A stretch of DNA of 64,000 nucleotides, from positions 9,294-73,293 of the forward strand of contig CAYTKM010000005.1 of the NCBI GenBank assembly GCA_964438425.1, given 5' to 3'. The stretch comes from an uncultured Gammaproteobacteria bacterium (GTDB taxonomy: Bacteria; Cyanobacteriota; Vampirovibrionia; LMEP-6097). The notes under the pieces are model-generated. The model made no database searches, had not been told where the DNA came from, and was given only the letters and a program-made list of their open reading frames with translations. This document shows positions 1 through 64,000 of this stretch, one piece after another. Numbering within the stretch: the stretch's first letter is position 1; each line of letters starts with the position of its first letter. Position numbers and translations under genes: made by a program.

Positions 1-519
1 GACTCTTTAATTAAAAATCATGAAATTAAAGTGTTCTTTTCAGTCATTAAAAACCGTAAAGGTAAAAACCAGAGTGTAGAAGTTACCATAAATTTAAATG
101 GTGGTCACGTAGTTAGATGTCATGCTGCTGAAGAAGATGCTTACGCTGCGATTGATACTGTAATCTATAAATTAGAAAGACAGCTAAGAAAGTTTAAAAC
201 CCGTTTATATAATAGAATTCACACTAAAAGAAGTGTTAAAGAATATGGTTTAGGTGAAGATTTTGATTTTGATTCGATCAGTGTACCTGAAGATTATAAA
301 GTAGATGTTGAAAACTATACTCAGCCTAAAATTATCAAGACTAAACGTTATGTTATGGAACCACTTGATCCAGATATGGCTGTAGAAAAATTAGATGACT
401 GCGGTCACCCGTTCTATATGTTCTTAAACATCTTTACTAATCGTATCGCTGCTGTCTATAAACGCGAAGATGGTAATTATGGTTTAATTGAACCTGAGCA
501 TTTAGAAGTTAATAACTAA
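1..519 (+). CDS. hpf: ribosome hibernation promoting factor, long form (5' end cut by window edge)
   Basis: Frame stays open back to nt 1. The conserved YAAID..KLERQL core is followed by the long-HPF C-terminal domain (KRYVMEPL..VYKREDGNYGLIEPE). Confidence 0.8.
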   Translation, partial: DSLIKNHEIKVFFSVIKNRKGKNQSVEVTINLNGGHVVRCHAAEEDAYAAIDTVIYKLERQLRKFKTRLYNRIHTKRSVKEYGLGEDFDFDSISVPEDYKVDVENYTQPKIIKTKRYVMEPLDPDMAVEKLDDCGHPFYMFLNIFTNRIAAVYKREDGNYGLIEPEHLEVNN

Positions 520-563
520 AATACTTTTAGCCTGAATGCTATCTTTAAGATGAATATATAATA

Positions 564-604
564 AAATACCTGATCTGACAGCTTGTTAGGTCGGGTATTT
601 TTTC
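564..604 (+). terminator. putative intrinsic terminator after hpf
   Basis: An aaatacctga/tcgggtattt stem (10 bp with one G.U) is followed by a T6 run. The loop is large, about 17 nt. Confidence 0.35.
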
Positions 605-702
605 AAGTATATTAAGCTATAAGTTTAGTAAGGATAGTTTTATTCTGATACTAAAATATCTGTTTCTTTAAATTATTTATAAAATTGCTAAAATAATACT
701 TT

Positions 703-1251
703 ATGAATGACTGGCAAGTGGCTGTTTACCCTACGGATACTGTTTGGGGATTAGTAGGTAAGTTTAACGAGGAAAATTATCATAAAATTTATGATTTTAA
801 GCAGCGTGATCGCGATAAACCGTTAATTTTATTTACGAATAATATCGAAACTATAAAAAAGTACTCTATTATCGATAGTAAATTACTCGAAAAAGTATGT
901 GAGAAGTACTGGCCTGGCGCGCTTACCGTGATCTGTCTGAAAAATAATCGCCTGCCTGAGTGGTTAAATCCTGAGTTTAAAACCATCGCCTGGCGTATAC
1001 CTGACGTACCTGATCTACTTAAAATTCTAGATCAGCTTGATGAGCCACTTTTAAGCACTAGCGCCAATCTCCAAAGCGAAGCACCTATAGAAAATTCTAC
1101 CGAAGCCCGTGAAAAATTCCAAAATAAAGTGGATTATATCTATGATGGTGATTATCAGGTCTCAGGTGAAGCTAGCACTATCGTTAGTTTAGTTAATGAT
1201 GAATATACTGTGCTTAGACAAGGAGAAGTTGAGTTTGAGCTGGAAAGTTAA
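703..1251 (+). CDS. tsaC: L-threonylcarbamoyladenylate synthase, TsaC/YrdC family
   Basis: YPTDTVWGL motif and a ~185 aa YrdC-size protein. Confidence 0.8.
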   Translation: MNDWQVAVYPTDTVWGLVGKFNEENYHKIYDFKQRDRDKPLILFTNNIETIKKYSIIDSKLLEKVCEKYWPGALTVICLKNNRLPEWLNPEFKTIAWRIPDVPDLLKILDQLDEPLLSTSANLQSEAPIENSTEAREKFQNKVDYIYDGDYQVSGEASTIVSLVNDEYTVLRQGEVEFELES

Positions 1252-3248
1252 AAACTAAACGGTATTTTATCAAACTCTTTATTGATAACCGATAAATTAT
1301 CTGGCTCTTTACTGAAGACTAATTTATTAAGATTATTTTCAAGATTTTTAACATATTGAGGGTCTATTTTAGCTGAGCTTTCTTTAACTGCTTTAAAATT
1401 TAACACTGGTTTATTAGTTTTATTATCAAAAGTAATTTGGCTTTTAAACTTATTACCTTCGTTATCTGTATATTCTAGGTAGGTTTGTGGTTTATGAAGT
1501 TCACTTGCTATCACGTAGCCTAGTCTGCCTTTAACAGCACAATCATTTTCATCATAGACTGTAGTAGGCTTCGGTTGTGAGCTTATTAGATTAATTTTAG
1601 AAATATTTTCGCTATCAGGATCTGATTGTTTTAATACGAGCATATCGTCGCTGCCTATTTTGCTTACATCGCTAACTCTTCTTGAATTATCGTGAATATT
1701 TATTGGGATATTATCTTCATCAAGTCCAATTCTAAGTTCAGTGTGTATGGCTATTTTAGATGCTGTTTGCGAGTTACTATCCTTAAATCTTTCGAAATCT
1801 AAATGCTTAAATTCGCTTGGTTTAAATTCGTAAATATGATCATGACTTAACTTTTTGATCTCTTTATTCCTGATGGGGTGAACTATTTTTAAGCTACCTT
1901 CAGGAGGAGTTAATAATTTGAAGATTTGATTAATAGTATCTTTGTTTCTAGGTAAACCAAAAATTAGATTTAACTTGGTTTTAAAATCTAATTTATTTTG
2001 CTGGGCTCTATCATAGATATCTTTTTCTAAAAAATTTAGGTTGTTAAACAATTTCACTTTATTATTAGTTAAAAAGTCTATTGTATTTATTTTAGGTATA
2101 GTATCGTAGCCATTTTCTATATTATGCAGTAAACAGTTTTCAAAATTTACCTTATGTACAATAGTCTTTTCTAGATCTGCACCTATTAAACGAGAGTTAT
2201 TTAGGTTGGCTGCTGTTAAATCTGTATTAGATAGATTACTATCTTCTATAAAACTTTGGTTTAGCTTAGCTTTATTTAGGTTAGAACCACTTAAATCACT
2301 ATTTTTAAAGCCTGCACCAGTGAGATTAGCTTCAGTAAAATTAGCAATTTTAAGATTACAATCTAAAAATTTAGCACTACTTAAATTACTATTAGTAAAA
2401 TCTGTACCATTTAGATCAACAGCTTTAAACTTTTTGTCACTTAAATCCATATCTGTTAAATCTAAACCTGACAAATCTAAATTTTCTATAGTATCCTGTT
2501 TAGCTAAAATTTTGAATAGCTCTGCTTTAGAAATATGATCTTTCGGTTCTGAATCAGACCAATAAGAACCTTCTAGATTAGTTTTGATAAAGAAATTGCC
2601 ACTAAATTTAGTTATTCCTTTAAAATCACTGTACGATAAATCATTATTTTGAAATTTTACTCCAAAAAATTTAGCACTATCAAAATTAGATTCACTAAAA
2701 TTATTACCTGAAAATATATTATCTCTAAAAAAAGTGACTTTATTAAAGTTTATAGGGTTAGTAGCTTTATTATCTATAAAAGAGCTTTGCTGGAATTCAG
2801 AATTTTTAAAATTAGTTAGATCGAAGCTACAGTTTTTAAAGCTTGATTTCTTAAAAAAGGTAGACCCTAAGTTAGTTTTTTCAAATCTACAATTTTCAAA
2901 ATTAACCTTATCAAATTCCAGACTGGATAAGTTAGTGTTATCGAACTTAACATTTTTAAAATTTACCTGATTTAAATCATCTATATTTCTTAGATCAACG
3001 TCACTCAAATCTAAATTACTAATGTTTAATTTACCTTCTGAATCGCGATTTTTATCATTAAATAGCTCTTTAACATTATTAGGATTAGTAATTTTGACTA
3101 GTTTTGCAGCACTGTCTCTTAAATTAGTGTGTTTAGTTTCTGTAGTACTTAAATCTAAATTATCTCTATTAGATTGTGTATTTCTAGTTAACGGTTTAAA
3201 TACATGTGTCTCTTTAGCGTCATTATTAGTATTATAAGGATTAATCAT
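1248..3248 (-). CDS. pentapeptide-repeat protein with a non-repeat C-terminal region
   Basis: Dozens of A(D/N)LxG-type pentads (NLSGLDLTDMDLSD, ANLTGAGFKNSDLSGSNL) in the first ~380 aa. The remaining ~280 aa are non-repetitive. Confidence 0.75.
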   Translation of the reverse strand: MINPYNTNNDAKETHVFKPLTRNTQSNRDNLDLSTTETKHTNLRDSAAKLVKITNPNNVKELFNDKNRDSEGKLNISNLDLSDVDLRNIDDLNQVNFKNVKFDNTNLSSLEFDKVNFENCRFEKTNLGSTFFKKSSFKNCSFDLTNFKNSEFQQSSFIDNKATNPINFNKVTFFRDNIFSGNNFSESNFDSAKFFGVKFQNNDLSYSDFKGITKFSGNFFIKTNLEGSYWSDSEPKDHISKAELFKILAKQDTIENLDLSGLDLTDMDLSDKKFKAVDLNGTDFTNSNLSSAKFLDCNLKIANFTEANLTGAGFKNSDLSGSNLNKAKLNQSFIEDSNLSNTDLTAANLNNSRLIGADLEKTIVHKVNFENCLLHNIENGYDTIPKINTIDFLTNNKVKLFNNLNFLEKDIYDRAQQNKLDFKTKLNLIFGLPRNKDTINQIFKLLTPPEGSLKIVHPIRNKEIKKLSHDHIYEFKPSEFKHLDFERFKDSNSQTASKIAIHTELRIGLDEDNIPINIHDNSRRVSDVSKIGSDDMLVLKQSDPDSENISKINLISSQPKPTTVYDENDCAVKGRLGYVIASELHKPQTYLEYTDNEGNKFKSQITFDNKTNKPVLNFKAVKESSAKIDPQYVKNLENNLNKLVFSKEPDNLSVINKEFDKIPFSF

Positions 3249-3474
3249 AACTCTCCAGTAGCTTATCTTGAACTGTGTTAAAACTATTATAGACTATTTT
3301 AAGATTAAAGTGTATTAATGTATTTGGTTCATATTCGGTATTATTTTAAATTTAATAGATATTTGCGTTTATGGTAGCTTGATAAAATAAACTAATTTAT
3401 ATTAAATGGATTAAATTCAATTATTTAGTTTACCTATGTAAACGAGAATTATCAAATTTTTATATATGATTAGC

Positions 3475-4137
3475 TTATTTTGATTGAGTTTTATTCATAA
3501 ATTCAATTAAATTTTTTAAGTCTTCGTTTCTTAGCTTAGTATAGTTTTTTTGATTTAACTTTAAAGCTAAAAATCTTTTTAATTGTTCATCGAATGTAAG
3601 GCATTCACCTGGATCTGATCTTAAATCTTCATAACTATTGTATTGCTTTTTTAAATCCTTAGTTAATTTTAATCTATCAATTTCACTTAAAGTTTTGAAG
3701 TTAATAAATTTTTTATCAGACATAATCTCAGTTTTGTATTCGTTTATTATAAAGCCCTCAAAACAGCAAGGCATACTAATTATAAAATGAGGATTTAAAT
3801 TTTTATTATTCAAGCTGTTTAAATCACGCAATGGTGTTTTAAAAAATTCTTCATTGTTTTCAGGATTTATTTTCCATTGTTTTGCTAGAGCTTTATAAGC
3901 TTCTTCATTTAAATCCTTATCTTCATCTAACATTAGATAAACCTTATTTTTGTGACAGCAGCGTAATGCTTTCATTAAAATTGAACTAGGATTTCCTCCT
4001 GTAGCTGGCTCTATAGTTAAGTTAAGCTTAGTTTTATTTTTTAGAAATACTTCTTTTAAATGCTTAATTAATATATCTTCTGACTTACCTTCAGGGAATA
4101 TAGAAGCTGTAATTTTTTTAGTACGTTTTTTACCCAT
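3475..4137 (-). CDS. RloB/DUF4276-like TOPRIM-fold protein (AbiLii-like)
   Basis: N-terminal IFPEGKSE (TOPRIM glutamate), LMLDEDKD (DxD) and a later CCFEGFII motif. The start lies 3 nt after the stop of the upstream ATPase. Confidence 0.55.
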   Translation of the reverse strand: MGKKRTKKITASIFPEGKSEDILIKHLKEVFLKNKTKLNLTIEPATGGNPSSILMKALRCCHKNKVYLMLDEDKDLNEEAYKALAKQWKINPENNEEFFKTPLRDLNSLNNKNLNPHFIISMPCCFEGFIINEYKTEIMSDKKFINFKTLSEIDRLKLTKDLKKQYNSYEDLRSDPGECLTFDEQLKRFLALKLNQKNYTKLRNEDLKNLIEFMNKTQSK

Positions 4138-4140
4138 GGA

Positions 4141-5373
4141 CTAAACTTTATAATTATAATCAACTTCTGGCACGGCACCATAAGCACCAGCAATATACTT
4201 ATTATAAAAATTTTCATCTGCTCTAACATCTTCAACATCGTCAAGTCTGTAAACTTCTGTTTCAAAGACTTGATTGTTTTTTTCACAAAGAAATATTTGA
4301 GATTTCTGCCTGTCATTCATTAATTTATGTTGATGAGTTGAAAAAATTAGCTGAGCATTTGCTTCATTTATAGATTTATTTTCAAATAAATTTACTAAAG
4401 CTTTAGCAACAAGTGGATGCATGGCTGTAGATAACTCATCATAAATGGCAACTCCACCATTTTTAAATAATTTATATATTTCTAAAAATAAATCAATAGC
4501 TTTTTGAGTTCCATGAGATTCTTCTATTAGCGGTAAATCAAACTCTTTCTTCTCATGTTTATGTTTACAAAAGATGACATCTTTAATAATGGATTCAGTT
4601 GGATTATCTATAGAAGTAGATTTAATTTGTTTCATAAAGATATCATTAATACATATATCTATACTTTGCAAAAAACTAACTAGTTGATTTTTTAAAATAG
4701 CATCGTTTTTCACGGTTTTAGAATTATTAATCCATTTAATAAGGTTAAAGTCAAATTTAAATTTATTGGGATATTCTAGATTGTCTTTATATAAGTCGTA
4801 GTATTTTAAAGTAATATATTCTAAATTATTAATTGCAGATAAAAAACTTACTCTAGATCTTTTAATTAACCTTTCTTTTTCAATAGTGCTTATTTCAAAA
4901 GTTAAGTCCAGAGGCTTTTTACTGTTTTTTGCTCTATTTACAACAAAAATCTTTTTGTATTTGGAATTTGGCTTATTTTCCTTTTCGGAAAGTTTTTCAT
5001 AAAGGATTTTTTCATTATCAAGATGAATAATATGCTTATAGAAATTTCCTTGGTAAAAAAATTCATTTTCGAATTTAGTGGTTTTATTTTTATGTAACTT
5101 GTGCTTAATTTCCCTAAATTCACTTTCGTCAGGCACATCATCGTAAGAATTTCTAACTAAATTGAACATAAATTCAAACGCTTTTAATATAGTAGATTTA
5201 CCTGAAGCATTCGCTCCTACAAAACAATTTACTAAATTTATATTTAGTTTGTTTTTAATTTGAAAGCATGAGTTATCTACATTAGCTTTATCATGAACAG
5301 TAAAAGTTAATTCCTGTTCAGTACCCACACTTAAAAAATTTTCAACTTTGAAATTTATAATCATAATAGCCAA
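4141..5373 (-). CDS. ABC/AAA_21-type ATPase (AbiLi / RloA / OLD-N-terminal-like)
   Basis: Walker A GANASGKST, Walker B VAIYDE, and H-loop LIFSTHQH near the C-terminus. It is translationally coupled to the RloB-like gene. Confidence 0.65.
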   Translation of the reverse strand: MAIMIINFKVENFLSVGTEQELTFTVHDKANVDNSCFQIKNKLNINLVNCFVGANASGKSTILKAFEFMFNLVRNSYDDVPDESEFREIKHKLHKNKTTKFENEFFYQGNFYKHIIHLDNEKILYEKLSEKENKPNSKYKKIFVVNRAKNSKKPLDLTFEISTIEKERLIKRSRVSFLSAINNLEYITLKYYDLYKDNLEYPNKFKFDFNLIKWINNSKTVKNDAILKNQLVSFLQSIDICINDIFMKQIKSTSIDNPTESIIKDVIFCKHKHEKKEFDLPLIEESHGTQKAIDLFLEIYKLFKNGGVAIYDELSTAMHPLVAKALVNLFENKSINEANAQLIFSTHQHKLMNDRQKSQIFLCEKNNQVFETEVYRLDDVEDVRADENFYNKYIAGAYGAVPEVDYNYKV

Positions 5374-5399
5374 TTACAAACGATTTTTCGTTCGTAATT
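5372..5399. promoter_or_regulatory. near-perfect 12-bp inverted repeat at the 5' end of the ATPase gene
   Basis: aattacaaacga-tttt-tcgttcgtaatt overlaps the annotated TTG start and lies upstream of the first ATG. Confidence 0.3.
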
Positions 5400-5467
5400 A
5401 GATCATACCACTAAATACTTTGAGCTTAAACTAAATTATAAAAAATCTAAACTTCTCTACTATAAAA

Positions 5468-5953
5468 CTAATCAATAGTATAATTCTGCCGATAAGCTTC
5501 ATAGTAAGCAGTTTGCGCTGAACTAGCTAAATTTAAACAACGTGTTTTACCTGAAGACATGGGTATCGTTACTAAATTTTCTTTATACTGCTCGTACATT
5601 TCAGGCGCTAAGCCAGCTCCTTCGCTTCCAAACACTAAGCAAGCTCCAGTTTCATACTTCACATCCCAGTAACTTTTTTCAGTTTTACTACTAAAAAAAT
5701 ATAGATTGGATTGTTTAGCATTTTCAGTGCGCCAGTCTAAAAATTTAGCCCAATTTTCATGAATGTCGTATTTTAGGTTATGCCAGTAATCCATCGCTGA
5801 GCGTTTTAGATGTTTATCACTGATTTCAAAGCCCAGTGGTCTAATTAAATGAAGATGTAAATCATTCGCTACGCACATACGCGCGATATTGCCTGTATTT
5901 TGGGGGATTTCAGGCTGAAATAAAACTATATTGAAAAAGTTTTTAGCTGTCAT
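5468..5953 (-). CDS. trmL: tRNA (cytidine/uridine-2'-O)-methyltransferase TrmL (SpoU family)
   Basis: ~160 aa. PEIPQNTGNIARMC and CLVFGSEGAGL motifs. Confidence 0.8.
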   Translation of the reverse strand: MTAKNFFNIVLFQPEIPQNTGNIARMCVANDLHLHLIRPLGFEISDKHLKRSAMDYWHNLKYDIHENWAKFLDWRTENAKQSNLYFFSSKTEKSYWDVKYETGACLVFGSEGAGLAPEMYEQYKENLVTIPMSSGKTRCLNLASSAQTAYYEAYRQNYTID

Positions 5954-6078
5954 AGGCTAATAATTATAGCCTGACTACAGAGCTTCTAAAGCTTAAATCA
6001 CCAGATGCTAGGTTTTTATTACGCTATGTCTTTTTAATTTGAATTGGGTTTTTAGATTTTAGCTAATGAATTTTATTA

Positions 6079-7167
6079 CTATAGCCGAAATCTAGAACAG
6101 CTAATCTTGTTTTCTTCAGTTATAAAGCCGTAATCATTTTTAAGTAATTGTGCAAGCTTAGTTTGATCGTAATTAGCGCCATAACCACTAAATATAAACC
6201 TGATATTTAGACTATTAACAGTTTCCTTTAATAAGTTTTCTTTCAATCTTTTTTTATTTAGAAAAGTGTTATTGGGCTGAATTATACACTTATAGGGTAA
6301 AGCCTGCTTTAGTTTTAGCTGTTTTAAACATCTATAATAAAGGTCACTATCTATAAAATATATCTTTAAACTTATTAAAATTTTATTTAAGTGCCTGATT
6401 TCTGGTGAAAACTGTTTTCTAAAAGGCACTGAAATTATATTTAAATATAGCTTTAGTTTATTTACCTGAATGTTTGTAGGAAAGATTTTAAAGTAATTCA
6501 AACGCTCAAAGCTTAAAGAGGTGTCATTAATACTCTTCATAGTATTTAGAGTACTTATAAATTTAATGTTACAGGTTATATCTTTTAGTTTAAAAGTCAG
6601 CTGGTCTCTAAAAATTTTAAACTCTGTTGCATTTAAGTTACTTCTATTTTTACTTAGTACTGTAATAAACGACTTATCTATGGTCGATTTTAAGCTATAA
6701 CTTTTGTTTAGCTGAACTAAATTCAGGCTGATAGGTGAAAAGATAAAAATCTCAGCTTCACTAGTATTGGTTTGATTAATGCTACTCAGGTTTATTTGAT
6801 CTTTAGTAGATTTTAGATGCATAAAGTTAGTAGCGTGCTTACTAAGATAGCTATCTATAAAATAACGTTGATAAACGTAGTTTAGGACTAACTCTAAAGC
6901 CTTATTAAGGCTACTTTTATCATATACAGAACCTAAAATCATTTGATTTTGTAAGTCGAAAATTTTAAATATAGTTTGCCGATAAGCATCAATAAATTTA
7001 GAGTTTAAGCTTAATTCAAATAACTGAGTATTGTCTTTAGTTTTAGCAGTGTCTAGGTCTGATAAACATTGCTGACTTAAATTGTGAGCTTTTGAGAAAC
7101 ACTTTTGATAATAATTATCAGCTTGATACAAGGTATTGCCTTGAAAGTTGATTAAGTTTATATGCAT
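6079..7167 (-). CDS. hypothetical protein
   Basis: 362-aa ORF with no recognisable motif and low-complexity N/K/L-rich composition. Confidence 0.4.
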   Translation of the reverse strand: MHINLINFQGNTLYQADNYYQKCFSKAHNLSQQCLSDLDTAKTKDNTQLFELSLNSKFIDAYRQTIFKIFDLQNQMILGSVYDKSSLNKALELVLNYVYQRYFIDSYLSKHATNFMHLKSTKDQINLSSINQTNTSEAEIFIFSPISLNLVQLNKSYSLKSTIDKSFITVLSKNRSNLNATEFKIFRDQLTFKLKDITCNIKFISTLNTMKSINDTSLSFERLNYFKIFPTNIQVNKLKLYLNIISVPFRKQFSPEIRHLNKILISLKIYFIDSDLYYRCLKQLKLKQALPYKCIIQPNNTFLNKKRLKENLLKETVNSLNIRFIFSGYGANYDQTKLAQLLKNDYGFITEENKISCSRFRL

Positions 7168-7422
7168 TATTTCAATTTTATTGCTCTTGAGTAGATATTA
7201 ATTTGATACTCTAACTAATATATTATAGATGATATTACGTAAATATTAGATTATAGTCTTTAAAGTAGAAAAATTATCATGAAACTAATGTGAAATTAAA
7301 TAGCATCTATGTTCTATGTATTAATCTAACATTGTAGAAAAGAGCTGAACTCTAGTACTGTCAAGCTCCCCGAATCAGTTACTAATATTTCTAAAGATAT
7401 ATATTTAATAATAGAATCTAAA

Positions 7423-8325
7423 CTATAAACTTACGCTTTCATTTTTATAGACGTTAATAACTTTTAGATCATTGCCGATAAGCATTTTCAGTTTATGTTC
7501 TATATCAAAAGCTTCTTTTTTACTTATTACAGGTAATTCTAAGTACTCATGTTCCTCAGTTTGTATTTTGTTATTAGTGTTATCAGCATAATGATTACCA
7601 CGTGTTTCAAGCCAATACTCTTTACCACTTTTGGGCTTTGGTCGGTTAGGGGTGTTAATCTGTATATGTTTAATACCTGTTTGTTTAATGTTTTTTGCTA
7701 AACCTTCAAGGTAGCTTTCATCTTTAATAAATTTAGGCATAAACATTATTTGTAGCTGTAAGTTGGAGTTAGTTTCAGACTTAAGCTTACTAATACCACT
7801 TAAAATATCTGACATAGTAATATTAGCTGCTGCTTGGTTTAGACTTTTTAGTTCTTTATCTGTAGCTGAATCTAGCTTTAAGCTAATTAAATCTGCTTTA
7901 GAAGCTTCATACCTAAGCTGGCTATCATTTAACAAGGTGGCATTTGTTAATATCGAAATCGGCACTAATTTAGCTAAAGTTTTAAATTCATCTTGCTCTC
8001 GTTGCCAGTTGCGGATGGCTTCGATAATCTCACCCAGATTAAGTGCTAAAGTTGGTTCTCCCGAGCCAGCGAAGGTTATAACATCTAATTCGGCTAAGGT
8101 AAACTTTTCTTGCCGATAAGCATTATCTAAATCTTTTATTATTTTATTAGTTTCTACATAGATTTTACGCTCGATAGTAATATTCTGAATCTGACCTAAC
8201 TGACAATAAGCGCAGTTGAAACTACAAGTACTAATTTCACCAATAGGATCGATACCTAGTGAAGTGCCAGTGCGCCATGATTTGACCGGACCATAAACAC
8301 TTAAAAAAACTTTTGCCATATTCAA
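7423..8325 (-). CDS. radical SAM domain protein
   Basis: CSFNCAYC (CxxxCxxC) preceded by a G-rich SLGIDPIGE motif. 300 aa. Confidence 0.7.
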   Translation of the reverse strand: MNMAKVFLSVYGPVKSWRTGTSLGIDPIGEISTCSFNCAYCQLGQIQNITIERKIYVETNKIIKDLDNAYRQEKFTLAELDVITFAGSGEPTLALNLGEIIEAIRNWQREQDEFKTLAKLVPISILTNATLLNDSQLRYEASKADLISLKLDSATDKELKSLNQAAANITMSDILSGISKLKSETNSNLQLQIMFMPKFIKDESYLEGLAKNIKQTGIKHIQINTPNRPKPKSGKEYWLETRGNHYADNTNNKIQTEEHEYLELPVISKKEAFDIEHKLKMLIGNDLKVINVYKNESVSL

Positions 8326-8761
8326 TTAATCATAGCTGATTACACTAGGTCACGCTAATTGATGTTAAATAATATTCTAATCTTAGTATAGAAAATTTAT
8401 TAAAATTTCATTTATATTATACTGAGTAATTTTAATAATATGATTGTTCGCCGATAAGCTATTTAGCAAATTATAATATATAATCAAATAACTATTAATC
8501 ATGTATTACTATAGGTTAAAATATTTTACTTCAAAATTATTTGCCGATAAGTGACATATTAATTTATTTTTATGTAATAATTGCACTTATTGAAATATAA
8601 TCTTCCAACTAAATATTTATGAATGTTTATTTTATCTGATTTACTAATTAACTTTTTGACTAAAAAAAGCTTAGCTTTACTCCAATAAATCTAATAATAT
8701 AAATCGCTTGCTAATTTTACAAATCTAAGTAACAATAATAAAGGTAACTTTACATAAATTT

Positions 8762-9976
8762 TTGAAAAAACTTTTTTTACTTTTTACACTTTTAAGTGGT
8801 CTGAATATGGCTAATGCTGCTGTAGACGAGGACCGTACTATACGTGTACTTCTTACCAAGGGTGCCAGTGAAGCTAACATAGAAACTATTTATAATAATC
8901 AATTTACTGTTAAGGATAAGGCATATAAGAAGTTAAAAATTAAACTTTTTAAAGGCCAAATTTTAGCTAGTGATTCTATTTTCACTAAAGATATTAAGCA
9001 AGAACAGCTTGAAATTCGTAATCCCCAAAACGCTAGCCTGAAACTTTTTTTAAAGCAACAACCTTATAACAAGACTTTTATTACTAAAGGTAGCTTTAGA
9101 TTAAGTGAAAATAAAAATAAGCTTAGAATTGTTAACTATCTTAATTTGCATGACTACCTACTTGCTGTAGTACCGCATGAAATGCCTCTTTCATGGTCTG
9201 ATGAAGCGATTAAAGCTCAAATCGTAGCTGCGCGTACATACACACTTAAAAATATTAAAGTAAATAAGACTTTAGACTATGATCTTAAAACTACAGTAGC
9301 TGATCAGCGCTTCGGTAATATTAATCATGCTAGTAGCCGCTTAGTTAGTTTGCTTGCCGCAACTAAAAATCAAGTGTTGCTAGATAAATATGGTAATTTA
9401 ATTGATGCTTACTATAGTAGTAGCTCTAGCACTTCGACAGCTTCACCCGAAGAAGTTTGGGGCGTTAATCCCGCGCATTATTTATATGCGAGACCTAATC
9501 ATCGTGAAAACTCTCAATACGATAAGTGGCAACGTTCATTTACTTATCTCGAATTAAAAAGTAGATTAAAGGATGTCATAGATGAAGGCAAACTAGTTGG
9601 TGTAACTATTTTAAATAGGTCTGCCGATAAGCGTATTAAGAATATTTTATTAACGATCAAGACTAATACAACTAATCAAGCTCAATTTTCTAATAATGTA
9701 AATTCTACTTCGAGCTTAAGCGAAAATTTCAATCAATTAAGTTTAACTAGAAACGTTTATTTAACTGGCGAAGAATTTAGACATAAATTCAGTCTACCAA
9801 GCACTATGTTTGATATCAGGTTCGATGAACGTGGTTTAGTAGTGGATGGTGGGGGCTTCGGTCACGGCATCGGTATGTCTCAATATGGCGCTAAAAGTTT
9901 AGCTAAAAAAGGTTGGACTTATACACAAATTTTAGAATTTTATTACCCTGGTGCCAGTATTGAAACTCTTGATTAG
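8762..9976 (+). CDS. SpoIID/LytB-domain protein with signal peptide
   Basis: TTG start. Signal MKKLFLLFTLLSGLNMANA. VPHEMPLSWSDEAIKAQIVAARTY matches the SpoIID core. Confidence 0.75.
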   Translation: MKKLFLLFTLLSGLNMANAAVDEDRTIRVLLTKGASEANIETIYNNQFTVKDKAYKKLKIKLFKGQILASDSIFTKDIKQEQLEIRNPQNASLKLFLKQQPYNKTFITKGSFRLSENKNKLRIVNYLNLHDYLLAVVPHEMPLSWSDEAIKAQIVAARTYTLKNIKVNKTLDYDLKTTVADQRFGNINHASSRLVSLLAATKNQVLLDKYGNLIDAYYSSSSSTSTASPEEVWGVNPAHYLYARPNHRENSQYDKWQRSFTYLELKSRLKDVIDEGKLVGVTILNRSADKRIKNILLTIKTNTTNQAQFSNNVNSTSSLSENFNQLSLTRNVYLTGEEFRHKFSLPSTMFDIRFDERGLVVDGGGFGHGIGMSQYGAKSLAKKGWTYTQILEFYYPGASIETLD

Positions 9977-10057
9977 AAAATTTATTTTTAAAAGTATCAA
10001 ATATTGACTAAATTATCGAAATTTTTTAAAGTAATCCCATTTAATTATTAAACATTC

Positions 10058-10138
10058 AATTTATAATATTTTTCTAAAAAGAGGTTTAAATTAGAATTAC
10101 TTTCTAAATAATTAGCAAATTTATAATTTTTTTCTAAA
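10058..10138. repeat. A/T palindrome cluster A (TTAGAA-N5-TTCTAA with flanking direct repeats)
   Basis: ttagaattactttctaa at 10091-10107. aatttataat(a)ttttt(t)ctaaa direct repeats at 10058 and 10118. Confidence 0.5.
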
Positions 10139-10297
10139 TTTAACCGTTTTGTAATGTGTTTAAATTTTAATGAAAATAAAGAAATAATATAGATCTATAA
10201 AATATCTAAGAAATTTTACGATTTGTTATCAATAACTGGCTAAGCTATACCTTGTATGTGTATAAGTTAAGTTTATTAACTAAGGAGCGTATAAATT

Positions 10298-10555
10298 ATG
10301 GCAGGAATTAACAACAACCCAGCACAAGTTCAACAAAGTGCAACTAAAAAAGCTAGTAATCAAGCTGGCGTAAAAGCTAATAAAACTGATAGCACTAGTA
10401 ATCTTAGTGCTGCTGATCAGGCATCTTTAGCTACAGCTAATAAAGAAATGGGTTCAATTCAAAATGGTCTTGGTAGCCTTGCTGATAGTCTGGGTTTAGG
10501 TTCAGTTGCGAAAGTTGCTTTATCAGTAATGGATGCAAATGGTCTATTTGCTTAG
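10298..10555 (+). CDS. small hypothetical protein (85 aa)
   Basis: Strong AAGGAG RBS 8 nt upstream. Ala/Ser/Gly-rich with no recognisable motif. Confidence 0.5.
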   Translation: MAGINNNPAQVQQSATKKASNQAGVKANKTDSTSNLSAADQASLATANKEMGSIQNGLGSLADSLGLGSVAKVALSVMDANGLFA

Positions 10556-10618
10556 TAGATCTAAAATCTAAAATATAAGATTTAAACCATATCACCTATA
10601 CAATTTAACATAACTTTA

Positions 10619-11194
10619 GTGAATAACTGTTATATGTCTAACATAGATCAGGAACTAGATATTTTGTTAAATAAATTGAATTCATATTCTAAAGAAGATA
10701 AAAAAGAAAGTAATCCTGTATCTCGGAAGATTTTCGCTTCAGATAGTGTAAATAAAGCACAGTTACCAGCGAAGATATCTAATAGAAATAACGCTCCCCA
10801 AGGCAGAAAGAGACATATCATGACTACGTTATTAGACGAGTCTGGTAAAGGCTCTAATGACCGTCTATTGGACTATTTAAGTAGCTTGGAAACAACTTCT
10901 AAGTCAGAAGCATACGAAGAAAGAAAAAAGCTTTATTCTACTAAGTATAAAGAAAAAGAATCTTTTAAAATTATCGAAAATAATGAGCCTAAAATAGGCA
11001 CTAGAGTCGATCGCGAAGAGCTAGAACGCTCTAAAATGCTTTTTATCAATCGTGGCAAGAAAAAAGATAAAACTAAATTTAAACAAATTGATTACGAAAG
11101 AGATAATTCTAAGTACATAAACACTACAGCTAAAGTTATTAGTAATAACAACCAATTTGCGCCTTTGCAACTTAAAAAATTTAGTAGTAGATAA
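10619..11194 (+). CDS. hypothetical Lys-rich protein
   Basis: ORF only. The start may be the internal Met at 10634. Confidence 0.4.
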   Translation: MNNCYMSNIDQELDILLNKLNSYSKEDKKESNPVSRKIFASDSVNKAQLPAKISNRNNAPQGRKRHIMTTLLDESGKGSNDRLLDYLSSLETTSKSEAYEERKKLYSTKYKEKESFKIIENNEPKIGTRVDREELERSKMLFINRGKKKDKTKFKQIDYERDNSKYINTTAKVISNNNQFAPLQLKKFSSR

Positions 11195-11452
11195 AAGTTT
11201 AAAAACCCTATTACCCAATAGCTATCAAAACTATTTTACATAATATTTATACTAACCACCATATGCTGTGTTGCGGTTATCGTACGATATATAAAAACTA
11301 TAGCTCAGGTTTTAAATACTTAATCTTCAAATTTCAATTAACTATTACTAGCACAATGTTTCAGGCAGCAATACTCTGTAATATTAGTTCATAGAAATAT
11401 TTATTTATAAGGTTTGCATATATGCATTTCCTTTACTTTTACTAAGAGCTAT

Positions 11453-11506
11453 GTACACTATTATAAATATGTACACTATTATAAATATGTACCATAATAT
11501 AAATAT
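11453..11506. repeat. tandem 18-bp repeat x3 (GTACACTATTATAAATAT)
   Basis: Two perfect copies and one degenerate copy in a 1.1-kb non-coding gap. Confidence 0.7.
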
Positions 11507-11875
11507 CATCAAATCAAATATCAGTGCAATTTGATTAAAGCGTTTTCTAATAAAAATTATTAACAATGTCACAAATCTTTTCTTTAAGTGTTTAAAAGTT
11601 TTTATATGTAAAAATAGGTCACAGAAAATTAAATTCAGCAAATCTTTAATTTAAAAACTACAGTTAGCAAACCCCACCCATACACGTTTAAAATAACACG
11701 CATTTTTCTCATTTCTATTTCAGAAAAGGCTCTCCAGAGGGCTTTATATTTAAGATAACATTGTATTATCTTGAGCGAAATGGGTGCATTGAATTAAGCC
11801 TAAAAATGGTAAGGTTTTATTTCAATTTAGAATATAAATCACATAAAAAATTTCTTACACTTTAGTATAAACTTG

Positions 11876-11904
11876 TTGACACCCATACAAAAATAAGCTA
11901 TTAT
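11876..11904 (+). promoter_or_regulatory. sigma70-like promoter (TTGACA-17-TATTAT)
   Basis: Perfect -35, 17-bp spacer and near-consensus -10. Confidence 0.45.
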
Positions 11905-11990
11905 AAAAGTATGAGCACGAATTAAGTATAAGTAAACCCTCAAAGCTTTAATGTAGATCAAAGCAAATTAATTTGAATACGAACTATTTG

Positions 11991-11999
11991 TGCTATAAT
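11991..11999 (+). promoter_or_regulatory. extended -10 element TGCTATAAT
   Basis: TGnTATAAT lies 26 nt upstream of a small ORF with an AAGGAA RBS. Confidence 0.4.
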
Positions 12000-12024
12000 T
12001 TAATTAACAAACAAGGAAAACAAA

Positions 12025-12180
12025 ATGATAACAATATTAATGCTAACTATATTTGCATGGATATGCGCTTCAATACTTTGCAAAGCTTTCAAGAGATTAC
12101 ATGAAGAACATTCAAATTATACTTTCTCTGAGCTTATACTTTTAGCCATGTCAAATCCACCTAAAAACCAGCAAAGCTAG
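12025..12180 (+). CDS. unannotated small hydrophobic protein (51 aa)
   Basis: ATG has AAGGAA 7 nt upstream. It encodes MITILMLTIFAWICASILCKAFKRLHEEHSNYTFSELILLAMSNPPKNQQS, one predicted TM helix. It is below the ORF-track size cutoff. Confidence 0.45.
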   Translation: MITILMLTIFAWICASILCKAFKRLHEEHSNYTFSELILLAMSNPPKNQQS

Positions 12181-12303
12181 TTATATCAAACTTAATTAAA
12201 TAAATTTTAGAAGAGCCGAAAGCAAATAATGTGATTAGGTTCTTTTTATTTTACATCTTCCTTTCTAGATATAATGATTTAATATCACTTTAAATTAATT
12301 ATT

Positions 12304-13068
12304 ATGTATATTAAACCCCTTTTAGTAATCTTTTTTATTTCACTTACCTGCTTTGCCTGTAATAAATCAAATAATCAAAATATAAAATTTAGAGATACGC
12401 TAGAGCCTGAAAGTTATTGGCTTAAAGCCGCTGGCTCGCGCACCAATATGTTCACTAAAAATGACTTATCAGCTCATATAGACCTCAAACAACTAAAAAA
12501 CATGAAGAACTTAGTGGCTTTAGGTCCCATAGAAAATCTAAAAGGCGAAGTTACTATATATAATGGTCATCCTTATATAACATCTTTAATAAACGATAAT
12601 CAAACAAGTGATAGCAGTTTCAACTATAAAGCTATTTTCTTAGCTTATGGATCCACAAAGGAGTGGCGTGAAATAGTTATCGATAAGCCTCTAGCTAGCT
12701 TAAGTCAGATTGAAGATTTAGTAAGAAAGTACGCATTAGATTTTAATATCGATTTAACTAAAGGCTTTCCTTTTAAGATAGAGGGGGTAGCTACTAGAGC
12801 TCGATATCATATTATTTACCAGAAAGATGCTGGCATAAAGCATACCCCTAAGTTACACCAGCAAGCTAAACAAAAATATACCGTATATGATGAAGCTGTG
12901 AAAATAGCTGGTATTTGGGCTACTCAAGATGGCATTGGTAGATATACTCACCCTGGTACTCAAACACATATGCATGTAATACTAGATAAAAATAATTTTG
13001 GTGGTCATCTCGAGGATATTGAATTAGATGCAGGTATCAAGCTTTTTATACCTAAAGTTAATAAATAA
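12304..13068 (+). CDS. alpha-acetolactate decarboxylase-fold protein with lipoprotein-type signal
   Basis: LVALGPIENLKGEVTIYNGHPY resembles the ALDC G.G.F..LDGE.I..DG.Y motif, and THMHVILDKNNFGGHLEDIELD resembles HLHFIDE..SGGHV.D. The N-terminus has a signal peptide with a Cys. Confidence 0.55.
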   Translation: MYIKPLLVIFFISLTCFACNKSNNQNIKFRDTLEPESYWLKAAGSRTNMFTKNDLSAHIDLKQLKNMKNLVALGPIENLKGEVTIYNGHPYITSLINDNQTSDSSFNYKAIFLAYGSTKEWREIVIDKPLASLSQIEDLVRKYALDFNIDLTKGFPFKIEGVATRARYHIIYQKDAGIKHTPKLHQQAKQKYTVYDEAVKIAGIWATQDGIGRYTHPGTQTHMHVILDKNNFGGHLEDIELDAGIKLFIPKVNK

Positions 13069-13312
13069 AATAGCTTACTAATTAGTTTACATTGCTTAAA
13101 ATTTGTAATTCTTATTGAATGAGTTAACCAGATGCTTTTCTTACACAAGCTACTTAAATATTTTTGATTATTTTATGTAAATTTGCTTATCGGCAGGCGA
13201 GTTTAAATACACTCAGAGCCTAAGCACTTTGTATTATTGTCATTCACATCTATGAACTAGTATATTTAATCCTAAAGTAAAGCTAACTTTACATAATTAG
13301 GGAATTAAATAT

Positions 13313-14092
13313 ATGAGTATAGATATCAGATTAAACAACAGCTTAAACAATTCATCAGTAAATGTGAATACAACTAAGCCAACAGCGAGTAAAGAAGCTG
13401 AGAAGCCAACATCATTGCAGCAAATTCAAGATGAAGTCTTGGCAAATTTCAAAAATAATATGAAGGCTGAACAAATAGGTTTTTCTGAAAACCAAAGAGA
13501 GGCTTTAAATGTTATGGCGCCTATATTTCGCATGATGGGATTAGGTTCTGGTCAAATTACAAAAATGTATGAACAGCTGAAAAATAACCCTGAATCTTTT
13601 TCACCAGAGAAAAGAGCTAATTTAGAAGCTCAATTTAAAGATTTAGAAGAGATAGGACAAGAAATAACAGAAGATTTGAGAGATGAGAATAATGCTTTTC
13701 TTGCTTTAAATTGGAAAGGTCTTATGGCTAAATTCTTAGTTAAAGCTGTTGATTTAGGTATTAGTGCCTATGGTCTTGATCATGCTTTGAAAGAGGCAAG
13801 CTCAGAAGATCCTTATGAATCTGCTGCTGGTGCAATGGAGGTCGCAGAATTTGGAGCAAATATTTTTGATACAATCACACCAAAAGATTCTTCAGGTAAA
13901 CCTGTAACATCTTCAGCTTTAAAGGTGGCTAGCAAGGGTGCAATAGGTTCTACTGGAATCAGAATATATGAGAAATTAGAGCAAGGGGATGTACAAGGCG
14001 CTGCTAAAGTCATTATGCAAAAAGGCGGACCAAAAGCTTTTGTAGCATTACTTGAGCATATGGTTGAGAATTACGATAAATTTCAAGCTTAA
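13313..14092 (+). CDS. hypothetical protein
   Basis: 259-aa ORF with no motif. Confidence 0.45.
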   Translation: MSIDIRLNNSLNNSSVNVNTTKPTASKEAEKPTSLQQIQDEVLANFKNNMKAEQIGFSENQREALNVMAPIFRMMGLGSGQITKMYEQLKNNPESFSPEKRANLEAQFKDLEEIGQEITEDLRDENNAFLALNWKGLMAKFLVKAVDLGISAYGLDHALKEASSEDPYESAAGAMEVAEFGANIFDTITPKDSSGKPVTSSALKVASKGAIGSTGIRIYEKLEQGDVQGAAKVIMQKGGPKAFVALLEHMVENYDKFQA

Positions 14093-14126
14093 AGTTAAAT
14101 TTTCATATTTGTTATAATATGGTTAA

Positions 14127-14600
14127 ATGGACTCTGTAAATAGTGGTGCTTCAAATGGTTATATAACCCCAGTATCAGATAACCCTAATACATTAGATTT
14201 TGAGACTTGGCAATCTCAACGCCAGAAAGTGCGCAAAGATGAACAAAATCAAGTATCTGAAGCACAAAATAACAAAGATCAAGAGCGCTTAAAACAAGCC
14301 AGACTTCATGCAAATTATTATAGCCTCCCAGAACAAAGTCCAGACAATAAAGAAAGTCCATACGTTCAAATGATGGATAAGAAAATATGGGGTGGAAAAT
14401 CAACCGCTGAGATATTGGATTCTACTATATGGTTTAAAGCAGAGAAGAAAATGGGAATGTCTTATAATGTTCTTTCATTACCTATGAAAGTGTACTTCAA
14501 TAAAAACCTAAGAAACATGTCGATGGTATTCCTTGAGAGTCCTAAGCATTTAGTAAATCTGATTAAATACATAATTACAGATCAAAGACCCAAAAAATAA
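14127..14600 (+). CDS. hypothetical protein
   Basis: 157-aa ORF, Gln/Asn-rich N-terminus. Confidence 0.4.
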   Translation: MDSVNSGASNGYITPVSDNPNTLDFETWQSQRQKVRKDEQNQVSEAQNNKDQERLKQARLHANYYSLPEQSPDNKESPYVQMMDKKIWGGKSTAEILDSTIWFKAEKKMGMSYNVLSLPMKVYFNKNLRNMSMVFLESPKHLVNLIKYIITDQRPKK

Positions 14601-14639
14601 GCATTAGCGATTATTTGCTAATGCTTATTTTTTTACTTT

Positions 14640-14912
14640 CTACTTCTTAACAGGCATATGTTCTTTATCGGCTGTTTCAAAGCTCTTACAACCATATTTT
14701 ACGGCTAACTCCGATAAATCGGCATTACTTCTCTTTGCTTTTTTCCAGCCTGCTGGCTTATAATACCAGCATTTACGCTTTGAATGCCATTGTAAACTTT
14801 CAGCTTTTAAAGCTTTCTTGTTCGGTTTAGTATCACCTGTTACCCATAACCAGTAACCAATCAAAGACACTTCTATATTTCTAAGTTTTAAAAGTGTATA
14901 AAGTTTATTCAT
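14640..14912 (-). CDS. small conserved-looking hypothetical protein (mobile-element-like family)
   Basis: GYWLWVTGDT..LK..WHSKRKCWYY motif reminiscent of small proteins encoded on plasmids and phages. I could not place it in a named family. Confidence 0.4.
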   Translation of the reverse strand: MNKLYTLLKLRNIEVSLIGYWLWVTGDTKPNKKALKAESLQWHSKRKCWYYKPAGWKKAKRSNADLSELAVKYGCKSFETADKEHMPVKK

Positions 14913-15092
14913 AATTTCAATTTCAACATCAGCTTTATAACTATTTTTACAACAGTGATGGTGTTGTGGTTGGCTTATTTATCCAAAAGATAATCTAGTT
15001 TTGGCTAAATAAAGCTATTGTAACGCTTTCATGTTACCAAAGATACAATTTCAAGCAAGCCAGAACAGCTAGACATACATCACATTCATAGT

Positions 15093-15546
15093 ATGCTAGG
15101 TCTATGCTGTTTACCATACAGAAAACTACCGAAAGGTGAACAAGAGCAGGTCTATATTAAATCCTATCGCCAAGGTTCAATTGTCGTTCAGCCAGGCTAT
15201 TTAATTGACCCCAAAACGGGCAAACCAATTAACCAAGGTTTGCCATATGGTCCAAAAGCTCGGCTTTTACTCCTACATATATGCACCAGAGCTTTACAGC
15301 AAAAAAGTGCAACCGTCACAATGGATGAGACATTAACAGGTTTTATTCAGAGAAACAGCCATTAGCAGAGTTCAAGCGAGATTTCACAAAGGATATTGAG
15401 AATATTAAAAAGGTTTTAAGCGATGATAAATACCCATTCAGGCTCACCGATAAAGGCTTGCTACTCAAACCTATTAAGTCAGAAGATTTATTCGTACCAT
15501 TGGATGTATTTCCTACGTTACTTCTTGGCTACTACTTTAAAAACTA
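15093..15546 (+). pseudogene. frameshifted gene remnant (two consecutive reading frames)
   Basis: The 15093-15365 ORF stops at RNSH. Translation resumes in the next frame at 15366 (LAEFKRDFTKDIENIKK...LLGYYFKN) and ends at 15546. Confidence 0.4.
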
Positions 15547-15617
15547 GTCTAATCTAATCAATAAGTAAACAGAAATTTAAAACAAAGCATTAATTTAATC
15601 AGCTAAGATAAAACATA

Positions 15618-15965
15618 ATGATAAATTTTTTCAAAGAATCATTTGCGGGTAATAAACATCCACTAAAAGTTATTTTAGCTGGTATATTAGTTTTGATGAT
15701 TCTTGGCTTGATTATCACGACTCTAACTACAGATTCACCTGTGATAGTAAATAATGAAGGTATTAAAGTGCCTACTAAAAATTATTTCTTAATTCTGATA
15801 TTTAAAGCTCCAGTGGTTTTCTGGTTCTATCCTGCTTTATTTAAATGCGCTAATAAAAATAATACACCCAAATTATGGTGGCTATATAAACTTATTGCTA
15901 TTTTTTTAGCTATTAACTATGTTTATCAGATATTCTTAGCTGTTATTACATACTTTTATTACTAA
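15618..15965 (+). CDS. hypothetical membrane protein
   Basis: 115 aa with three hydrophobic segments. Confidence 0.4.
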   Translation: MINFFKESFAGNKHPLKVILAGILVLMILGLIITTLTTDSPVIVNNEGIKVPTKNYFLILIFKAPVVFWFYPALFKCANKNNTPKLWWLYKLIAIFLAINYVYQIFLAVITYFYY

Positions 15966-16160
15966 TATATCTATGAAGAGCTTTTAATCTTAATCAGCTC
16001 TTCGTAAACTTTAGCGTTATTTTAAGGGATTTTATTAAAAATCTATCAATTTCTTAAAGTGTTTATTACTTTTATTCAGTTATGCATTTTATTTTTCAAC
16101 TGTTTGTGCTTAGTATTAGTTAGGGCTTGGATATTTGGAGTAAATTTAATAAAGTCCATG

Positions 16161-18968
16161 TTACTTACCCTTAAAAAATTCAATACCCGACTCTATTTTT
16201 TTTAGATCTGGCTTAAATATATCTAACATAATACGATTGTTAGTAAACTTAACAATTTTTTGTTTAATCTCTTCTTGCTGCTTACCTAAATAAATCAAAA
16301 AAGCATTTTTAATTTCCTGAAATTCAGGTTTAGTATAATGGCTCTTATCAATATTTTTTAATTTTTCGATCATTTTTTCTGAGTACATTTTCTTATTTAA
16401 AGATTCTAAAGATAAAGCTGGTGGAAGTTCAGTATTTAAATATATAGAAGTAATTTTTGCTAACTCTTTAATAGTTTTGGAATTTAAGTCTATGTCATTT
16501 GTAATAAAAAGTTTAAAATCTGCTATAACTTTAGATAGTTTATTCAAATTTTCTTGATTAGGTTTATTAGCCTGTTCACTATGAAAATCTGCCTGAGTCG
16601 TATTATCAAATTCTAAATTAATATTACTTTTGATAACTTGGCCATTACCAGTAACGGGCAAGTTCTTTCTAACACTAATTTCAAAAGGCTTTTGCTTATC
16701 ACTTAGAATACTCATAAGCTTGTAGCTCACATTATTAAACGTAGTACGACTTAATTGGAACAATTTACTATAAAATTCATTATCTCTATCTTGCATTGGT
16801 AATTTAGAAGCTAGTTGCATTTTGTATTTATCAGGAATTCTAGTTGAACTAAAGAAATCGTAAAGTTTTTGATCAAGTTGAACTCCTTGACTTTGAAAGG
16901 AATCACCAATAGCATCAATAATCTGTTCAGCGTATTTTTTCTGAAGTTTATAAACAGAACGAATTTGCTCTAAATCCTTAGTCTTGAAGTTTAGTTTATC
17001 CTCAAAACACTTTAAAAAATTTCTAGCACTACCTTTAAGACAAAGTGTAAATAAATTTTCACGAAAATGATCTAAATCTGATTGCGGCACAATATTAGGT
17101 AGTTCTTTAGATAAAGGATGCTCGTTTTGAAGTAAATGCTTTATAAAATACAGTTTTTTATCGTAGCTGTTTAAACTTAAGTAATTTTTCTGTAAGTCTT
17201 GCACATCTTCATTTGTAAGTTTTGCGGCTTGACTAGCTACGAAATCTAATTCATTTAATGCTGAATCTCCAAAATGGTTCATACTTTTAGTAGCTTCTGT
17301 AGCAGTAGCAGCCACAAAGCTTTTATGCCAGTATAGCCTAGCTTGGTCAGCCTTAGTAAACTTTTCATCCAAGAATAGACTTCTAACAAACTGTGATTTT
17401 TTATCTAACAATTTATGGTAAGTATCTTCAGATAAAACTTTTTCAAGTGGTAATCTCAAAACTTTAATACCAAATTCAGCTTTAAGTAATTTAAAATATT
17501 CTGCTTCATCTTTTAACAAATACCCAAAATCATCGAAACCATTAAGCTTAGTTGAGTTTAATAGTTTATCAATATCATTATTCATAATAGCTTTAGCTAA
17601 ATAAGATGGCTCAGGTAAAGCAGTTATTATATTTGACTTTAAAGTTTGATCTTTATTATCACCGCACTTATGCTGCTCTATATAAAATAATGCGCGCGCT
17701 CTAAAAACTTCCTCTAAGGAATTAGTCAGTGCTTCTATAAATAAGTCAGGTTGAGCTATTAAATTTTTATTAGCTTTATTATCATAATAAGCTAAGGTTT
17801 TTAAAAATATATTCAATGATTCTGGTTCAGTAGATAATTTTTGTAATGTTTGTTTTAGCATCGGCTTCTTTTTGCCATTTTCACTAAAATCTATAGCTGC
17901 ACTTAACAGTAAATGCTGTCTATCACTAAAACCTTTTAAGTATTCTAAGCCATTATTAAGATCATCAAACTCAGGTTTAATAGAATTTTCTTGGTATAAC
18001 TCAAGATCACAAGATAACAATTTTCTAGCTTCCTTGCGACGCTGATTATATTCCTGAAAATTATTAAATTCACTATCGTCTTGAGGCATTCTTGATGGTT
18101 GCAAGCAAGTAGGGAATAAAGTACCTGTTATTGAATCTCTAGTATTTAAAAATTGTTGTAGATTAGCTTTGTTCTTTACACCTGCACTATAGTCAATAAA
18201 ATACACTGAGTTATGGGTTAGCACCATTGATAAATCATAATGTGACAATTGTAAATCAGGCACTGATGGTTTAGCATCAGTAGGATGGTTGTGAGCTATC
18301 AGCACATCAGCTGTAGGGTTAGATTTAGGATAATTATTATAGATAGGATTTAAAATTGCATCTGAAATATTTTCACATAACATTTTATATTGCTCCTGAT
18401 CATTTAAAACTCTATAAGTACTTAAATCAGTTAAATCTTTAATTTGATAATTCACATTATCTCGGTCACCCGATAAGACTTTAAGGTTTTCTGAATTTAG
18501 TGGTTGCTTAATATTATTTGATTTATTATCAGCGCTATTACCTGTATAGATAGTCATACTAGATGTATCATTACTCTTATCAGGCTTATAAGCAAGCAAA
18601 TATTCTTTAATTTCTGGTAATTCTAAATGCTTGCCCATTAGAGCTATTATAGGAAACTCTCCTTCAGTGAATTTTGTAACCATAATTTCAGTTAATTCTT
18701 TTAGATGCTGAAAGTTTTTAGGATTAAAAGTTTTCTGAGCCAATAGCTGTCCTTGAAAAGTTTTATTAGCCTGATTACCGTGGAAATCTCCCTGAATCGT
18801 ATTATTAATATCAGAGTCTGCATCTTTATTAGGAGGTATTAAGCTTGGACTATCACTTTTTACAGTAGGCATGGCTTGCTTTATAGCTTTAACATCAACA
18901 GTATCAGTGATTAAATTTTTAGGCTGCGTTGAGATGTTTAAAATTAGCTGATGTGCTGATAGTTTCAT
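16161..18968 (-). CDS. large lineage-specific protein with JAMM/RadC-like HNHP motif and N/C-terminal 15-aa repeat
   Basis: 935-aa ORF. LIAHNHPTDAKPSVPD resembles the JAB HxH..S..D motif. NNTIQGDFHGNQANK near the N-terminus is repeated as DNTTQADFHSEQANK near the C-terminus. Confidence 0.55.
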   Translation of the reverse strand: MKLSAHQLILNISTQPKNLITDTVDVKAIKQAMPTVKSDSPSLIPPNKDADSDINNTIQGDFHGNQANKTFQGQLLAQKTFNPKNFQHLKELTEIMVTKFTEGEFPIIALMGKHLELPEIKEYLLAYKPDKSNDTSSMTIYTGNSADNKSNNIKQPLNSENLKVLSGDRDNVNYQIKDLTDLSTYRVLNDQEQYKMLCENISDAILNPIYNNYPKSNPTADVLIAHNHPTDAKPSVPDLQLSHYDLSMVLTHNSVYFIDYSAGVKNKANLQQFLNTRDSITGTLFPTCLQPSRMPQDDSEFNNFQEYNQRRKEARKLLSCDLELYQENSIKPEFDDLNNGLEYLKGFSDRQHLLLSAAIDFSENGKKKPMLKQTLQKLSTEPESLNIFLKTLAYYDNKANKNLIAQPDLFIEALTNSLEEVFRARALFYIEQHKCGDNKDQTLKSNIITALPEPSYLAKAIMNNDIDKLLNSTKLNGFDDFGYLLKDEAEYFKLLKAEFGIKVLRLPLEKVLSEDTYHKLLDKKSQFVRSLFLDEKFTKADQARLYWHKSFVAATATEATKSMNHFGDSALNELDFVASQAAKLTNEDVQDLQKNYLSLNSYDKKLYFIKHLLQNEHPLSKELPNIVPQSDLDHFRENLFTLCLKGSARNFLKCFEDKLNFKTKDLEQIRSVYKLQKKYAEQIIDAIGDSFQSQGVQLDQKLYDFFSSTRIPDKYKMQLASKLPMQDRDNEFYSKLFQLSRTTFNNVSYKLMSILSDKQKPFEISVRKNLPVTGNGQVIKSNINLEFDNTTQADFHSEQANKPNQENLNKLSKVIADFKLFITNDIDLNSKTIKELAKITSIYLNTELPPALSLESLNKKMYSEKMIEKLKNIDKSHYTKPEFQEIKNAFLIYLGKQQEEIKQKIVKFTNNRIMLDIFKPDLKKIESGIEFFKGK

Positions 18969-19235
18969 TATAGAGATACATTATATCTTTCTAGAATGGT
19001 TAAAGGTATATTATGTTGATATTTAATTTTTTTACTAATATTCTTTTAATTTTAGATTAAATTTAATTTTTTTTGCTTATCGGCAAAAATAAAACACTAT
19101 GTATTGTAATAGATCAGAATTCCTGTAAATCAAGGTGAAGAATATATTTCAGCTGTAAAACAAGTTAGCATAGAACATAGTATAGTCCCTTTTACTAAAT
19201 TTTTAAGTGCTTAAGTTGAAAAATCTACGTTTTAA

Positions 19236-20444
19236 TTAAAATATATCTAAATTAATAAATTCAAGCTGATCAAAGCTTATAAATTCAACACAAATACCAT
19301 GATAATCTAAAGTTGTATTAAGGTTTTCATTTATTATAAAGCCTTTTTGGGTTTTAGGGTAAGCTGAAATAAATTTTTCAAAGCTTTTAGGGATATTTGC
19401 AACTTTCAAGTTAGATTTAACTTCAAATATATATGGTAGTTGATTTTTAATATATACAAAATCAATTTCATCACCTTTTTTAGTACGCCAAAATCTCAAC
19501 TCAGCATTAGGTGGCAGTTGTGTATATAAAAAATTATGAACATATGTTTCATGTATTAAACCTTTATCATCACGCAATTCTATAGATTTGAAATCACTTA
19601 AAATCATATTTCTAATTCCAGAATCATATAAGTAATATTTTTTAGATTTTTTTAGTTCATTACTTAAATTCTTAGCATAACTATGAAGAGAATAAAGTAC
19701 AAAAGTCTCTTCTAAAACATAAAGGTAATTTTCTAATTCTTTAGCACTTATTTTTAATTCATTAGCCAAACTTGCTATAGCAATGATTTGTCCTTGTCTT
19801 GCTGCTAATAAATATAACAATTTATTAAAGGCAGGTACATTTTGCTCGGCAATAAGTGATTTAATGTCCTTTAAAATATATGTAGCAAGTAGATTCTGCA
19901 ATTCTTTAATTTTATTAGCTTCATCTTTTATATTAATTAAAGCTGGCAGCGCGCCATATAGAAAATAATCAGCTAAACTATTATTGATTTGACTGTATTC
20001 ATTAAAGTTTAAAGGATATATTATTTCTTGATTTTTTCTTCCAGCCAAACTTTCTTTAAGGTGTTTATGAATCTCAAGTGAAGATGAACCTGAAGCGATA
20101 ATTTTAATATCTTTACTTGGATCATCATAAATAGCTTTAAAAAACTTGGAAGCATTATTAAAGTATTGAAATTCATCTATAAATATATAATCAACATTAT
20201 CAGTAATATCTTCATACAATTCAACTAAGTCTTGACTAAAGTAACGACTATCTTTAGGAATTTCTAGGTTAAAGTATTTAGCTCTCTTAGCTTTATCCTC
20301 TATAAACTGCTTTAGTTCTAATAATAAGTGAGTTTTGCCAACTTGCCTGGCTCCAATTAAAATTAGTATTTTAGAATTAGCTAAATCTTGTTGAAGATAC
20401 TCGTAAATAGTTCGTGTTATTAAATAGTTAGAGTTACTAGACAT
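19236..20444 (-). CDS. AAA+ ATPase, COG1373 family (AAA_14 + DUF4143)
   Basis: Walker A GARQVGKT, Walker B IFIDEFQ, SLAGR motif. Paralog of the 20766 gene. Confidence 0.7.
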   Translation of the reverse strand: MSSNSNYLITRTIYEYLQQDLANSKILILIGARQVGKTHLLLELKQFIEDKAKRAKYFNLEIPKDSRYFSQDLVELYEDITDNVDYIFIDEFQYFNNASKFFKAIYDDPSKDIKIIASGSSSLEIHKHLKESLAGRKNQEIIYPLNFNEYSQINNSLADYFLYGALPALINIKDEANKIKELQNLLATYILKDIKSLIAEQNVPAFNKLLYLLAARQGQIIAIASLANELKISAKELENYLYVLEETFVLYSLHSYAKNLSNELKKSKKYYLYDSGIRNMILSDFKSIELRDDKGLIHETYVHNFLYTQLPPNAELRFWRTKKGDEIDFVYIKNQLPYIFEVKSNLKVANIPKSFEKFISAYPKTQKGFIINENLNTTLDYHGICVEFISFDQLEFINLDIF

Positions 20445-20663
20445 TGTTTTTAGATTAGATTTTTAGTAGATTTATTTCTTTTAATTAGATTTTATTAAGT
20501 CATTATATTAACTTAACAAGCTTCGTTACCATTTTACCACTTTCAAGCAGAATAGTAACAATGGCACTATTTTATATGTTTATGCTATTTAGTAACAGTA
20601 AACAGACTAAATACAAAAGTTATACTATTTAACAAAGATTATTTCATATTAATAGTTTTTGTC

Positions 20664-20759
20664 TCGACTAATCTAAAATTAGACTTTGGATTAGTCGAGA
20701 TTTTGCTTGACAAATATTATATATTTCGACTAATCTGAAATTAGACTTTGGATTAGTCG
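20664..20759. promoter_or_regulatory. two copies of a 35-bp operator-like palindrome flanking promoter-like elements
   Basis: tCGACTAATC-N15-GATTAGTCGa occurs at 20664-20698 and 20726-20759. TTGACA and TATATA lie between, immediately upstream of the 20766 start. Confidence 0.45.
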
Positions 20760-20765
20760 GACATA

Positions 20766-21986
20766 ATGGATAATATAAAAAGAACATTAACGCAAACTAT
20801 CAAAGAAACTAGTGACAGTTTTAAAGTTTTATTATTAACAGGACCCAGGCAAGTAGGTAAAACTACACTTTTGCAGGAAGTACAAAAAAAAACTCGTTCA
20901 TATATTACTTTAGATGATTTAGATATGCGGCTAGCTGCACAAAAAGATCCTGCTAGTTTTTTAGATCGTTTAGATTTTCCAGTATTAATTGATGAAGTAC
21001 AATATGCACCAGATTTATTTCCATACATAAAAATGATCGTAGATAAAGAAAAAACGCCAGGTATGTTTTGGCTCACAGGTTCGCAGCAATTTGAAATGAT
21101 GAAGAATATCAATGAATCCTTAGCTGGTAGAGTAGCAATTTTAAATTTGCAAGGAATTTCACTTGCTGAAGAGCAAAATCGACCAAACGATAAGCCATTT
21201 TTACCCACCTTAGAATTATTAAAGTCTCGCAAAAAAGCTAAACCTTTAAGCTTAACTGCTGCGTATCATATAATCTGGCGTGGTTCATACCCTGATGTAG
21301 TGATTAGAGATGGTAAAAATTGGGAGCGTTTTTATAGTTCATATCTTTCAACTTATATTCAACGTGACGTCAGAGAATATCTAGACATTCAAGATACAGC
21401 TTCTTTTCATAAATTTATGGGTATAGCTGCTGCAAGAACTGGACAACTAGTAAATTATACTGATATCGCTCGAGATGTAGGAGTAAGTCAGCCAACTATA
21501 AAAACTTGGATAAATGTGTTACAAGCTTCAGGAATTATAACTTTACTTCAGCCTTATTATAATAATCAAACTAAGCGCTTAGTGAAAAGCCCTAAATTAT
21601 ACTTTATGGATACTGGGCTCTGTTCATATTTAACTGGCTGGTTGAATGAAGATGTTTTAGAGCGTGGTGCAATGTCTGGAGCTATACTTGAGACTTGGGT
21701 AATATCAGAAATAATTAAGTCATATTTACACCATGGACGTAAACCGCGTATCTATTTTTACAGAGATAAGGATAAACGTGAAGTTGATGTTTTAATTGAA
21801 GAGAACGGTGTATTGCACCCTATAGAAATTAAGAAAACAGCTTCGATCAGAAATATGAAATTCAAAGGTTTTGATATGCTTGACAAACTCGGAGTGAATA
21901 TCGGTCACGGAGGTGTGATGTGTTTTACTCAGTCATTAATACCGATTTCAAAAGGTATTGATGCTATACCTGTGGGGTATTTGTAA
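20766..21986 (+). CDS. AAA+ ATPase, COG1373 family (AAA_14 + DUF4143)
   Basis: Walker A GPRQVGKT, Walker B LIDEVQ, SLAGR motif. Confidence 0.7.
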   Translation: MDNIKRTLTQTIKETSDSFKVLLLTGPRQVGKTTLLQEVQKKTRSYITLDDLDMRLAAQKDPASFLDRLDFPVLIDEVQYAPDLFPYIKMIVDKEKTPGMFWLTGSQQFEMMKNINESLAGRVAILNLQGISLAEEQNRPNDKPFLPTLELLKSRKKAKPLSLTAAYHIIWRGSYPDVVIRDGKNWERFYSSYLSTYIQRDVREYLDIQDTASFHKFMGIAAARTGQLVNYTDIARDVGVSQPTIKTWINVLQASGIITLLQPYYNNQTKRLVKSPKLYFMDTGLCSYLTGWLNEDVLERGAMSGAILETWVISEIIKSYLHHGRKPRIYFYRDKDKREVDVLIEENGVLHPIEIKKTASIRNMKFKGFDMLDKLGVNIGHGGVMCFTQSLIPISKGIDAIPVGYL

Positions 21987-22238
21987 AGCGAAGTAAAATC
22001 TATTTATAAATTACATATACAATATTCGATTAGTTAAAATGCTACGCGGAGCTAATTCAAAATAAACTTTTAATAAATCTAACGTAGATCTGTATGAAAT
22101 TTAAAAAACTTTTAAAACTCTATTAGTAAGCATACTAATTTCAAAAGCTAAGTTATTAATTTTGATTAAGTGGAAGCTAGGAAAAAAATAAAATTAAGCT
22201 TAGCCTTAAGTTTTAAATAATAAACTAAAATAAATAAG

Positions 22239-22313
22239 TGGTGCTGGGGATAGGATTCGAACCCACGACCGCCTGATTACAAGTCAGATGCTCTACCAAC
22301 TGAGCTACCCCAG
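22239..22313 (-). tRNA. tRNA-Thr (anticodon TGT)
   Basis: Manual fold: GCTGGGG acceptor, D-arm GCTCAGTTGGTAGAGC, anticodon loop CTTGTAA, T-arm GGTTCGAATCC, 3' CCA. Confidence 0.85.
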
Positions 22314-22429
22314 CTCACGAATTAAAATTATAGCAAAAAGATTTTGAATAACTTTTATTTTGCTAGACTTATAGTTTTTTTTAATTTTTTAGGCAATTAG
22401 GTTTGAAGTAATGCTGTAAAATTGTCCAT

Positions 22430-22466
22430 CCGTGACCGCCTGATTACAAGTCAGATGCTCTACCAG
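22430..22466 (-). other. partial duplicate of tRNA-Thr (internal 37 nt, 1 mismatch)
   Basis: ccgtgaccgcctgattacaagtcagatgctctaccag matches tRNA positions 22265-22299. It lies 117 bp from the intact gene. Confidence 0.7.
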
Positions 22467-22573
22467 TGAATATATTTTGGCTAATAAATTAGATTATACT
22501 AAACATTTTCTTTAAAAGCATACATAAAACTATACTAAGCATTTGAAAGCAACAAGTACATAACCTAACAAGA

Positions 22574-22650
22574 TTAGAAATAAATTCTAAAAAACGCCCA
22601 AATTTAGAAAATTACTATAAATTAGCACTAAATTTAGAAAATAATTCTAA
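22574..22650. repeat. A/T palindrome cluster B (two TTAGAA-N5-TTCTAA sites plus a half-site)
   Basis: 22574-22590 and 22634-22650. aatttagaaaatt half-site at 22601. Confidence 0.5.
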
Positions 22651-22825
22651 ATTACAACTTTAGTTTAAAATACTCACGAATCCTAAATTGAAATTATTAA
22701 TACTAATCGCAGTTAAAGCAGACTTTAGAATTGTACCTTTAAACAAAGGCTAAAATTTAAAACTTAATTACTATCTCTAGAGTAAACTAAAGGTTCACAT
22801 AAACTTAAACTCTAAAATAAAACAC

Positions 22826-23260
22826 TTAAATTACACTTGACTTATCGGCATCAGTAACCAGCTTGTCTAAGTTTTCAGCACTTTCAATTATATTTTTTTT
22901 CTCTAATGTTTTTATAACTCTAACCCCATGATGCAAAGTTTTAGACATTAAAATATGCTCGTCTTCAACTTCCATCACTATAAACTCTGTACCATCATCT
23001 AGAACCTCTTTTTGAACTAAATTAATCTTGTATTTTTGTTTAAGTCTAGAGCTAGGACCCACACCCTTTAATAAACCAAATTTTTCTTTTAGAAAATCTG
23101 GCACTACCCAGCTACCACTTTTAATTTTTTGGACTGCGTAATTACTAAATAACCAGAGAAACAGTAAAAATATTAAAACCGTATAAAACCTAGCGCTGAT
23201 ACTGTTAGTTATATTAGTAGGATTAGCTTCTGTCTCTATTAAGGCGGCAAGTAATATCAT
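22826..23260 (-). CDS. hypothetical membrane protein
   Basis: 144-aa ORF with a hydrophobic N-terminal half. Confidence 0.4.
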   Translation of the reverse strand: MILLAALIETEANPTNITNSISARFYTVLIFLLFLWLFSNYAVQKIKSGSWVVPDFLKEKFGLLKGVGPSSRLKQKYKINLVQKEVLDDGTEFIVMEVEDEHILMSKTLHHGVRVIKTLEKKNIIESAENLDKLVTDADKSSVI

Positions 23261-23707
23261 CTGTTCATATTATGACACTGCTAAAGGATGTATTCAATCT
23301 CGATAGGTTAAAACACAGCTTAGTTAGGTTAAACTAAGTATTTAAAAACAAGTTTTATATATGTTGTATTAATTAATTGTAGTTGTTTATAAACTATATG
23401 CAAGTCTAAAACAGGTACAATATATTAGACTTTAAGTCTATAGTGCACATTAAACTACCAGTCTATAATGTATCCAAGATCGTTTGAAAAAAATTCAATT
23501 AAGACTGAACTAGACAATAAAGATTAGATAAGAAATATTAGTAAGATAAATTTAAACAAATAAATAAAAATTTGCTACTTAGATTTAACTCATACCAAGT
23601 CTAAAAATAAAATCAAATAAGCTTATTTAAAGTTAAAGTTTAAATGTTTTAACCAATTTCAAAAATTAAATAAAATAAAATCTACCTAAATTTAAAGTTC
23701 CAGGAAA

Positions 23708-24544
23708 CTAATTAACCTCAAAATCGAAAAAAGCTTGCCTAATATATAATTTATCAGGTAATTCTACTTCACTTATTAAGTCTTCTATGTCCTGCTCATC
23801 TTCAATATAGCTAGCTGCAATCATACGCCAAATAGCTTTTTGGTTTTCATCCTCACCCTCTACAAAAGCTTCTTGATACTTATGTAATTTAAATTTTATA
23901 GATTGAAAGAATTCAATCAGATTTTCTTTATTATAAGCATGGGTATAATTATCATTTAAGATTTTTTCAAAGGCTGAACTAGTATTTAGAATCAGCTCTT
24001 CTTTAGTACGCTCATATAGCTTTAAATAAAAACTATAGTTAGCTTTAATAATATTACGCTCTAAAAGACTGATTTCACTAAAAGTAATCGAAGGCATAGC
24101 TAAGTTAAAGATAAAGTGAGCTCCAGGCTTCATACTTAACTTTAATTGAACTGCAAGATCGGTTAAATTACCAAATAAGTGAAAACTGCTAAGCGCATAT
24201 GCCAGTGACAAATTTTTATCAAAATACTGAGCTAAATTATTAATAGAGTCATTAATATACTCAACATCATGCTGTAAACGCTGGCAGGCTTTATCTATCA
24301 TAGGCTTTGAAGGCTCTAGCACAATCAGCTTTTGGTTGTCAGCCAGCTCGTTTAAAATTATATGACTAGAGATACCAGTACCTGCACCGAGATCTATTAC
24401 TAAATCTTCTTTAGAGTCTTTAGAAGTAAAGTTCTTAGGATTAGCTATTTCAACAGCATTTTTTGAACTTTGTAAATACAAAAAGTCGGTATTTTTATAA
24501 ATTTCACTAGTTTTAGTACTTAAAAAAGGATTATTAACTGACAA
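23708..24544 (-). CDS. class I SAM-dependent methyltransferase
   Basis: Motif I VIDLGAGTG. Starts 2 nt after the FliN-like stop. Confidence 0.6.
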   Translation of the reverse strand: MSVNNPFLSTKTSEIYKNTDFLYLQSSKNAVEIANPKNFTSKDSKEDLVIDLGAGTGISSHIILNELADNQKLIVLEPSKPMIDKACQRLQHDVEYINDSINNLAQYFDKNLSLAYALSSFHLFGNLTDLAVQLKLSMKPGAHFIFNLAMPSITFSEISLLERNIIKANYSFYLKLYERTKEELILNTSSAFEKILNDNYTHAYNKENLIEFFQSIKFKLHKYQEAFVEGEDENQKAIWRMIAASYIEDEQDIEDLISEVELPDKLYIRQAFFDFEVN

Positions 24545-24545
24545 A

Positions 24546-25478
24546 TTATACTCCTACGGTGAGTCCTAACTCTGAACCGATATCCATACTACCAGCTAGT
24601 TGAGTTATTCTGAGCCCGAAACTATCATCTATAACTACTACTTCACCTCTAGCGATGATCTTATTATTCACAAACAAATCTACTGGCTCGCCCGATAAAC
24701 GATCAAGCTCAATTACTGAACCTTTAGTTAGCTTTAAAATGTCTCTAAGTTGCATTTCAGCCCGGCCTAATTCGACAATTAGCCCCATACGAATATCCAT
24801 GAGTAAGTTTAAATTTCGTTGCTCATTTACATCTTCAGTAGGCTGAGATTTCATGTTCGCAAAATCTACATCATTTACTTTAGCTCCAGAACTTAAATCT
24901 AAACTAATGTCTTTAAAATCTTCTAAAATTTGTTTAATTAAATTTTCACTTATGTTTAAGTAGGCTTCAGACTTAAAATTATCACCTATACTTAGCTCAG
25001 CTAAGATAGTAAAATAATTGGATTCATCTTTAAATTTTAAAGTCTCTTCATCATTGGTATCGATAACCTTGGCTTCAAAATCATCAAACATTAAAGTAGC
25101 GTTTTGATTTTTAGAAAGTAACATATGTAAAGTTGAAGTTGTGACTTGTGAGATTACTTCTTTAACAGCATCTGCACTTTCTTCATCTAAAGCTTTTTTA
25201 TCAGCACCACTTGCAGCAGCAGCTAAGTTTTCAGCTAAATCTTCTTCTAGAACATAAGCTAAAGAACCAAGTTCTTTTTCAGTAGCTGATGCATTTACAA
25301 GTAAAGATTTATTTTCGACATTTTGCACTTGGCCAGCTTCAATCTGAGTTTTACTAAAGTTTTTTACAGATAGATCGAATTCGGCATTTAGAGTTTGCGC
25401 CATGTTAGTTGCATACTCAGAGCTTACTTTTTGTAAAAATTCGATGAAACTTTGCTGTTCTTGGTCGTTTAAAGGCAT
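24546..25478 (-). CDS. FliN/FliY-like switch protein (SpoA domain, CheC-like N-region)
   Basis: C-terminal [50 protein letters not shown] is a typical SpoA/FliN domain. The upstream [19 protein letters not shown] resembles a CheC/FliY segment. Confidence 0.6.
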
Positions 25479-25526
25479 ATTCTTTAACTATGTGCCCCAG
25501 TAAATACCAGCTAAGGTAGTATAAAT

Positions 25527-25612
25527 GGCTTAAAAAGCTTTGATCATGATAGTTAAAAGTACTATTTTAGGCTTAAAAAGCTTTAATCATGATAATTAAA
25601 AGTACTATTTTA
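25527..25612. repeat. 43-bp tandem duplication (2 copies, 2 mismatches)
   Basis: ggcttaaaaagcttt(g/a)atcatgata(g/a)ttaaaagtactatttta x2, 50-135 bp upstream of the FliN-like start. Confidence 0.8.
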
Positions 25613-25813
25613 AGCTTGAAAAAATTAATTTGTAAAGATAAGCGCTATCAGTTAAATCTCAGGTTTTAGTATTCAAACTAAAAATTTAAAAAGTATAATT
25701 AGAGAATTCAAAGATATAAAATTAGATTATTTAAGGTAATACTACTATAAATACAATTAAATAAATAATTAAAGTGATGCAAAAATATAAAGCTTAGTAA
25801 AACTCAGAAAAAA

Positions 25814-25889
25814 TGGTGGACACTGAAAGATTCGAACTTCCGACCGCCTCGGTGTAAACGAGATGCTCTACCAGCTGAGCTAAGTGTCC
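25814..25889 (-). tRNA. tRNA-Val (anticodon TAC)
   Basis: Manual fold: GGACACT acceptor, anticodon loop TTTACAC, GGTTCGAATC T-arm, CCA end. Confidence 0.85.
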
Positions 25890-26267
25890 GTAAGTAAATA
25901 TAATAAGTGATTAGCTAGGCTAAAGTAAAGTCTAAGTGATTAATTTTATAATTTCTAAATGTCTTAGATTCAAGTGCTTAGTTATAAAATTTTCAGTACC
26001 TCTATATATGCTTGTATAACTTTCTAAAGTGATACTGATTAAAATTAATATTAGTTAAACTTTGAAAACCAGTTTACTAAATTTTATAAGTTAGAAAATA
26101 TATTAAAAGTCAGATTACTTAAGCTTGGTCTAATATAAGCTTATAGACATTAGTAAATCAAAACTTTAGCATATTAGTCATTTATTAATACTGTATGCAA
26201 TATGTTCAGCAGTAAATATACTATTAACTAATAAAATTTAAATTAAATATACTAAAATTAAGTAAGT

Positions 26268-28820
26268 TTGTTTTACTGCCGAGTTATTTTATCAAAACTT
26301 AACACCTACTTTAGTAAGCACTGGGATAATTCGCTCATTTATCAGCTAAATGGCGCTCAAAGAGAACAAATAAAAATTGGCTCTTTTATTCGAGTGACTC
26401 ATAAAACTAAACAAAGATATGCTTTAGTTATAGATGTTTTTGAAACTGCTAAAGCACCTGAATTTAAAGTTAACGAAGTTGATTCGCTTATCGGTAATAG
26501 TTTAGTCTATCCACCTGATCTAATTCAACTTATTTTACATACAGCTGAATATTACGCATCGACTTACTCTCAAGTACTAGATGCTAGTCTATCGATTAGT
26601 TTCTTACCTGATTTGAAGGTTTATTATCGCTTATCGGCAAGAATATTAGCGCTATTTAATGCTAAAAATAACATTAAAGATAAATCAGGTAAACTTAGCC
26701 TAAAAAAGCAAACTAATTCGGTTGATTATGTAAATGAAGAAATCTCAAGTGGCAATCTTACTAAAAATATATGCCTAGAGAGTCAAGATAGTTCAGAAAA
26801 TAAAGAAAATAGGGAAATATCTCTAGATCAGAGTTTAAAGAATTTATATAAAACTCAATATTCAAAAGATCAAGCAGGTTTAGACAAGCCACTAGAGCAA
26901 ACTAAACAAGTTACTGTTTCAAGTGAACTTGATTCTTTAATGGAAAACCAATATAAAATTCTTGAATTAATTTATAACTCCAGAAGTAAAAAACTACGTG
27001 ACGACCGTTTAAATCAGTTAGTCACTTTTAAAAAGAATACTTTAAAGAAACATTTAAAAGCTTTACTTGAGCGTGGCATGATAGTCAGTGAATATAGTTC
27101 AAGTGACGAGATTAGCCTAAAAAGTGAAGGCACAAGTATGATCGGTAAGCTAGCTCCCGCTGATAAAAATATTCGAGTTAAGCATGGACTTAATACAGAT
27201 CAAAAGCAGGCTTTAGAGTTAATTCGCAATTCAGATAAACGAATTAATAAGTTCGTTCTACATGGTATTACAGGTAGTGGCAAGACTGAAGTTTACATTC
27301 ATCTTTTAGAAGAAATGCTGGCAGCAGGAAAATCATCCATAGTGTTAATTCCTGAAATTTCACTTGCTCCGCAATTAATTCAAAGATTAAATCAGTACTT
27401 TAAAAGTGAAGATTTGCTAGTCTGGCATTCAGCTTTAAGTAAAGCCGAAAAAAGATATACATTTAATATGCTTTTAAGTGGCGCGCCTAAAATAGTGGTC
27501 GGCGCGCGCTCAGCGATCTTCGCCCCCTGCCATCAGCTAGGTTTAATAGTCGTCGATGAAGAGCATGAAAATTCTTATAAACAAAATGAACCCGAACCAA
27601 GATACCATGGTGTTCAGTTAGCACTAGAGCGCGCCAGCTCCGCTGGCGCGCGTCTCATTCTGGCATCGGCTACGCCAAGTATTGAAACCTACTTTAAAGC
27701 GATTAACTCTAATCATCCTGACTATCAGTTAATAGAGCTTAAAAACCGTACCAACCTAAAGTCTTTACCTGATATCGAAATAGTAGATATGCGCGAAGAG
27801 TTTAAAAATAATAATAAAAGTATTTTTTCAGCTGAACTCAGAAATCTTATAAATCAGAAACTAGAATCTAAAGAGCAGATTATACTTTTTCTAAATAAAC
27901 GTGGTGATTCAACACATGTATTTTGCAGGACTTGCGGTTTTGTTTACAATTGCCCAAATTGCACCAGTAAGATCGTTTATCATTCAGATAAACAAACTAT
28001 GTTATGTCACTTCTGTGGCTACCGGGAGCCTCACCCACGCTCTTGTCCAATGTGCGGCGAGCATACCATTAAATATTTCGGTTTAGGCACTCAAAAACTA
28101 GCCAGTGAAGTTAGTAAAGAGTTTAGTACAGCTAAAGTTAGCCGCATGGATAGTGACACTATGACCAATAATCAAAGTTATATTAAGCTCTGGCAGGATT
28201 TTGCAGCGCAGGATATAGATATTTTAGTTGGCACACAAATGATAGCTAAAGGTTTAGATAACCCTAATCTAACTTTAGTCGGCGTTGTTGCAGCAGATTC
28301 CAATTTTAATCAGTTAGATTACACCTCAGAAGAAAAAGCATTTCAATTATTAACTCAGGTGGCAGGTCGTGCTGGACGCGCCGCTAAAACGGGACAGGTG
28401 GTTTTTCAAACCTATCAACCAGATAGAGAAACTATTAAATTCGCTAGCAAGCACGACTATAATAATTTTTTTAACTATGAAATTGAAAACCGAGCAGATT
28501 ATAATTATCCGCCATTTAGTAAATTAATTCGTTTTATAGTACTGGGGCTTGATGAAAAAGCAGTTATAGACAACATTAACAGGTTGCACAGAAATCTATG
28601 TACAAAATTAGCAGTGCCAGAGAATATAGAAATTGAAGTCTTGGGTCCTTCGCCATGTCAGCTTGCTCGCATTAATAAAAAGTACCGCTATCATATACTA
28701 ATTAAGTTAATTCTTAATCAAGAATACTACCAGTTTGAAATTAAAAAAATATATTATAACTTCAGCTCAGATAACAATACTAATCTAATTATAGATGTAG
28801 ATAACTCCAGTCTATATTAA
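26268..28820 (+). CDS. priA: primosomal protein N' (PriA helicase) with low-complexity insertion
   Basis: TTG start. Walker A GITGSGKT, DEEH box, C-terminal Cys4 zinc finger CRTCG..CPNC..CHFCG..CPMCG. A ~180-aa N/K/S-rich insert follows the N-terminal domain. Confidence 0.85.
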   Translation: MFYCRVILSKLNTYFSKHWDNSLIYQLNGAQREQIKIGSFIRVTHKTKQRYALVIDVFETAKAPEFKVNEVDSLIGNSLVYPPDLIQLILHTAEYYASTYSQVLDASLSISFLPDLKVYYRLSARILALFNAKNNIKDKSGKLSLKKQTNSVDYVNEEISSGNLTKNICLESQDSSENKENREISLDQSLKNLYKTQYSKDQAGLDKPLEQTKQVTVSSELDSLMENQYKILELIYNSRSKKLRDDRLNQLVTFKKNTLKKHLKALLERGMIVSEYSSSDEISLKSEGTSMIGKLAPADKNIRVKHGLNTDQKQALELIRNSDKRINKFVLHGITGSGKTEVYIHLLEEMLAAGKSSIVLIPEISLAPQLIQRLNQYFKSEDLLVWHSALSKAEKRYTFNMLLSGAPKIVVGARSAIFAPCHQLGLIVVDEEHENSYKQNEPEPRYHGVQLALERASSAGARLILASATPSIETYFKAINSNHPDYQLIELKNRTNLKSLPDIEIVDMREEFKNNNKSIFSAELRNLINQKLESKEQIILFLNKRGDSTHVFCRTCGFVYNCPNCTSKIVYHSDKQTMLCHFCGYREPHPRSCPMCGEHTIKYFGLGTQKLASEVSKEFSTAKVSRMDSDTMTNNQSYIKLWQDFAAQDIDILVGTQMIAKGLDNPNLTLVGVVAADSNFNQLDYTSEEKAFQLLTQVAGRAGRAAKTGQVVFQTYQPDRETIKFASKHDYNNFFNYEIENRADYNYPPFSKLIRFIVLGLDEKAVIDNINRLHRNLCTKLAVPENIEIEVLGPSPCQLARINKKYRYHILIKLILNQEYYQFEIKKIYYNFSSDNNTNLIIDVDNSSLY

Positions 28821-28994
28821 ATGTAGATAAGATTAGTAAGTTTTAAATTAATTCTTTTATATAATTGCCGCTATTGAGAAAAATTCGATAAAATTGTCTT
28901 AAATCTGACTCTAGACTTATAGGTTTATGTTTAAAAATTACAAGCCTAGTACTTTTAACTACATTATTAAACTTAAATATTCAAAATAAAAATT

Positions 28995-29645
28995 TTAATT
29001 CGCATAGCCCTCACGCATAGCTTTAACTGCCGCCTGAGTACGATCTTCAACATCTAGTTTATTTAAAAGATTTCTAACATGAGTTTTAGTAGTAGCTAAG
29101 CTAATAAATAATTCTGAAGATATTTGTGAATTACTTTTACCATCAACAATCAGTTTAAGTACTTCCTTCTCGCGATCAGATAAACTATTAATTTCATCGG
29201 AAAGTGACTTAGCAGAAGCCTGAGTTTTAATAACTTTATTAGCTATCGAACTAGATAGCCAGGTATCACCATTAGAAATAGTAGTAAGTGCACTATAAAG
29301 CTGTTCTTGACTAGATTCTTTTAGAGCATAACCATCTGCACCTGCCTGAAAACAAGCTACGATCTCATCTTCTGAGTCTCTACTAGATAGAATTAGTACT
29401 TTTAAGTCTGGATTAATACTTTTTATCTTTTTAGTAGCTAAAATGCCATCAATTCCACTAATACCAATATCCATAATAATTAAATCTAACTTTAGGTTTT
29501 TAGAATGTTCAACAGCACGATCACCATTATTAGTCTCTGCGATAATTTCAATATCATCGTATTTTTCTAAAGTAACTTTTAGACCAATCCTGGTTAATTC
29601 ATTATCTTCAACTAAAAGTATCTTTAAAGTGGTATCAGTTGTCAT
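28995..29645 (-). CDS. two-component response regulator, NarL/LuxR family
   Basis: Receiver (LLVEDN...IMDIGISG) plus C-terminal LuxR HTH (LSDREKEVLKLIVDGKSNSQIS). Confidence 0.8.
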   Translation of the reverse strand: MTTDTTLKILLVEDNELTRIGLKVTLEKYDDIEIIAETNNGDRAVEHSKNLKLDLIIMDIGISGIDGILATKKIKSINPDLKVLILSSRDSEDEIVACFQAGADGYALKESSQEQLYSALTTISNGDTWLSSSIANKVIKTQASAKSLSDEINSLSDREKEVLKLIVDGKSNSQISSELFISLATTKTHVRNLLNKLDVEDRTQAAVKAMREGYAN

Positions 29646-29678
29646 AGTAGTATTATAGTTTACCCTATTATAAGTTAT

Positions 29679-30728
29679 TTATAATTCACCTAAGTTCTTA
29701 AATAAATCAAAACTTAATTTAAAACCGTTGGTATTATTTTTCACATAAAGCTTACTTAAGTGAGCTGATAAGATTATATCAGCTAAATAGCAACTAGTCG
29801 CGCAGCCCTTAGAAGTATTAAAATTGTAATTTTGAAAAGTAGTAAATAAATGTTTTAATTCAAGATCATCTAAAGGCTCAGAATTCACTCGAAATGAAAA
29901 GCTCGTAATATTTTCACTTAACCGTACTAAAATCTTGATTTCTGAGTTTTCTGCTGCTTTATAAATACTGTAATCTAATAGATGCATTAACGCTTTAATA
30001 AATTCAACTTTACTTACACTAATTTCAACCTCTTCTAAATCTAAATCCAGTTTCAGGTTTTTACTAGCAAGCTTATTAATATACTTTTTATGCAATTTTT
30101 CAAGCAAGCGCTTAATATTAAAGTTTTGGTAGATTAGTTTAACTTGACCTGTTAAATATGCTGTAATTTCTTTTAAATCTTTTAAACTGATATGAGCTGA
30201 ATTAGTATCTTGTGCTATCAACTCTAAAATGTGTTTAGAGTCTGCTTTAAGATTACCAGTTTCGCTTTTTAAAATGTTATTCGCACCTAAATGAGCAGCG
30301 TAGCAGGCTGTTTTCAAATCGTGTGCATAAGAACCGATTAAAGTGTTTAAGGTTTTAAATTTATCATCATAAGCTGAAGTTAAATTTAAGTGAATAACAT
30401 AATACTCTTCAAATTCATAATTAATAATTTTAAAATTTTGATTTAGACCGTCATTAAAATAGGCTTTAATAATTAAATCTTCATCATTTTTAATATTTTC
30501 TAATAAAAATTCTTCTACAAATTTATCTTTCTCAATAAATTCAGTGTTTAGCGAAATCAGCTTTAATTCACTTATAAAGTTATAGGCTAAATTATTAATA
30601 AAAACGTAGTCTGAACCTTGATTTACAACCAATAGTATCTCATCAAAAATTTTAATAAAGTCAAGTAGTGTCGCTGATAAATTACTATCTGGCGCGCAGG
30701 TAGTAAGATTAGCAAAAAATGTTTTCAT
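29679..30728 (-). CDS. putative cytoplasmic sensor histidine kinase (degenerate)
   Basis: H-box-like SYAHDLKTA. Weak HATPase-like C-terminus. It sits directly upstream of the response regulator. Confidence 0.5.
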   Translation of the reverse strand: MKTFFANLTTCAPDSNLSATLLDFIKIFDEILLVVNQGSDYVFINNLAYNFISELKLISLNTEFIEKDKFVEEFLLENIKNDEDLIIKAYFNDGLNQNFKIINYEFEEYYVIHLNLTSAYDDKFKTLNTLIGSYAHDLKTACYAAHLGANNILKSETGNLKADSKHILELIAQDTNSAHISLKDLKEITAYLTGQVKLIYQNFNIKRLLEKLHKKYINKLASKNLKLDLDLEEVEISVSKVEFIKALMHLLDYSIYKAAENSEIKILVRLSENITSFSFRVNSEPLDDLELKHLFTTFQNYNFNTSKGCATSCYLADIILSAHLSKLYVKNNTNGFKLSFDLFKNLGEL

Positions 30729-31007
30729 AACAGTATTTTACAGCTAAAAACTGTTTTTGTAAGGTAAACTCTACTTTAGGATTAGCTGCAACTCATACCT
30801 TTGTTTAAATAAAATTAATTTAAAGCTAGGCAAAACAGTACAGAAATAAATTATAAAAGTTGCTAAGTTTAAAGTGCGACACTCAAAGTTTAGTTCTAAT
30901 TTCAGATTGGTATTGGTTGTATTTGTATAGGACTATTTTTTATTTTGAGTGTTGCCCTTTATTTATATCTATGAACTTGCTAGCTTAACCGTGATATTAT
31001 TTTAAGA

Positions 31008-32051
31008 ATGTCAAGTACTAAAGCCTATCTGATCGGTCAAAGTGAAGATGATCTAATCAAATTAATTAGTAATATTAATGAGCCTAAGTTTAGAGCTAAA
31101 CAGATTTTCAAGTGGCTTTATGCTAAATCATGTCGTGATTTTACAGAAATGAGCGATTTAAACACAAAATTAAAGCAAAAGCTCGCTGATAATTTTCAAA
31201 TTGGACAACTTGCGCTTATAGAAAGGCAGGTTAGTAGCGATAATACCAAAAAATATCTTTTCGAAACGCCAGCAGGTGATTTTATCGAATCAGTTTTGAT
31301 GGAATTTGATGATCGTGACTCTTATACAGTTTGTATTAGCTCGCAAGTTGGTTGCGCTGTGAAATGTCCATTTTGTTCAACTGGTACTTTAGGCTTCCAA
31401 AAGAACTTAACAGCAGCTCAAATCATTGAACAGGTACTATTTATACAAAACCTAGAAAAATTAAGAGTAACTAATATAGTATTTATGGGTCAGGGCGAAC
31501 CTTTAAATAATTATGATGAAGTAGTGGATGCTACTAAAAAACTTAGAGATTTAGTGGGTATCGGTGCCAGACATATTACCATTTCTACTAGTGGAGTGAT
31601 TCCTAAAATAGATCAACTAGCTTTAGAAAAACTTCAGATCACACTCGCACTTTCTTTGCATGATCCTCACGATAAAGATCGTGATTACTTAGTACCCATT
31701 AATAAAAAATGGCCTATCGAGCCTCTAATGAATTCGATGAATGAATATGTAGAAATTACTGGGCGTAGAGTCACCATCGAATATGTACTTTTAGATGAAT
31801 TAAACACTAGCGAAAAGAAGGCTATCGATTTAGGTAAGCTAACCCAAAATCTGCATTGTAATATTAACTTGATACCTTATAACCAAAGCAGCTCTGATGA
31901 TCCATTTAAAAGACCAGCTAAATCTGTAATAGAAAAATTTGCTAGTTTAGTCAGCAAACATAGTAAAAATAAGACTGTCACTGTTAGAAAAGAGAAAGGT
32001 CATGATATTAAGGCGGCTTGCGGTCAGCTTGAGTCTTCGTATCGAAAATAA
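31008..32051 (+). CDS. rlmN: 23S rRNA/tRNA m2A methyltransferase RlmN (radical SAM)
   Basis: CAVKCPFCSTG motif. RlmN/Cfr-length protein with conserved GQGEPL. Confidence 0.8.
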   Translation: MSSTKAYLIGQSEDDLIKLISNINEPKFRAKQIFKWLYAKSCRDFTEMSDLNTKLKQKLADNFQIGQLALIERQVSSDNTKKYLFETPAGDFIESVLMEFDDRDSYTVCISSQVGCAVKCPFCSTGTLGFQKNLTAAQIIEQVLFIQNLEKLRVTNIVFMGQGEPLNNYDEVVDATKKLRDLVGIGARHITISTSGVIPKIDQLALEKLQITLALSLHDPHDKDRDYLVPINKKWPIEPLMNSMNEYVEITGRRVTIEYVLLDELNTSEKKAIDLGKLTQNLHCNINLIPYNQSSSDDPFKRPAKSVIEKFASLVSKHSKNKTVTVRKEKGHDIKAACGQLESSYRK

Positions 32052-32233
32052 TTAAGCACTTGTTATTACAATTTAGTCGAATGTAAGGTTCTTAAGTACT
32101 AATATTTTAAATTACTAGCTTATTTTCAGATTAATAGATAATTTTCTAAGCTAATCAATAATATTTTAAGGCTTCTTTTAAATTTAATTATCTTCTTCAC
32201 CTAGCTGCAAGATTCATTTGAGTTATAATCAAT

Positions 32234-35110
32234 ATGATGTTCGATAAGTTCTTGAAGTTACTTGCAGGTGATCCTAACGGTAAAAAACTAAAAAATATGC
32301 ATAAGATCGTCGATAAAGTAAATGCTTTAGAAGATGAAATTAGTAAATTAAGTGATGACCAGCTTAAAGCTAAAACTGACGAATTTAGAAAACGTCTTGA
32401 TGACAGAATTACTAACACTACTTTTGAAGTTTTAATCGCCGATGATGTTTCTAGAATGCCAGGTCAGCTCAGAACTACTCACGATGTAGCGCTTGCTGAA
32501 GAACTAGAAAATATTATGCCAGAAGCTTTTGCTGTATGTCGCGAAGCTGCTAAACGTGTACTAGGTATGAGGCATTATGACGTGCAGATTATTGGTGGCG
32601 CTCAGCTTCACTATAATGGAATCGCTGAAATGCAGACAGGTGAAGGTAAAACATTAGTGGGTACTCTAGCAACTTATCTAAATGGTTTAAGCGCGCGTGG
32701 CGTGCATGTGATCACGGTAAATGATTACCTAGCAAGAAGAGACTCTGAGTGGATGGGTAAATTATATAAATGGCTAGGTCTTACTGTAGGTTTAGTAGCC
32801 AGTAAAATGCCACCTCCTGAGCGTAAAGCAGCTTATAACTGTGACATCACATATGGTACAAATAATGAGTTTGGTTTTGATTATCTAAGAGATAATATGG
32901 AATCTAAGTTAGAAAGCTGCGTGCAACGTCCATATTATATGGCGATCATTGATGAAGTCGATAGTATTTTAATCGATGAAGCTAGAACACCACTAATAAT
33001 TAGTGGTATGCCTGACAAACGTAAAAATGAGATTTATCAGGCAATGAGCCAAGTGGTTAAACATCTAAACCGCGCTGAAGGTGAAAAAGACACTAATATA
33101 AATGCTCACTATTATATAGATGAAAAAGCTAAAAACGCTATTTTAACTGAAGCTGGTATTAAAAAAGCTGAAGAAGTGCTTAAGGTAGATGATTTATGGA
33201 ACCCTGAAACTAATTTAGCGCACCATCTAATCCAGGCTTTAAGAGCTAAAGATTTATATGTTAGAGACACAGATTATATTATTCAGGTAAATCCACAAAG
33301 CAAGAAAAAAGAAGTAGTTATTGTTGATGAGTTTACTGGACGTTTGATGGAAGGTAGACGTTGGGGTGATGGTTTACATCAGGCTGTCGAAGCTAAAGAA
33401 GGCGTGCCCATCCAAGAAGAAACTTTAACAATGGCAAGCATTACTTTCCAAAACCTGTTTAGACTATATCCTAAGCTCGCTGGCATGACTGGTACTGCTG
33501 AAACTGAAGCTGAAGAGCTAAATAAAATCTATAATTTAGAAGTACTAACCATCCCGACAAACAAACCATGTCAGCGTGATAATCTAAACGACATCGTATA
33601 TAAATCTGAGCAATTAAAATTCTTTGCGATAGCTGAAGAAGTAGTGAAAGTTCATAATAAAGGCAGACCGGTTTTAATCGGTACTACAAGTATTGATAAA
33701 TCAGAGTTTTTAGGCACAATATTATCTAAACCAATGTTTGCTCTGCAAATTTTAGAAAAGCGTTTAGCTAGATTTAACGTTTTAAGCTCTCAAAACGGCG
33801 TTGACGTACCAGCTGAACTGAAAAAAGCTTTTGAAAAACCTGGTACTTTAAAACTTAGTGCTATAGAACCGTATTTAGAGAATTTAAAGAAACAGTGCGC
33901 TAAAAAAGAGGAATTGAAGTTCGCTTTAGACACTTTTTTAGATACTTTAGAAGTGCTAGATGCCATCAAGTCTGGACTAAAGTTTACTGTTTTAAACGCC
34001 AAGCATCATGAGAAAGAAGCTGAGATTATCAGACAAGCAGGTAAACCTGGCGCTATTACTATCGCAACCAATATGGCTGGCCGTGGTACTGATATCGTGC
34101 TTGGTGGTTATTTATCTAATGATCCTAAGGACCCGAACTATGAAGTAGTAGATAAAGAAGCTCAGGCGAAAGTGATTGCAAGTGGTGGCTTGCATGTAAT
34201 TGGTTCAGAAAGGCATGAAAGCCGTCGTATAGATAATCAGCTTAGAGGTCGCTGCGCTAGGCAAGGTGATCCTGGTACATCGAGATTTTTCTTATCACTT
34301 GAAGATAACTTAATGCGTATTTTCGGTGGCGATAAGATGATCAGCATTATGAATATGCTTAATGCTGATGATGATACTCCGATCGAAGCTGGCATTATCA
34401 CAGGTGCGATCAATAATTCTCAGAAAAAAGTTGAAGGTCATCATTTCGATATGCGTAAGCATGTACTTCAGTATGATGACGTCGTTAATACCCAAAGAGA
34501 AGTTATCTATCGCGAGCGCCGCAAGATTTTAGAAGGCGGCGATATCCATCAAAATATCATCAATATGATTAATCTTCAGGCTGAAGGTGCTGTTTATCAG
34601 TTTTTAAATGCTGAAGCTAATACTGATTTATGGTTTGATAGCAGTAGCGGAGCTAGTCCGATTCAGAAGTGTTTTGAACAATTGAAAACGATCTTCACTG
34701 AAGAAGTTACTGAACATATGTCACCTATGGAAGAATTTAGGGAATTAGGTTTTGATGCTTTAGTCCACCAAGCTAAGGAAGCAGCTCTTAAAATATTTAC
34801 TCTACAAGAAAATAGTTGTGGTTTAGATATTTTAAAAGCAGCTGAAAGACAGATCATGCTTCATGTAATCGATAATAAGTGGATTGGTCATCTGCATGCG
34901 ATGGACGCCCTTAAAGACGGTATCCATCTTCAAGGTTACGGTCAAAAAGATCCACTTGTTGAATATAAAAAAGAAGCTTTCAATATGTTTGATGAACTTT
35001 TATTTGATATCAAGCGTGATACAGTAACTTTACTGTTCCATGCACAGATTATTAACCGCACCAATGCACCTATGGATGGTAATCCTGAAGCTGCTAATAG
35101 CATGAAGTAG
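32234..35110 (+). CDS. secA: preprotein translocase ATPase SecA
   Basis: MQTGEGKT Walker A, DEVDSILIDEARTPLIIS, TNMAGRGTDI. It carries a ~90-aa insertion before the NAKHHEKEA segment. Confidence 0.9.
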   Translation: MMFDKFLKLLAGDPNGKKLKNMHKIVDKVNALEDEISKLSDDQLKAKTDEFRKRLDDRITNTTFEVLIADDVSRMPGQLRTTHDVALAEELENIMPEAFAVCREAAKRVLGMRHYDVQIIGGAQLHYNGIAEMQTGEGKTLVGTLATYLNGLSARGVHVITVNDYLARRDSEWMGKLYKWLGLTVGLVASKMPPPERKAAYNCDITYGTNNEFGFDYLRDNMESKLESCVQRPYYMAIIDEVDSILIDEARTPLIISGMPDKRKNEIYQAMSQVVKHLNRAEGEKDTNINAHYYIDEKAKNAILTEAGIKKAEEVLKVDDLWNPETNLAHHLIQALRAKDLYVRDTDYIIQVNPQSKKKEVVIVDEFTGRLMEGRRWGDGLHQAVEAKEGVPIQEETLTMASITFQNLFRLYPKLAGMTGTAETEAEELNKIYNLEVLTIPTNKPCQRDNLNDIVYKSEQLKFFAIAEEVVKVHNKGRPVLIGTTSIDKSEFLGTILSKPMFALQILEKRLARFNVLSSQNGVDVPAELKKAFEKPGTLKLSAIEPYLENLKKQCAKKEELKFALDTFLDTLEVLDAIKSGLKFTVLNAKHHEKEAEIIRQAGKPGAITIATNMAGRGTDIVLGGYLSNDPKDPNYEVVDKEAQAKVIASGGLHVIGSERHESRRIDNQLRGRCARQGDPGTSRFFLSLEDNLMRIFGGDKMISIMNMLNADDDTPIEAGIITGAINNSQKKVEGHHFDMRKHVLQYDDVVNTQREVIYRERRKILEGGDIHQNIINMINLQAEGAVYQFLNAEANTDLWFDSSSGASPIQKCFEQLKTIFTEEVTEHMSPMEEFRELGFDALVHQAKEAALKIFTLQENSCGLDILKAAERQIMLHVIDNKWIGHLHAMDALKDGIHLQGYGQKDPLVEYKKEAFNMFDELLFDIKRDTVTLLFHAQIINRTNAPMDGNPEAANSMK

Positions 35111-35116
35111 AATTAT

Positions 35117-35219
35117 AAAAATTTTCTAAAAAACATTGAAATCTGTAAAAATTTTCTAAAACATACCCAAATTTAGAAAATTTTTACAATTTAGACCTTT
35201 ATTTAGAATTTTCTTCTAA
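35117..35219. repeat. A/T palindrome cluster C (AAAATTTTCTAAA x3 and TTAGAA-N5-TTCTAA)
   Basis: Direct copies at 35117 and 35147, an inverted copy at 35169, and the palindrome at 35203-35219. The cluster sits between the convergent secA and polA ends. Confidence 0.5.
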
Positions 35220-35298
35220 ATAATAAATAGCTAGTTTAAAGCTTTAGATCTAAAAAACTCAGAACGTAATAACTTCAAAGACGAACTTAAATATAGAT

Positions 35299-38238
35299 TT
35301 AATGTGCTTCGAGCCAGTTATTTCCATGATTTAGGTTAACTTTCAAAGGCACTTTTAACTGATAAATATTTTCAAGTGTATCTTTAGTTATATCTTTTAC
35401 TTCTTCTATTACCGACTGATGAACGTCTAAAATAATTTCATCATGCACTTGAAGTATAATTTCAGGTTTAAGCTCTGCTCGCTCAGCAAATTTAGTTGCT
35501 AAGTTTTCTTGCAGCTTGATCATCGCCAGTTTAACAATATCAGCAGCAGCGCCTTGAATCACAGTATTAAAAGCTTGTCTTTCTTCTTCTTTAGAGATAA
35601 TTTTATTACGAGAATTTATATTTCTAAAGTAGCGGCGACGATTAAAAATTGTTTCTACATAATGATTCGCGCGCGCAAAGTCTAAAGTTTCATCCATAAA
35701 TGGTTTAACATTTTTAAATGCAGCAAAGTAATTTTCAATAAAGGTTTTAGCTTCTTTATTAGAAATTCCAAGCTGGCGAGCCGTGGCAAACGCTCCTTGC
35801 ATGTAAATTAAAGCAAAGTTTAAAGTTTTACCAATTCTACGCATATCTTCATCGATGTCAGCTAAATCTTTATCCATAGTTAAAGCGGCAGTCTGACTAT
35901 GAATATCTAAATCTTTAGTAAAAGCTTCAATCAAATAAGGATCTTCAGTTATATGCGCTAAAATTCTAAGCTCAATCTGAGAATAATCAGCACTAATTAA
36001 AACATGCTCACTATCACTTGCGATAAAACCTTTTCTAACCTTGCGACCCAGCTCAGTTTTAATAGGTATGTTTTGTAAATTTGGGTTACTAGAACTCAAT
36101 CTGCCAGTAGCAGTCAGTACCTGATTAAAATCAGAGTGCACCCTACCAGTTTTTTTATTGATTAGTTTAGGTAAATTATCGATATAAGTGCTAAGTAATT
36201 TAGCGAGCTCGCGGTAATTTATAATTGCTGAAATTAATTCATGGTGTTCACTATTATCATCATTAAGTAAGATACTATCCAAAACCTTGGCATCGGTTGA
36301 ATAATAACCAGATTTGTTTTTTCGGGCTTTACCTGGATCTATCTTCAATTCATCAAATAAAACTTCACTTAATTGTTTAGGTGAAGCAATATTAAATGTT
36401 TTAGCGGTCTTTTCATAAATAACCTGCTCTAAGTTTTTTAAGTCTTCATTTAACTCTAAACTTAGCTTTGCTAGATATTCAGTATCGATATTAAAACCAG
36501 AACGCTCAATCTCAATTAAAACTTTAACTAAAGGTACATCGATATTATTCATTAAATCAGCTGCATCCTTATCTAGTGCCTTTAAGTAATGCAGATACAG
36601 ACGATAAGTTACATAAGCATCAGCAGCAGCATAAGCAGCAGAAGCCTCTACACCAACTTGATCCATAGTAATCTGTTTTTTACCCTTACCTATCAGTTCA
36701 GTAATTTCAGTCATTTTTAAAGCTAGTATGCGCGCTGCTTGCAGTTTTAGACCATGTTTATTGGCAGGGTTAAATACATAACTCGCCAGCATAGTATCAA
36801 AGAAATTTTGATGAATAGCTATACCATGACTTAAAAAGATTTCTTGCTCGAACTTGGCGTTTTGCATAACCATTTTTCTAGAACTATCTTCAAGTACATT
36901 CTTTAAACCACTAATTACAGTTTCAAGATCGAGCTGCTTATAAGTAAGATCCTGATGACCTACTGGAATGTAATAAGAAGCAATTTCAAACTCGCTCTCT
37001 GGTGCATGAAAAGCTATCGCAAAGCCTACTATATTTAAATTCAAAGTATCTAGACCATCAGTTTCTAAATCAATCGCATAAGTTTCAACCTGCTTTAGTT
37101 TAGCTAGCAGATCATTAAAAGTCTCAAGCTGATTTACAATAACTGGTTTTAAATTAACCTGCTTTAATTCAGCATCTAATACTTCCCACTTATCAGCATT
37201 AGGTTCAGTAGCTTTGCTAGTGTTATCGTACTCTACTCCTTCTTCAATATCAGTAGTAAGTTTATATAATTTACCATTGTTAAAAGGTTTTAAAATCATT
37301 GGTAAACGCTTAATAATAGAGTTAAATTGAAAGTGTTTTAAAAATTCTACTAACGAGTCTACTTCAGGTAAATTTAACTTAGCTTCATCTAAATAGTTTT
37401 GTGCTTGATCTTTTTTAGTTTCTTCAATAATAATAGTTGCTAAAAATTGTGATTTTCTTGCTGAATCACTTTGTTCTCTTAATTTTTCTTGGGTTTTAGG
37501 CGGCTTAATTTCGTCTAAATTTTCATAAATACCATCTAAACTATCATAATCATTTAAAAGTTTAATAGCACTTTTAGCACCAAGACCTTTAACACCTGGT
37601 ATATTATCAGAGCTATCACCTGCAATCGCTTTATAATCGATAATCTGATGTGGGTGTACTCCCATTTCGTCATAAACTTCCTGAGGTCCATAAAATTTAA
37701 GTCCACCACCACGAATCGGCGAAGCTACAGTCACTGAATTACTAACTAACTGGAACATGTCTTTATCACCAGATAATAAAATCACTTGTTGGTTTTGTTT
37801 TTCTGCTTCCTTAGCAACAATACCGATTAAGTCATCAGCCTCAAAACCAGGTTCTTCAAGTATCGGAATATTGAATTTAGCAAAAGCGTCTTTAATTAAA
37901 GGCCATTGAACCTGCAATTCTTCAGGCATCTCATCTGGGCGATTGGCTTTATAGTTATCGCAGCTTTCATGTCTAAAAGAACCACCAGCTAAATCAAAGG
38001 CAATCGCTACTCTGGTCGGTTGTGCAATTTCAATTACATCAAATAAAGCTTTTAAAGTACCGTAGATAGCCCAAGTCGGCTCTCCTTCACGGTTACGTAA
38101 GTTAGTTCTTTCAAGTGCAAAAAACATCCTAAAAGCTAGGTTGGAACCATCAATTAGCAAAACTTTTTCTTTGTTTTGCTTGCTTGCAAGCTGCAAACTT
38201 GCTTCAGGTTTAGTAATATCAGCTGAAGTTGAACTCAT
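35299..38238 (-). CDS. polA: DNA polymerase I
   Basis: N-terminal 5'-3' exonuclease domain, 3'-5' exonuclease domain, and polymerase motifs (RRRYF.N...NTVIQGAAADI, QVHDEIILD). Confidence 0.9.
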   Translation of the reverse strand: MSSTSADITKPEASLQLASKQNKEKVLLIDGSNLAFRMFFALERTNLRNREGEPTWAIYGTLKALFDVIEIAQPTRVAIAFDLAGGSFRHESCDNYKANRPDEMPEELQVQWPLIKDAFAKFNIPILEEPGFEADDLIGIVAKEAEKQNQQVILLSGDKDMFQLVSNSVTVASPIRGGGLKFYGPQEVYDEMGVHPHQIIDYKAIAGDSSDNIPGVKGLGAKSAIKLLNDYDSLDGIYENLDEIKPPKTQEKLREQSDSARKSQFLATIIIEETKKDQAQNYLDEAKLNLPEVDSLVEFLKHFQFNSIIKRLPMILKPFNNGKLYKLTTDIEEGVEYDNTSKATEPNADKWEVLDAELKQVNLKPVIVNQLETFNDLLAKLKQVETYAIDLETDGLDTLNLNIVGFAIAFHAPESEFEIASYYIPVGHQDLTYKQLDLETVISGLKNVLEDSSRKMVMQNAKFEQEIFLSHGIAIHQNFFDTMLASYVFNPANKHGLKLQAARILALKMTEITELIGKGKKQITMDQVGVEASAAYAAADAYVTYRLYLHYLKALDKDAADLMNNIDVPLVKVLIEIERSGFNIDTEYLAKLSLELNEDLKNLEQVIYEKTAKTFNIASPKQLSEVLFDELKIDPGKARKNKSGYYSTDAKVLDSILLNDDNSEHHELISAIINYRELAKLLSTYIDNLPKLINKKTGRVHSDFNQVLTATGRLSSSNPNLQNIPIKTELGRKVRKGFIASDSEHVLISADYSQIELRILAHITEDPYLIEAFTKDLDIHSQTAALTMDKDLADIDEDMRRIGKTLNFALIYMQGAFATARQLGISNKEAKTFIENYFAAFKNVKPFMDETLDFARANHYVETIFNRRRYFRNINSRNKIISKEEERQAFNTVIQGAAADIVKLAMIKLQENLATKFAERAELKPEIILQVHDEIILDVHQSVIEEVKDITKDTLENIYQLKVPLKVNLNHGNNWLEAH

Positions 38239-38284
38239 CTTTTAGCTTAAAATTATAGCAACCATAAGTATTAATTAGTAATCG

Positions 38285-39064
38285 TTAAAGTTGCTGATAA
38301 TCTGGGTCATTTTTATATGATTCAGCTAATTTCTCTAACTCAGCTACAGAGTCACTGTTCTGGTTTAGATCTATCTCATCATCTTTTGAGGGCTCTGGTT
38401 CAACTGAATTTTTTTTATCAAGGTAACTTTTCTTAAGATCTTTACTCTTTAGATCACTTTTTAAGTAAGTAAATTTATTTGTATCACTTGAACAATCATG
38501 ATGATCATTAAGTACTGGAAAATCAAAATTATAATAACAATCGTATGCTTCTTTTTCAGATTTAGATTTAGCTTCTAAAGAATTAGTATTAATATTTAAA
38601 ACTTTACCTACTTCTCTGTTATTGGGCTTTTTACTAGTTAAGAGTTTGTGGATACTTGCATTAGCACTTTTTCCAGATCTAGCTTCACCGGGCTTGCTTG
38701 CTATTAATTTGGCTAGCTTTTTTACACCAACTCCACCTAAATAACTTAAAAAAAACATGCTTAAGCCACCACCACTGATTAGCATCTGCTCAGTACTAGA
38801 CCTTTTAGCTAAGCCTAAATCTATGTGCTCAGGTCTAAAAGAAACAGTTCCAGTATGCTTTAAAGTATTAGCCTCGTCTATTTTTTTAGTCTCCTGCGAT
38901 GATGCTAATTTAGATAAATTAATTCTCTGCTGTTCTTTATTATTAGTTTCAATAGCTTTAGGTTGCTGTAAATTATTATTCTTTGTTATTTGAGGGTTTT
39001 TAAGATTGTTTTGGATAGAGTTTAATAAATTTATTTGATCGCGAGCAAGTATAGTTTTAAACAT
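38285..39064 (-). CDS. hypothetical protein
   Basis: 259-aa N/K-rich ORF with no motif. Confidence 0.4.
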   Translation of the reverse strand: MFKTILARDQINLLNSIQNNLKNPQITKNNNLQQPKAIETNNKEQQRINLSKLASSQETKKIDEANTLKHTGTVSFRPEHIDLGLAKRSSTEQMLISGGGLSMFFLSYLGGVGVKKLAKLIASKPGEARSGKSANASIHKLLTSKKPNNREVGKVLNINTNSLEAKSKSEKEAYDCYYNFDFPVLNDHHDCSSDTNKFTYLKSDLKSKDLKKSYLDKKNSVEPEPSKDDEIDLNQNSDSVAELEKLAESYKNDPDYQQL

Positions 39065-39161
39065 TCAACCATTTTATAACAACAACCAACACATAACAAA
39101 GGTAAAGTAAAAATAAAAAACAGGCTGAGTTAAAAACGGCTTATGCTATTATATCTAGGTT

Positions 39162-39623
39162 ATGGCAGCACAATTAGAATTAATCTTAACTGAAGACGTT
39201 GAAAAACTTGGTAAAGCTGGAGAATTAGTAAAAGTTAAGCATGGTTATGCTAGAAACTTTCTTTTACCTAAGGGCGTAGCTATTGTAGCTAATAAATTTA
39301 GTATGGCTGCTTATGAAGAGCGTAAAGCTAAGCTTGAAGCTGATGCTGAAGCTAGAAGAACTGCTGCTGAGAGTAATAAAACTAAGCTTGATGATGAATC
39401 TGTAGTAATCGAGGCTAAAGCTGGTGAATCTGGTAAGTTATTTGGTTCTATCACTAAAGAAGATATCGTTAAAGCTGTTAAAGAACAAAAAGCTATCGAT
39501 GTTGATAAAGATGGTGTTAAAATTACTAACCCGATTAGAACAATTGGCGAACATGCTATTACTATTCAGTTATTAGCTGGCATCACTGCTAATATGACTG
39601 TTAATGTTAGTCACATTAAATAA
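39162..39623 (+). CDS. rplI: 50S ribosomal protein L9
   Basis: MAAQLELILTEDVEKLGKAGELVKVKHGYARNFLLPKG is the canonical L9 N-terminus. Confidence 0.85.
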   Translation: MAAQLELILTEDVEKLGKAGELVKVKHGYARNFLLPKGVAIVANKFSMAAYEERKAKLEADAEARRTAAESNKTKLDDESVVIEAKAGESGKLFGSITKEDIVKAVKEQKAIDVDKDGVKITNPIRTIGEHAITIQLLAGITANMTVNVSHIK

Positions 39624-39714
39624 AACTTTTCTTTACAACTTAGAATTTTAGTTTATAATTTGGATAAATTCACATTAGTAAGCTAATGTTTTAAGTTGGA
39701 TTAACTAAATTAAT

Positions 39715-40344
39715 ATGTTTATCTCTATTGAAGGACCAGATCAAGCTGGAAAAACTACCCAAATTGAACTGCTCAAGTCTTTTGCTTTTGATAATAGTTT
39801 AGACTGGCTGTTTACTCGTAATCCAGGTGCTACTGATTTAGGTAAAGATATTAGAGACATCGTTTTAGATAATAAACGTAATATTTGTGATTACGCTGAA
39901 TTACTACTTTATTTAGCTGACCGAGCGCAACATATAGAAGAAGTACTTAAACCTGCTAAAGAAAAGCAGAGTGTAGTAATTTGTGATCGATATTTTGATA
40001 GCACTATAGCTTATCAGGGTTTTGGGCGTGAGCTTGATGTTAACTTTATTAAGCAAGTAAATTCTTTTATCTGCAAAGATCACAAACCAGATCTAACTAT
40101 TTTATTAATGTTAACCCCGACTGAAGCTTTTAAAAGACGTCAAGGTATTGCTGATAGACTAGAGCAAGAAAATAAACTTTTTCATATCAGAGTTTTAAAT
40201 GGCTTTAAAACAATGGCAGCATCAGAGCCTGGTAGAATTAAAATTATAAACGTAGCAGATATGTCTAAAGAAGACGTTCATGCTAGAATAATCGAACTTA
40301 TCAAAGCCCAAGCTGAAGATTTTGGTTTTAATTTAAATGTCTAA
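39715..40344 (+). CDS. tmk: thymidylate kinase
   Basis: FISIEGPDQAGKTTQ P-loop and DRY motif (CDRYFDST). Confidence 0.8.
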   Translation: MFISIEGPDQAGKTTQIELLKSFAFDNSLDWLFTRNPGATDLGKDIRDIVLDNKRNICDYAELLLYLADRAQHIEEVLKPAKEKQSVVICDRYFDSTIAYQGFGRELDVNFIKQVNSFICKDHKPDLTILLMLTPTEAFKRRQGIADRLEQENKLFHIRVLNGFKTMAASEPGRIKIINVADMSKEDVHARIIELIKAQAEDFGFNLNV

Positions 40345-41317
40345 CTTAAAAACTATTTTAATTACTGGCGCTGCTGGTTTTATTGGCTCACACTTAGCTG
40401 ACTATTATCTAGCTCAAGGGCATCAAGTGATCGGTATAGATAATATTAATGATTACTATTCAGCAAATATTAAAGCTAGTAACCTAGAACAGCTAATTAG
40501 TCATAAAAATGGTAAATTTTACGAACTAGATTTATTAAATTATGGCAGTCTTGAAAGTATTTTTGAGACTCACCAAATACATTATATAGTTCACTTGGCA
40601 GCTATGGCAGGTGTGCGTCCTTCAGTAAATAACCCACTTTTATATCAAAAAAATAATAATGAATCTACCCAAAATTTACTTGAATTAGCCTGCAAATTTA
40701 ATTTTCCTAAGTTTATCTTCGCTTCTAGTAGCTCAGTTTATGGCGCAAAGAACCCAGTACCTTTTAAAGAAGATGCTGATATTTCTAAGCCCATTAGTCC
40801 TTACGCAGCGACTAAAGTGGCAGGCGAAGCCATGATTCACTCAATCTGTTCAGTTACAGAATTAAAAGCGGTATGCTTAAGATTTTTTACAGTTTATGGA
40901 CCTAGACAGAGACCTGACCTAGCTATTCATAAATTTACTAACCTTATATATAATAATCAAAAAATTGATGTTTATGGAGATGGCACTTTCCAAAGAGACT
41001 TCACTTATATCGAGGATATAATTCAAGGTATTGATCGCGCTTTAAATTACGATACGAAATTCGAAATCTTTAATTTAGGTGAATCGGAAACTACCAGTGT
41101 AAATGAATTAATCCGCTTAATCGAAGAAGCTTTAAACAAAAAAGCAGATATCAACTATTTAGATGTAATTAAAGGTGATGTACCGATCACATTCGCTGAT
41201 ATCTCTAAGGCACGCAAGCTTACTAGCTATAACCCGCAAACTAAAATCCAAGATGGTATTCAAAAGTTTGTTAAGTGGTATTTGTCTCAGGAAAGCTCTA
41301 AAACTCTTCTCTCCTAA
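40337..41317 (+). CDS. NAD-dependent epimerase/dehydratase (SDR family)
   Basis: ITGAAGFIGSHL Rossmann motif and catalytic YAATK. Overlaps the tmk stop by 8 nt. Confidence 0.75.
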   Translation: MSNLKTILITGAAGFIGSHLADYYLAQGHQVIGIDNINDYYSANIKASNLEQLISHKNGKFYELDLLNYGSLESIFETHQIHYIVHLAAMAGVRPSVNNPLLYQKNNNESTQNLLELACKFNFPKFIFASSSSVYGAKNPVPFKEDADISKPISPYAATKVAGEAMIHSICSVTELKAVCLRFFTVYGPRQRPDLAIHKFTNLIYNNQKIDVYGDGTFQRDFTYIEDIIQGIDRALNYDTKFEIFNLGESETTSVNELIRLIEEALNKKADINYLDVIKGDVPITFADISKARKLTSYNPQTKIQDGIQKFVKWYLSQESSKTLLS

Positions 41318-41580
41318 TAGTTAGACTTAGGTAGTACTTTTATAGAGCAATATATTACTCAATAAATATTAATTTTTAAATTAATATTGTCATTAAAACA
41401 TCTTAAATCTCGCACTATATACTATAAAACCTTTATATTAATACTAGTACAAATTTAGCTCCATAAAAAACATTTAATAAATCTTTAATCCTCTACAGCA
41501 CTATAATCTGAGATGTTTATGGTTGAAATTAAGCAGAATTTTAAGCAATCTGATATTATTTAAATTCAAACAAAAAAATT

Positions 41581-42843
41581 ATGAAATTAGAATTACATTG
41601 GCGTATATTTATAGGTTTGATCTTAGGTGCGATCCTAGGTACTTTATTTTCAGTAAACAACTCAGCTGAAGTTACAGATCCAAGCATCGGTTTTTTACAT
41701 CTAAGTCACATTGCCTGGGCAGGTGAGCTATTTTTAAAATTCTTGAAAATGATCGTAATACCACTGATCGTTTCATCAATAATCGTCGGCGTTGGTCACC
41801 TGCCAGTTAAAAGTTTAGGAAAAATCGGTTTAACCACCATAGTACTTTTTAAAGGACAAATGTTTTTTGCTGCCTGCATCGGTTTAATCTTCGTAAACTT
41901 AATGAAACCAGGTAAATATATAGATTTAAGAAGTGTTATTGATCTAGGTAACGTCTCAGAAGAAATTAAATTCGTGACCGAATCTAAAATTAGCATCTCT
42001 GAAGTGATTTTTGGTTTAATTCCAGAAAATATTTTTGAAGCTCTAGCACATGGCTCATTATTACAAATTATTATCTTTTCAATTATTTTTGCTGTGGCGC
42101 TTATCGGCATAAAAAATGGTGAAAAAATACTATCAGCTTTTAATATCGTTTTAGATGCGATATTAAAGATTACTCATTACATTATGGAATTTGCGCCGAT
42201 AGGTGTATTTGCTTTAATTACTAAGACTGTTGCGATTGGTGGTATTAGTTCACTTGCTAAGTATGGTCAATTTGTTTTAACTGTTTTATTGGCTTTATTT
42301 ACTATGTTGTTTGTGATTGGTTCACTTTTAATTCACTTCTTTACAGACAGTACACCACTAGAATTTTTTAAAAAGATGAGACAAGTTATGCTGACAGCTT
42401 TTAGTACCTCAAGTTCAGCTGCTACTATTCCAGTTACCTTAGAGACTATGGAAGAAGAATTCGGTGTACCTAACAAGATCGCCAGCTTTGTTATTCCACT
42501 AGGCGCGACTATGAATATGGCAGGTGCTGCAATTTATGAATCTATCGTAACTTTATTTGTAGCGCAGGCTTGGCTCCCACAACCCTTGACTTTGCAAGAG
42601 CAGATCTTCGTAGTAGTTATGGTATTGCTGGCAACTTTTGGTACTCCAGGTATTCCACATGGTAGTTTGATTACTATCGCTATCGTTTTTCAGGCTGTTG
42701 GCTTACCACTTGAAGCAATTGGGGTCATTTTAAGTATTGATCGTATTTTAGATATGACTCGTACGATGATTAACGTTTCTTTTGATAGTATTTCATGCCT
42801 AGTGATGAATAAATATTTTAAAAAAGAAGTTATGGAGCAGTAA
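41581..42843 (+). CDS. dicarboxylate/amino acid:cation symporter (DAACS family)
   Basis: Multi-TM protein with AFSTSSSAATIP and GATMNMAGAAIYE signature segments. Confidence 0.75.
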   Translation: MKLELHWRIFIGLILGAILGTLFSVNNSAEVTDPSIGFLHLSHIAWAGELFLKFLKMIVIPLIVSSIIVGVGHLPVKSLGKIGLTTIVLFKGQMFFAACIGLIFVNLMKPGKYIDLRSVIDLGNVSEEIKFVTESKISISEVIFGLIPENIFEALAHGSLLQIIIFSIIFAVALIGIKNGEKILSAFNIVLDAILKITHYIMEFAPIGVFALITKTVAIGGISSLAKYGQFVLTVLLALFTMLFVIGSLLIHFFTDSTPLEFFKKMRQVMLTAFSTSSSAATIPVTLETMEEEFGVPNKIASFVIPLGATMNMAGAAIYESIVTLFVAQAWLPQPLTLQEQIFVVVMVLLATFGTPGIPHGSLITIAIVFQAVGLPLEAIGVILSIDRILDMTRTMINVSFDSISCLVMNKYFKKEVMEQ

Positions 42844-42958
42844 GGTAGCTCTTAGTTATATTCGCATACCGCGTATCTTTTGGAGATGTCTAATAGTTTT
42901 AAAATTATAATTGTCTAGCTAACCCTGAAGTTATAATCATCAAAAATGATATTATTAA

Positions 42959-43687
42959 TTGAATATGTTATTTGTAACAGCTACTGATACTGGTGTTGGT
43001 AAGACTTTTTTTTCACAAAAAATCATCACCGAAGCCTGCCGCTACTTTGAAAGACATGAAATAGCTTATTATAAGCCGATCCAATGTGGCAAAGATGCTA
43101 AAGAACTATACGAAAATACTTTTTTAGAGACAGATTATCAGACTATCGAGCGTACCTGCCCTGAAATCGATACTTACTATGATTATTATTTCGATTATCC
43201 AGCATCACCTGACTACTCAGCTAAATTAGCTAATGTAAAAATAGATTTAGACAAGATTAAACAGACTTGGACTAAACTGAAAAATAACTATAAATTCGTA
43301 GTAATTGAAGGTGCTGGTGGCGTTACGGTACCGATTGGTGATTATGATTCTATGTTAGATTTAATGCTGCTGTTTGAGGTGCCAGTAGTCTTAATCAACC
43401 GTTCGAGTTTAGGTACTATTAATCACTCTATACTTAGCTTAAGAGAACTTAAAAAAGTTGGTGTAAGTATCGCAGGTTATATCTCAAATGAAGTCAATGA
43501 AGATGAAATGTTAGAGCTGGCTAAAAGTAACCCTGAAGTTAAAGATAGATATGATGAGCAGTTGCAAGAATCTTTTAACTCTATTACCAGATTTACTAAA
43601 GTGAAGCAGATTGAAGTTTATGATTTATTTTCTCATTTAGAGCCGCTTGCTAGTAATAAAAGTGAGCTGGATGTTACTTATAATTAG
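42959..43687 (+). CDS. bioD: dethiobiotin synthase
   Basis: N-terminal LFVTATDTGVGKT P-loop and KP..CG motif. Confidence 0.65.
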   Translation: MNMLFVTATDTGVGKTFFSQKIITEACRYFERHEIAYYKPIQCGKDAKELYENTFLETDYQTIERTCPEIDTYYDYYFDYPASPDYSAKLANVKIDLDKIKQTWTKLKNNYKFVVIEGAGGVTVPIGDYDSMLDLMLLFEVPVVLINRSSLGTINHSILSLRELKKVGVSIAGYISNEVNEDEMLELAKSNPEVKDRYDEQLQESFNSITRFTKVKQIEVYDLFSHLEPLASNKSELDVTYN

Positions 43688-44227
43688 AGTTTTTACATGA
43701 GTATCTGTTAAATTTAAGTTAAAAGTTGAAATCTAAGTAAGATTGATTTTTCTCATTGATATTGGCAAGCTAGATATTACTTATGATTAAATTTTTTGTA
43801 TAAGTTTTGTGAAATTTACATTTTAAAATTACTATATGTAAGTTTCCAGTGCGTTAAGTATGAGTTTATTATAGTTTAGGCTATAGATTATAAGAGATTT
43901 TAAGCTAAATTTTGTTTAAGTTGAAAACTATTCTAGGGTTATATCAATTAAATTCTTTCTTAGCTAAATTTTATATCAAGATCTATTTAGCTTAATAAGT
44001 TAAGATATGTATTTAGAATATAGTAACCTTCAAGAATCCAATGCTAGTTATTAAATTCTATAAAATAAAGATTTTTTCTCAAATCTTATAAATAGATATT
44101 ACTTCTATTCTTTCAAATTAAATTGAATGCCTGCTAGTCAACATTTAATAAGCTTAAAATATACTAAGTATAAATCTATAAACTAATTTTAGAAACTGAC
44201 ACTTATAAAATATTAGAATTATAGTTA

Positions 44228-45166
44228 ATGACTGATACGAGCACCAAAAACTCAGCACTCTTAAAAACCAAGCTGGCACATTTAGAATTAGATAATCCGA
44301 TTATGCCTGCATCTGGTTGTTTTGGATTTGGGGCTGAGTTTGATAGGCTATATGATTTAGATTTACTAGGAGCCGTTGCCCTTAAGGCAACGACATTAGA
44401 AACGCGCGCAGGTAATCAAACAGCGCGCGTAGCTGAAACCGAAGCTGGCATGCTAAATGCGATCGGCTTGCAGAACCCTGGCTTAGAAAAAGTGCTTTTA
44501 GAAGAATTGGCACTTTACCAACATAAAAAAACTAAGGTTATTATGAATGTTGCTGGTAATGGTATAGAAGATTACCAGCAGGTCGTAGCTAAGTTATGTC
44601 AGCATGCAAGTGTAAGTGGCATCGAGCTTAATGTATCTTGTCCTAATGTAAAAAAAGGTATTATGTTTGGCTCAGATCCTAAGATGCTCGCCGAGCTAGT
44701 TAAAGAAGTAAAGCCAGTTACTAATAATAAGCTACTAATAGTTAAGCTTTCACCTAATGTAACAGATATAAAAGTGATGGCAGGCGCCGCGATCGAAGCT
44801 GGCGCTCAGGCGCTCAGTCTGATTAATACTTTAATTGGCATGCGCATTGATCTAAAAACACGCAAACCTATTATCGCTAATAAAACAGGTGGACTTTCAG
44901 GTCCAGCTATTAAACCAGTAGCTATTAGAATGATTTATGAAGTTTACCGTGAATTTCCGCAGATACCCATCATAGGTATGGGGGGTATTAGTAATTTAGA
45001 TGATATGCTTGAATTTTTTATGGCTGGTGCCAGCGCGCTTGCCATAGGTACTGCTAACTTTGTTGATCCATATATTTGCCCGCAATTAATAACTGAATTA
45101 ACTGAATATATGCTTAAAAACAATATCAAATCTTTAAATCAGCTTATCGGCGCTGCTCACAGTTAA
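44228..45166 (+). CDS. pyrD: dihydroorotate dehydrogenase, class 1
   Basis: MPASGCFGFG...GLQNPG and NVSCPN active-site cysteine motif. Confidence 0.75.
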   Translation: MTDTSTKNSALLKTKLAHLELDNPIMPASGCFGFGAEFDRLYDLDLLGAVALKATTLETRAGNQTARVAETEAGMLNAIGLQNPGLEKVLLEELALYQHKKTKVIMNVAGNGIEDYQQVVAKLCQHASVSGIELNVSCPNVKKGIMFGSDPKMLAELVKEVKPVTNNKLLIVKLSPNVTDIKVMAGAAIEAGAQALSLINTLIGMRIDLKTRKPIIANKTGGLSGPAIKPVAIRMIYEVYREFPQIPIIGMGGISNLDDMLEFFMAGASALAIGTANFVDPYICPQLITELTEYMLKNNIKSLNQLIGAAHS

Positions 45167-45482
45167 AACTTTAAAAAAGTAAGACTTTTACAATTTATTT
45201 AAAGTGTTCGATTGCTATAAAGCAAATTATTATTGTAAAGCTAGATTATTTATCTAACTAATTCTAAGTTCAGATTTAGTTTTAGGTACAGCTGAAATAT
45301 TCAAATAAATTAAATATAATACTTAATTTAAAACTATCTATAAAATTTTATCTTTAAATCTCTAGATAATTCTATATTTCAGTTGCTTAATTAATTTAAA
45401 ATTCACTTATCAGCTGTTTAAATTTAGTCAGCTTCCATGACTTTATATGCTTATAAATTTTACCTAAAAAATATATAAAATT

Positions 45483-46622
45483 TTAATTCTCAGCTTTAAA
45501 TCTATTTAAAATAGCCTGAGAAAATACATTATTTGGGTATGTTTTAGCTAGCTCAACAAAACTTTTTCCTTTATAAATATTTCTAGAATTATTGGTACTA
45601 CTTTTATCTGAGTTATTAGTAGTATTATATTTTAAATTATCTCTAGTAGTATCATTAGCAGCAAAAGGGACTTTATTTAAATCTATACTATGTACGAGAG
45701 TTTCAAGTAAATTAGTCTTAATAGACTGTTTTTTATGATTTTGATTAATATTAAGATTGTTACTAATATCAGCTAGCACTTTAAAGGGGTTAGGATCAAA
45801 AGTAGTCTTTAGACTTTCTGTTAACTTAGCTTGAGTCAACTTTATATTTTTAACTAACTTAGAATTATTTTCCTGAAGCTCTACTGGTAATTTCAAAGTT
45901 TTTAAGGTCGTATTAGTACTTTTATAATCTGTTGCATTTTGTTTCATTAAAAAGTTACTAGCTATAATATTTTCAGCGACGTTTAATTTACTTTCACTAT
46001 CAGCTGACACAGTTTGAGCTGGCGAAAGCAGATCAGCTTGCAGGTATTCATTAAGAGCATTTTCTTTAGCTGCTAATTTATTTAGGATTATCTTAGCAGT
46101 GTCTATAAAGCCTTTTTCTAATGCTAATTTAAGTAGAGGTTTGTTTAAGCTAGCATCAGTATCAGCAGTATAAATAGTATTAGGCTTAGTAGTACCCAGC
46201 TCTAATTGAAAATTTAGCAAATGTTTGAGTGCACTTTGACCTTTGGCAGGAGCAAGCATATTCATCTGTCTATAAAATACTTTAGAGTTTGCTATTTCAT
46301 CGATGTCATTTAAATTAACAGGTGAGCTTTTAGCAGGGTCATGATTAGAATATTTTTTTAAATTTAGACCAGAATTAGAAATTTTTTTTAAATTACTTCT
46401 ATTTTTAGAATAAATTTCTAAATTTTCGTGATTTTTAGAATTATTTTCTAAGTCATTATTAGTATTAGGACTAGAGCTAGTGCTTAAGGTTTGATATTCA
46501 GAACTATTATTTAAAATTAAACTACCATCAAAAAAAGGCTTCTTGATATGTTCTAAGGGATTTCCAGTATACGAATTATTATGCAACACAACTATTATAT
46601 TAACTAAAATAACAGCCAGCAT
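45483..46622 (-). CDS. Asn-rich hypothetical protein, paralog of the upstream gene
   Basis: Shares with the 46643 protein a C-terminal L.D...KIDINK..AAN....KSF.ELAK..P.N.FS.AI block. The N-terminal region overlaps two TTAGAA-N5-TTCTAA palindromes, so the true start is uncertain. Confidence 0.45.
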   Translation of the reverse strand: MLAVILVNIIVVLHNNSYTGNPLEHIKKPFFDGSLILNNSSEYQTLSTSSSPNTNNDLENNSKNHENLEIYSKNRSNLKKISNSGLNLKKYSNHDPAKSSPVNLNDIDEIANSKVFYRQMNMLAPAKGQSALKHLLNFQLELGTTKPNTIYTADTDASLNKPLLKLALEKGFIDTAKIILNKLAAKENALNEYLQADLLSPAQTVSADSESKLNVAENIIASNFLMKQNATDYKSTNTTLKTLKLPVELQENNSKLVKNIKLTQAKLTESLKTTFDPNPFKVLADISNNLNINQNHKKQSIKTNLLETLVHSIDLNKVPFAANDTTRDNLKYNTTNNSDKSSTNNSRNIYKGKSFVELAKTYPNNVFSQAILNRFKAEN

Positions 46623-46642
46623 ATAAAGTATTTACAATTTAT

Positions 46643-48061
46643 TTAGTTTTGATTTAATTTGTTAAAGTCTCGTATTAGTTGTAATATACTTTCCTTATCT
46701 CTCTTACTTTTAGACTCAGAAGCGATAATAAGTTTTCTAGCAACACTTAAAATATTTTTTATCGAACTAGTATCATCTTCTAAGGGAATACTACTATCTA
46801 TAGCTCTTTGATCTTGCTTAACAGTTTCGCTTTTATCTATGGTGTTTAAATTATAGCCACTATCTTTAATAAATTTTAAATTCGCTAAGATTTTATCCTT
46901 AGTATCGGCGCTGAAATGATCATCATCAAAAATATCCACCAAATATTTAGTCACTGGATTTCGTCCATCTGCATCTGTCTTAGTTAAGGTTTCTGCAAAA
47001 TTAGCTGGCAAAGACTTCACTCCAACTTCACGTAAAAAATTAAACATCCCCTCATCTAAAGCGTAATTTAAGACTTCTGTTTTCAGTGGCTTAGCTTCAG
47101 CTCTAAAAGTACTCAGAGCCTTACTGAGCATATTTTTATCAGAATTATTTATACCAGTATCTTCTTTGTAAAATAGTTTTAGATTTTCTGGCGTAAATTT
47201 AGTTCCTAAAGCAGCACTTTCAATCGTAACCATAGCAGCTCCAATAGATGTGTCCAGGCTAATGTCAGTATTTTTCATAGCTTTACTAGAACTAGCTTTA
47301 GCAATAATAGCAGTGGAAAAAATATTATCTGGCTTTTGCTTCGCTAAATCTAGAAAGGATTTTGCTGCTATGCCTTTCTCTGGATTAGCAGCTATCACAA
47401 TTTTATTTATATCGATTTTAGCTACCATCAGGTCTATTAAATTTTTACCTGACTTACTATTTCCCATAAATAAATTTTTTAGTTTGCTCGGATTAATTAT
47501 ATCTGTTGTATCTTTAGTTAAAGTCTTAAGCGTAGTTGGATCTAATTCTCTTGCAGAGTCAGTGGTTTTAAGTGAATAGCTAATATAAGCTTCAGCTATA
47601 TTATATTCCTGACCATTAGAGTTTATAGCAGCAATATCACTTAGATCTATATTTTTTTCTAATAATACCTTTAAAGTTTTAGACCAGTCTTTATTTATAG
47701 CTTTAGCAAATAAAGACGTGCCATTATTTAAAATAGCTTCAGGTTTAATATGTCCCGCATTATCAGCAGGGCTTAAAAGATTTTTTACTATTAATTCGTC
47801 ATAAGCAGATTTACTAATATTTTCTTTAGGTAATAGTGTAAAATTTATAGATTTTCTAGGTTCAGTAGATATTTTACTTAGCATATCTCTATTAGCAGGT
47901 TGAGTATCTTCATTAGTATCAGGATTATTTATACTGCTATCAGAATCAGAGTTATCAGTTGGCTTCGCGCTCATCTGGTAACGATTAGGCACCGATGCTG
48001 AATTAAAGTTACCTGACTGAGATCTATTTAAGTTTACTTGATTAGGATTAAATTCAACCAC
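46643..48061 (-). CDS. Asn-rich hypothetical protein, paralog of the downstream gene
   Basis: 472 aa, sharing a conserved block with the 45483 ORF. Confidence 0.5.
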   Translation of the reverse strand: MVEFNPNQVNLNRSQSGNFNSASVPNRYQMSAKPTDNSDSDSSINNPDTNEDTQPANRDMLSKISTEPRKSINFTLLPKENISKSAYDELIVKNLLSPADNAGHIKPEAILNNGTSLFAKAINKDWSKTLKVLLEKNIDLSDIAAINSNGQEYNIAEAYISYSLKTTDSARELDPTTLKTLTKDTTDIINPSKLKNLFMGNSKSGKNLIDLMVAKIDINKIVIAANPEKGIAAKSFLDLAKQKPDNIFSTAIIAKASSSKAMKNTDISLDTSIGAAMVTIESAALGTKFTPENLKLFYKEDTGINNSDKNMLSKALSTFRAEAKPLKTEVLNYALDEGMFNFLREVGVKSLPANFAETLTKTDADGRNPVTKYLVDIFDDDHFSADTKDKILANLKFIKDSGYNLNTIDKSETVKQDQRAIDSSIPLEDDTSSIKNILSVARKLIIASESKSKRDKESILQLIRDFNKLNQN

Positions 48062-48104
48062 AAGTCACATTATACAACATAACTTCATAAATTAGTGGTT
48101 TAAA

Positions 48105-49097
48105 CTAATTAAAAAGCTTTTTAGAATCTTGCTGGATCAACTGAATATCATTAGCGATTTGAGTTTTCAGTTCACTTAAATCATTAAATGTCTTTTCATA
48201 ACGAATTCTTTTTTTAAAAGTTAGTTTAAGATATTTACCGTATAGATCACCTTTAAAATTTAATAGGTGTGCTTCAACTCGATAAGATTTACCATTAACT
48301 GTAGGTCTAACACCTATATTCACGGCAGCTTTATAAGTATGTAATTTTTCAGTTAATATTTGTCCAACTGTTTTTTGTTGTGCTGGCTCATATGTATCAG
48401 GTAAATCATTTAAAATCTCAGCTTCAGCTTCATAAACTCCGGTAGCTAAGGCTAGTTCATTTAAGCCTAAATCTAAATTAGCGGTTGGATAGCCTAATTT
48501 AGTACCGATTTGGTCACCAGATATTATTTTAGAAATTAGATAAAAGTCATAACCTAAGAGCCTATTAGCTTCTCCCAGTTCTACATCAGCTAATAAATCA
48601 CGAATTACTGAACTATTAATAGTTTTTTGATTTAATTTATGCTGCTCTGTTACATTTAAGCTAACTTCATTTTCAAAACACCACTGTTTTAAAAACTCTG
48701 GCGTGCCACTACGCCTTGCTCCAAAGTGATGATTAAAACCTACTGAAATAGCCTTAGTATTTAGAAAAACTTTTAAATATTTATCTAAATAATCCTGCGC
48801 GCTGGTCTGCATCATTTGCTCATCAAAATCTAATAACAAACAAGCATCTAAACCAAGTGTTCTAAATAAATTAAGCTTAGTTTCTAGATTATTAATAATC
48901 TTAGGTCGGTTTTTAGTAATTAGTGTACGAGGATGATCTTTAAAAGTAACTACTACTGACTTTAAATTATACTCTTTAGCTTGAGCGATACAATTTTTTA
49001 TTATTAGCTGATGCCCTAGATGAACACCATCAAAGTAACCCAGTGCAACTGAGCTTGCAGATTTAAAAGGCTGATCTTGGTAAGTTAAGATTTCCAT
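48105..49097 (-). CDS. ribF: bifunctional riboflavin kinase / FAD synthetase
   Basis: ALGYFDGVHLGHQ nucleotidyltransferase motif. The C-terminal flavokinase domain has PTAN. Confidence 0.85.
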   Translation of the reverse strand: MEILTYQDQPFKSASSVALGYFDGVHLGHQLIIKNCIAQAKEYNLKSVVVTFKDHPRTLITKNRPKIINNLETKLNLFRTLGLDACLLLDFDEQMMQTSAQDYLDKYLKVFLNTKAISVGFNHHFGARRSGTPEFLKQWCFENEVSLNVTEQHKLNQKTINSSVIRDLLADVELGEANRLLGYDFYLISKIISGDQIGTKLGYPTANLDLGLNELALATGVYEAEAEILNDLPDTYEPAQQKTVGQILTEKLHTYKAAVNIGVRPTVNGKSYRVEAHLLNFKGDLYGKYLKLTFKKRIRYEKTFNDLSELKTQIANDIQLIQQDSKKLFN

Positions 49098-49160
49098 TCA
49101 TCTAGTAACAATAGCAGAGAAAAGCTTATTTTTTAAACATTTTGGCATAATTATCATAAA

Positions 49161-49727
49161 ATGGTAACTATGAGAATCTTAGCTTTAGTTTTTATTAGTA
49201 TTTGTTTAATAAGCGCTTGCGCGCCTAATTTAGATAGCACCAGCTATGATGATTCAAAAAACAAAGCATCACAAAGTTTTTTTAATGATAAAGGGATTAA
49301 ATTTGCTATTCCCGGATCATATTTACAAAAACAAAGCTCTGAACCTGGAGTTATCGTTGAATTTATTATTGATCCAGTTTCTCAAACTAAACTTAAAGTT
49401 TATAGTTTTGATGGCTTACATAAGTATAAGCAAGCTTATATTGCTAAAACTAAAGCTGAGTTTAATCATTATCAGATCATAAATGACGAATCCTACAGTA
49501 ACTCTAAGGGTACTGAAATTAAATTATTTGAAATAAGTGGTAACTATCAACATGATAGTAAAGTAGTTGAAAACTTTGCTAAATTTATCGCTATTACTGA
49601 TACTGTTAGAGGTACTTTTATCTTCGAGGTGAGCGCGCCAACGAATATTATCATTAAATCTAGATCAGATCTAAAAAAACTTTTAGCTTCAATTGATGTT
49701 TATAAGCATCTGCATGAAAGATTGTAA
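49161..49727 (+). CDS. putative lipoprotein
   Basis: Signal peptide ending in lipobox LISAC. Confidence 0.5.
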   Translation: MVTMRILALVFISICLISACAPNLDSTSYDDSKNKASQSFFNDKGIKFAIPGSYLQKQSSEPGVIVEFIIDPVSQTKLKVYSFDGLHKYKQAYIAKTKAEFNHYQIINDESYSNSKGTEIKLFEISGNYQHDSKVVENFAKFIAITDTVRGTFIFEVSAPTNIIIKSRSDLKKLLASIDVYKHLHERL

Positions 49728-49730
49728 ATT

Positions 49731-50507
49731 TTAAAATCTATAAGCTAAACCACATAAAACAGCTAAATCATTAGCACTTTCATTAATACCCCAAGCAAGC
49801 GTGGTATCAAAAATTAAATTATCTTTCAAAGCATAAGTAAAGCCACTAGCAAGTCCCAGTGGACTTTGATAACCACTTGTTAGCAACCAGGAACCATAAA
49901 TTTCAAAAAATAATGTGAGTTTAGAGTTTAAACTATAGCTAAGATCAGCCACATAAGGCATCGAAGTTACACCTATTAAATTATTTCTAATCTGAAAACT
50001 ATCAAAACTTAGCCCTAAGTTAAACAGTAAGCTAAGCTTATTAGTTAAGCTTTTACTTACACCTAACTGATAGTTATGATCAAAGCCAGGGTTAGAAAAT
50101 TCTGCACCTAGCGGTATTTCAAAGTCTGTAATTAAGTTTATCGAAGGTAAAATTTTTCTTTCATCTAATAAATTAAACTTAGCACCTAATGCTAAGTTAT
50201 CGAAACCGACATCTAAATTATCGCCAGTATTAAAAAAAAGTAAGCCATTATTACGAACTCTAAACTCTAAACGATCCTGGATAAGACCATACCTGAACAA
50301 ACTATTTAGAATCTGGTAGTTTATATCAGATAATTTTTTATTAGTTTTATAGTAATTAAAAGTACCTAATTCTAACTGAAGTTTATTTTGATCTACTATA
50401 CCATTAGAATCAGAAAAACCACCCCTCTCGAAGGTTATGACTTCAGCTATAGCATTTGTATTAGATATCGCAAATAATACAAAGATTATAATTAATCTTA
50501 TGAGCAC
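49731..50507 (-). CDS. putative outer-membrane beta-barrel protein
   Basis: Signal peptide, alternating hydrophobic strands, and a C-terminal aromatic end (..LAYRF). Confidence 0.5.
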   Translation of the reverse strand: MLIRLIIIFVLFAISNTNAIAEVITFERGGFSDSNGIVDQNKLQLELGTFNYYKTNKKLSDINYQILNSLFRYGLIQDRLEFRVRNNGLLFFNTGDNLDVGFDNLALGAKFNLLDERKILPSINLITDFEIPLGAEFSNPGFDHNYQLGVSKSLTNKLSLLFNLGLSFDSFQIRNNLIGVTSMPYVADLSYSLNSKLTLFFEIYGSWLLTSGYQSPLGLASGFTYALKDNLIFDTTLAWGINESANDLAVLCGLAYRF

Positions 50508-50571
50508 TAACTAACCTATACTAACATAATTAAAAAAGTGACTTATACTAGTAAATTTATAATTATAATAC

Positions 50572-50976
50572 TTAAGCTTCAGCCTGATATAGAGTCTTAG
50601 TTATTTTATCTGTTATACCATTTAATGAGCTATCATCAAGCGGTTTAATTAAATAATCAAATACAAAGTCATATTTGAAAGCTTTTTCTTTATCAAGATC
50701 TTGATCAGAAGAGCTTAACATCACAATAGCAGGTCTTTTAGGAACATCAAGCTTACTATAGTGTTCTAAAAATTCATGTCCATCCATACGAGGCATATTT
50801 ATATCTAAAAAAATTAAATCAGGTTGCCTTTTTAAATTAATTAAAGTTTTTAAGGCTGATTTTCCATTTTCAGATTGAAAAATTTCAATCTCAGGGTCAT
50901 ACTCTTCAATAATTTCCTGACATAAAAACTGATCACCTTCGCAATCATCTATGACCATAACCGACTTTATTTTCAT
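50572..50976 (-). CDS. single-domain response regulator (CheY-like receiver)
   Basis: VMVIDD...LDINMPRMDG and conserved K (LIKP). 134 aa. Confidence 0.7.
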   Translation of the reverse strand: MKIKSVMVIDDCEGDQFLCQEIIEEYDPEIEIFQSENGKSALKTLINLKRQPDLIFLDINMPRMDGHEFLEHYSKLDVPKRPAIVMLSSSDQDLDKEKAFKYDFVFDYLIKPLDDSSLNGITDKITKTLYQAEA

Positions 50977-51322
50977 AATTTAGTATAGGGTTGTTACTAT
51001 TACCTGCTAATATCATACCACTTTAATTAATCGCTTAATTAATTAAATAAATAATTTTAAAATTTCTAGAGTAAGTTTAACCTCTAACTCAGTTTGAAGA
51101 AAGTATGGTTTAAATGTTATTTCTAGTAGTCTCTTAAAGTATTAAAGCTTACAACAGCTGGATTTAATATTAATCCATATACTTTTTATTATGAAGTAAA
51201 TAATATTTATTAAGTTACATTTTCATCTTCATAAATTATAATTGTGTATACCCAAATTGATTAAAAAATTAAGAACTAATTTTTTAATTTGACCTGAAAC
51301 TTTTTAAGCTAAAATAGTTAAA

Positions 51323-52612
51323 GTGAATAAAAATATAAGAGTAATCCTAACCTATGGAAGAAGTGTGATGGCATTAACTGTGGCGCATAATTTAGCTAAA
51401 CATGGTGTTGAAGTAATCGGCAGTGATTCATTAGATTTAACTTTACTTAAATTCTCTAAATATACACATGAACACTTTTTATATACTGATCCAGCTGAAT
51501 CTGAAGAAAAGTTTATCGATGATCTTGAAAAGAACATTATAAAGTTTAAACCTAATGATACTCATGTTAAATATGTATTAATGCCTATTCATAATGAAAC
51601 TATGGTTATAGCTAAACATAAAGACAGGTTATCTAAAAATATTTTAGTTGCCTGCCCTGATTATGAGACCTTAAGTAAAGTTTTTTCTAAAGATGACTTT
51701 GCTAGACAAGCTAAGCTTTCTCGTATAAAAACTCCATTAACTTTTAATGTAAATAATGGCACTGAACTTAATAGCTTTAAGGATGACTATTGCTTCCCAG
51801 CTATGATTAAACCTTTAAGCGAAACGGGGGGACGTGGTATTAGCAAAGTTGAAAATTTTGTCGAGCTGGAACATGCTTACCATGATATTCAATCTAGTCA
51901 AGAACAAACTGTAGTAGTTCAGGAGTACGTTACTGGTGAAGATTATTGCGTAGCTGCTATTTTTGATCGAGGTAACTTAAAAGCTCATATGGCGTACACT
52001 AATATCTACACTTATCCAGAAGAGTCTGGAGCTGGCTGTCTTAGAGAAACAGTTGATGATCAGGCTTTTTATGAAGATATTAAAAAGATAGGACAGGATT
52101 TAAACTGGCACGGTATTGTTCAGTTTGATTTTATGTGGGATAAAAAACATAAACCATACATGATAGAAATTAATCCCAGATTCTGGGGTGGTATTTTTCA
52201 GTCTATTGAGTCAGATATAGAGTTTCCATGGTTATTATTAAAGCTAACTTTAGGTGAAGAGCTAGCTGATGACATTACTGCCAGCATCGGCACCCAAAGT
52301 AAAATACCTCTTTTATGGATGGTACCAGCCTTGCAAGACGCTATTCAAACTGACGATCAGTTAGCTGAACTTAAAAGTTTAGTTGAAAGCGACCAAGGCT
52401 TTTTATCAAATCTATTTAATTTTGGTAAATATCTATTAAATCAAGATGTCTCACGCAGCTTCGAAAATATAAAAAAAGTTTTTAATGAATATAAAGAAAG
52501 TGAAGATGAATTTTTCCTAAAAGATGATCCTAAAGCTATTTTAGGTGTACTATATGTAGTAAGTTCGCTTCAAAAAAATGGTGAGCTACCAATGGAGGTG
52601 AAGTTTGAGTAG
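51323..52612 (+). CDS. ATP-grasp domain ligase
   Basis: ATP-grasp signatures (PAMIKP..GGRGI, VVQEYV.GEDY, EINPRF). Overlaps the next gene by 8 nt. Confidence 0.6.
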   Translation: MNKNIRVILTYGRSVMALTVAHNLAKHGVEVIGSDSLDLTLLKFSKYTHEHFLYTDPAESEEKFIDDLEKNIIKFKPNDTHVKYVLMPIHNETMVIAKHKDRLSKNILVACPDYETLSKVFSKDDFARQAKLSRIKTPLTFNVNNGTELNSFKDDYCFPAMIKPLSETGGRGISKVENFVELEHAYHDIQSSQEQTVVVQEYVTGEDYCVAAIFDRGNLKAHMAYTNIYTYPEESGAGCLRETVDDQAFYEDIKKIGQDLNWHGIVQFDFMWDKKHKPYMIEINPRFWGGIFQSIESDIEFPWLLLKLTLGEELADDITASIGTQSKIPLLWMVPALQDAIQTDDQLAELKSLVESDQGFLSNLFNFGKYLLNQDVSRSFENIKKVFNEYKESEDEFFLKDDPKAILGVLYVVSSLQKNGELPMEVKFE

Positions 52613-53327
52613 ACCAGTTATCGGTATAAGTCGTTCACAAATTGCTAAAGTTGACTTTGGATATTACGCCTTTGCTTTTGCTATCTGGCTTATGGGAGGT
52701 CAGCCCTTAGCTTTAGATGAAAGCAGTCACGAACGAAAAATTGATGGGCTAATTTTAGGTGGCGGCACAGATATAGATCCAGAATTATACTCAGAGAAAC
52801 CTAAACTTGACTATACCTATGATCATAAACGTGATGATCTAGAAGCTTTTTGGTTAAAACAAGCTGATCAGAAAGATATACCAGTGCTTGCTATTTGTCG
52901 CGGCTCACAAATGATGAATGTCCAAAATGGAGGTACTCTTCATATGGATATCTCTAAAGTCTACGAAAATGCTGAATATCCAAGTGGTATTTTTTCTTAT
53001 ATGTTTTTCAGAAAACCTATCAATATTGAAGAAGGCACTATTTTAAATCGTATTTCTAATCTAAAAACATATATGGTTAATTCTCTTCATAAACAGTCTG
53101 TAGCTACTGTAGGTGAAGAAATGATTATAGCCGCAACAGAGCCCAATGGTGTAGTTCAAGGGATCGAAAACCCTAATAAAAAGTTTTATATGGGCTTGCA
53201 ATTTCATCCTGAATTGATGATGCATAGAAAATTCTGTAGAGCTATCTTCGCTAAATTAATTGAAGCCGCCGAACACCACAGACATAACTTAGGTAAATTA
53301 GAAGATTTAGAAGTTGTGCACTCTTAA
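52605..53327 (+). CDS. class I glutamine amidotransferase-like / peptidase C26 (gamma-glutamyl hydrolase family)
   Basis: AICRGSQMMNV catalytic Cys and LQFHPE His-Pro-Glu motif. Confidence 0.7.
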   Translation: MSRPVIGISRSQIAKVDFGYYAFAFAIWLMGGQPLALDESSHERKIDGLILGGGTDIDPELYSEKPKLDYTYDHKRDDLEAFWLKQADQKDIPVLAICRGSQMMNVQNGGTLHMDISKVYENAEYPSGIFSYMFFRKPINIEEGTILNRISNLKTYMVNSLHKQSVATVGEEMIIAATEPNGVVQGIENPNKKFYMGLQFHPELMMHRKFCRAIFAKLIEAAEHHRHNLGKLEDLEVVHS

Positions 53328-53368
53328 GTTTTAGTAAGACTGCATAACTAACTATTTAATCTACTCTT

Positions 53369-54664
53369 CTAAGCGAAGTATCTTTCCATAAATTTTCTAC
53401 TATTTTCGTGAGAATCCCATTCTGGCCATTCACCTTTATCATTATAAAAACCTAAAGTTCCGCGCTCAGTACCATCATCAGCATTATCATTTAAACTTCT
53501 GATGTGCGTTAAACCAAAATCTGGACCTTTATAATTTAAAGTAGCGTGATTATACATATGTGAGTTAGTACCCCATATTTGCGCTAACATATTATCAGAT
53601 AATGGAGCTGTGTTAGCACCTACATCATCAAGAATTTCTCTAACTTTTGCGCCATCACCAGCAATAGCAGCTATCGTAGCATCACCAGCAACTTTAGATA
53701 ATTTATCATTATCCATGTATAAAGCATCACCTAAAGTTTTAGCTGCCACTGCGTCATTAAGTACAGTTAAAGCTCCTGCCATTTTCAAATCATCAGTTTT
53801 AGCTGCTGAGTATTTACTTTCATCCTGAGTATATTCATTTAAGAAACTTAACCCATCCATACCCATAGCTGCTGCTGCAGCCATAGTATCATCTATATCA
53901 AGTGCATGACCCATTTCAGGTCCAGTATGACCAGTATGACCTGTATGACCGCCATCTATAAAAGTTCGATCTAGTAATTCTATAGTACCATCGTCATCAA
54001 TTTTATTACTTAAAGCGTCATATACTTCTTGCGGAGCTCTTGGAGCGTCTGTAAGAACTTCGTTAGATTCTCTAGCTGGCATTGAATGCCCCATAGCTGC
54101 ATGCTCATCTTCAGAGTGTCCCATTTCATCAGCGCTCACATTAGAGTGATCCATACCAGACATATTAGCGCTGCTAGTAGCAGCTTCAGAGTCTCCCATA
54201 ATTTCAGGATTATTTGCATCTACTGACATTTCTTTAGCATGATCATCTGCTGAGTGCATTGAATGATCCATATTCATTTTTTCGCTAGGTGCCATAGTAC
54301 TATTTACTACTTCTTCAGCTGGCAAAGCACTTGAATCACTAGAGCTTGAAGATGAGAATGAACTACCAGGTTCTTTACCATCTAAAGGATTTTCTTTACC
54401 AGCGATTTTACCATTTGGCATTGCCATTTGCATGACACCTTGCAAAAAGTTCATAATAGTACTAAATACTTTTTCACCAGCTTGATTACCGGTATTTAAA
54501 CCATTTTGTTGAAACATATTAGTAATGCCATCTAAAATTTCAACCGATTGAGTTTGAAATAAGTGATTACCTGATTTCACTTCATTTTCTAAGTTATTTA
54601 CTTGCTGTGCTTGCTGCTCTAATTTTTTTTGCTCATCTACAGCTAAGTTATTAATATTATTCAT
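53369..54664 (-). CDS. Met/His-rich hypothetical protein
   Basis: MDHSMHSADDHAKEM and MDHSNVSADEMGHSEDEHAAMGHSM segments, a GHTGHTGHTG repeat and a poly-Ser run. No catalytic motif. Confidence 0.5.
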   Translation of the reverse strand: MNNINNLAVDEQKKLEQQAQQVNNLENEVKSGNHLFQTQSVEILDGITNMFQQNGLNTGNQAGEKVFSTIMNFLQGVMQMAMPNGKIAGKENPLDGKEPGSSFSSSSSSDSSALPAEEVVNSTMAPSEKMNMDHSMHSADDHAKEMSVDANNPEIMGDSEAATSSANMSGMDHSNVSADEMGHSEDEHAAMGHSMPARESNEVLTDAPRAPQEVYDALSNKIDDDGTIELLDRTFIDGGHTGHTGHTGPEMGHALDIDDTMAAAAAMGMDGLSFLNEYTQDESKYSAAKTDDLKMAGALTVLNDAVAAKTLGDALYMDNDKLSKVAGDATIAAIAGDGAKVREILDDVGANTAPLSDNMLAQIWGTNSHMYNHATLNYKGPDFGLTHIRSLNDNADDGTERGTLGFYNDKGEWPEWDSHENSRKFMERYFA

Positions 54665-54832
54665 TTATTATTTGCTCCTAAGGGAATATTTGTCCAACAA
54701 ACTGAATATTAAAGTAAGAATGTTAACTGGTGGTTATCTTAAGCAAAAGTTTTACTAATACAAATTTGTTTAGAAAGTAACATTAAACTATTAAAAGTAA
54801 AATATTATTAGTACCAAAAGTATTCATAATTA

Positions 54833-54872
54833 TAAAAAAGAGGTTACCAAGTTGTTTGGTAACCTCTTTTAA
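54833..54872 (-). terminator. intrinsic terminator downstream of fba
   Basis: An 11-bp perfect stem (agaggttacca/tggtaacctct) with an 8-nt loop, followed on the minus strand by a T6 run. Confidence 0.6.
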
Positions 54873-54940
54873 CGTATTATTCTAAAGATTTTAGACTATA
54901 TCTTTAGAACATTAGATATCTTAACTGTAGTTAGTTAATA

Positions 54941-55978
54941 CTAAGCCATAGCTTTAGCTTTGCACATAGTTTGTCCAGCAGACTTAAGGTCCTGACAAGC
55001 TTGTACAATACGCTGAGACATGTTCTCTTCAGCTTTTTTCAAATAAGATCTTGGGTCATAGACTTTTTTATTACCTACTTCGCCTTCAACCTTCAATACA
55101 CCATCATAGTTTTTGAACATATGCTCAACTATAGGTCTAGTGAAAGTGTACTGAGTATCAGTATCAATATTCATTTTAACTACACCATAGTCTAAAGTTT
55201 CATGAATATCTTTAAGATCAGAACCTGAACCACCATGGAAAACTAATAAATGTTCGTTGTCGAATTTAGATTTAACTGCTTCCTGACCGTCTTTTAGGAT
55301 AGTAGGCTTCAATTTAACGTTACCAGGCTTATACACACCATGCACATTACCAAAAGTTGCAGCAAACATGAATCTATCACACAATGGATCTAAAGCTTCC
55401 CATACTTTCACCATATCTTCAGGTGTAGTATAAAGTTTGTCATTAGGTAACGCTGAGTTATCGACACCATCTTCTTCTCCACCAACTACGCCGGCTTCAA
55501 CTTCTAAAATGATTTGATTATCATTACATTCTTTAATTAATTCTTTAGCAATCTTTAGGTTTTCTTCTAAAGGTAACTCTGAACCATCAAACATATGAGA
55601 GTGGAATAGGTTAGGTAAACCTTTAGCTCTTCTCTCAGCAGTTTTTTGGATTAATGGTCTTAAAAAACTATCTACTTTTTTAGGTTGGCAATGATCAGTA
55701 TGTAAAGCGATCATTACATCGTATTTCTCAGCTAAAATATGAATAGCGTTAGCTAATACTTCAGCACCTAAAACAGCGTCTTTTTGGTCTAAACCAGAAG
55801 CGAATTCACCACCACCAGTAGAAACCTGGATGATACCATCTGATTTAGCTTCAGCTAAACCTTTTAAAGTAGCATTAATAGTAGCGATTGAAGTTATATT
55901 AACAGCTGGATAAGCAAAATTATGTTTCTTAGCTCTATCTAGCATTTCACAGTATTGTTCGTATGTTGCAACAGGCAT
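54941..55978 (-). CDS. fba: fructose-bisphosphate aldolase, class II
   Basis: N-terminal MPVATYEQYCEMLDRAKKHNFAYPAVN and zinc-ligand His motifs (HTDH, HGGSG). Confidence 0.85.
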   Translation of the reverse strand: MPVATYEQYCEMLDRAKKHNFAYPAVNITSIATINATLKGLAEAKSDGIIQVSTGGGEFASGLDQKDAVLGAEVLANAIHILAEKYDVMIALHTDHCQPKKVDSFLRPLIQKTAERRAKGLPNLFHSHMFDGSELPLEENLKIAKELIKECNDNQIILEVEAGVVGGEEDGVDNSALPNDKLYTTPEDMVKVWEALDPLCDRFMFAATFGNVHGVYKPGNVKLKPTILKDGQEAVKSKFDNEHLLVFHGGSGSDLKDIHETLDYGVVKMNIDTDTQYTFTRPIVEHMFKNYDGVLKVEGEVGNKKVYDPRSYLKKAEENMSQRIVQACQDLKSAGQTMCKAKAMA

Positions 55979-56087
55979 AAATATCTCCTTAAATAAATTA
56001 TATGTCTAGCTTTAAAAATAACATACTATGTGACCCCTTAACACTTTATTTGTTAAGGTAAGCTCAGCAAAAATGATATTTTTAAGT

Positions 56088-59000
56088 TTATCTTAAAGTT
56101 GGAAAGCTATTAACTTCTAATTTCCAGATCTTTTCAAAATCCCAACCAGCATATGTGCTGGCATCCATTAATTCAGTAGCAGTTTTAGCAGCTAACTTAT
56201 TATCGATAAAACCAGCAAAGTCTTGATCATAGTAAACACTACTTAAACTGCTTTTAGCATTATTAAAACTTAGATTAGTCCTTCTGCGTTTAGCCTCAAG
56301 TTTGACACGCAAGTAACTATTGTTAAAGCTAGCTTTTTTGTTTTTAAAGGTTAAAGCTGCGCTGTGTCTGTTATCGCTATTAAGCGTTAAATCATTAAAA
56401 TAACTATTTTCAAAAGCAGAGTTTCTAAAGTTAATTGCTAAACCTGCCACTTTGCGTTTAGCATTAAAAACGCTGTTTTCAATAGAAATACGTTCTATAA
56501 AGCTGCCTCTAATAGTAGTCGCTAAGCCAGCAGTATTTTTTGCCTGCATGTTTATGCTATCTAGCTCAATATTACTTATAGTTGATTGACGAATACGTTT
56601 ACCAAATAAAGCAGCTTGCTTACTATTAGTGATAGTCAAATTCTCGAAAATAAGGTCTTGAACATTAGCTCCATCTAAAGCATTAAAAAAACCTTTACCT
56701 TCAATATTCAGATTACTAATTTTATGATTCCAACCAAGCAAATTACCTCTAAATACTGGCATAGCATTTAAACTGGCACCATTACAATCAATATCATTAG
56801 TTAGCGCAAAATCAAGGTAATTAGGATTATTTAGCTGCAAAAGCTCATTGCAGGTGCGTATTAGTTTTTCATCAGCAACATCAGTCACATTTACATTAAC
56901 GGTCTGGGTTAACTGCTGATTTAAACCTTGCACTTCTATATTTAACTGATGACTTTGTGCTGCTTCGTAGTTAAGTGAGCGTTTAGTAAAAATTCGATTA
57001 TTTATTATATCAAAATTATCTTGGTTATCAATTAATTTATAGCTGATGCTGGCTTCAGCTGGTGCATTAATCAACTCTAAATTCGCTACTAGATAATTTA
57101 TGCCAGCATTTTCCGGCACTGTAAAATCTTTCAACTTCAGTTCAGGGTTAGCCTGAATTTCTAAAATAAGCTCTTTAGTAAAAGTATTTGCTGAGCTGTC
57201 TAAAACTCTAAATCTTAGTTTATAGCTAGCTTGAGTTAACTTAGCTATTGTAAACAGTTCAGTACCAACTAGTTTAAAAGGAGAATTAGTAGTTAAGAGC
57301 TCTAAAGTAAAAGTATCGTCAATATCAGCATCTATAATCTTAACTTCAGCTATCAAAGTATCAGTACTAAGGTCGCTTGCAAGTTCGGTTTTATAGTCAA
57401 GTATTAGATCACTTGGAGCTGTGTTACTAATATTATCTGTAAACACCAGCTGAAACTTTTTAATATGACTCAGACTAGTACTATCCGTAGCTCTGATATT
57501 CAATTCTACCTGCTCGCCGACTACATAACCAGAAGCAGTTTGAGCAAGCCTGAGTTCATCATTTACTATAGTAAATAGACCTATAGCTTCACCATTTTTA
57601 TTTTTCTGAGTAAGGATTTTAAAAGTATGCTGATCATCAAAATCTGGATCAATAGCATTTAAACGACTAATTAAAGTACCTTTAGACGCGCCGATGAGAA
57701 CTCTAGTACTTGAAAGTAAAATATCTGAAGGCGCGCTACCAGCATTTGCAGGAATATAATCAATATTTTTTAAAAATGGATAAGCGTTAGTAATGGACCA
57801 GTATGTTTCAAAACTCCATTGATTGAAGCTAGCTTTATCTTGCATTTCAGCAGTAGTTAAACCAGTAGCCCCGGCACTTTGTTGCTCCCCTGAGCGCTCT
57901 AGATCATAGTAACAGTTAGAAACCCTAGTTAAATTGTCTCTACCAGCTACAAAAGCTCCCATAGAAGTTGTGCCCGTAACTAAACCAAGACTGTATGATC
58001 TATCAACAACTGTATTGCCATCATACATGTAACCTACTATGCCTGCACCAAATTTAGTAGCATTAACATTCGCTTCACTGTATGAGTTTTGAATGATACT
58101 ATTTTGCATCGAACCGATTAAACCGCCAACATCTTCCTCACCTGTAATATCACCAGTTGAAAATGAACTGACAATAATTGAATCATCGAAAGCATAGCCC
58201 ATAAAAGCACCTGTGAAATTAGCACCCTTAACACTTATATTTTGCAACCCTAAATCAAAAATAATACAGTTGCGCGCTGCTCCAAGCAAACCTACATCAT
58301 CTCTAGCTGACTGATCAATTTGTAAATTTAAAACTATAAATCCTTTACCATCGATGAGCATTTTATAAGATGGCTTAGCATATGTACTTGCAGGTACATA
58401 TGATGTCCCAGCACAGTTAATGTGCTGACCCAAATCAAAATCTAAACCATAAAATTCGTCAGACAATGGATAATTAATAGCAGCAATCAGTTCTTCGCAG
58501 TTATTAACCAGTAATCTTTCAGCCTGATAGATAAAACTTTCTTCAGTACTATAAAAATTGCCATCAACATCAAATGTAGTGATTTTGACTTTATATTCAC
58601 CTGCTAATTGAGGATCATAAGTTTCATAAAAACTTTTAATATCAATATTATCAAGTATTAAATCATTTTCTATACTAGAAAAGCCCTGATAAATCTCAAC
58701 CCAAGGTAAACCAGTTAGATTCTTGCGGATTTCAACCTTAAAACTAGTTAAATTCTCAGCACTAACCGTTCCCTGCAACCTAACATTTTCATTTAAGCGT
58801 CCTAAAAAAGAATTTTTATCTGATAAAACTTCAAATTCGATATTTGCTGGCACATAGTCAACCTGAGATACTTTTTCTAAATTTAATAAGCCTGAACCAA
58901 TACTGGAATTAGCTAGCTGATCAGTTTCATTTTTAATAGCTATCTCAAGCTGCTGCGGTGTGAAATTAGGTCTTAAAGACTTTAAAATAGCTGCTGCGCC

Positions 59001-60398
59001 AGCTACGTGTGGAGTTGCCATCGAAGTGCCAGAGAGACGATAATAAGAATGACCATCAACCCCATCTAAAACCTTAAGGTCGGGATCACCCTTAGCTATA
59101 TTATGACTATCATCCATAGTAGACACTATATTATTTTTATCACCACCAGGAGCAGCAATATCCACAGCACTACCAAAGTTAGAATAAGAAGCTTTTTCTT
59201 GATTAACATTTACAGCAGCCACTACTAAATTAGATTTAATATTACCTGGTAGATATAAACCAGCATTATCGTTTTCATTACCAGCAGCTACAACCGATAA
59301 AACTCCTTGAGAATATGCATATTCAAAAGCACTTTCAAGTACAAAACTATCGCCTAAACCACCCCATGAAGCATTTATGATATCTGCGCCGTTATCAGTA
59401 GCATAGACAATCGCTTCAGAAAGATCAGTATCAGAACCGACACCTTTATTGTTAAGAGCCTTAACTGCCATTAATCTGGCTTTAGGTGCCACACCTACTA
59501 TACCTAGAGCATTATCAGCACTAGCTGCAAGCGTACCTGCGATATGAGTTCCGTGTCCATGATCATCTAAAGGTCTATAATATTTTTTAGAGCCCACATT
59601 AGCAAGAGCATTAATTCCTAGACTATTTTCTAAGACTTCATTATCTTCGATTTTGCCATTAGCATTTACATCTAAATCTTGATAATCAACGCGACCATCA
59701 AAATTAAGGTCATCTACTACAGCTGGATTAACCCAAATATTTTCAATTAAATCAGGATGATTATACGAAATGCCAGAATCTATAATCGCAACCACAGCTC
59801 CTTCACCTTGATTTATCTGCCAAGCAGCTTCAGCTTTTATTTGACGTAAACCCCATAAAATATCTTCATCATTAAACGGGTAAGTCTCTAACTCAGCAGC
59901 TGGTAAGTTGTATAAGGTATCATCTGGAACGCTATTTGCACTAAGTGTTTTTACAACTGAGATCTTTTCGATTTCTTGATCGTTTTTTAAGCTTGCATAG
60001 ATGTCTTCATTAGTTTCTAGTGCACTAAAATCGATTAAATAAATTCGGTCTAAGCCATATTTATGTTTTAAACTTTTCTTTTTAAATTTTCTTTTAGCAA
60101 ACTTGCTAGAAATTTGATTATTAGAACTACGCGCTGATTTAGCTGATACTGCAACCGACTCATTTTCCTCAAATAATTTTTTAACTTTGGCTTTGCGATG
60201 TTTTTTACTTAATTTGGCAGTTTTCGCTTTAAGATAATTTTCAACATAATCTTTATCGCTATGTTTAGTCATAACAACAAATTGCGACATTTTTTTATCT
60301 TTAGTAGGACTTTTTACTCGTGCAAGTACGTTTAGCTTTGCACAAAGCATAATAATAAGCACGATATAAAAACGTTTTAACATTGATGGCCCTACCAA
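56088..60398 (-). CDS. secreted S8 (subtilisin-like) serine peptidase with GLUG-type repeats
   Basis: Signal peptide. Asp (VVAIIDSGI), His (HGTHIAGT) and Ser (GTSMATPHVAG) catalytic motifs. The long C-terminal region has G.GGLIG-type repeats. 1436 aa. Confidence 0.8.
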   Translation of the reverse strand: MVGPSMLKRFYIVLIIMLCAKLNVLARVKSPTKDKKMSQFVVMTKHSDKDYVENYLKAKTAKLSKKHRKAKVKKLFEENESVAVSAKSARSSNNQISSKFAKRKFKKKSLKHKYGLDRIYLIDFSALETNEDIYASLKNDQEIEKISVVKTLSANSVPDDTLYNLPAAELETYPFNDEDILWGLRQIKAEAAWQINQGEGAVVAIIDSGISYNHPDLIENIWVNPAVVDDLNFDGRVDYQDLDVNANGKIEDNEVLENSLGINALANVGSKKYYRPLDDHGHGTHIAGTLAASADNALGIVGVAPKARLMAVKALNNKGVGSDTDLSEAIVYATDNGADIINASWGGLGDSFVLESAFEYAYSQGVLSVVAAGNENDNAGLYLPGNIKSNLVVAAVNVNQEKASYSNFGSAVDIAAPGGDKNNIVSTMDDSHNIAKGDPDLKVLDGVDGHSYYRLSGTSMATPHVAGAAAILKSLRPNFTPQQLEIAIKNETDQLANSSIGSGLLNLEKVSQVDYVPANIEFEVLSDKNSFLGRLNENVRLQGTVSAENLTSFKVEIRKNLTGLPWVEIYQGFSSIENDLILDNIDIKSFYETYDPQLAGEYKVKITTFDVDGNFYSTEESFIYQAERLLVNNCEELIAAINYPLSDEFYGLDFDLGQHINCAGTSYVPASTYAKPSYKMLIDGKGFIVLNLQIDQSARDDVGLLGAARNCIIFDLGLQNISVKGANFTGAFMGYAFDDSIIVSSFSTGDITGEEDVGGLIGSMQNSIIQNSYSEANVNATKFGAGIVGYMYDGNTVVDRSYSLGLVTGTTSMGAFVAGRDNLTRVSNCYYDLERSGEQQSAGATGLTTAEMQDKASFNQWSFETYWSITNAYPFLKNIDYIPANAGSAPSDILLSSTRVLIGASKGTLISRLNAIDPDFDDQHTFKILTQKNKNGEAIGLFTIVNDELRLAQTASGYVVGEQVELNIRATDSTSLSHIKKFQLVFTDNISNTAPSDLILDYKTELASDLSTDTLIAEVKIIDADIDDTFTLELLTTNSPFKLVGTELFTIAKLTQASYKLRFRVLDSSANTFTKELILEIQANPELKLKDFTVPENAGINYLVANLELINAPAEASISYKLIDNQDNFDIINNRIFTKRSLNYEAAQSHQLNIEVQGLNQQLTQTVNVNVTDVADEKLIRTCNELLQLNNPNYLDFALTNDIDCNGASLNAMPVFRGNLLGWNHKISNLNIEGKGFFNALDGANVQDLIFENLTITNSKQAALFGKRIRQSTISNIELDSINMQAKNTAGLATTIRGSFIERISIENSVFNAKRKVAGLAINFRNSAFENSYFNDLTLNSDNRHSAALTFKNKKASFNNSYLRVKLEAKRRRTNLSFNNAKSSLSSVYYDQDFAGFIDNKLAAKTATELMDASTYAGWDFEKIWKLEVNSFPTLR

Positions 60399-60442
60399 AT
60401 AATTCTCTATTAATAATTTAATAGCTAGTGGTTATTATGTAG

Positions 60443-62278
60443 TTAACTTAGCACACCTTGTACTTGTGGTTTAGCAGAACCACAGCTATTTAAAATAATA
60501 ACTTCTGTTAGAGGGTAACGATGCATTTCTTCATTCAGCATCTGCATTATATCGTGTCTAATTGCACCTTCAAGCTGTCTACTAAAGGCGTTAATATTTT
60601 CAAGTGCTTTATCTGAATTCGAATCAGGTAGAGATTCAAAAGCTTTCAGACAGACCTGCTTTAATTTTTTAGCATAGCTTTTAGCTGATTCTTTTTTAGG
60701 TAAAACCATAGCTTCAAAACGTACTTTAATATCAGTAATTAACCTACCATAGGCATCGATAGTTAAAATAAACAGTAAAAAGCCGTCATTTGCGATAAGC
60801 TTCCTTTCTTTAATTATCGCGCCATCAAGCTCACCAACATTATCATTATCGATCATTACGATACCTGCAGTAACTCTATCTTCAAGCTTACATTTACCGT
60901 TTTGCAAAGTTAATACATCCCCGTTATCCATTAAAAATATATTGTCTGGATCTACGCCACACTTAACTGCGGTTTCACCATGCTTAACAAGCATACGGTA
61001 CTCACCGTGACATGGCATAAAGTACTTAGGATCACATAAACTAATTAAAATCTTTTGTTCTTCCTGGCTGGCATGACCAGAAACATGGACTTTTTGGTGA
61101 GAGCCATAAACTACTTCTGCGCCGCGGGCAAATAAGTTATTAATTAAATTATTGACGTGTTTTTCGTTACCTGGAATAGGAGATGCACTAACTACTACTA
61201 AATCACCAGGTTGGATTTTCACATATTTATGTTCATTTCTAGCGATACGTGATAAAGCTGCATATTGTTCACCCTGACTGCCAGTACAAAGTATGACTAA
61301 ATCTTCAGGTGGGATCTTATGGATCTCTTCTTGCCTAACGATAAAATTCTCAGGTAGCGAGATATAACCCAGCTCTTTAGAAATATTAGCTAAGTTAATC
61401 ATTGAACGACCAAAAACGGTTACTTTCTTTTTAGCCTGCAAGGCAAGTTGCATGATAATTTTTACTCTGTTTACCTGACTTGCAAATGTTGTGATAATAG
61501 TACGTTTCTGAGTTTGAAAAATAAATTCTTTAAGCTTAGGTATTACGTATTTTTCTGATGGCGTATAGCCAGCTTTTTCAGCATTAGTACTATCACTAAT
61601 TAATAAATCTACACCTTCAGCTCCAGCACGTGCAAGCGAACCGATATCAAAAAACTGGTTTTCTGGTGGACTATGATCAAACTTAAAGTCACCACTGTGT
61701 ACAATTCTGCCAGCTGGAGTATCAATAATTAAAGAATAGCTATCAGCAATACTATGATTGTTTCTAATATAGGTAACTGCAAAGCTTTGACCGACCTGAA
61801 CAGTTTCACGTGGATGAGTCCACTTCATATTCTGGCTTTTTATCTTATGCTCACTAAGTTTAAATTTAATTAAAGCGTAAGCTAAACCAGAAGAATAGAT
61901 AATTGGAATCTCAAGCTGCTTTAACATCGGTACGATACCACCGATATGATCCTCATGACCATGAGTTACGATAAGAGCTCTAATTTTTTCTTTATTTTCT
62001 TCTAAGTAATCTAACTTAGGCAGTACTAAATCAACACCGATCATATTTACATTTGGGAAAGCTAAGCCAGCGTCTACCAGCATGATATCGTTACCACACT
62101 CATACACCCAGGTATTTTTTCCGATCTCATAGAGTCCACCAAGTGAGATGACTTTGACCTTTTTTTCAGGATCCATAACAATGTTTTGAGAGACTGAAGA
62201 AGACTTTTTAGTGACTGATTTGATAGATCCATCGGTGGATTTCAAGATTCTGCGGGTTTGCTTTGTGATTTTGTTCAT
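60443..62278 (-). CDS. rnj: ribonuclease J
   Basis: GGLYEIGKN, FPNVNMIGVDLVLP and THGHEDHIGG beta-CASP/MBL signature. Confidence 0.85.
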   Translation of the reverse strand: MNKITKQTRRILKSTDGSIKSVTKKSSSVSQNIVMDPEKKVKVISLGGLYEIGKNTWVYECGNDIMLVDAGLAFPNVNMIGVDLVLPKLDYLEENKEKIRALIVTHGHEDHIGGIVPMLKQLEIPIIYSSGLAYALIKFKLSEHKIKSQNMKWTHPRETVQVGQSFAVTYIRNNHSIADSYSLIIDTPAGRIVHSGDFKFDHSPPENQFFDIGSLARAGAEGVDLLISDSTNAEKAGYTPSEKYVIPKLKEFIFQTQKRTIITTFASQVNRVKIIMQLALQAKKKVTVFGRSMINLANISKELGYISLPENFIVRQEEIHKIPPEDLVILCTGSQGEQYAALSRIARNEHKYVKIQPGDLVVVSASPIPGNEKHVNNLINNLFARGAEVVYGSHQKVHVSGHASQEEQKILISLCDPKYFMPCHGEYRMLVKHGETAVKCGVDPDNIFLMDNGDVLTLQNGKCKLEDRVTAGIVMIDNDNVGELDGAIIKERKLIANDGFLLFILTIDAYGRLITDIKVRFEAMVLPKKESAKSYAKKLKQVCLKAFESLPDSNSDKALENINAFSRQLEGAIRHDIMQMLNEEMHRYPLTEVIILNSCGSAKPQVQGVLS

Positions 62279-62331
62279 TTTTTACTTAATAATATATTAA
62301 AAGGATTAAATTTTATCTAACTGTTAAGAAA

Positions 62332-63219
62332 TTAGACTAAAGATTCTTTAAGTTCAGCGATTTCAACTTCATTTAAAGGCAAAAGTGGTGATCTCAGTCG
62401 GTTAGCGCATAAATCTTTAAGACTTAAAGCGGCTTTAATACCGATCGGATTAGTTTTACAAAAGATAGCTTTAACAGCTGGGTACAAGCTATTATTAATT
62501 TCAAGAGCTTCAGCTGGTTTGCCATCTAAATACATTTTAGTCAACTCAAGCATTTCATTACCATAAATATGCGAGCATACTGAAATTATACCGTTAATAC
62601 CTAAACTTAGCATCGGTAGATATAAGCCATCTTCGCCACTGAAAATAGCAAACTCATCTTTAGAGTATTTACGACGCAATCTAGTAATTAATTCAAAGTT
62701 ATCACTAGCTTCTTTTATACCTATTATATTATCGGCTTTAGTTTTTATTTCTACAATAGTTTCATAATCCAAACTAACAACTGATCTTGATGGCACATTG
62801 TATAAGATAACAGGTAACTCAACAGCACTAGCAATTTCAATACTGTGATGAGCTAAACCAGCCTGAGTAGGTTTATTATAATAAGGTGTAACTAATAATA
62901 GAGCATCAGCGCCGATATGCTGCGCGCGCTTAGATGAAGCTTTAGCTGTTTCAGTACAATTAGAGCCTGAACCAAAGATCACTTTTAAATCATATGAATT
63001 CTTTTTTACCTCACTTACTATAAACTTTAAATAAGATTCTTCTTCTTCATGCGTCAAAGTCGGTCTTTCACCAGTAGTACCTGAGATAACCACTGCTTGA
63101 GAGCCATTACCAGCTAAGTGAGCAAGAATTTTGGCTGCTGCTACATAATCAATCTCATCAAGCTTATCTTGCTTAAATGGAGTAACCATAGCTGTAATTA
63201 TCGGACCAAAAGTCTGCAT
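62332..63219 (-). CDS. dapA: 4-hydroxy-tetrahydrodipicolinate synthase
   Basis: ITAMVTPF...GTTGE motif and Schiff-base Lys region IGIKEAS. Confidence 0.85.
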   Translation of the reverse strand: MQTFGPIITAMVTPFKQDKLDEIDYVAAAKILAHLAGNGSQAVVISGTTGERPTLTHEEEESYLKFIVSEVKKNSYDLKVIFGSGSNCTETAKASSKRAQHIGADALLLVTPYYNKPTQAGLAHHSIEIASAVELPVILYNVPSRSVVSLDYETIVEIKTKADNIIGIKEASDNFELITRLRRKYSKDEFAIFSGEDGLYLPMLSLGINGIISVCSHIYGNEMLELTKMYLDGKPAEALEINNSLYPAVKAIFCKTNPIGIKAALSLKDLCANRLRSPLLPLNEVEIAELKESLV

Positions 63220-63222
63220 ATC

Positions 63223-64000
63223 TTAAATTATACCTTGTTGAATCATAGATTCGGCAATTTGTATAGTATTTAAGGCTGCGCCTTTACGTAGATTATCCGA
63301 AACCAACCAAAAATTAAGGGCATTAGGATTACTTATGTCCACTCTCAATCTACCTACATGAGTAGGATCGGTACCTGTCACTTCAAGTGGCATCGGATAA
63401 TCTTCGTTATCATAGAATTCTATATCATTCGAATTTATTAAAGCCTGTTTTATAACAGAAAGTTCATAAGCATCTTTAAATTCTACATTTACGCTTTCAC
63501 TATGACTAACCATTACAGGCACTCTAACAGCTGTGCAGGCTACTGGCAGTTCAGGTAAATTTAAAATCTTTCTAGTTTCATTGGTAACTTTAAGCTCTTC
63601 TTTAGTATAACCATCTTCAGCAAACTTATCTATCTGTGGGATCAGATTAAATGCTAGTTTTTGGTTAATAGCTTTGGCTTCATAATCTTTATTATCTAGC
63701 TGAAGCAAACTCGTATCTCGCAATTCCTGCATAGCATCTTTGCCAGCACCAGAAATACTCTGGTAAGTACTGACTAAAACTCTTTTTAAAGGGTAAAGTT
63801 TTCTAAGTATATCTAAGATAACGACTAAAGGTGCTGTCGAACAATTAGGGTTAGCTATTATCTTTTTAGTTGCATCTAAAGCATCAGCGTTAACTTCTGG
63901 CACCACTAAAGGCACTTCAGCGTCCATTCTAAAAGCACTCGAATTATCTATCAAATAAGCGCCTGCCTTAGTAATATCATCTTTATATTTTATAGTTATA
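63223..64000 (-). CDS. asd: aspartate-semialdehyde dehydrogenase (N-terminus beyond window)
   Basis: NPNCSTAPLVVILD...STYQSISGAGK active-site Cys region. The ORF is open to the window end. Confidence 0.8.
   Translation of the reverse strand, partial: ITIKYKDDITKAGAYLIDNSSAFRMDAEVPLVVPEVNADALDATKKIIANPNCSTAPLVVILDILRKLYPLKRVLVSTYQSISGAGKDAMQELRDTSLLQLDNKDYEAKAINQKLAFNLIPQIDKFAEDGYTKEELKVTNETRKILNLPELPVACTAVRVPVMVSHSESVNVEFKDAYELSVIKQALINSNDIEFYDNEDYPMPLEVTGTDPTHVGRLRVDISNPNALNFWLVSDNLRKGAALNTIQIAESMIQQGII

Follow-up and report, generated by a model that had tools for sequence, protein, structure and literature searches.

A probable stand-alone AbiL-type module with a sequence-divergent RloB/AbiLii-like TOPRIM subunit between trmL and tsaC

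Introduction

[quoted passage not shown] AbiL has been grouped with the ABC ATPase + TOPRIM systems (PMC11464382; PMC13064643), and AAA/TOPRIM_OLD pairs show toxin-antitoxin behaviour and a signature of translation inhibition (PMC10440598). In AbiL of Lactococcus lactis (AbiLi + AbiLii) and in RloA/RloB-type pairs, i.e. those annotated as 'ATP-binding protein' and 'RloB family protein', the gene for an ATPase of about 400 aa is followed, in the same direction, by that for a TOPRIM protein of about 200 aa. PARIS is likewise split, into the ABC ATPase AriA and the DUF4435 TOPRIM tRNase AriB, whereas in the OLD nucleases (class 1, P2 Old; class 2, the Burkholderia and Xanthomonas enzymes; GajA) the ABC ATPase and the TOPRIM domain are fused in one chain.

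Here we describe a pair of genes, in a 64-kb stretch of DNA (hereafter, the window), that resembles AbiL and the RloA/RloB-type pairs in gene order, direction and protein size. The first-pass annotation had proposed an AbiL/OLD-like module, perhaps a divergent variant. Our analysis supports this view and places the divergence in the nuclease subunit: the pair is probably a module of the AbiL type, within the OLD superfamily, that stands alone and consists of an AbiLi-like ATPase and a separate RloB/AbiLii-like TOPRIM nuclease.

Results and Discussion

Gene organization and the ATPase subunit

The two genes are adjacent and co-directional, as expected of AbiL, and are separated by exactly 3 nt (TAG-TCC-ATG at 4143..4135; Table 1). 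Both open reading frames and the spacer are as first read, namely an ATPase of 410 aa followed 3 nt later by a protein of 220 aa. The ATG at 5364 is preferred as the ATPase start by the gene callers and by the alignment of homologues, the resulting 'MIINFKVENF' corresponding to the family consensus 'MIxxFKxxNF'. The two genes are probably transcribed as one operon and, since no Shine-Dalgarno sequence is visible in the spacer before the small-protein ATG, their translation is likely to be coupled. Comparably tight spacing, or overlap, of the ATPase and partner genes is seen in related loci.

Table 1. Positions of genes, motifs and other features (nucleotide positions in the window; residue positions in the proteins, 407-aa numbering for the ATPase)
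Feature	Position	Strand	Remarks
AbiLi-type ABC ATPase gene	4141..5364	(-)	407 aa from ATG
ATPase gene, alternative TTG start at 5373	4141..5373	(-)	410 aa
Divergent RloB/AbiLii-like TOPRIM protein gene	3475..4137	(-)	220 aa
Inter-gene spacer, ATPase stop TAG (4143..4141) to small-protein ATG (4137)	4138..4140	(-)	read from sequence
Pentapeptide-repeat gene	1248..3248		666 aa; in trmL-tsaC interval along with the pair
Hairpin, trmL-ATPase intergenic	5370..5401	(-)	14-bp stem, 4-nt loop; RNA fold
Walker A, GANASGKST	residues 50-58		ATPase
ABC signature-like, ESHGTQK	residues 282-288		ATPase
Walker B, VAIYDE	ends D309-E310		ATPase
H-loop, FSTHQH	H344		ATPase
IFPEGKSE	residues 13-20		small protein
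LMLDEDKD	residues 68-75		small protein
CFEGFII	residues 125-131		small protein

The ATPase matched the PADLOC AbiLi model (PDLC02335) with an E-value of 2.1e-69 (232 bits), which identifies it as AbiLi-type, and it also matched Pfam AAA_21 (E 1.1e-22, 81.9 bits for a cut-off of 27) and AAA_15 (E 1.5e-12), in line with its earlier description as an AAA_21-type ABC ATPase. The Walker A, Walker B and ABC-type H-loop (STHQH) motifs recognized at that stage are all present and, like the signature motif, are invariant or almost so in an alignment of 44 homologues; the C-terminal tail (YRLDDVEGVRNDENF..KY.AG.YG) is also conserved. At E<=1e-10, 601 homologues of the ATPase were recovered. A Foldseek search with its AF2 model (pLDDT 91.9) returned Rad50, Septu PtuA and retron PtuA (E 1e-11 to 1e-9), the modelled fold being that of a Rad50/PtuA-like ABC head. 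It is presumed to be the sensor and regulator subunit. When the PDB was searched by sequence with the ATPase and with profiles of the partner family and of RloB, nothing real emerged, the matches to PU.1 and OT3 being spurious.

A fold nearest to that of Rad50 would also suit a housekeeping DNA-repair or recombination pair, in which a Rad50/RecF-like ATPase and a TOPRIM nuclease are co-expressed with trmL. The best HMM match of the ATPase is to AbiLi, however, and not to RecF, RecN or SbcC (NCBIfam recF: E 0.0016, 17.7 bits vs. a cut-off of 172), and the genomic context described below makes this explanation very improbable.

Family-level evidence and fold place the small protein in the RloB/AbiLii lineage of TOPRIMs

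The small protein contains all three motifs picked out in the first-pass annotation (IFPEGKSE, LMLDEDKD and CFEGFII), and residues E16, G17, E20, D71, D73, S121 and P123 do not vary among 34 relatives. Its structure model (pLDDT 92, pTM 0.88) has the features of an OLD-type TOPRIM fold, i.e. a core of four strands with the conserved Glu and DxD, together with residues for a second metal and a Lys in the helical domain. The putative active site is made up of E16, E20, D71, D73, S121, E127 and K163. The two-metal residues of the OLD nucleases (ExxxE, DxD, [S/T]..E, K) are thus also found here, and the family-invariant ExxxE, DxD, S and K parallel E400/E404, D455/D457, T506/E508 and K562 of Bp OLD, which are needed for cleavage (PMC6755086). 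We presume that the small protein is the nuclease effector.

Direct searches with the small protein were less informative than the family as a whole. It had no match to Pfam RloB (PF13707) or DUF4276 (PF14103) even at E<=1, failing both gathering thresholds, and the Pfam, NCBIfam and PHROGs HMMs gave nothing usable directly; its top direct matches were to PADLOC AbiLii (E 0.002, 16.8 bits) and Pfam OLD-like_TOPRIM (E 0.15). A tblastn search against plasmids found no match. A word-indexed search for homologues retrieved a single true relative, and an exhaustive HMMER search was needed to define the family, which is rare (180 clusters among 1.84 billion representatives). At the family level, 12/68 members matched Pfam RloB at E<=0.01 (best 3.2e-8) and 27/68 matched PADLOC AbiLii (best 2.1e-9). 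An hhalign comparison of the family with canonical RloB gave 88.8% probability (E 2.5e-6) over the E...DxD core, the alignment being confined to the N-terminal 65 columns, with a different C-terminal helical half. Intermediate sequences bridge the two groups: an HMM of intermediate partners matched the window protein (E 9.1e-15) as well as RloB proteins positive in Pfam (E 2.5e-9 to 1.5e-5), and a protein annotated by PGAP as 'RloB domain-containing protein' matched the window-type HMM at 3.9e-16.

The direct AbiLii match, the intermediate sequences and the structure together establish the small protein as a TOPRIM of the RloB/AbiLii lineage. The original assignment to RloB/DUF4276 therefore holds for the RloB/AbiLii lineage at the family level, without a direct Pfam match, while DUF4276 was rejected, since the window protein has no match to it and one of the 68 family members has a weak one (E 0.0099). 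The lack of a significant hit to RloB, DUF4276 or TOPRIM HMMs, named in the first-pass annotation as grounds for refutation, formally applies to the direct scan, but the family-level evidence and the fold link the protein to RloB/AbiLii. With no significant direct Pfam hit and 16.8 bits against AbiLii, an automated caller might leave the system unlabelled.

In detail, the window partner has the same basic N-terminus and EG..E, GG, DxD and S..(F/L)E motifs as AbiLii and RloB. It differs from canonical RloB in carrying 'S-x-P-C-F-E-G-F' where the latter has 'W-S-N-x-x-F-E-L-W-x-L-L-H-F', and in its C-terminal helical region. Partners of the window type, about 200-220 aa long, follow the pattern 'MGKKKR...EG..E...GGNP...DEDxD...SxPxC[FV]E[GS]'.

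Relation to other ABC ATPase systems

PARIS resembles the window pair in its split architecture, each protein belonging to the same superfamily as its counterpart in the window, but AriB is about 300 aa long vs. 220 aa for the window partner. No match to DUF4435 (PF14491) or AriB was found at E<=0.01 in the window protein or in the 68 family members, and PARIS membership was rejected on these grounds. AriA-labelled PADLOC matches of the ATPase were to generic AAA_21/AAA_15-like models alone (6e-23 and 2e-15), the match to AbiLi being much stronger. PH0156 is the reported HHpred template for a DUF4435 AriB (PMC11381338).

The separate genes and the absence of a helicase within 10 kb rule out OLD classes 1 and 2; similarly, Gabija was rejected because the domains are unfused and no UvrD-like GajB partner lies near the pair. 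The PtuA proteins of Septu and retrons are the closest solved defence ATPases (Foldseek E about 1e-10), but their effector is the HNH nuclease PtuB rather than a TOPRIM protein and, as the PADLOC PtuA matches are also weak (about 1e-9), Septu was rejected too. MADS was discarded on account of its score (NCBIfam antiphage_MADS3, 23.6 bits vs. a cut-off of 420) and the lack of a methylase nearby.

The pair is conserved in related loci with variable neighbours

The architecture first noted for this locus, an ATPase with a separate RloB-like TOPRIM protein, is kept in dozens of loci. Of the 45 distinct related loci searched, some of them in mobile or defence islands or on viral contigs, 43 have an RloB-type partner gene directly 3' of the ATPase gene. 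The five independent close loci (L004, L005, L006, L008 and L010) each have a window-type partner of 199-211 aa after the ATPase. Among the more distant loci fetched by ATPase homology (four plasmid and 48 viral-contig homologues, the viral contigs being scanned with the ATPase alignment), partner HMMs detected an RloB-type ORF directly 3' of the ATPase in 4/4 plasmid loci and, where viral loci keep downstream sequence, in 41/44. The type of partner follows the ATPase: ATPases 35-40% identical to that of the window are paired only with window-type partners, while at 26-31% identity the partner is canonical RloB. The distribution is patchy, extending over unrelated phyla, plasmids and viral contigs.

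The neighbours vary at every related locus and the ATPase-partner pair is constant, which argues against the pair being an accessory of a restriction-modification (R-M) or larger system, on the model of RloA/RloB in Campylobacter type I R-M or of mad3/mad4 in MADS, whose remaining genes are elsewhere or lost. Type I R-M loci are indeed where RloB was first described (PMC10440598), there is a weak match of the ATPase to mad3 (PADLOC 3.5e-10, in addition to the NCBIfam score above), 2/68 partners weakly match mad4, and L004 lies in an island of integrases and transposases where it adjoins a restriction-like SNF2/DUF4391/methylase set. No methylase, hsd gene or helicase occurs within 10 kb of the pair in the window, however, and the MADS3 score is far under its cut-off; we give this explanation very little credence.

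The pair might instead be selfish, i.e. a toxin-antitoxin or addiction module in which the TOPRIM protein is the toxin and the ATPase the antitoxin, and persist in the chromosome without meaningful protection against phages. This would fit with the validation of AAA ATPase/TOPRIM_OLD pairs as toxin-neutraliser pairs (PMC10440598), with the proximity of the pair to other such modules (AbiEi/AbiEii in L005, a PIN pair in L008) and with its isolation among housekeeping genes in the window. We consider it unlikely, though not to the same degree as the R-M explanation: the best-studied relatives, AbiL, PARIS, Old and Gabija, all restrict phages (PMC11464382, PMC13064643), and the module is also found on the 48 viral contigs and in a defence island. 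Toxin-antitoxin and defence functions are moreover compatible, PARIS being both.

Proposed mechanism and significance of the AbiL-type module

By analogy with these relatives, the AbiL-type module would have an anti-phage, abortive-infection function. We propose a mechanism modelled on PARIS (AriA/AriB), which is the best available mechanistic model in that its ATPase sequesters the nuclease until a trigger releases it, on P2 Old and on the AAA-antitoxin/TOPRIM_OLD-toxin pairs. An oligomer of the ATPase would bind the nuclease and hold it inactive until the ATPase senses a cue derived from the phage; the nuclease would then be released or activated, allowing its two-metal TOPRIM site (E16/E20, D71/D73, S121/E127, K163) to cut nucleic acid. 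The substrate may be tRNA or another RNA, somewhat more likely than DNA, and its cleavage would halt translation or replication and abort the infection. Complex formation, triggering, substrate choice and the abortion of infection are all predicted from the analogous systems.

The module is an ordinary but sequence-divergent member of the known AbiL/OLD anti-phage kind; it introduces no new component or architecture and leaves the view of how such systems are built unchanged. It does provide a clean stand-alone example in which the nuclease subunit goes unrecognized by Pfam and almost so by PADLOC. A clade of about 180 sequence clusters is thus under-called with the profiles now in use, and the partner and ATPase alignments obtained here could seed a better profile. 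More tentatively, the window-type partner and its co-evolving ATPase clade might constitute a distinct AbiL-like sub-type with its own trigger and substrate specificity (e.g. for a particular tRNA), which annotators miss and which has reached reduced or uncultured lineages (Melainabacteria-like, Rickettsiales, CPR) by horizontal gene transfer; we see this as possible, but doubtful.

The pair is apparently inserted between trmL and tsaC

The location of the pair between trmL and tsaC was correctly described in the first-pass annotation, but it is not alone there, a pentapeptide-repeat gene occupying the same interval. This gene was ruled out as a third component, as it has no conserved association with the module at other loci. 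Comparison of the interval with relatives revealed an empty junction in the Melainabacteria MAG GL75, where trmL and tsaC are convergent, with overlapping ends and nothing between them, and in two further relatives the pair is absent after trmL; these relatives are distant (trmL 53-79% and tsaC 41% identical). The abutting genes indicate that the 4.2 kb found here, comprising the pair and the pentapeptide-repeat gene, are lineage-specific, and the pair has apparently been inserted between two housekeeping genes. The window contains no integrase or transposase near the pair, no tRNA lies within 16 kb, and flanking direct repeats were not found. With a GC content of 23-28%, slightly below that of its neighbours, the pair thus carries no mobility signature at this locus.

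These data also bear on the housekeeping repair explanation. The gene order is favourable to co-expression with trmL, which has the same orientation and ends 94 nt upstream of the pair; a promoter/terminator scan found no convincing promoter between trmL and the ATPase gene and called neither a canonical nor a T-run terminator. The absence of the pair from the Melainabacteria junction and from the two other relatives, and the rarity of the partner family, scattered over phyla, plasmids and viral contigs, argue against it. As a separate observation, the nearest matches to trmL, rSAM and tsaC come from MAGs labelled Melainabacteria, 'uncultured cyanobacterium' and 'uncultured Gammaproteobacteria'.

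A hairpin precedes the ATPase gene

The 12-bp inverted repeat described earlier as covering the translation start is real (5372-5383/5388-5399, complementary at 11/12 positions as DNA); in the minus-strand RNA it extends to a 14-bp stem that includes one G.U pair. It spans the TTG at 5373 and ends 5 nt upstream of the likelier ATG, so that the earlier description applies to the alternative start. The minus-strand RNA of 5340-5467 folds with -28 kcal/mol (z -3.6 vs. shuffled sequences). Comparable stems are not rare, occurring at about 8 distinct sites in the window; the raw hits, with nested stems counted, amount to 14 vs. a mean of 4.7 in Markov simulations, a modest enrichment. The hairpin could serve to terminate or attenuate transcription after trmL, or it could block access to the ribosome-binding region of the ATPase gene.

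Organization of the two-gene module

Both genes of the module lie on the minus strand. The ATPase ORF encodes 410 aa if read from a TTG codon (5373..4141). Metagenome gene callers begin it at the ATG at 5364, giving 407 aa, and an alignment of 44 ATPase homologues opens at the same Met (consensus MIxxFKxxNF; MIINFKVENF in the window); we therefore took this ATG as the start. Only TCC separates the ATPase stop codon (TAG, 4143..4141) from the ATG of the small protein (4137), bearing out the 3-nt spacer proposed in the first-pass annotation. This spacing suggests coupled translation, by which the ATPase and the TOPRIM protein would be made at a fixed ratio. The ATPase carries a Walker A motif (GANASGKST), a signature-like motif (ESHGTQK), a Walker B motif (VAIYDE) and an H-loop (FSTHQH), and the small protein IFPEGKSE, LMLDEDKD and CFEGFII. 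All motifs quoted earlier for the two proteins were found, at positions that are invariant or nearly so among relatives.

Features of the module and its surroundings (window coordinates)
Feature	Coordinates	Strand	Description
Pentapeptide-repeat protein	1248-3248	-	666 aa
Small protein	3475-4137	-	220 aa, divergent RloB/AbiLii-like TOPRIM
ATPase	4141-5364	-	407 aa, AbiLi-type AAA_21/AAA_15
5′ hairpin	5370-5401	-	14-bp stem, 4-nt loop as RNA
Orphan ORF	6079-7167	-	362 aa, between radical-SAM gene and trmL
Inverted repeat	14597-14628		perfect, intergenic
tRNA genes	22242-22314 and 25817-25889	-	Rfam gathering-level matches
Inverted repeat	54838-54868		perfect, intergenic

The ATPase is of the AbiLi type

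Pfam assigned the ATPase to AAA_21 (1.1e-22) and AAA_15 (1.5e-12), and AbiLi was the top PADLOC model (2.1e-69), trailed by far by the generic AriA-labelled models (6e-23), HEC-01A, mad3, PtuA, GajA and Old. All NCBIfam matches fell far under their cut-offs (MADS3, 23.6 vs. 420; RecF, 17.7 vs. 172). Homologues at E<=1e-10 numbered 601. Even the closest share just 35-40% identity with the window ATPase, and they are spread over widely differing lineages, among them MAGs named Rickettsiales, Alphaproteobacteria, Pacebacteria, Magasanikbacteria and Clostridia. No PDB chain was detectable by sequence. AlphaFold modelled the ATPase with confidence (pLDDT 91.9, pTM 0.90); among solved structures, the model most resembles the heads of Rad50, Septu PtuA and retron-associated PtuA (E 7e-12 to 1e-9). 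The ATPase also matches the phrog_5836 profile (E 3.7e-58); because it covers only positions 4-406 of the 1071 columns, some phage versions may be considerably longer, perhaps as fusions with an effector.

The small protein is a divergent RloB/AbiLii-like TOPRIM protein

Scanned directly, the small protein matched neither RloB nor DUF4276 in Pfam, where the only match was OLD-like_TOPRIM (E 0.15), and nothing in NCBIfam; PADLOC gave AbiLii (E 0.002, 16.8 bits). Thus, of the Pfam families named in the first-pass annotation, those of the ATPase were recovered directly and those of the small protein were not. A word-indexed search yielded one distant relative (P0003, 40% identity over 59% of the query), and a two-sequence profile run exhaustively with HMMER against 1.84 billion representatives retrieved 180 proteins at E<=1e-3, 76 of them at E<=1e-10. 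The family is small, with nearly all members about 200 aa long.

The tie to RloB appears at the level of this family. When 68 members were scanned singly, Pfam RloB matched 12 (best 3.2e-8) and PADLOC AbiLii 27 (best 2.1e-9). DUF4435/AriB matched none of the 68 and DUF4276 a single one (0.0099), leaving the suggested DUF4276 affinity unsupported. Compared with a profile of 21 canonical, Pfam-positive RloB proteins, a profile of 34 close relatives matched with a probability of 88.8% (E 2.5e-6); the aligned stretch is confined to the N-terminal 65 columns, which span the TOPRIM Glu and the DxD. Partners encoded downstream of viral-contig ATPase homologues match both the window-type and the RloB profiles, as does a Vibrio plasmid protein annotated by PGAP as 'RloB domain-containing protein'; an HMM built from ten such intermediates recovered both the window protein (9.1e-15) and canonical Clostridium RloB proteins (2.5e-9 to 1.5e-5). 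Short partners of ~170-180 aa (viral-contig loci L085-L092, L110 and L112, and L084 4275-4814), which share the motif GSxPC[FL]EG[LF]L and match both profiles strongly, are likewise intermediate between the two types.

The AlphaFold model of the small protein is confident (pLDDT 92, pTM 0.88) and nearest to stand-alone and OLD-family TOPRIM nucleases, with structure-comparison scores of 9.2 for PH0156 (2p62), 8.2 for the class 2 OLD C-terminal region (6nk8), 7.4 for class 1 OLD (6p74), 6.5 for GajA (8u7i) and 5.9 for AriB (8v46). PH0156 is the template reported for a lactococcal DUF4435 AriB (PMC11381338). Among the top Foldseek matches were again OLD C-terminal regions, at weak significance (E 7e-3, probability 0.94). 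E16, G17, E20, G47, G48, D71, D73, W88, S121, P123 and K163 are invariant in the family, and almost every member has E or D at position 127. In sequence order and spacing, these residues parallel E400/E404, D455/D457, T506/E508 and K562 of Burkholderia OLD, which coordinate two Mg2+ ions and are required for cleavage (PMC6755086). The protein is thus not a Pfam RloB member by threshold and its C-terminal helical half is unlike canonical RloB; it is a divergent TOPRIM protein of the RloB/AbiLii-like kind whose putative active site is intact, in keeping with the earlier suggestion of a divergent variant.

A constant pair in variable surroundings

In all five independent loci with the closest ATPases (5/5), a window-type partner of 199-211 aa lies directly downstream, with a gap of 0-12 nt or an overlap. 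Beside plasmid ATPase homologues (26-31% identity), the next gene is annotated 'RloB family protein' or 'RloB domain-containing protein'. Of 48 viral contigs carrying ATPase homologues, 44 retain downstream sequence, and in 41 of these the partner HMMs picked up an RloB-type ORF as the next gene. The neighbours differ at every locus: integrases, IS transposases and an SNF2/DUF4391/methylase set in L004, AbiEi/AbiEii and a serine recombinase in L005, a PIN pair in L008, and ordinary metabolic or housekeeping genes in L006, L010 and the window. Such a pattern, in which the pair stays the same and its surroundings vary and are often mobile or rich in defence genes, typically marks a defence or toxin-antitoxin module. 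The L004 island (1-16967), which houses P0003, the closest partner homologue, contains two tyrosine recombinases, rve and DDE transposases, an AlpA-like regulator, an SNF2 helicase with DUF4391 and an N6_N4 methylase, and a separate 829-aa SMC_N/AAA_15 ATPase.

The trmL-tsaC interval is lineage-specific

In minus-strand direction, the window reads radical-SAM, the 362-aa orphan, trmL (SpoU), the pair, the pentapeptide-repeat gene, convergent tsaC (Sua5/YrdC) and hpf. The pair does lie between trmL and tsaC, as first described, but not as sole occupant. The Melainabacteria MAG GL75 has radical-SAM, an ORF and trmL in the same order (L067), and its trmL converges straight on tsaC, the 3′ ends overlapping (L080). 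Two other relatives (trmL 57-59% identical) keep the upstream order and have unrelated genes downstream. The 4.2-kb interval, with both the pair and the pentapeptide-repeat gene, is therefore lineage-specific by comparison with these relatives, which are distant. No flanking repeats, tRNA or recombinase marking mobility were found around the pair, and the GC dip is slight; only two tRNA genes in the 64-kb window reach the Rfam gathering level, and neither lies near the module.

The pentapeptide-repeat protein matches Pentapeptide_4 (Pfam, 7e-32). Its gene overlaps the tsaC stop by 4 nt at its 3′ end and is not conserved next to the module in other loci; several long ORFs opposite it look like repeat-driven artefacts. 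The 362-aa orphan has no Pfam match and no tblastn match in relatives, and in L012, L013 and L067 its place is taken by ORFs of 253-335 aa that look unrelated.

Proposed mode of action

In PARIS, a TOPRIM nuclease is kept inactive by an ATPase assembly until a phage protein binds; once released, the nuclease cuts tRNA. AbiL has been grouped with ABC-ATPase + TOPRIM systems (PMC11464382), its mechanism still being unknown (PMC13064643). AAA/TOPRIM_OLD pairs behave like antitoxin and toxin, with a translation-inhibition signature (PMC10440598), and a 2026 preprint describes P2 Old as an abortive tRNase. By analogy, the ATPase would serve as sensor and antitoxin and the TOPRIM protein as effector, activation leading to abortive infection and to cleavage of nucleic acid, RNA or tRNA being a somewhat likelier substrate than DNA.

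A fused OLD or Gabija protein is ruled out by the two separate ORFs, PARIS by the lack of DUF4435, Septu by the lack of HNH and MADS by the NCBIfam score. The AbiLi match, the family-level RloB/AbiLii links, the TOPRIM fold and the conserved pairing support the original reading of an AbiL/OLD-like ATPase with an RloB-like TOPRIM partner. The module is homologous to AbiL/RloAB-type pairs and probably works like them, its sole oddity being the divergence of the nuclease subunit and its co-evolving ATPase clade, under-detected by current profiles.

A hairpin upstream of the ATPase

The inverted repeat noted at the translation start exists; its stem stops 5 nt short of the ATG and spans the alternative TTG. 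Folding of the 128-nt intergenic region gives -28 kcal/mol (z = -3.6 vs. shuffles). Some eight separate sites in the window carry a stem of 12 nt or longer with no more than one mismatch (14 raw hits, nested ones included, vs. a Markov simulation mean of 4.7), and the repeat is therefore real yet statistically unremarkable. Its role may be to end transcription of trmL or to hide the ribosome-binding region. Two of the other sites (14597-14628 and 54838-54868, repeats of 12-14 bp), the first of them right at the end of ORF 14127..14600, have terminator-like placement and are probably terminators without a canonical T-run, a type that would escape a simple terminator scan in this AT-rich genome.

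Follow-up and report, generated by a model that had tools for sequence, protein, structure and literature searches.

A Strictly Polar, Locally Clustered DNA Word and a Conserved dif-Shaped Palindrome in a Putative Terminus Region of Caenarcaniphilales

Genes and Features of the Locus

The window (the whole 64-kb stretch of DNA analyzed here) comes from a deep-branching member of the Caenarcaniphilales (Melainabacteria). It contains 14 copies of a short word with the core CCGATAAG, which in this genome takes the form TGCCGATAAGC and is distributed over 5.5–45.2 kb in and between genes that include trmL, spoIID, priA, and pyrD (Table 1). Genes diverge at 8.3–8.8 kb, and two small ORFs follow spoIID. 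ORFs of similar size occupy the same position in all five genomes compared (see below), with sequence homology shown only for the 186-aa ORF (loci L087 and L089). Family searches with the 85-aa and 186-aa ORFs gave no matches, and the structure model of the latter is unconfident (pLDDT 58).

The 1.1-kb non-coding gap with which the initial annotation aligned a possible replichore boundary is real, and its only ORF is a conserved one of 51 aa. The same gap holds a conserved dif-shaped palindrome, element B. Perfect AGATAA-N7-TTATCT occurs in the window only at B, one arm of which matches the XerD arm of Escherichia coli (TTATGTTAAAT) at 10 of 11 bases; the XerC and XerD arms used in such comparisons are those of the E. 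coli dif sequence. The core of B, AGATAATA(C/T)AATGTTAT.TT.A, has a TAA-N7-TTA shape and is invariant in all five genomes, where it lies in otherwise unalignable non-coding DNA, and in two phage subfamilies. A −10-like TA(C/T)AAT lies within B, which might instead be a promoter or operator. A 12-bp sequence beside B is probably a decayed copy of the word, as judged by column comparison with the alignment of the relatives.

Table 1. Copies of the word and neighboring features (10-mer start, first position of the match to GCCGATAAGC).
Feature	Position	Strand	10-mer start	Context
Copy TGCCGATAAGC	5487–5497	+	5488	3′ end of trmL, antisense; codes E-A-Y-R-Q, rare CGG
Copy TGCCGATAAGC	6977–6987	+	6978	362-aa ORF, antisense; codes AYRQ with CGG
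Word copy	7473–7483	+	7474	Radical-SAM gene, antisense; codes L-I-G
Word copy	8111–8121	+	8112	Radical-SAM gene, antisense; codes AYRQ with CGG
Copy cGCCGATAAGC	8450–8459	+	8450	Intergenic, between divergent radical-SAM and spoIID genes
Variant TGCCGATAAGT	8542–8552	+	8543 (AAGT)	Intergenic, between divergent radical-SAM and spoIID genes
Word copy	9622–9632	+	9623	spoIID, sense; codes A-D-K
Two small ORFs (85 aa; 186 aa at 10634–11194)	10298–11194	+		Between spoIID and B
Non-coding gap	11195–12303			Holds B, an 18-bp tandem repeat (11450–11506), and the 51-aa ORF (12025–12180)
Putative decayed copy TTTCAGAAAAGG	11718–11729	+		9/12 bases matching; conserved 24–25-nt spacing from B
Element B, dif-shaped palindrome	11748–11776	−		GCTCAAGATAA TACAATG TTATCTTAAAT; 7-bp inverted arms, 7-bp center
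Innermost right-hand copy	13170–13197	−	13185	Intergenic; full dif-shaped site on − strand, CCTGCCGATAA GCAAAT TTACATAAAAT
Copy TGCCGATAAGC	19075–19085	−	19075	Intergenic
Variant TGCCGATAAGT	22840–22850	−	22840 (AAGT)	144-aa ORF, sense; codes A-D-K
Variant ACCGATAAGC	26486–26495	−	26486 (ACC..)	priA, antisense; codes L-I-G
Copy TGCCGATAAGC	26629–26639	−	26629	priA, antisense, third reading frame
Word copy	42099–42109	−	42099	gltP-like transporter gene, antisense; codes L-I-G
Copy cGCCGATAAGC, outermost	45142–45151	−	45142	3′ end of pyrD, antisense; codes L-I-G

Abundance, Polarity, and Local Range of the Word

A search of the window for GCCGATAAGC with at most one mismatch yields 15 matches, compared with 1.80 ± 1.25 (maximum 7) in 100 dinucleotide shuffles. 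The 11-mer occurs nine times against 0.03 expected under a third-order Markov model, which agrees with the initial estimate, and for k = 8 to 12 the word is the k-mer with the highest over-representation in the window. A stray plus-strand match at 62911 (GCCGATATGC, one mismatch) was left out of the 14-copy set. Every coordinate given in the initial annotation was recovered on re-search, including those of its close variants, but at two of these sites (8450 and 45142) the 10-mer is perfect and only the 5′ T is missing.

The plus strand carries the seven copies as far as 9.6 kb and the minus strand the seven from 13.2 kb onward; the strand flip reported between these positions is a single switch. 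The probability of such a perfect pattern is ~0.0016 when the switch point and the sense are left free, and 6e-5 for a fixed center and convergent sense. In the 82.5 kb examined, GCCGATAA is the most polar 8-mer (15:0); a CRISPR array is present in this stretch and was masked for the scan.

All 14 copies fall within 39.7 of the 82.5 kb (probability 5e-4), and the flanks of the cluster (14.8 kb on its left side and 28 kb on its right, ~43 kb in total) contain no counted copy. Another locus of one relative (L007, 22.8 kb) contains no copy, compared with eight at the syntenic locus of the same genome, and another four Melainabacteria loci, 85 kb altogether, contain none. The confinement of the cluster and the empty control locus indicate that the word does not act genome-wide in the manner of architecture-imparting or Chi-like sequences; this part of the initial proposal is unsupported, whereas the replichore-type boundary, the polarity, and the DNA-level signal stand. 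An uptake-signal word, offered as an alternative, is ruled out by the same local distribution. The known KOPS, SRS, and Chi words are absent from the window or unpolarized there, and the word is unrelated to them in sequence.

Selection at the DNA Level

Four copies are intergenic and 10 lie in ORFs (6 antisense and 2 sense in one tally; 8 antisense and 2 sense by the entries of Table 1), where they are read in three frames and on both coding strands, encoding AYRQ, LIG, ADK, or RLSA. Only eight of 500 Arg codons are CGG, and three of these eight sit within copies of the word; both sense copies use the rare codon GCC. The use of three frames and both coding strands, the intergenic copies, and the rare codons together mark the word as a DNA-level signal, as first claimed, and the selection acts on the DNA. 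At the spoIID site, the relatives retain the DNA word in another frame (P-I-S-K, vs. A-D-K here).

Skew Switch and Direction of Replication

Third-codon-position GC and TA skews (GC3 and TA3) were corrected for gene orientation, and their switch statistic is highest at 8–16 kb (permutation p = 0.003 and 0.0006, respectively), with G and T enriched on the plus strand to the left of the switch and on the minus strand to its right. This sign is as expected for converging forks, and the switch in skew and polarity therefore probably marks a replication terminus rather than an origin. At L087, the syntenic locus of a distant relative, the skew sign at B is the same (TA3 p = 0.008). A replichore boundary at 10–13 kb, either an origin or a dif/terminus, had been proposed from the motif orientation; the boundary and its terminus version agree with these data, whereas the origin version does not, and the window contains no dnaA, no dnaN, and no canonical DnaA-box cluster (18 boxes found vs. 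16 expected). Within the window, word polarity and skew switch in the same interval. Given the skew sign, the word would lie on the leading strand and be aimed at the terminus, as KOPS are.

Conservation in Relatives and Phages

The comparison comprised the window and the syntenic loci of four other Caenarcaniphilales genomes (L087, L089, L104, and L105/L106), whose SpoIID proteins are only 38–41% identical. At the syntenic loci, CCGATAAG is enriched (8 copies vs. 0.29 expected; 7 vs. 0.07) in the same layout as in the window, with plus-strand copies to the left and minus-strand copies to the right, and an ortholog of the trmL copy at 5487 is retained in the four relatives. These four share a minus-strand copy in spoIID, ~1.3–1.5 kb to the left of B and in the wrong orientation relative to it, so that the polarity switch in these genomes is a 77–91-bp interval within spoIID and not B. 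They also have a minus-strand copy at a fixed distance of 24–25 nt from B. The innermost copy at the polarity switch has a TAA-N6-TTA shape in five of five genomes, and the right-hand “arms” of these composite sites differ between genomes. Flagellar genes lie close to the syntenic locus in relatives, and an AddA-like helicase-nuclease is encoded at another Melainabacteria locus (L103).

In one family of tailed phages, B is accompanied by 4–6 direct copies of the word, all aimed at B. The arrays have a spacing of ~40 bp, 14 of their 15 units are TAA-N6-TTA-shaped, and copy number varies (6, 4, 4, and 1); distances between the core and the direct repeats are 100–430 bp. B is located at the head of the late (packaging) operon and the arrays in a divergent regulatory region. 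Phage L098 has one copy adjoining three iteron-like repeats, and in variant L113 the center of B is changed and its arms are kept.

Interpretation

We tentatively favor a reading in which the copies are polar protein-binding sites, predicted from the sequence pattern, that mark a terminus/dif zone. The word would be an asymmetric site concentrated in the tens of kilobases around the Caenarcaniphilales replication terminus, lying on either side on the skew-defined leading strand and pointing 5′ to 3′ inward to a short zone that holds B. It could thereby guide or load, in a polar manner, the segregation-finishing machinery at the terminus, possibly an FtsK-type translocase that drives Xer recombination at the dimer-resolution site within a local “dif activity zone.” FtsK would then be the reader of the word and B a candidate Xer (dif) site, and the role would be KOPS-like with an unrelated sequence and a local range. 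The local clustering fits the classical dif activity zone, which in the work of Cornet and Louarn was reportedly defined by polar elements close to dif. If this reading is true, the phage combination of B and word copies would unite a resolution site and its polar guide in portable form.

Several findings stand against a KOPS-like role. The known KOPS, SRS, and AIMS words span whole replichores, whereas this word is absent from the 43-kb flanks; the shared spoIID copy of the four relatives points the wrong way; the exactness over 10–11 bp exceeds the need of a KOPS-type signal; and the 7-bp center of B is unusual for a dif. Both the fixed spacing to B and the phage arrays would suit binding sites of a recombinase or architectural protein better than stand-alone translocase signals.

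A Ter-like fork trap is a serious rival, albeit a rather unlikely one. In that model, a polar fork-arrest protein analogous to Tus or RTP binds the word, and forks can enter the terminus zone but cannot exit. The skew indicates a terminus, and the sites, which are strictly polar and of high information content, occur only in that region, in two opposed groups of about seven; with a free switch point five of five genomes fit without exception. The innermost pair is convergent and 77–91 bp apart in four genomes, like the tightly opposed TerI/TerII pair of Bacillus subtilis, and the word copy beside the iteron-like repeats of phage L098 would parallel the Ter sites carried by plasmids R6K and R1. 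However, the neighboring ORFs include no Tus or RTP homolog and no recognizable DNA-binding protein (the model of the 186-aa ORF, with its pLDDT of 58, being unconfident), the word is dissimilar to Ter consensus sequences, the seven sites in 4 kb on one side are denser than in known traps, and known fork traps are phylogenetically rare.

Xer-type half-sites or accessory sites are likewise a serious rival, and an unlikely one. Here the word would be a recombinase arm (TTGCCGATAA) related to the arms of B (TTCAAGATAA), with dispersed arm-only copies that either unload SMC, as do the XDS of B. subtilis, or play the part that direct repeats have as accessory elements of plasmid or transposon resolution sites (cer, psi, Tn4430 IRS). 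The word and the B arms share TT...GATAA (7/10 positions), and matches to the E. coli arms are 7/11 for the word (XerC, GGTGCGCATAA) and 10/11 for B (XerD). The TAA-N6-TTA shape of 14 of the 15 phage units and of the innermost host copy in all five genomes, the constant 24–25 nt that separate B from the adjacent copy in four genomes, and the XDS-like restriction to the terminus region point the same way, as does the variable phage copy number (6, 4, 4, 1), which is expected if direct repeats recombine. Yet the right-hand “arms” of the composites are not conserved between genomes, TTA is present in only two of 15 window copies, some copies lie as far as 34 kb away, too distant for an accessory role, the conserved GTAAAATTA is coding sequence in relatives, and the phage units are paralogous copies rather than independent observations.

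It is improbable that the copies are operators of a transcription factor or phage-type regulator, with incidental orientation and B as a promoter or operator. The −10-like TA(C/T)AAT between the inverted arms of B, its place at the head of the phage late operon, the phage arrays in a divergent regulatory region, and the flagellar genes near the locus in relatives would suit this; but 10 of 14 copies lie within housekeeping genes, whose orientation bears no constant relation to that of the word, polarity tracks chromosome position with a coincident skew switch, B in the window is inverted with respect to the downstream ORF that would be its target in relatives, and phage variant L113 alters the center of B while keeping its arms.

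A Chi-like hotspot, read by AddAB/RecBCD, co-oriented with replication, and enriched at terminus breaks, is very improbable: the 8-bp core on the putative leading strand is aimed at the terminus as Chi is, and an AddA-like protein is encoded at L103, but Chi spans the whole core genome, whereas this word is missing from the 43-kb flanks, L007, and the 85 kb of the four other loci, and fixed spacing to B and phage arrays are unlike Chi. Variant DnaA boxes, at an oriC or a DnaA-titrating cluster, are hardly to be expected either: TTATCGGCA, present in the word's reverse complement, matches TTATCCACA at 7/9 bases, genes diverge nearby, and the L098 copy beside iteron-like repeats recalls the DnaA boxes next to iterons in iteron plasmids, but the skew sign is opposite to that of an origin, the window is devoid of the origin features listed above, a 40-kb spread with strict polarity is unlike DnaA boxes, and both mismatches fall where the box makes critical contact with DnaA.

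Comparison with Known Systems

Like the Ter sites of E. coli (Tus) and B. subtilis (RTP), the word occurs as a few asymmetric sites of high information content in two opposing groups, one on either side of a terminus (putative here), with a tightly convergent innermost pair (in four genomes here) and related sites on mobile replicons; it differs in that its sequence does not resemble Ter, the nearby ORFs include no Tus or RTP homolog, and its density is much higher (7 in 4 kb). The phage arrangement of a palindromic core with one-sided direct repeats that share part of an arm resembles the accessory repeats of cer, psi, and the Tn4430 IRS (DR1/DR2), whereas the phage distances are larger (100–430 bp) and the host copies span tens of kilobases, which is explained by no accessory-site model. 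Karaboja et al. in 2021 (cited in PMC11840125) reportedly described XerD-binding sites (XDS) scattered around dif in the B. subtilis terminus region; the copies here are similarly a handful of half-site-like elements scattered in a terminus region, for which Xer binding is only putative.

B resembles a dif/XerCD site in its inverted arms and short asymmetric center (TAA-N7-TTA), in its 10/11 match to the XerD arm, and in being a single-copy, non-coding element within the skew-switch interval that is conserved across genera. It differs from dif in having a center of 7 bp rather than 6 bp, in its nearly symmetric arms, which suggest one recombinase type on both, and in lying off the exact polarity switch in four genomes. 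No dif was predictable in any cyanobacterium (Kono et al., 2011; PMC3025954), and the phylum therefore provides no reference with which B could be compared.

Compared with KOPS (GGGNAGGG, E. coli) and the SRS read by SpoIIIE (GAGAAGGG, B. subtilis), the word is unrelated in sequence and not G-rich, occupies ~40 kb rather than whole replichores, is exact over 10–11 bp, and has in the four relatives a shared exception beside the candidate dif. It is like them as an asymmetric word of ~8 bp that lies on the putative leading strand, is aimed at the candidate dif from both sides, switches polarity at the putative terminus, and is conserved among related genera.

The Polar Word in the Window

At each k from 8 to 12, the k-mer that exceeds expectation most strongly in the window belongs to a short polar word with the core CCGATAAG (shorter core GCCGATAAG), which takes the form of the 10-mer GCCGATAAGC, and also TGCCGATAAGC, in this genome. 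With at most one mismatch, GCCGATAAGC has 15 matches in the window as against 1.8 ± 1.25 in shuffled sequences, and the 11-mer form of the word occurs nine times where 0.03 copies are expected. Fourteen copies are counted here, seven on each strand, and one stray match is left out (see the table). All motif coordinates in the initial annotation proved correct, and its claim of over-representation was confirmed by both counts (nine 11-mers for 0.03 expected; 14 copies for about 1.8). The perfect strand pattern with a single switch has P ~0.0016, and 14/14 copies fit the same rule: they lie on the inferred leading strand and point to the switch.

The signal resides in DNA, as had been proposed. 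Four copies are intergenic and 10 lie within eight different genes, sense or antisense; the genic copies occupy three frames and encode AYRQ, LIG, ADK or RLSA. CGG accounts for 8 of the 500 Arg codons in window ORFs, and three of these eight fall inside copies of the word; GCC, a rare Ala codon (8%), is present in both sense copies. This codon usage shows that selection acts on the DNA. Outside T-GCCGATAAG-C, the sequence flanking the copies is not conserved, and the copies are therefore not those of a mobile element. A literature search for the word itself returned primers only.

The word is local. The window lies inside a metagenomic contig of 333,781 bp, Ga0450804_2518132 of ERZ28782383, where it occupies roughly 144,850–208,849 in reversed orientation. 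With the left-hand extension L002 (9.3 kb) and the right-hand extension L006 (9.2 kb), the examined stretch amounts to 82.5 kb. All copies stand within 39.7 kb of it (P ~5e-4 under uniform placement), with no copy in either extension and none in the 43 kb of cluster flanks within the ~82 kb examined. Density peaks beside the polarity switch, where seven copies lie in 4.1 kb on the left.

Two other words were noted. The 7-mers CTTGTTT (16:0) and GCTTGTT (12:0) are polarised towards the same switch point over the 82.5 kb, and could represent a second, more widely spread skewed word, at borderline significance given that about 3000 words were tested. The 12-mer TTAGATTTAACT has five copies where 0.18 are expected, all on one strand; these stand on both sides of the polarity switch and are unrelated to the word.

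Coordinates of features at the locus (window positions unless another contig is named)
Feature	Position	Strand	Remarks
Genes of pentapeptide-repeat protein and AAA_15/AAA_21 ATPase	1248–3248 and 4141–5373	−	
Word, left-hand copies	5488–9623	+	seven copies
Word, right-hand copies	13185–45142	−	seven copies
Word, stray match	62911		one mismatch
12-mer TTAGATTTAACT	1964, 19411, 23579, 51431, 55266	+	
Tandem repeat	10058–10139		30-bp unit, 2.7 copies; intergenic, downstream of spoIID
ORF of 186 aa	10634–11194	+	between spoIID and B
Non-coding gap	11195–12303		
dif candidate A (rejected)	11233–11260	−	GGTGGTTAGTATAAATATTATGTAAAAT
Tandem repeat TATGTACACTATTATAAA	11450–11506		18-bp unit, 3.2 copies; between the rejected dif-like site and B; no counterpart in relatives
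Element B	11748–11776	−	GCTCAAGATAA TACAATG TTATCTTAAAT
Innermost right-hand word copy, dif-shaped	13170–13197		CCTGCCGATAA GCAAAT TTACATAAAAT
Small-ORF block	13.3–16 kb		no synteny with relatives
ORF of 90 aa	14640–14912	−	
AAA_14/DUF4143 ATPase gene	19236–20444	−	divergent from the next
AAA_14/DUF4143 ATPase gene	20766–21986	+	
tRNA-Thr	22239–22314		follows the ATPase genes
Tandem repeat	25527–25623		43-bp unit, 2.2 copies; intergenic, next to tRNA-Val
CRISPR-Cas locus	L002 1–3430		5.9–9.3 kb left of window position 1
22-bp repeats and palindrome	L098 4330–4420	− (as viewed)	phage contig

Strand Composition and the Probable Terminus

Raw GC skew in the window is governed by gene orientation and is thus uninformative, so the third-position skews of the genes on the two strands were compared instead. 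At third positions, G and T are enriched in + strand genes left of the non-coding gap and in − strand genes right of it. Along the 82.5 kb, the switch statistic is maximal at 8–16 kb (GC3 p = 0.003, TA3 p = 0.0006; permutation of gene labels). In L087, a locus with the same gene order (see below), the skew has the same sign (TA3 p = 0.008, GC3 p = 0.17); the numbers of genes behind the two tests are 59 and 16.

A leading strand rich in G is a near-universal rule. Given this rule, the sign of the skew indicates converging forks, that is, a terminus rather than an origin, and with a terminus at the switch the word is a leading-strand one to either side, oriented towards that terminus. The replichore boundary that the initial annotation had placed near 10–13 kb is thereby supported as a terminus, and the predicted agreement between word polarity and strand composition holds in the window, where the two switches coincide once skews are taken at third positions and corrected for orientation. 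The origin alternative fails, as the skew has the opposite sign and no cluster of DnaA boxes was found in the window.

Host Lineage and Conservation of the Word

The window is bacterial chromosome of ~31% GC carrying priA, secA, polA, rlmN, rnj, dapA, pyrD, a fliY/sctQ-like gene, spoIID and two tRNAs. Those relatives of its SecA that have a source name belong to Candidatus Caenarcaniphilales and Melainabacteria, and the best match is only 69% identical. Caenarcaniphilales are non-photosynthetic relatives of cyanobacteria. Their SpoIID homologues are only 38–41% identical to that of the window, and the local gene order, (pdxA-hpf-)trmL, unknown ORF, radical SAM, spoIID, two small ORFs and gap, is kept in four other genomes: L087 (MAG DT_14, GCA_013216135.1), L089, L104 and L105/L106. 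The window genome is more distant from these four than they are from one another, so that they are not independent. The analysis covered ~82 kb of the source genome and, for any one relative, no more than 21 kb.

In each of the four relatives, the enriched core is CCGATAAG (eight copies vs 0.29 expected in L087; seven vs 0.07 in L104). The + copies stand in pdxA, the 3′ end of trmL, the unknown ORF, (radical SAM) and two places in spoIID, and are followed by one − copy in spoIID and then one − copy in the gap. The trmL copy is orthologous to that at window position 5488 and keeps the rare CGG codon. At the spoIID copy orthologous to window position 9623, the DNA word is kept in a changed frame (P-I-S-K vs A-D-K in the window), a pattern difficult to account for other than by selection acting on the DNA. 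One conserved copy, ~1.3–1.5 kb from B, is reversed relative to B in all four relatives.

Elsewhere, the word occurs at background counts only (~80 unrelated loci). Four non-syntenic Melainabacteria spoIID loci (L088, L101–L103; 85 kb) contain neither the word nor B, which ties the cluster to the locus and not to spoIID. A SecA-based contig scan matched mostly unrelated phyla and gave L007 and L008 as the only useful loci; L007, the secA locus of the DT_14 MAG (22.8 kb), has zero copies of the word. There, TACCAATAA(CA) was considered as a diverged form and rejected: all five copies share one frame of one 2330-aa ORF, and therefore form a coding repeat.

L088 contains the 10–12-mers GTCATCCTGAGG, AGGATCCACTA and GGATCCTTACG, ~6 copies each and 3 + 3 by strand, which look like a dispersed MITE-like repeat. 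The species' locus of the SpoIID P0122 contigs (L089–L092) is found in 59 index blocks with no contig longer than ~7.5 kb, which suggests that assemblies are interrupted to either side of the terminus locus by repeats or strain variation.

Element B, a dif-Shaped Palindrome

Beyond the two small ORFs, the non-coding DNA cannot be aligned between genomes except for the block AGATAATA(C/T)AATGTTAT.TT.A. It contains element B, whose core is invariant in 5/5 host genomes. B has perfect 7-bp inverted arms (AAGATAA-TACAATG-TTATCTT), an asymmetric 7-bp centre and the signature TAA-N7-TTA, and so has the shape of a dif-type site (two inverted arms of ~11 bp, 6–8-bp centre, TAA-N(6-8)-TTA). Its arm TTATCTTAAAT agrees at 10/11 bases with the canonical XerD arm, TTATGTTAAAT. 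As a perfect AGATAA-N7-TTATCT, B is unique in the window, and it lies inside the 8–16-kb skew peak. B is a candidate dif for the lineage; a dif is bound and recombined by XerC/XerD or by one Xer alone, which would be the putative partners of B. Prediction of dif failed for every cyanobacterium in an earlier survey (Kono et al., 2011, PMC3025954).

In the four relatives, the distance from B to the − copy of the word that follows it is fixed at 24–25 nt; in the window, B is inverted relative to them, and a decayed copy (9/12 bases) stands at that spacing. The innermost right-hand copy is itself dif-shaped, and the innermost left copy in relatives has TTA after a 6-bp spacer; the right-hand arms of these dif-shaped copies are not conserved between genomes. 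Another dif candidate, A, matches 20/28 bases of E. coli dif and was rejected: three other window sites score equally, its shape is not TAA-N6-8-TTA, and L087 has not conserved it. Scans of the gap with Rfam and for promoters and terminators gave nothing significant.

Several further features belong to the neighbourhood. The CRISPR-Cas locus in the left extension comprises cas1, a rve-family transposase gene, cas2 and an array of 24 repeats of ATTATAGCAACTTAAGATTTGAGGACTTTATATAAC (36 bp) with 30-bp spacers, none of which matches the phage loci fetched. A 666-aa pentapeptide-repeat protein with a weakly HalA-like N-terminus (Hailong anti-phage effector) is encoded two genes away from the gene of an AAA_15/AAA_21 ATPase. 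L002 adds Fic and TacA/acetyltransferase genes, and the whole suggests a defence-rich neighbourhood. The small-ORF block may be a mobile-element remnant beside B, and in the phage-like contig L100, part of a PHROG-15863 gene is homologous to the 90-aa ORF (37% identity, E = 4e-9).

Phages Carrying Both Elements

A search for B in metagenomes and IMG/VR led to a family of viral contigs, to which IMGVR_UViG_3300044621_001441, 3300047554_001016 and 3300010370_000070 belong. Of the contigs, L100/L093 carry six direct copies of GCCGATAAG(Y)AAWRTTA at 109–386 bp from B, 6/6 pointing at B; L109 and L113 have four copies of the word each, and in L096/L098/L108/L110 a single copy is accompanied by an unrelated 22-bp repeat that occurs three times. 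In L113, the arms of B are kept and the centre differs, a pattern that fits a recombination core or an operator. B lies ~1.5 kb upstream of genes for an HTH protein, a large terminase (phrog_2, E = 3e-28) and head proteins, with a DnaB_N/DUF3987 helicase on its other side, which identifies the contigs as tailed phages with the elements at the early/late module boundary. The phages thus offer a second, independent system in which to identify the binding protein and function.

The arrays were also considered as small-terminase (pac/cosB) sites. A four-copy phage and a phage with one copy plus the other repeats have TerS-like proteins that are 95% identical; the arrays therefore do not vary along with this protein and are not its recognition sites. 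The 22-bp repeat, (A)CCCTATAGTCCACT(A/T)TAG(G/A)CTT, replaces most of the word array in one phage subfamily; in L098, three copies precede a palindrome, TACCTACTAGTAGGTAGGTA, and the whole may be an iteron-type origin.

Unrelated viral contigs from IMG/VR (L156/L173 and L151; GC 0.47–0.53) have non-coding arrays, of GGGCCGATAAGATG spaced 16 and 32 bp and of CCCGCCGATAAGGTAGA spaced 25–26 bp. From these arrays, GCCGATAAG may be a binding word of other mobile elements too. A viral scan for paired word copies gave >120 matches, nearly all of them in-frame Ala-Asp-Lys coding repeats in higher-GC phages and therefore irrelevant.

Possible Functions of the Word

An asymmetric, selected and lineage-conserved word, local to the skew-defined terminus and pointing inward, is established together with a conserved palindrome. 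The reading ranked first, by analogy and tentatively, at somewhat less than an even chance, is a KOPS-like one: the word would guide an FtsK-type translocase towards the dimer-resolution site, and its copies would form a 'dif activity zone' of local extent. The near-universality of FtsK/Xer/dif systems and the fitting geometry place the reading first. Four features count against it: the copies are distributed only locally, one conserved copy is reversed in four genomes, the copy next to B stands at a fixed distance from it, and the phage arrays are regular.

The exceptionless strict polarity, high information content and locality of the word would be explained by a Ter-like fork trap, a less probable reading than the first; the 186-aa neighbour and the ORFs scanned gave no candidate protein for it. 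For this neighbour, a homologue search returned the query alone, a PDB sequence search was empty, with no homologue of known fold, and a single-sequence AlphaFold model was uninformative (pLDDT 58, pTM 0.16). Somewhat less probable again are Xer-type half-sites or accessory sites, which three features suggest: TT...GATAA is common to the word and the arms of B, the word resembles the XerC arm and the phage units are dif-shaped. Readings as Chi, an origin or DnaA box, a transcription-factor site or an uptake sequence each conflict with the outcome of one or more tests, the transcription-factor site corresponding to the regulator-binding word of the initial annotation.

A broader proposal is possible, if doubtful: a Caenarcaniphilales terminus system not described before, in which a Tus/RTP analogue or Xer paralogue would bind ~14 strictly oriented CCGATAAG sites and create a fork trap or translocase/SMC barrier around a new dif type with a 7-bp centre, both elements having been captured by tailed phages of these bacteria. 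If so, the elements would help the phages to control their replication or to resolve their genomes. The set of cis-elements (14 oriented sites and one conserved palindrome, in five genomes) would locate the terminus in uncultured Melainabacteria. To our knowledge, terminus biology (dif, KOPS, Ter, XDS, matS) is detailed only for a few Proteobacteria and Firmicutes.

Comparison With Known Systems

The properties of dif, KOPS, Ter and XDS used for comparison are general background. Uptake sequences (DUS/USS) have hundreds to thousands of copies genome-wide, whereas the word forms one local cluster with no such spread in the DNA examined, so that the uptake-signal-like alternative raised initially does not hold. 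An oriC has TTATCCACA-type boxes within a few hundred bp near dnaA/dnaN and an origin skew; this site has no such cluster and the opposite skew, and the word agrees with the DnaA box TTATCCACA at 7/9 bases only. Chi is frequent across the core genome and co-oriented with replication; of the Chi-like architecture first suggested, the word retains the orientation rule and, in the DNA examined, not the genome-wide frequency.

Ter fork traps (Tus/RTP), which arrest replication forks in a polar manner, have a small number of asymmetric sites that face each other as two groups across the terminus, an arrangement that the word shares. The Tus/RTP protein is usually encoded beside a site, whereas no match to this family was found near the word (most larger window ORFs scanned, including those beside the switch).

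KOPS/SRS are likewise short, asymmetric and over-represented words on the leading strand that point to dif and switch at the terminus; the word shares this in the window, with one reversed copy in relatives. They are bound by the gamma (winged-helix) domain of FtsK/SpoIIIE, and the word would be a putative FtsK-type signal by analogy; neither the window nor the loci fetched contain an ftsK gene. However, KOPS/SRS are spread along both replichores genome-wide and have a G-rich consensus (GGGNAGGG or GAGAAGGG type), whereas the word is confined to its cluster within the ~82 kb examined and CCGATAAG is unrelated; as for the classical words of KOPS, SRS and Chi, the window either lacks them or has them without polarity. 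The KOPS-like proposal of the initial annotation therefore stands for over-representation and leading-strand polarity and not for genome-wide spread or consensus. In contrast to known KOPS-type words, this polar word is local in range and unrelated in sequence. Selection on it is strong enough to override codon usage, yet the word is confined to tens of kb.

Follow-up and report, generated by a model that had tools for sequence, protein, structure and literature searches.

Exactly phased palindrome arrays at gene ends in a Melainabacteria-like genome: candidate platforms for a DNA-wrapping oligomer

Short A/T-rich palindromes in the MAG of an uncultured, Melainabacteria/Caenarcaniphilales-like bacterium, which is not a Firmicute, are organised as tandem arrays of three to four units with an exact 30-bp period. 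The window, by which we mean the whole stretch of 64,000 nucleotides analysed, had been reported in a preliminary description to contain palindrome clusters at four loci, and the tandem periodicity of each cluster was overlooked. There are 14 units in the four arrays of the window (A1 to A4; Table 1), and a further array found beyond it (A5) brings the count to 18 units in five arrays; array spans are 77-107 bp, and the distance between neighbouring units is exactly 30 bp in 13 of 13 cases. Such phasing of three to four sites on DNA predicted to be curved points to a cooperative DNA-wrapping oligomer and not to a simple operator, and we tentatively propose that the arrays serve an oligomer of dimers as platforms for cooperative binding and DNA wrapping, following the operator architecture of the Lrp/AsnC family.

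Table 1. Phased arrays of the window and the ORF that contains A4.
Feature	Position	Strand	Units and cores	PWM score (bits)	Predicted curvature in window	Remarks
A1	10061..10137	+	3 units: 10061-10077 TTATAA-tattt-TTCTAA; 10091-10107 TTAGAA-ttact-TTCTAA; 10121-10137 TTATAA-ttttt-TTCTAA	20.5-22.2	top 0.5-0.6%	TRF period 30
A2	22574..22650	-	3 units: 22574, 22604, 22634	18.6-24.9	top 0.2%	
A3	35113..35219	.	4 units: 35113, 35143, 35173, 35203		rank 1	
A4	46345..46451	-	4 units: 46345, 46375, 46405, 46435		top 0.2%	
A4 host ORF	45483..46622	-				379-aa Asn-rich ORFan; called full length by NCBI, JGI and ENA

The six perfect TTAGAA-N5-TTCTAA sites of the preliminary description are present, beginning at 10091, 22574, 22634, 35203, 46405 and 46435, and their enrichment is upheld, given that dinucleotide-preserving shuffles contained a mean of 0.06 and a maximum of 1. 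The extra half-site copies noted alongside them are equally real: they belong to degenerate units, with halves reading TTATAA, TTTTAA, TTACAA, CTGTAA or CTATAA, that lie exactly in phase with the perfect ones (the middle unit of A2 is TTAGAA-aatta-CTATAA). Conservation within the unit is confined to an imperfect dyad of 17 bp, or 23 bp including flanks (aaT-TTAKAA-wwwww-TTCTAA-Att), the centre of which is all-A/T in 15 of the 18 units and holds one G/C base in the remaining three. Where a half-site reads TTATAA, TTAAAA or TTGTAA, its partner carries no compensating change. Alignment of the arrays with their flanks revealed no conservation outside the dyads, either in the rest of the 13-bp spacers or in the flanks, suggesting that selection acts on the site and its phase rather than that an element was copied and pasted.

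Scores of a 21-bp PWM in the window are bimodal, with the 14 units at 16.6-24.9 bits and the next best match elsewhere at 11.6; the scan found no solitary high-scoring site in the window, all of them lying within arrays, as is expected under cooperative binding. The arrays are also directional, which had likewise been overlooked: once each array is viewed in the direction of its upstream gene, all 18 units carry an unchanged TTCTAA. This half is the one distal to the upstream gene in 6 of 6 cases. Unit orientation is uniform within arrays apart from a single flip in A3, where TTCTAA is on the plus strand in units 1 and 2 and on the minus strand in units 3 and 4; units 2 and 3 of this array form a 17-bp inverted repeat (35146-35162 / 35174-35190).

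The genomic contexts given earlier for A1 to A4 are correct. A1 lies between a SpoIID gene, which stops 85 bp before it, and an 85-aa gene 160 bp further on, and A2 is found 176 bp past the stop of an ORF at 22826-23260(-) and, on the minus strand, upstream of a tRNA-Thr fragment and tRNA-Thr. A3 fills the gap between the convergent genes secA (stop 35108-35110) and polA (stop 35299), beginning 3 bp past the secA stop. A4 is positioned inside the 5' part (aa 57-92) of its host ORF, 190 bp past the stop of the upstream 472-aa gene; it is read in its sole stop-free frame and encodes a 10-aa repeat, and the N-terminal region of the ORF scores as coding. A search for homologues of the 379-aa product returned none besides itself.

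Through window-edge proteins and a neighbouring IS transposase, we added approximately 39 kb beyond the window, for a total of approximately 103 kb; this yielded one lone site and the four-unit array A5, between convergent genes about 9 kb past the right end of the window. The arrays are located at 10.1, 22.6, 35.2, 46.4 and 73.2 kb, or about one per 20 kb, and a regular 12-kb spacing is broken by two regions that lack arrays, at -19 to 10 kb and at 46.5 to 73 kb. All five, A4 included, are situated just 3' of a gene end, and four are intergenic (binomial P ~0.002 for the extragenic excess, given 85% coding sequence); two are between convergent genes (A3 and A5) and one is in coding sequence (A4). 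None of the five occurs in a divergent promoter region, and a promoter-proximal position is possible for A1 and A2 only.

Curvature was predicted with two wedge models. Of all 120-bp segments in the window, those predicted to curve most strongly are the arrays, all four falling in the top 0.6%, and A5 is predicted to be similarly curved; when the period was changed in silico, curvature was lost outside about 29-33 bp and was maximal at 30-32 bp. At the RNA level, the stems of the units are 6-9 bp, A/T-rich and form weak hairpins, and in five of seven array strands the RNA did not fold better than shuffles (z -0.4 to -1.6, or positive). These unremarkable folds, taken with the uncompensated half-site changes, indicate a constraint on duplex DNA rather than on a hairpin. 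We rejected a reading as RNA hairpins or terminators: the array folds are mostly shuffle-like, the Rfam matches in the window are two tRNAs only, and no terminator-like sites were found at A3. Canonical hairpin terminators do occur elsewhere in the window, for example at 14592-14633 and 54836-54870.

The layout of the arrays is that described for operators of the Lrp family, whose dimers bind imperfect inverted repeats of 13-17 bp with an AT-rich centre; several imperfect copies are grouped at centre-to-centre distances of two or three helical turns, and three dimers or an octamer wrap about 100 bp (PMC2995911); BarR has four to five regularly spaced 15-bp sites with spacers of 15-17 bp (PMC10201364). 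The units described here are imperfect inverted repeats of this size with an AT-rich centre, and the arrays are clusters of such sites with helical-turn spacing over about 100 bp. The motif, its exact phasing, the unconserved spacers, the lack of lone sites in the window, the placement, directionality and lineage restriction of the arrays, and the predicted curvature with its dependence on period are observations; that a protein binds, which protein it is and what the complex does are inferences. One dimer would occupy each dyad, with adjacent dimers on one face of the pre-curved DNA at intervals of three helical turns, and a tetramer of dimers (octamer), or three to four cooperating dimers, would wrap about 90-120 bp. 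Lrp/AsnC-type (feast/famine) proteins would be the leading candidate binders. The role may be architectural, for example holding supercoils in place or stopping read-through, and not the control of promoters in the classical sense, as suggested by the position of most arrays at transcription-unit ends, including those between convergent genes.

Binding specificities vary widely within the Lrp family (PMC2995911). The consensus of the arrays, TAGAAAATTTTTCTA, fits that of E. coli Lrp, yAGhAwATTwTdCTr (PMC5554404), and all 14 units of the window match the latter with two mismatches or fewer, yet the AT-rich window as a whole contains 82 such matches versus 63.6 expected; with so little enrichment, the sequence match is compatible with an Lrp-type binder, not diagnostic of one. 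Two observations fit less well: no gene for an Lrp/AsnC protein (PF01037 with HTH_AsnC) or other obvious cognate gene was detected with Pfam in the approximately 103 kb, and the arrays are not confined to the control regions of a target gene or of the regulator's own gene, as Lrp-type sites would be, with A3 and A5 between convergent genes and A4 in an ORF. An extension that we consider a long shot is nucleosome-like particle positioning genome-wide, in which pre-curved tracts, with three helical turns to the unit, would seat an octameric wrapper at transcription-unit ends as a topological or read-through insulator, the invariant half-site being oriented by incoming transcription.

The main rival, in our judgement rather unlikely, is a REP/BIME-like, lineage-specific repeat, selfish or domesticated, that spreads to the 3' ends of genes; such a repeat could move with the help of a RAYT-type enzyme, act on mRNA stability from 3' UTRs, or serve as a gyrase site. 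A REP/MITE-like family was one of two alternatives put forward in the preliminary description, and it is weakly supported: the arrays are dispersed, at about one per 20 kb in unrelated contexts, and mostly extragenic, two of them between convergent genes, with all five just 3' of a gene and oriented along it. A4 lies in-frame within an ORF, as is possible for the palindromic elements of Rickettsia (RPEs), and the 17-bp inverted doublet in A3 is REPIN-like. The distribution among relatives is also in keeping with such a repeat: neither arrays nor analogous phased palindromes were found in approximately 91 kb from four relatives (L013, L014, L022 and L023; SecA identity 66-69%), against about 4.4 arrays expected from the density of the window (P ~0.01), and A3 occupies the interval between secA and polA in which relatives have pabB together with a BFN-domain gene.

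Other features count against such a family, however. Termini, flanks and linker motifs are all unconserved, and spacer length is exact though spacer sequence is not conserved, for which copy-and-paste gives no account. Units are mostly co-oriented within each array instead of alternating, no stable hairpin is maintained (half-site changes being uncompensated and fold z-scores mostly insignificant), and the 103 kb yielded no RAYT (Y1 transposase) gene. A MITE, which is an element with whole-length conservation, terminal inverted repeats and target-site duplications, was rejected because the dyads alone are conserved when arrays and flanks are aligned; a larger mobile element was rejected because array flanks do not align. 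Two- and three-unit pattern searches of genome, metagenome and viral contig collections gave unrelated matches only, the source genome being outside the genome and metagenome collections. The match in the viral collection is a coding repeat of a giant virus, and metagenome contigs L007, L009 and L010 carry three TTAGAA-N5-TTCTAA sites with a 30-bp period in non-coding DNA that comes from an unrelated organism of 47% GC.

A further reading, which we hold to be improbable, likens the arrays to sopC, parC and the KorB operators: they could be centromere-like or chromosome-organisation sites at which a bound protein of the ParB, KorB, ParR or Noc type marks a region of the chromosome. It would account for dyad arrays at roughly regular intervals irrespective of promoter geometry, and its outer bases, TTTAG...CTAAA, make the unit reminiscent of the KorB operator, TTTAGCSGCTAAA. 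However, regular spacing fails, as arrays are missing from the 29 kb to the left and from 46.5-73 kb, the motif bears no relation to canonical parS, and no parA, parB or parR-like gene was seen in the 103 kb; moreover, a period of three helical turns with three to four sites suits an octamer better than a spreading ParB.

The other alternative of the preliminary description was the operator of a dimeric regulator, with a half-site reminiscent of, though not identical to, the CodY box. The imperfect dyad, A/T centre and uncompensated half-sites do fit a dimeric binder, but the CodY lead fails: the CodY box AATTTTCWGAAAATT is found 17 times at three mismatches or fewer versus 19.5 expected, and only three array units come within three mismatches of it. 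CodY is a Firmicute protein, and the organism here belongs to the Melainabacteria. That the arrays are classical operators for a dimeric transcription factor, CodY-like or otherwise, controlling the 85-aa gene, tRNA-Thr and the ORFan downstream, appears very improbable; dyad symmetry and the location of A1, A2 and A4 upstream of co-directional genes or start codons would agree with it, but nothing is downstream of A3 and A5, which are flanked by convergent genes, and a simple dimer needs no three to four phased sites and would be expected to have lone sites as well.

A CRISPR origin was rejected, since it needs repeats of 23-50 bp and unique spacers of about 26-72 bp, and the arrays have repeats of 17-23 bp and spacers of 7-13 bp; a genuine CRISPR array with a 66-bp period is present elsewhere on the same contig. 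Low-complexity sequence arising by chance, a minisatellite in coding DNA or an artefact of assembly might be suspected from the AT-rich genome and from the 10-aa repeat encoded by A4, but is effectively refuted already by the excess of perfect sites over shuffles, by the same core at five unlinked loci, four of them non-coding, and by independent assemblies from other samples that are 99.99-100% identical across A1 and A3.

If an Lrp-like or other oligomeric wrapper does bind, these arrays would form a set of sites defined by sequence with unusual clarity, consisting of phased dyads on pre-bent DNA and located at gene ends and not at promoters. This would suggest architectural or insulating use of a type of protein familiar elsewhere as a regulator, within a phylum that has hardly been studied and is the non-photosynthetic sister group of cyanobacteria, and would supply a simple motif with which to map domain boundaries in these genomes. 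If the arrays are REP-like instead, they would represent a novel type of repeat, one that preserves nothing beyond a protein-sized dyad and its helical phase.

Several known systems resemble the arrays in part. The REP/BIME elements of enterobacteria and the REPINs are, like them, extragenic palindromic units in dispersed copies at 3' ends or between convergent genes, and BIMEs are bound by gyrase and IHF; REPs, however, have GC-rich stable hairpins, conserved linkers and alternating orientation, whereas the arrays have weak A/T-rich stems, unconserved 13-bp spacers and co-oriented units. The RPEs resemble A4 in being dispersed repeats in-frame within genes of an AT-rich genome, but are 100-150 bp long and conserved over their whole length, and the arrays consist of phased short sites. 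The plasmid arrays (sopC of F, parC of pSK41 and R1, and the KorB O_B sites of RK2) likewise consist of tandem or dispersed short dyads that nucleate a higher-order nucleoprotein complex, sopC having 12 repeats of 43 bp with a 7-bp inverted repeat in each. The plasmid arrays differ in that they adjoin their par genes, have other periods and motifs, and are conserved as whole units, linkers included. NrdR boxes are 16-bp palindromes about three helical turns apart that are bound in tandem by an oligomerising repressor, but there are two only, found solely upstream of nrd genes and with a different motif (acaCwAtATaTwGtgt).

A close parallel is provided by Lrp/AsnC operators, such as the three-box operator of Ss-LrpB, those of BarR in Sulfolobales and those of E. 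coli Lrp at ilvIH and pap, which also have three to five clustered imperfect dyads of 15-17 bp with an A/T-rich centre, and in which a centre-to-centre distance of about 30-32 bp, the spacing shared by the arrays, goes together with approximately 100 bp of DNA bent or wrapped on three to four dimers. Those operators belong to promoters of amino-acid metabolism, whereas the arrays described here are scattered, most of them at the 3' ends of genes or between convergent genes and one within an ORF, and, unlike Lrp/AsnC operators, have one invariant half-site, TTCTAA, that is oriented with the upstream gene.

The preliminary description had placed six perfect TTAGAA-N5-TTCTAA palindromes at four loci, and all six lie exactly where they were reported; dinucleotide-preserving shuffles gave a mean of 0.06 such sites and a maximum of 1. 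In the window, whose G+C content is 31.5%, the spacings of like hexamers show sharp maxima at 30 bp and 60 bp, those from TTAGAA to TTCTAA peak at 11, 41 and 71 bp, and each of the four loci (A1 to A4) proves to be a tandem array once the sequence is laid out in a 30-bp register. What had been seen as extra half-site copies are degenerate units exactly in phase: TTATAA, TTTTAA, TTACAA, CTGTAA and CTATAA. For A1 and A3 the 30-bp period was given independently by TRF. Look-ups of flanking DNA on both sides of the window added ~39 kb, including a fifth array (A5); overall, ~103 kb contains 18 units grouped into 5 arrays, with neighbouring units exactly 30 bp apart in 13/13 cases.

Arrays of dyad units and the gene ends beside them. 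Cores are window positions, except for A5, which lies in L018, the sequence right of the window.
Array	Cores	Units	Location
A1	10061, 10091, 10121	3	SpoIID-gene stop 85 bp before array
A2	22574, 22604, 22634	3	Stop of ORF 22826-23260 176 bp before array
A3	35113, 35143, 35173, 35203	4	Begins 3 bp past secA stop; occupies gap up to convergent polA
A4	46345, 46375, 46405, 46435	4	Stop of 472-aa gene 190 bp before array
A5	L018 positions 4, 34, 64, 94	4	~9.2 kb past window's right end; between convergent CofH-like radical-SAM gene and histidine-kinase-like gene

A PWM derived from the array units and scanned across the 64-kb window gave a bimodal result, with 14/14 units at 16.6-24.9 bits and no other position above 11.6. 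Information content is limited to the 17-bp dyad and ~3 flanking bases per side (aaT-TTAKAA-wwwww-TTCTAA-Att); the array alignment has no conservation in the centre of the 13-bp spacer or in the array flanks. The sole lone high-scoring site in the ~103 kb examined, TTAAAA-AATAT-TTCTAA (PWM 20 bits), lies within a 1097-aa ORF left of the window (L019 18482-18498). Three TTAGAA-N5-TTCTAA sites with a 30-bp period and a conserved spacer, tatcggaccWaatg, also occur in apparently non-coding DNA of unrelated metagenome contigs of 47% GC (L007 2907-2985, also L009 and L010).

When each array is oriented along transcription of the gene ending beside it, the distal half is TTCTAA in 18/18 units of the five arrays, and the proximal half is TTAGAA in just 7, the others being TTATAA (7), TTAAAA (2), TTATAG, CTGTAA and TTGTAA (1 each); no unit has both halves imperfect. 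The orientation flips in the middle of A3, each half following its own converging gene, and A3 units 2 and 3 form a 17-bp inverted repeat. The significance of this directionality is modest, roughly 1/32 to 1/64, because the data themselves dictated how each array was oriented.

The contexts first proposed hold, A1, A2 and A3 being intergenic and A4 lying in the 5' region of a 379-aa ORF (aa 57-92), as does the relation to intergenic boundaries: four of the five arrays are intergenic although the window is 85% coding (binomial P ~0.002). Each array sits just 3' of a gene, and A5 overlaps the end of the CofH-like gene, whose TAG stop falls within the first TTAGAA. The ORFan hosting A4, for which no homologues were found, is called at full length by NCBI, JGI and ENA alike, and the coding score of its first 118 codons resembles that of real genes (0.56 vs 0.63 +/- 0.16). 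The 30-bp period, a multiple of 3, keeps A4 in one frame, and the array encodes a 10-aa repeat in the ORFan's single stop-free frame.

The inward-facing A1 and A2 bracket a 10-kb stretch of ORFan genes (10.3-19 kb), at the end of which two divergent paralogous AAA_14/DUF4143 ATPase genes (window 19236-21986) lie beside tRNA-Thr. An exact 32-nt internal copy of this tRNA, from D-arm through variable region (22434-22465 = 22267-22298), sits 120 bp upstream of the intact gene (22239-22314, minus strand), between it and A2, and may be a scar of duplication or integration. A 1.1-kb stretch at 11195-12303 has no ORF of at least 90 aa and no Rfam match; tandem repeats of 18 bp (11450-11506, 3.2 copies) and 43 bp (25527-25623, 2.2 copies, between a FliN/SctQ-like gene and tRNA-Val) are each 92% identical.

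The window is a portion of a 333,781-bp metagenomic contig, and by its SecA the organism belongs to Melainabacteria, near Caenarcaniphilales, the best matches being just 69% identical; the A1 and A3 regions are 99.99-100% identical in independent assemblies from other samples. The 29 kb left of the window holds no array; it carries an IS, toxin-antitoxin genes, the lone site, and a type II CRISPR-Cas locus about 10-19 kb from the window (L019 7565-9124 and 9168-15110), with ~24 repeats, cas2, cas1, a 1133-aa Cas9-like gene (HNH_4, RuvC_III) and an IS3-type transposase pair inserted between cas2 and cas1.

The main rival explanation is that the arrays are a REP/BIME-like extragenic repeat family. 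Their dispersal, their position at 3' ends and their restriction to the lineage (0 arrays in 91 kb of four relatives vs ~4.4 expected) would fit such a family, although the spacer is exact in length yet unconserved in sequence, hairpin potential is weak, units are co-oriented and the ~103 kb examined showed no RAYT gene. The secA/polA junction also speaks for it: in two of the relatives (L014 and L022 12869-14866) pabB and a BFN-domain gene stand between secA and convergent polA, and in the window (35111-35298) these two genes are absent and A3 fills the junction. RNA structures were rejected, as half-site changes are uncompensated and, for 5/7 array strands, shuffled sequences fold just as well; Rfam found two tRNAs only in the window. 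Canonical terminators, present elsewhere in the window, are absent at the arrays, and the MITE-like reading fails since the arrays are without conserved ends. Nor are the arrays CRISPR: the genuine CRISPR array has a 66-bp period.

The original idea of a dimeric DNA-binding protein survives in altered form: its CodY-like identity is discarded (17 CodY-box matches vs 19.5 expected in the window), and we tentatively predict that the arrays are sites for an oligomeric, phased, wrapping DNA-binding protein. Two wedge models both predict for the arrays the strongest curvature of any 120-bp segments in the window, with A3 ranking first, 4/4 window arrays in the top 0.6% and A5 similar; when the period was changed in silico, predicted curvature was maximal at 30-32 bp and lost at <=27 or >=35 bp. 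The only other segments of comparable predicted curvature are 24421-24580 and 17061-17200, neither of them an array; one lies at a methyltransferase-gene/FliN-like-gene junction.

Dimers of the Lrp/AsnC family target 13-17 bp imperfect inverted repeats with an AT-rich centre, clustered as imperfect copies two or three helical turns apart centre-to-centre, and ~100 bp of DNA is wrapped around three dimers or an octamer (PMC2995911). Predicted DNA shape independently supports a likeness of the arrays to such sites. The E. coli Lrp consensus, yAGhAwATTwTdCTr (PMC5554404), is satisfied by the array consensus TAGAAAATTTTTCTA, and 14/14 window units fit it at <=2 mismatches; the match is compatible with such a likeness but not diagnostic, because the AT-rich window has hardly more matches to that consensus than chance predicts (82 vs 63.6 expected). 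Since no Lrp/AsnC gene occurs in the ~103 kb examined and, unlike typical Lrp operators, some of the arrays lie at convergent gene ends and one within an ORF, we suggest that they would work like an Lrp-type wrapping platform, and do not extend this to their being Lrp sites. A parallel in spacing is found with BarR homologues, which have 4-5 regularly spaced 15-bp sites separated by 15-17 bp spacers (PMC10201364): if the unit described here is divided into a 15-bp core and a 15-bp spacer, a period of 30-32 bp is common to both.

Follow-up and report, generated by a model that had tools for sequence, protein, structure and literature searches.

A promoter-embedded palindrome is conserved upstream of an ATPase gene of the candidate defence family PDC-S01

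Introduction

Inverted repeats close to a start codon have been described in more than one kind of accessory gene. The winged helix-turn-helix (wHTH) antitoxin AbiEi binds paired inverted repeats in its own promoter. The transposase genes of IS10, IS50 and IS200 carry hairpins that sequester the ribosome-binding site, the 5' arm lying upstream of the start of the resident promoter; in IS200 an upstream terminator also shields the gene from impinging transcription.

Proteins that combine AAA_14 and DUF4143 domains make up PDC-S01, reported to rank fourth among "defence" candidates in prokaryotes by frequency, though with neither a known mechanism nor a validated activity (PMC12988326). The family architecture has been described as an ATPase plus a PD-(D/E)XK domain (PMC12988326; PMC3424549). 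One member placed in E. coli fell outside the four candidate systems reported as protective against T4, T5 or T7 (10.1101/2024.09.26.614923). A distant member from Thermus thermophilus, TT_P0211, shows a 6.6-fold rise in the presence of a plasmid (PMC4406477), a response that fits a repressed, inducible gene. A search of the accessible literature returned no description of PDC-S01 regulation or of a conserved promoter-palindrome. Here we analyse two members that lie side by side in a 64-kb stretch of DNA (the window). Both ATPases are ordinary genes; the cis-element that precedes one of them is apparently undescribed.

Results

Two divergent genes of separate origin

The genes are transcribed away from each other across an intergenic region of 321 bp:

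19236-20444, minus strand: ATPase1, open reading frame of 402 aa
20766-21986, plus strand: ATPase2, open reading frame of 406 aa

Each product has an AAA_14 domain followed by a DUF4143 domain (99.1 and 113.4 bits in ATPase1; 95.1 and 166.9 bits in ATPase2; Pfam gathering cut-offs 27 and 28.1 bits), so that an earlier note on this DNA was right to describe two divergent paralogs of about 400 aa. Both also match PADLOC models of PDC-S01 over their full length: PDLC04789 for ATPase1 (E = 1.9e-87, residues 9-378) and PDLC04790 for ATPase2 (E = 1.3e-116, residues 2-406). The Walker A, Walker B and PD-(D/E)XK motifs are intact in both proteins (in ATPase1: GARQVGKT, FIDEFQ and EIDFV...FEVK, respectively).

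The two proteins share just 25% identity (BLASTP, 2e-29), which makes them distant paralogues and not the products of a recent duplication. The earlier note had suggested that the block could be a regulated accessory module. The accessory part of that proposal stands – a relative has other genes at the ATPase site – but pairing does not: the proteins belong to separate subfamilies, and a divergent partner gene is present at none of 80 ATPase2-family loci. A paired two-ATPase module was rejected on this count. The block is best explained as two independently acquired single-gene AAA_14-wHTH-PD-(D/E)XK members (COG1373, PDC-S01), not as one element.

Composition and relatives also differ between the genes. 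ATPase1 has a GC content of 26.1% and a GC3 of 15.4%, each 2 standard deviations under the window mean; in a composition test over the window the GC z-scores are -2.0 for ATPase1 and +0.4 for ATPase2. Relatives of ATPase1 are 50-64% identical, and those that are named are Caenarcaniphilales or Cyanobacteriota MAGs: judged by these matches, its subfamily is typical of this lineage (Caenarcaniphilales). Upstream of ATPase1 there is a weak candidate:

20525-20559, minus strand: weak candidate ATPase1 control region, an imperfect palindrome (GTTACTATT / AATGGTAAC) around GGTAAAAT

The candidate contains TAAAAT (20531-20536), and its inverted-repeat score is only 6.5. In ATPase1 relatives a strong palindrome is followed by GGTAAAAT or GGTATAAT and then by 6-8 nt to the ATG, whereas the window motif lies some 85 nt from the ATG; the assignment of this segment as a control region is thus tentative and is made with low confidence.

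A duplicated palindrome and the ATPase2 promoter

The intergenic region holds three further features, all bearing on ATPase2:

20662-20700, plus strand: op1, palindrome copy 1, TCTCGACTAATCTAAA-N7-TTTGGATTAGTCGAGA
20707-20712, plus strand: TTGACA, the -35 of the ATPase2 promoter, assigned from its sequence and from the same position in homologous loci
20725-20762, plus strand: op2, palindrome copy 2, TTCGACTAATCTGAAA-N7-TTTGGATTAGTCGGA, ending 3 nt before the ATPase2 ATG

The copies, aligned over 20665-20697 and 20727-20759, start 62 bp apart and differ by one mismatch in 33 nt; no such repeat arose in any of 100 shuffles, and no further copy of the palindrome occurs elsewhere in the 64-kb window. 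The duplicated inverted repeat reported between the ATPases is thus present at the spacing given. The repeat had been described as having arms of 9 bp, which proved too short: the arms of op1 (20662-20677 and 20685-20700) measure 16 nt, are 94% complementary and enclose a loop of 7 nt. Of the two promoter-like hexamers originally proposed, TTGACA and TATATA, the former is retained; TATATA begins 5 nt after it, and the two therefore cannot be a -35/-10 pair. Instead TAATCT (20731-20736) is found at the correct spacing, 18 nt from the -35, within the left arm of op2, which also takes in the 5' leader and the ribosome-binding region. Judged purely from promoter consensus, transcription of ATPase2 would start at about 20743-20745, that is, within op2.

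Op1 is differently placed. There is no good -35 upstream of it, and the sequence that comes next, TTTTGCTT, is a T-run; op1 matches a terminator-like pattern. Its RNA hairpin has a predicted free energy of -23.8 kcal/mol (z = -6.3), and it scores 57.2 bits against the covariance model of the palindrome (R1). We read op1 as an auxiliary operator and/or a terminator-like insulator.

The palindrome is conserved with the gene, not with its surroundings

The same arrangement recurs before the gene in 35 ATPase2-type loci: TTGACA-N17-TAATCT, with the -10 in the left arm of the palindrome and the right arm spanning a short leader to end 0-20 nt before the ATG. The motif (TAATCT, 13 nt, aGATTrGnCG) is ungapped apart from a 1-nt insertion in three loci. 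Of 32 non-redundant loci, 30 have TTG at the -35 position, 17 (16-18) nt before the -10; alignment positions G28, A32, T34, T36, A52-T54 and G56 are invariant. Across 37 sequences the arms pair in 87.8% of cells, a value that falls to 22-50% once the partner is shifted by 1-3 columns, and covariation reaches 0.299 as against 0.186 in shuffles (none of 500 shuffles attains it). The pair 29-58 is seen as A-T, G-C and T-A, and in two loci (L021 and L033) an AAA/TTT arm segment has become GGG/CCC. As an approximately 35-bp perfect palindrome with compensated loop-proximal pairs, the motif exceeds most dimer operators in length and looks more like a hairpin than they do; this length and hairpin character leave room for a role of nucleic-acid structure.

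The surroundings of the gene are not conserved: no flanking ORF family is common to more than 4 of 41 loci, and no conserved downstream element was found at ATPase2-type loci. When the covariance model was run over 1.01 Mb of loci, every match but one, a remnant promoter (L032), lay upstream of a family gene, and the link between gene and motif is in this sense exclusive. Subfamilies at 46-55% identity, as well as the ATPase1 type, keep a promoter palindrome, but the arms differ (for example TTCGTGTATATT, CTCGTATAAAAT, TTTTATGAAAATCCGCA and CTCCAAAAT); inverted repeats scoring at least 9 lie upstream of 53% of family genes versus 7% of 538 control ORFs. Promoter geometry and conservation across loci thus bear out the earlier description of the palindromes as operator-like and promoter-associated, and on this comparative sequence evidence we regard the palindrome as the cis-regulatory element within a self-contained cassette for ATPase2 expression.

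A predicted winged helix in a widely distributed protein

ATPase2 comprises an AAA+ core, a predicted winged helix-turn-helix (approximately residues 211-280, with the recognition helix at 242-254) and a C-terminal PD-(D/E)XK-type motif (D341...E354-x-K356). Among 64 family sequences, both window proteins included, G26, R28, Q29, V30, G31, D76 and E77 are invariant, and at least 90% share K32, D341, E354 and K356. In the AlphaFold2 model (pLDDT 92.4) the winged helix follows the AAA+ lid, as in ORC/Cdc6, RuvB and MalT. This winged HTH, a candidate DNA-binding domain, is predicted with high confidence in the model; matches to HTH profiles, at residues 224-283, are weak. The residues that start the predicted recognition helix vary with the class of palindrome arm (SEPT, THNT, DVRT, APNT, DSKT, SVTT), a correlation that is confounded by shared ancestry.

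At least seven phylum-level groups contain homologues 67-84% identical to ATPase2, under the labels Oligoflexales, Vampirovibrio, Alphaproteobacteria, Micavibrio, Rickettsiales, Legionellales, Nitrosomonas, Nitrospira and Spartobacteria. The best identity of the host PriA to anything is at most 50%. The distribution of these sequences points to spread of the ATPase2 clade across phyla by horizontal transfer.

Alternative explanations for the block and for the palindromes

To the right of ATPase2 lie a tRNA gene and a partial copy of it:

22239-22314, minus strand: tRNA-Thr (anticodon TGT), 73 bits, its 3' end facing the ATPase2 stop codon 252 nt away
22434-22465, minus strand: orphan tRNA-Thr copy, identical at 32 of 32 positions to tRNA positions 17-48

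Both features had been noticed earlier, at about 250 bp past ATPase2 and as a duplicate of an internal tRNA segment, and both are as described: the copy spans the D-loop to the variable loop, lies 119 nt 5' of the tRNA on the same strand, extends to some 37 nt if two mismatches are allowed and finds no match when scored as a tRNA. The nearest available relative, a Caenarcaniphilales MAG (L086), keeps the right flank, with tRNA-Thr, the p144 homologue, a methyltransferase, FliN, tRNA-Val, PriA and RlmN. Its tRNA-Thr also adjoins the p144 homologue (at 76 bp, versus 511 bp in the window), and at the ATPase position, on the left side, where its flank covers only 4 kb, it has different genes.

Had an element integrated at tRNA-Thr and left the 19.2-22.5 kb segment as its remnant, the fragment being the attachment-site scar, then the ATPases should be bounded by copies of the tRNA 3' end. 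They do abut that end, the classical position of an island, and ATPase2-type loci elsewhere (L012 and L036) likewise stop some 70 nt short of the 3' end of a tRNA; the absence of the ATPases from the syntenic relative, a 126-nt direct repeat there that takes in the final 19 nt of the tRNA-Thr, and the atypical composition of ATPase1 point the same way. The fragment, however, corresponds to an internal segment and not to the 3' end, lies on the 5' side and brackets 119 bp, so that it does not mark the block; there is no second copy of the tRNA-Thr 3' end in 64 kb; and 36 Pfam-scanned ORFs between 1.2 and 60.4 kb (among them every ORF of at least 60 aa at 14.6-25.5 kb, except short ones inside larger genes) include no integrase or recombinase domain. 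The integrase with matching att envisaged earlier was accordingly not found among the ORFs scanned, and of the comparison with a relative what holds is the absence of the ATPases, not att-like boundaries. That relative is the only one available and is distant (PriA 50% identical), which gives the loss of synteny little weight, and the two ATPases differ in origin as well as composition. We consider an integrated element improbable. The direct repeat in L086 gives the tRNA-Thr flank the look of a recombination hot-spot, but this speaks to the site and not to the ATPase block as one element. We read the locus as a variable flank at the tRNA-Thr 3' end with two independent accessory genes, neither a two-gene system nor a delimited integrated element. 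Two copies of a palindrome in one intergenic region between divergent genes might also suggest a REP- or MITE-like dispersed element, or a bidirectional operator shared by both ATPases. Either is highly improbable: the palindrome is confined to this one place in the window and, over the 1.01 Mb, to sites before ATPase2-family genes; the divergent partner is missing from all 80 related loci; a distance of 217 nt separates op1 from the start codon of ATPase1, whose relatives have unrelated palindromes; and an 11-mer upstream of ATPase1, CTAATCTAAAA, is within chance (11 matches, 8.1 expected). The palindrome is associated with ATPase2 alone and not with both genes.

A further possibility, compatible with an operator, is that the palindrome acts in RNA as a fold-back protecting against incoming transcription, as in IS10, IS50 and IS200. 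Transcripts entering from outside would carry both arms and form a 14-17-bp hairpin in which the ribosome-binding region is hidden; those from the gene's own promoter would begin in the loop, lack the left arm and be translated; and the op1 hairpin with its U-run would terminate incoming transcription. Much of the geometry suits this reading: the -10 lies in the left arm, a near-invariant A (column 45) lies in the loop about 9 nt past it, and op1 fits the terminator pattern. Read-through RNAs fold at -15 to -27 kcal/mol, with z from -2 to -7 in eight of nine cases tested; for op2 itself the value is -17.5 kcal/mol, and the transcript from 20745 is unstructured (-1.5). Compensated changes at loop-proximal pairs are in keeping with a hairpin, and insulation would benefit a gene that horizontal transfer places in arbitrary contexts. 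Non-Watson-Crick combinations at pairs 31-56 and 36-51 are, moreover, all sense U-G (34 U-G versus 1 A-C). This excess in the -10 can also be explained if the promoter constrains the left arm and the right arm favours purines, and outside the -10 the ratio of sense U-G to A-C, 18 to 9, is not significant (p = 0.12). The loop has the same length in 34 of 37 sequences, as is more typical of protein sites; the palindromes of the spirochaete group and of the ATPase1 type are situated entirely upstream of the -10, where the start codon cannot be sequestered; and neither a transposase (Pfam-scanned window ORFs) nor terminal repeats (ends of ATPase2-type loci) were found. Fold-back protection is thus unlikely to be the function of the motif, though it is a more serious contender than the readings above.

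Discussion

The reading that best accommodates the cross-phylum spread, the fixed motif, the unlinked flanks, the exclusivity of the motif and the predicted winged helix is that ATPase2 represses its own expression through its palindrome; with the binder and the sign of regulation both deduced from sequence and model, we hold it to be somewhat favoured. The proposed mechanism runs as follows. In the near-consensus sigma-70 promoter (TTGACA-N17/18-TAATCT) the -10 forms part of the left arm of the ~35-bp palindrome, and the right arm extends over the presumed transcription start, a leader some 20 nt long and the ribosome-binding region. ATPase2, probably as a dimer or higher oligomer, would bind the palindrome by means of its own winged helix-turn-helix and so occlude the -10 and the start site; such negative autoregulation would keep a potentially toxic nuclease-ATPase at a low level. 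Op1 may add cooperative binding and/or halt transcription from upstream: at 62 bp, some six helical turns, it would lie on the same face of the DNA as op2. A cassette with its own promoter and operator would work wherever it landed, which fits the cross-phylum spread.

The winged helix of the family could instead serve recognition of target DNA and not regulation. In a bolder proposal, which we put forward as a long shot, a single PDC-S01 chain would combine the parts of sensor, effector and regulator. The winged helix would recognise the ~35-bp palindrome, or the same sequence folded into a hairpin or cruciform; the copy in its own promoter would hold the gene off until DNA structures of an invader, or ATP-driven oligomerisation, displaced the protein, derepressed the gene and armed the nuclease. 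The unit would then be a minimal, self-installing immune module for any phylum.

One large clade of PDC-S01 thus has a fixed, phylum-independent promoter with its -10 inside a palindrome, and other clades have palindromes of their own there. For the family this provides a first concrete and testable handle – a defined DNA site, probably recognised by the predicted winged helix, and a simple reporter system – and a portable promoter accounts for the ability of one gene to work once it has been transferred between very different bacteria.

The closest known system is PDC-S01 itself: both window proteins match its PADLOC models end to end and have the same architecture of an ATPase plus PD-(D/E)XK, the family being a candidate single-gene anti-phage system of unproven defence activity. 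Among structures, the ATPase2 model finds its best matches in ORC/Cdc6, RuvB, MalT, Apaf-1 and archaeal PAB2304 (Foldseek E = 4e-7 to 1e-4, with low TM-scores of 0.2-0.4 and identities of 9-18%); ORC/Cdc6 and MalT use their helix-turn-helix in sequence-specific DNA binding. Unlike these AAA+ and STAND proteins, ATPase2 has an additional C-terminal PD-(D/E)XK-like domain and lacks STAND sensor repeats.

If transcription starts where presumed, the locus would share with IS10, IS50 and IS200 a geometry that puts the -10 in the 5' arm, the start in the loop and the ribosome-binding region under the 3' arm, and with IS200 also an upstream terminator-like hairpin (op1). It differs from them in that the ATPase2 cassette has no transposase, terminal inverted repeats or target duplications, and in that RNA-specific covariation at the motif is not significant. 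The likeness to autoregulated toxin-antitoxin and abortive-infection genes extends to a palindrome over the core promoter, a potentially toxic product, duplication of the site about six helical turns away and a predicted winged-helix domain encoded at the locus. In toxin-antitoxin systems the antitoxin or regulator is a separate gene, whereas the ATPase2 locus has none: ATPase2 is predicted to join the DNA-binding domain, the ATPase and the nuclease in one polypeptide.

Host and genomic setting

Judged by protein similarity, the host branches deeply among the non-photosynthetic relatives of cyanobacteria and has no close sequenced relatives, because the best named relatives of its PriA (Caenarcaniphilales and Melainabacteria) are only 40-50% identical. 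The window also codes for SecA, PolA, RlmN, SpoIID and a FliN-like protein. In the nearest available relative, a Caenarcaniphilales MAG (L086), the order tRNA-Thr, p144 homologue (p144 being the gene beyond tRNA-Thr, away from the ATPases), methyltransferase, FliN, tRNA-Val, PriA, response regulator and RlmN is retained, while 3' of tRNA-Thr the place of the ATPases is taken by DUF1521 genes and an unknown gene of 393 aa.

A 935-aa protein without Pfam or PADLOC match (16161-18968, -) adjoins ATPase1, and DUF1521 proteins occupy its counterpart position in L086. Two genes at 3475-5373 (-), 14 kb from the ATPases, form an AbiL-like abortive-infection pair and so a second locus of defence type. 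Both have a GC content 2 sd under the window mean: a 410-aa AAA_21 ATPase matches PADLOC AbiLi (2.1e-69), and its 220-aa partner gives a weak AbiLii match (0.002). At 56088-60398 (-) lies a subtilase of 1436 aa that also has cadherin and M26-N-like domains.

Two ATPase genes of independent origin

The features discussed here are as follows.

19236-20444 (-): ATPase1, 402 aa, AAA_14 + DUF4143 (Pfam)
20766-21986 (+): ATPase2, 406 aa, AAA_14 + DUF4143 (Pfam)
20665-20697 and 20727-20759: palindrome copies 1 and 2, 62 bp apart, differing at 1 of 33 positions
20707-20712: TTGACA, -35 of the ATPase2 promoter
20731-20736: TAATCT, -10 of the same promoter, 18-nt spacer from TTGACA
22239-22314 (-): tRNA-Thr(TGT)
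22434-22465 (same strand as tRNA-Thr): exact 32-nt copy of tRNA positions 17-48

The divergent ATPases reported earlier as paralogues are borne out as such, with only 25% identity between them. Both match PADLOC PDC-S01, each through a different model, and are unremarkable representatives of a candidate defence family that is abundant but unvalidated. Relatives of ATPase1 are 50-64% identical and, where named, belong to Caenarcaniphilales or Cyanobacteriota; its GC content is 2 sd under the window mean, and a metagenome scan with it returned 4 loci only. Horizontal spread of ATPase2 is clear at the level of sequence comparison, because homologues 67-84% identical occur in genomes labelled Oligoflexales, Vampirovibrio, Alphaproteobacteria, Micavibrio, Rickettsiales, Legionellales, Nitrosomonas, Nitrospira and Spartobacteria, and 248 plasmids carry more distant members. 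A scan of viral contigs gave 4 distant matches (37-50% identity).

If the two genes formed a conserved divergent pair, then a partner should accompany ATPase2 elsewhere. None of the 80 ATPase2-family loci searched by tblastn with both ATPases has a divergent AAA_14/DUF4143 partner, and the conserved pair is rejected; in Caenarcaniphilales family paralogues do cluster, in arrangements other than this one. ATPase1 and ATPase2 are independent of each other. Of the regulated accessory module once proposed for the block, what survives is a promoter-palindrome conserved with ATPase2, not the pairing.

By record label, the hosts of the closest ATPase2 homologues (L006-L043, L071, L084) lean heavily towards predatory or host-associated bacteria (Vampirovibrio, Micavibrio, Bdellovibrionales, Oligoflexales, Rickettsiales, Legionellales), and these are a possible ecological route of transfer. 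Two MAGs labelled Oligoflexales and Vampirovibrionales (L019 5929-10450, L043 5929-10490) have 4.6 kb in common at ~80% DNA identity, starting exactly at the cassette -35 and extending 3 kb downstream, beyond a tRNA-Asn: the block transferred was larger here, or one of the MAGs is mis-assigned.

A palindrome embedded in the ATPase2 promoter

The 321-bp spacer between the ATPases contains both palindrome copies, as the earlier note had it, with arms of 13-16 nt rather than 9. The hexamers TTGACA/TATATA, then read as a promoter, are rejected as a pair because only 5 nt separate them; TTGACA-N18-TAATCT is preferred. No further copy occurs elsewhere in the 64-kb window, where none is expected by chance, and the tandem copies show no sequence variation in three metagenome contigs, which are 100% identical to the window. 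An operator-like half-site (CTAATCTAAAA) beside the ATPase1 start, considered as a sign of cross-regulation, was rejected, the match being within chance.

When the regions in front of 35 ATPase2-type genes are aligned without gaps, a 17-nt spacer separates TTGAC(A) from TAATCT. The 13 nt that follow, among them an A that hardly varies, lead to aGATTrGnCG, whose end lies 0-20 nt 5' of the start codon. The left arm, cGnCTAATCT, includes the -10 hexamer and is complementary to the right arm. Of the cells in the helix 87.8% pair, compared to 22-50% with the partner shifted by 1-3 columns; covariation is higher than in 500 of 500 shuffles, with pair 29-58 seen as A-T, G-C and T-A. Inverted repeats of comparable strength lie upstream of 53% of family genes versus 7% of 538 neighbouring ORFs. 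A covariance model run over 1.01 Mb matches solely upstream of family genes, with one exception, in a Legionellales MAG (L032 5436-5535). There, ~490 bp in front of the intact gene, the start of a second ATPase2-type cassette survives as the remnant of a lost copy: the -35 and the palindrome are kept, as is ATGCATATTCAGCGAACC..., which reaches a stop after 7 codons. It is evidence of cassette turnover at one locus. No conserved element marking a cassette end was found downstream of ATPase2-type genes, and Rfam at gathering and E-value thresholds returned tRNAs only.

More distant subfamilies also have a palindrome at the promoter, of different sequence. ATPase1-type Caenarcaniphilales genes show a palindrome (10-17-nt arms), GGTAAAAT or GGTATAAT, 6-8 nt and ATG; so short an interval before ATG implies that their mRNAs would be leaderless. 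This design is seen at L099 (5900-6000 and 7170-7266) and upstream in L101, L105, L108 and L109; ATPase1 of the window deviates from it, its best motif lying ~85 nt from the ATG. In a termite-gut spirochaete subfamily (47-49% identical; L051, L052, L058-L060, L065, L067, L072, L076) a different, very strong palindrome, TTTTATGAAAATCCGCA-N7-TGCGGATTTTCATAAAA with arms up to 18 nt, lies upstream of the promoter, not over it, ~40-80 nt 5' of the gene.

The tRNA-Thr flank

The internal duplicate of tRNA-Thr is real, as an exact copy of 32 nt. It is an internal segment on the 5' side of the tRNA, and its best reading is a small local scar that has nothing to do with the ATPase block; the gap between the tRNA and p144 is ~435 bp longer in the window than in L086, and the fragment makes up part of this. 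The tRNA-Thr 3' end is not repeated in the 64 kb and the ORFs scanned contain no integrase domain: the suggestion of a remnant integrated element is not upheld.

In L086 a 126-nt direct repeat (3746-3871 and 3985-4109, 239-bp spacing) looks like an attachment-site scar; because it includes the last 19 nt of tRNA-Thr, this flank appears recombinationally active in the lineage. The tRNA-Thr anticodon arm also recurs, inverted, within each repeat unit (TTGACTTGTAATCAG). An overall enrichment of tRNAs near ATPase2-type genes was rejected (within 6 kb at 10 of 39 loci, about chance). Three such genes (window, L012, L036) end 70-250 nt from a tRNA 3' end, which hints mildly at insertion into tRNA flanks. 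In another relative (L087 4510-5883) a different AAA_14/DUF4143 gene, of 457 aa, immediately precedes tRNA-Val and PriA; insertion of family members near tRNA genes is thus a repeated event in this lineage.

What acts on the palindrome

A host regulator would be an unlikely agent, because the hosts belong to many phyla and no gene but the ATPase invariably accompanies the site. When flanking ORFs were clustered all against all, no family recurred at more than 4 of 41 loci, and a conserved neighbouring regulator was rejected. The ATPase itself offers a candidate. Its AlphaFold2 model (pLDDT 92.4) begins with an AAA+ core and its lid, continues with a winged helix made up of helices 211-223, 231-238 and 242-254 and a beta wing, and closes with a C-terminal alpha/beta domain bearing D341...E354-x-K356; the nearest folds are MalT, RuvB, PAB2304, Apaf-1 and ORC/Cdc6, and sequence search found no solved structure. 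Residues 224-283 give weak HTH profile matches, and the residues opening the recognition helix vary between operator classes, a difference confounded by shared ancestry. In Thermus, plasmid DNA induces a member of the family 6.6-fold (PMC4406477). Together with the exclusive linkage of gene and site, these observations lead us to favour, by a little, negative autoregulation, in which the predicted winged helix of ATPase2 would act on the palindrome in its own promoter.

The palindrome might instead, or in addition – the two are compatible – work in RNA, with read-through transcripts folding into a hairpin that buries the ribosome-binding region. Because the -10 sits in the left arm, transcripts from ATPase2's own promoter would be expected to begin in the loop, without that arm: RNA from the inferred start at 20745 is unstructured (-1.5 kcal/mol), whereas folding energies of read-through RNAs are -15 to -27 kcal/mol, with the ribosome-binding region buried, and copy 1 forms a hairpin (-23.8 kcal/mol) followed by UUUUGCUU, matching a terminator pattern. 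However, sense-specific wobble pairs outside the -10 (18 vs 9) are not significantly enriched, and were rejected as proof of an RNA hairpin; in other subfamilies, moreover, the palindrome is placed where fold-back cannot operate. We consider this reading rather doubtful and retain autoregulation by ATPase2 as the preferred one.

No account of the regulation of DUF4143/COG1373 proteins was found in the searchable literature, where DUF4143 is named in 3 papers and COG1373 in 8, and a promoter-embedded palindrome conserved across phyla appears undescribed. The promoter-palindrome belongs within a known arrangement, that of the autoregulated or insulated toxic gene. Fold-back of read-through RNA, if it occurs here, would follow the design known from IS10, IS50 and IS200.
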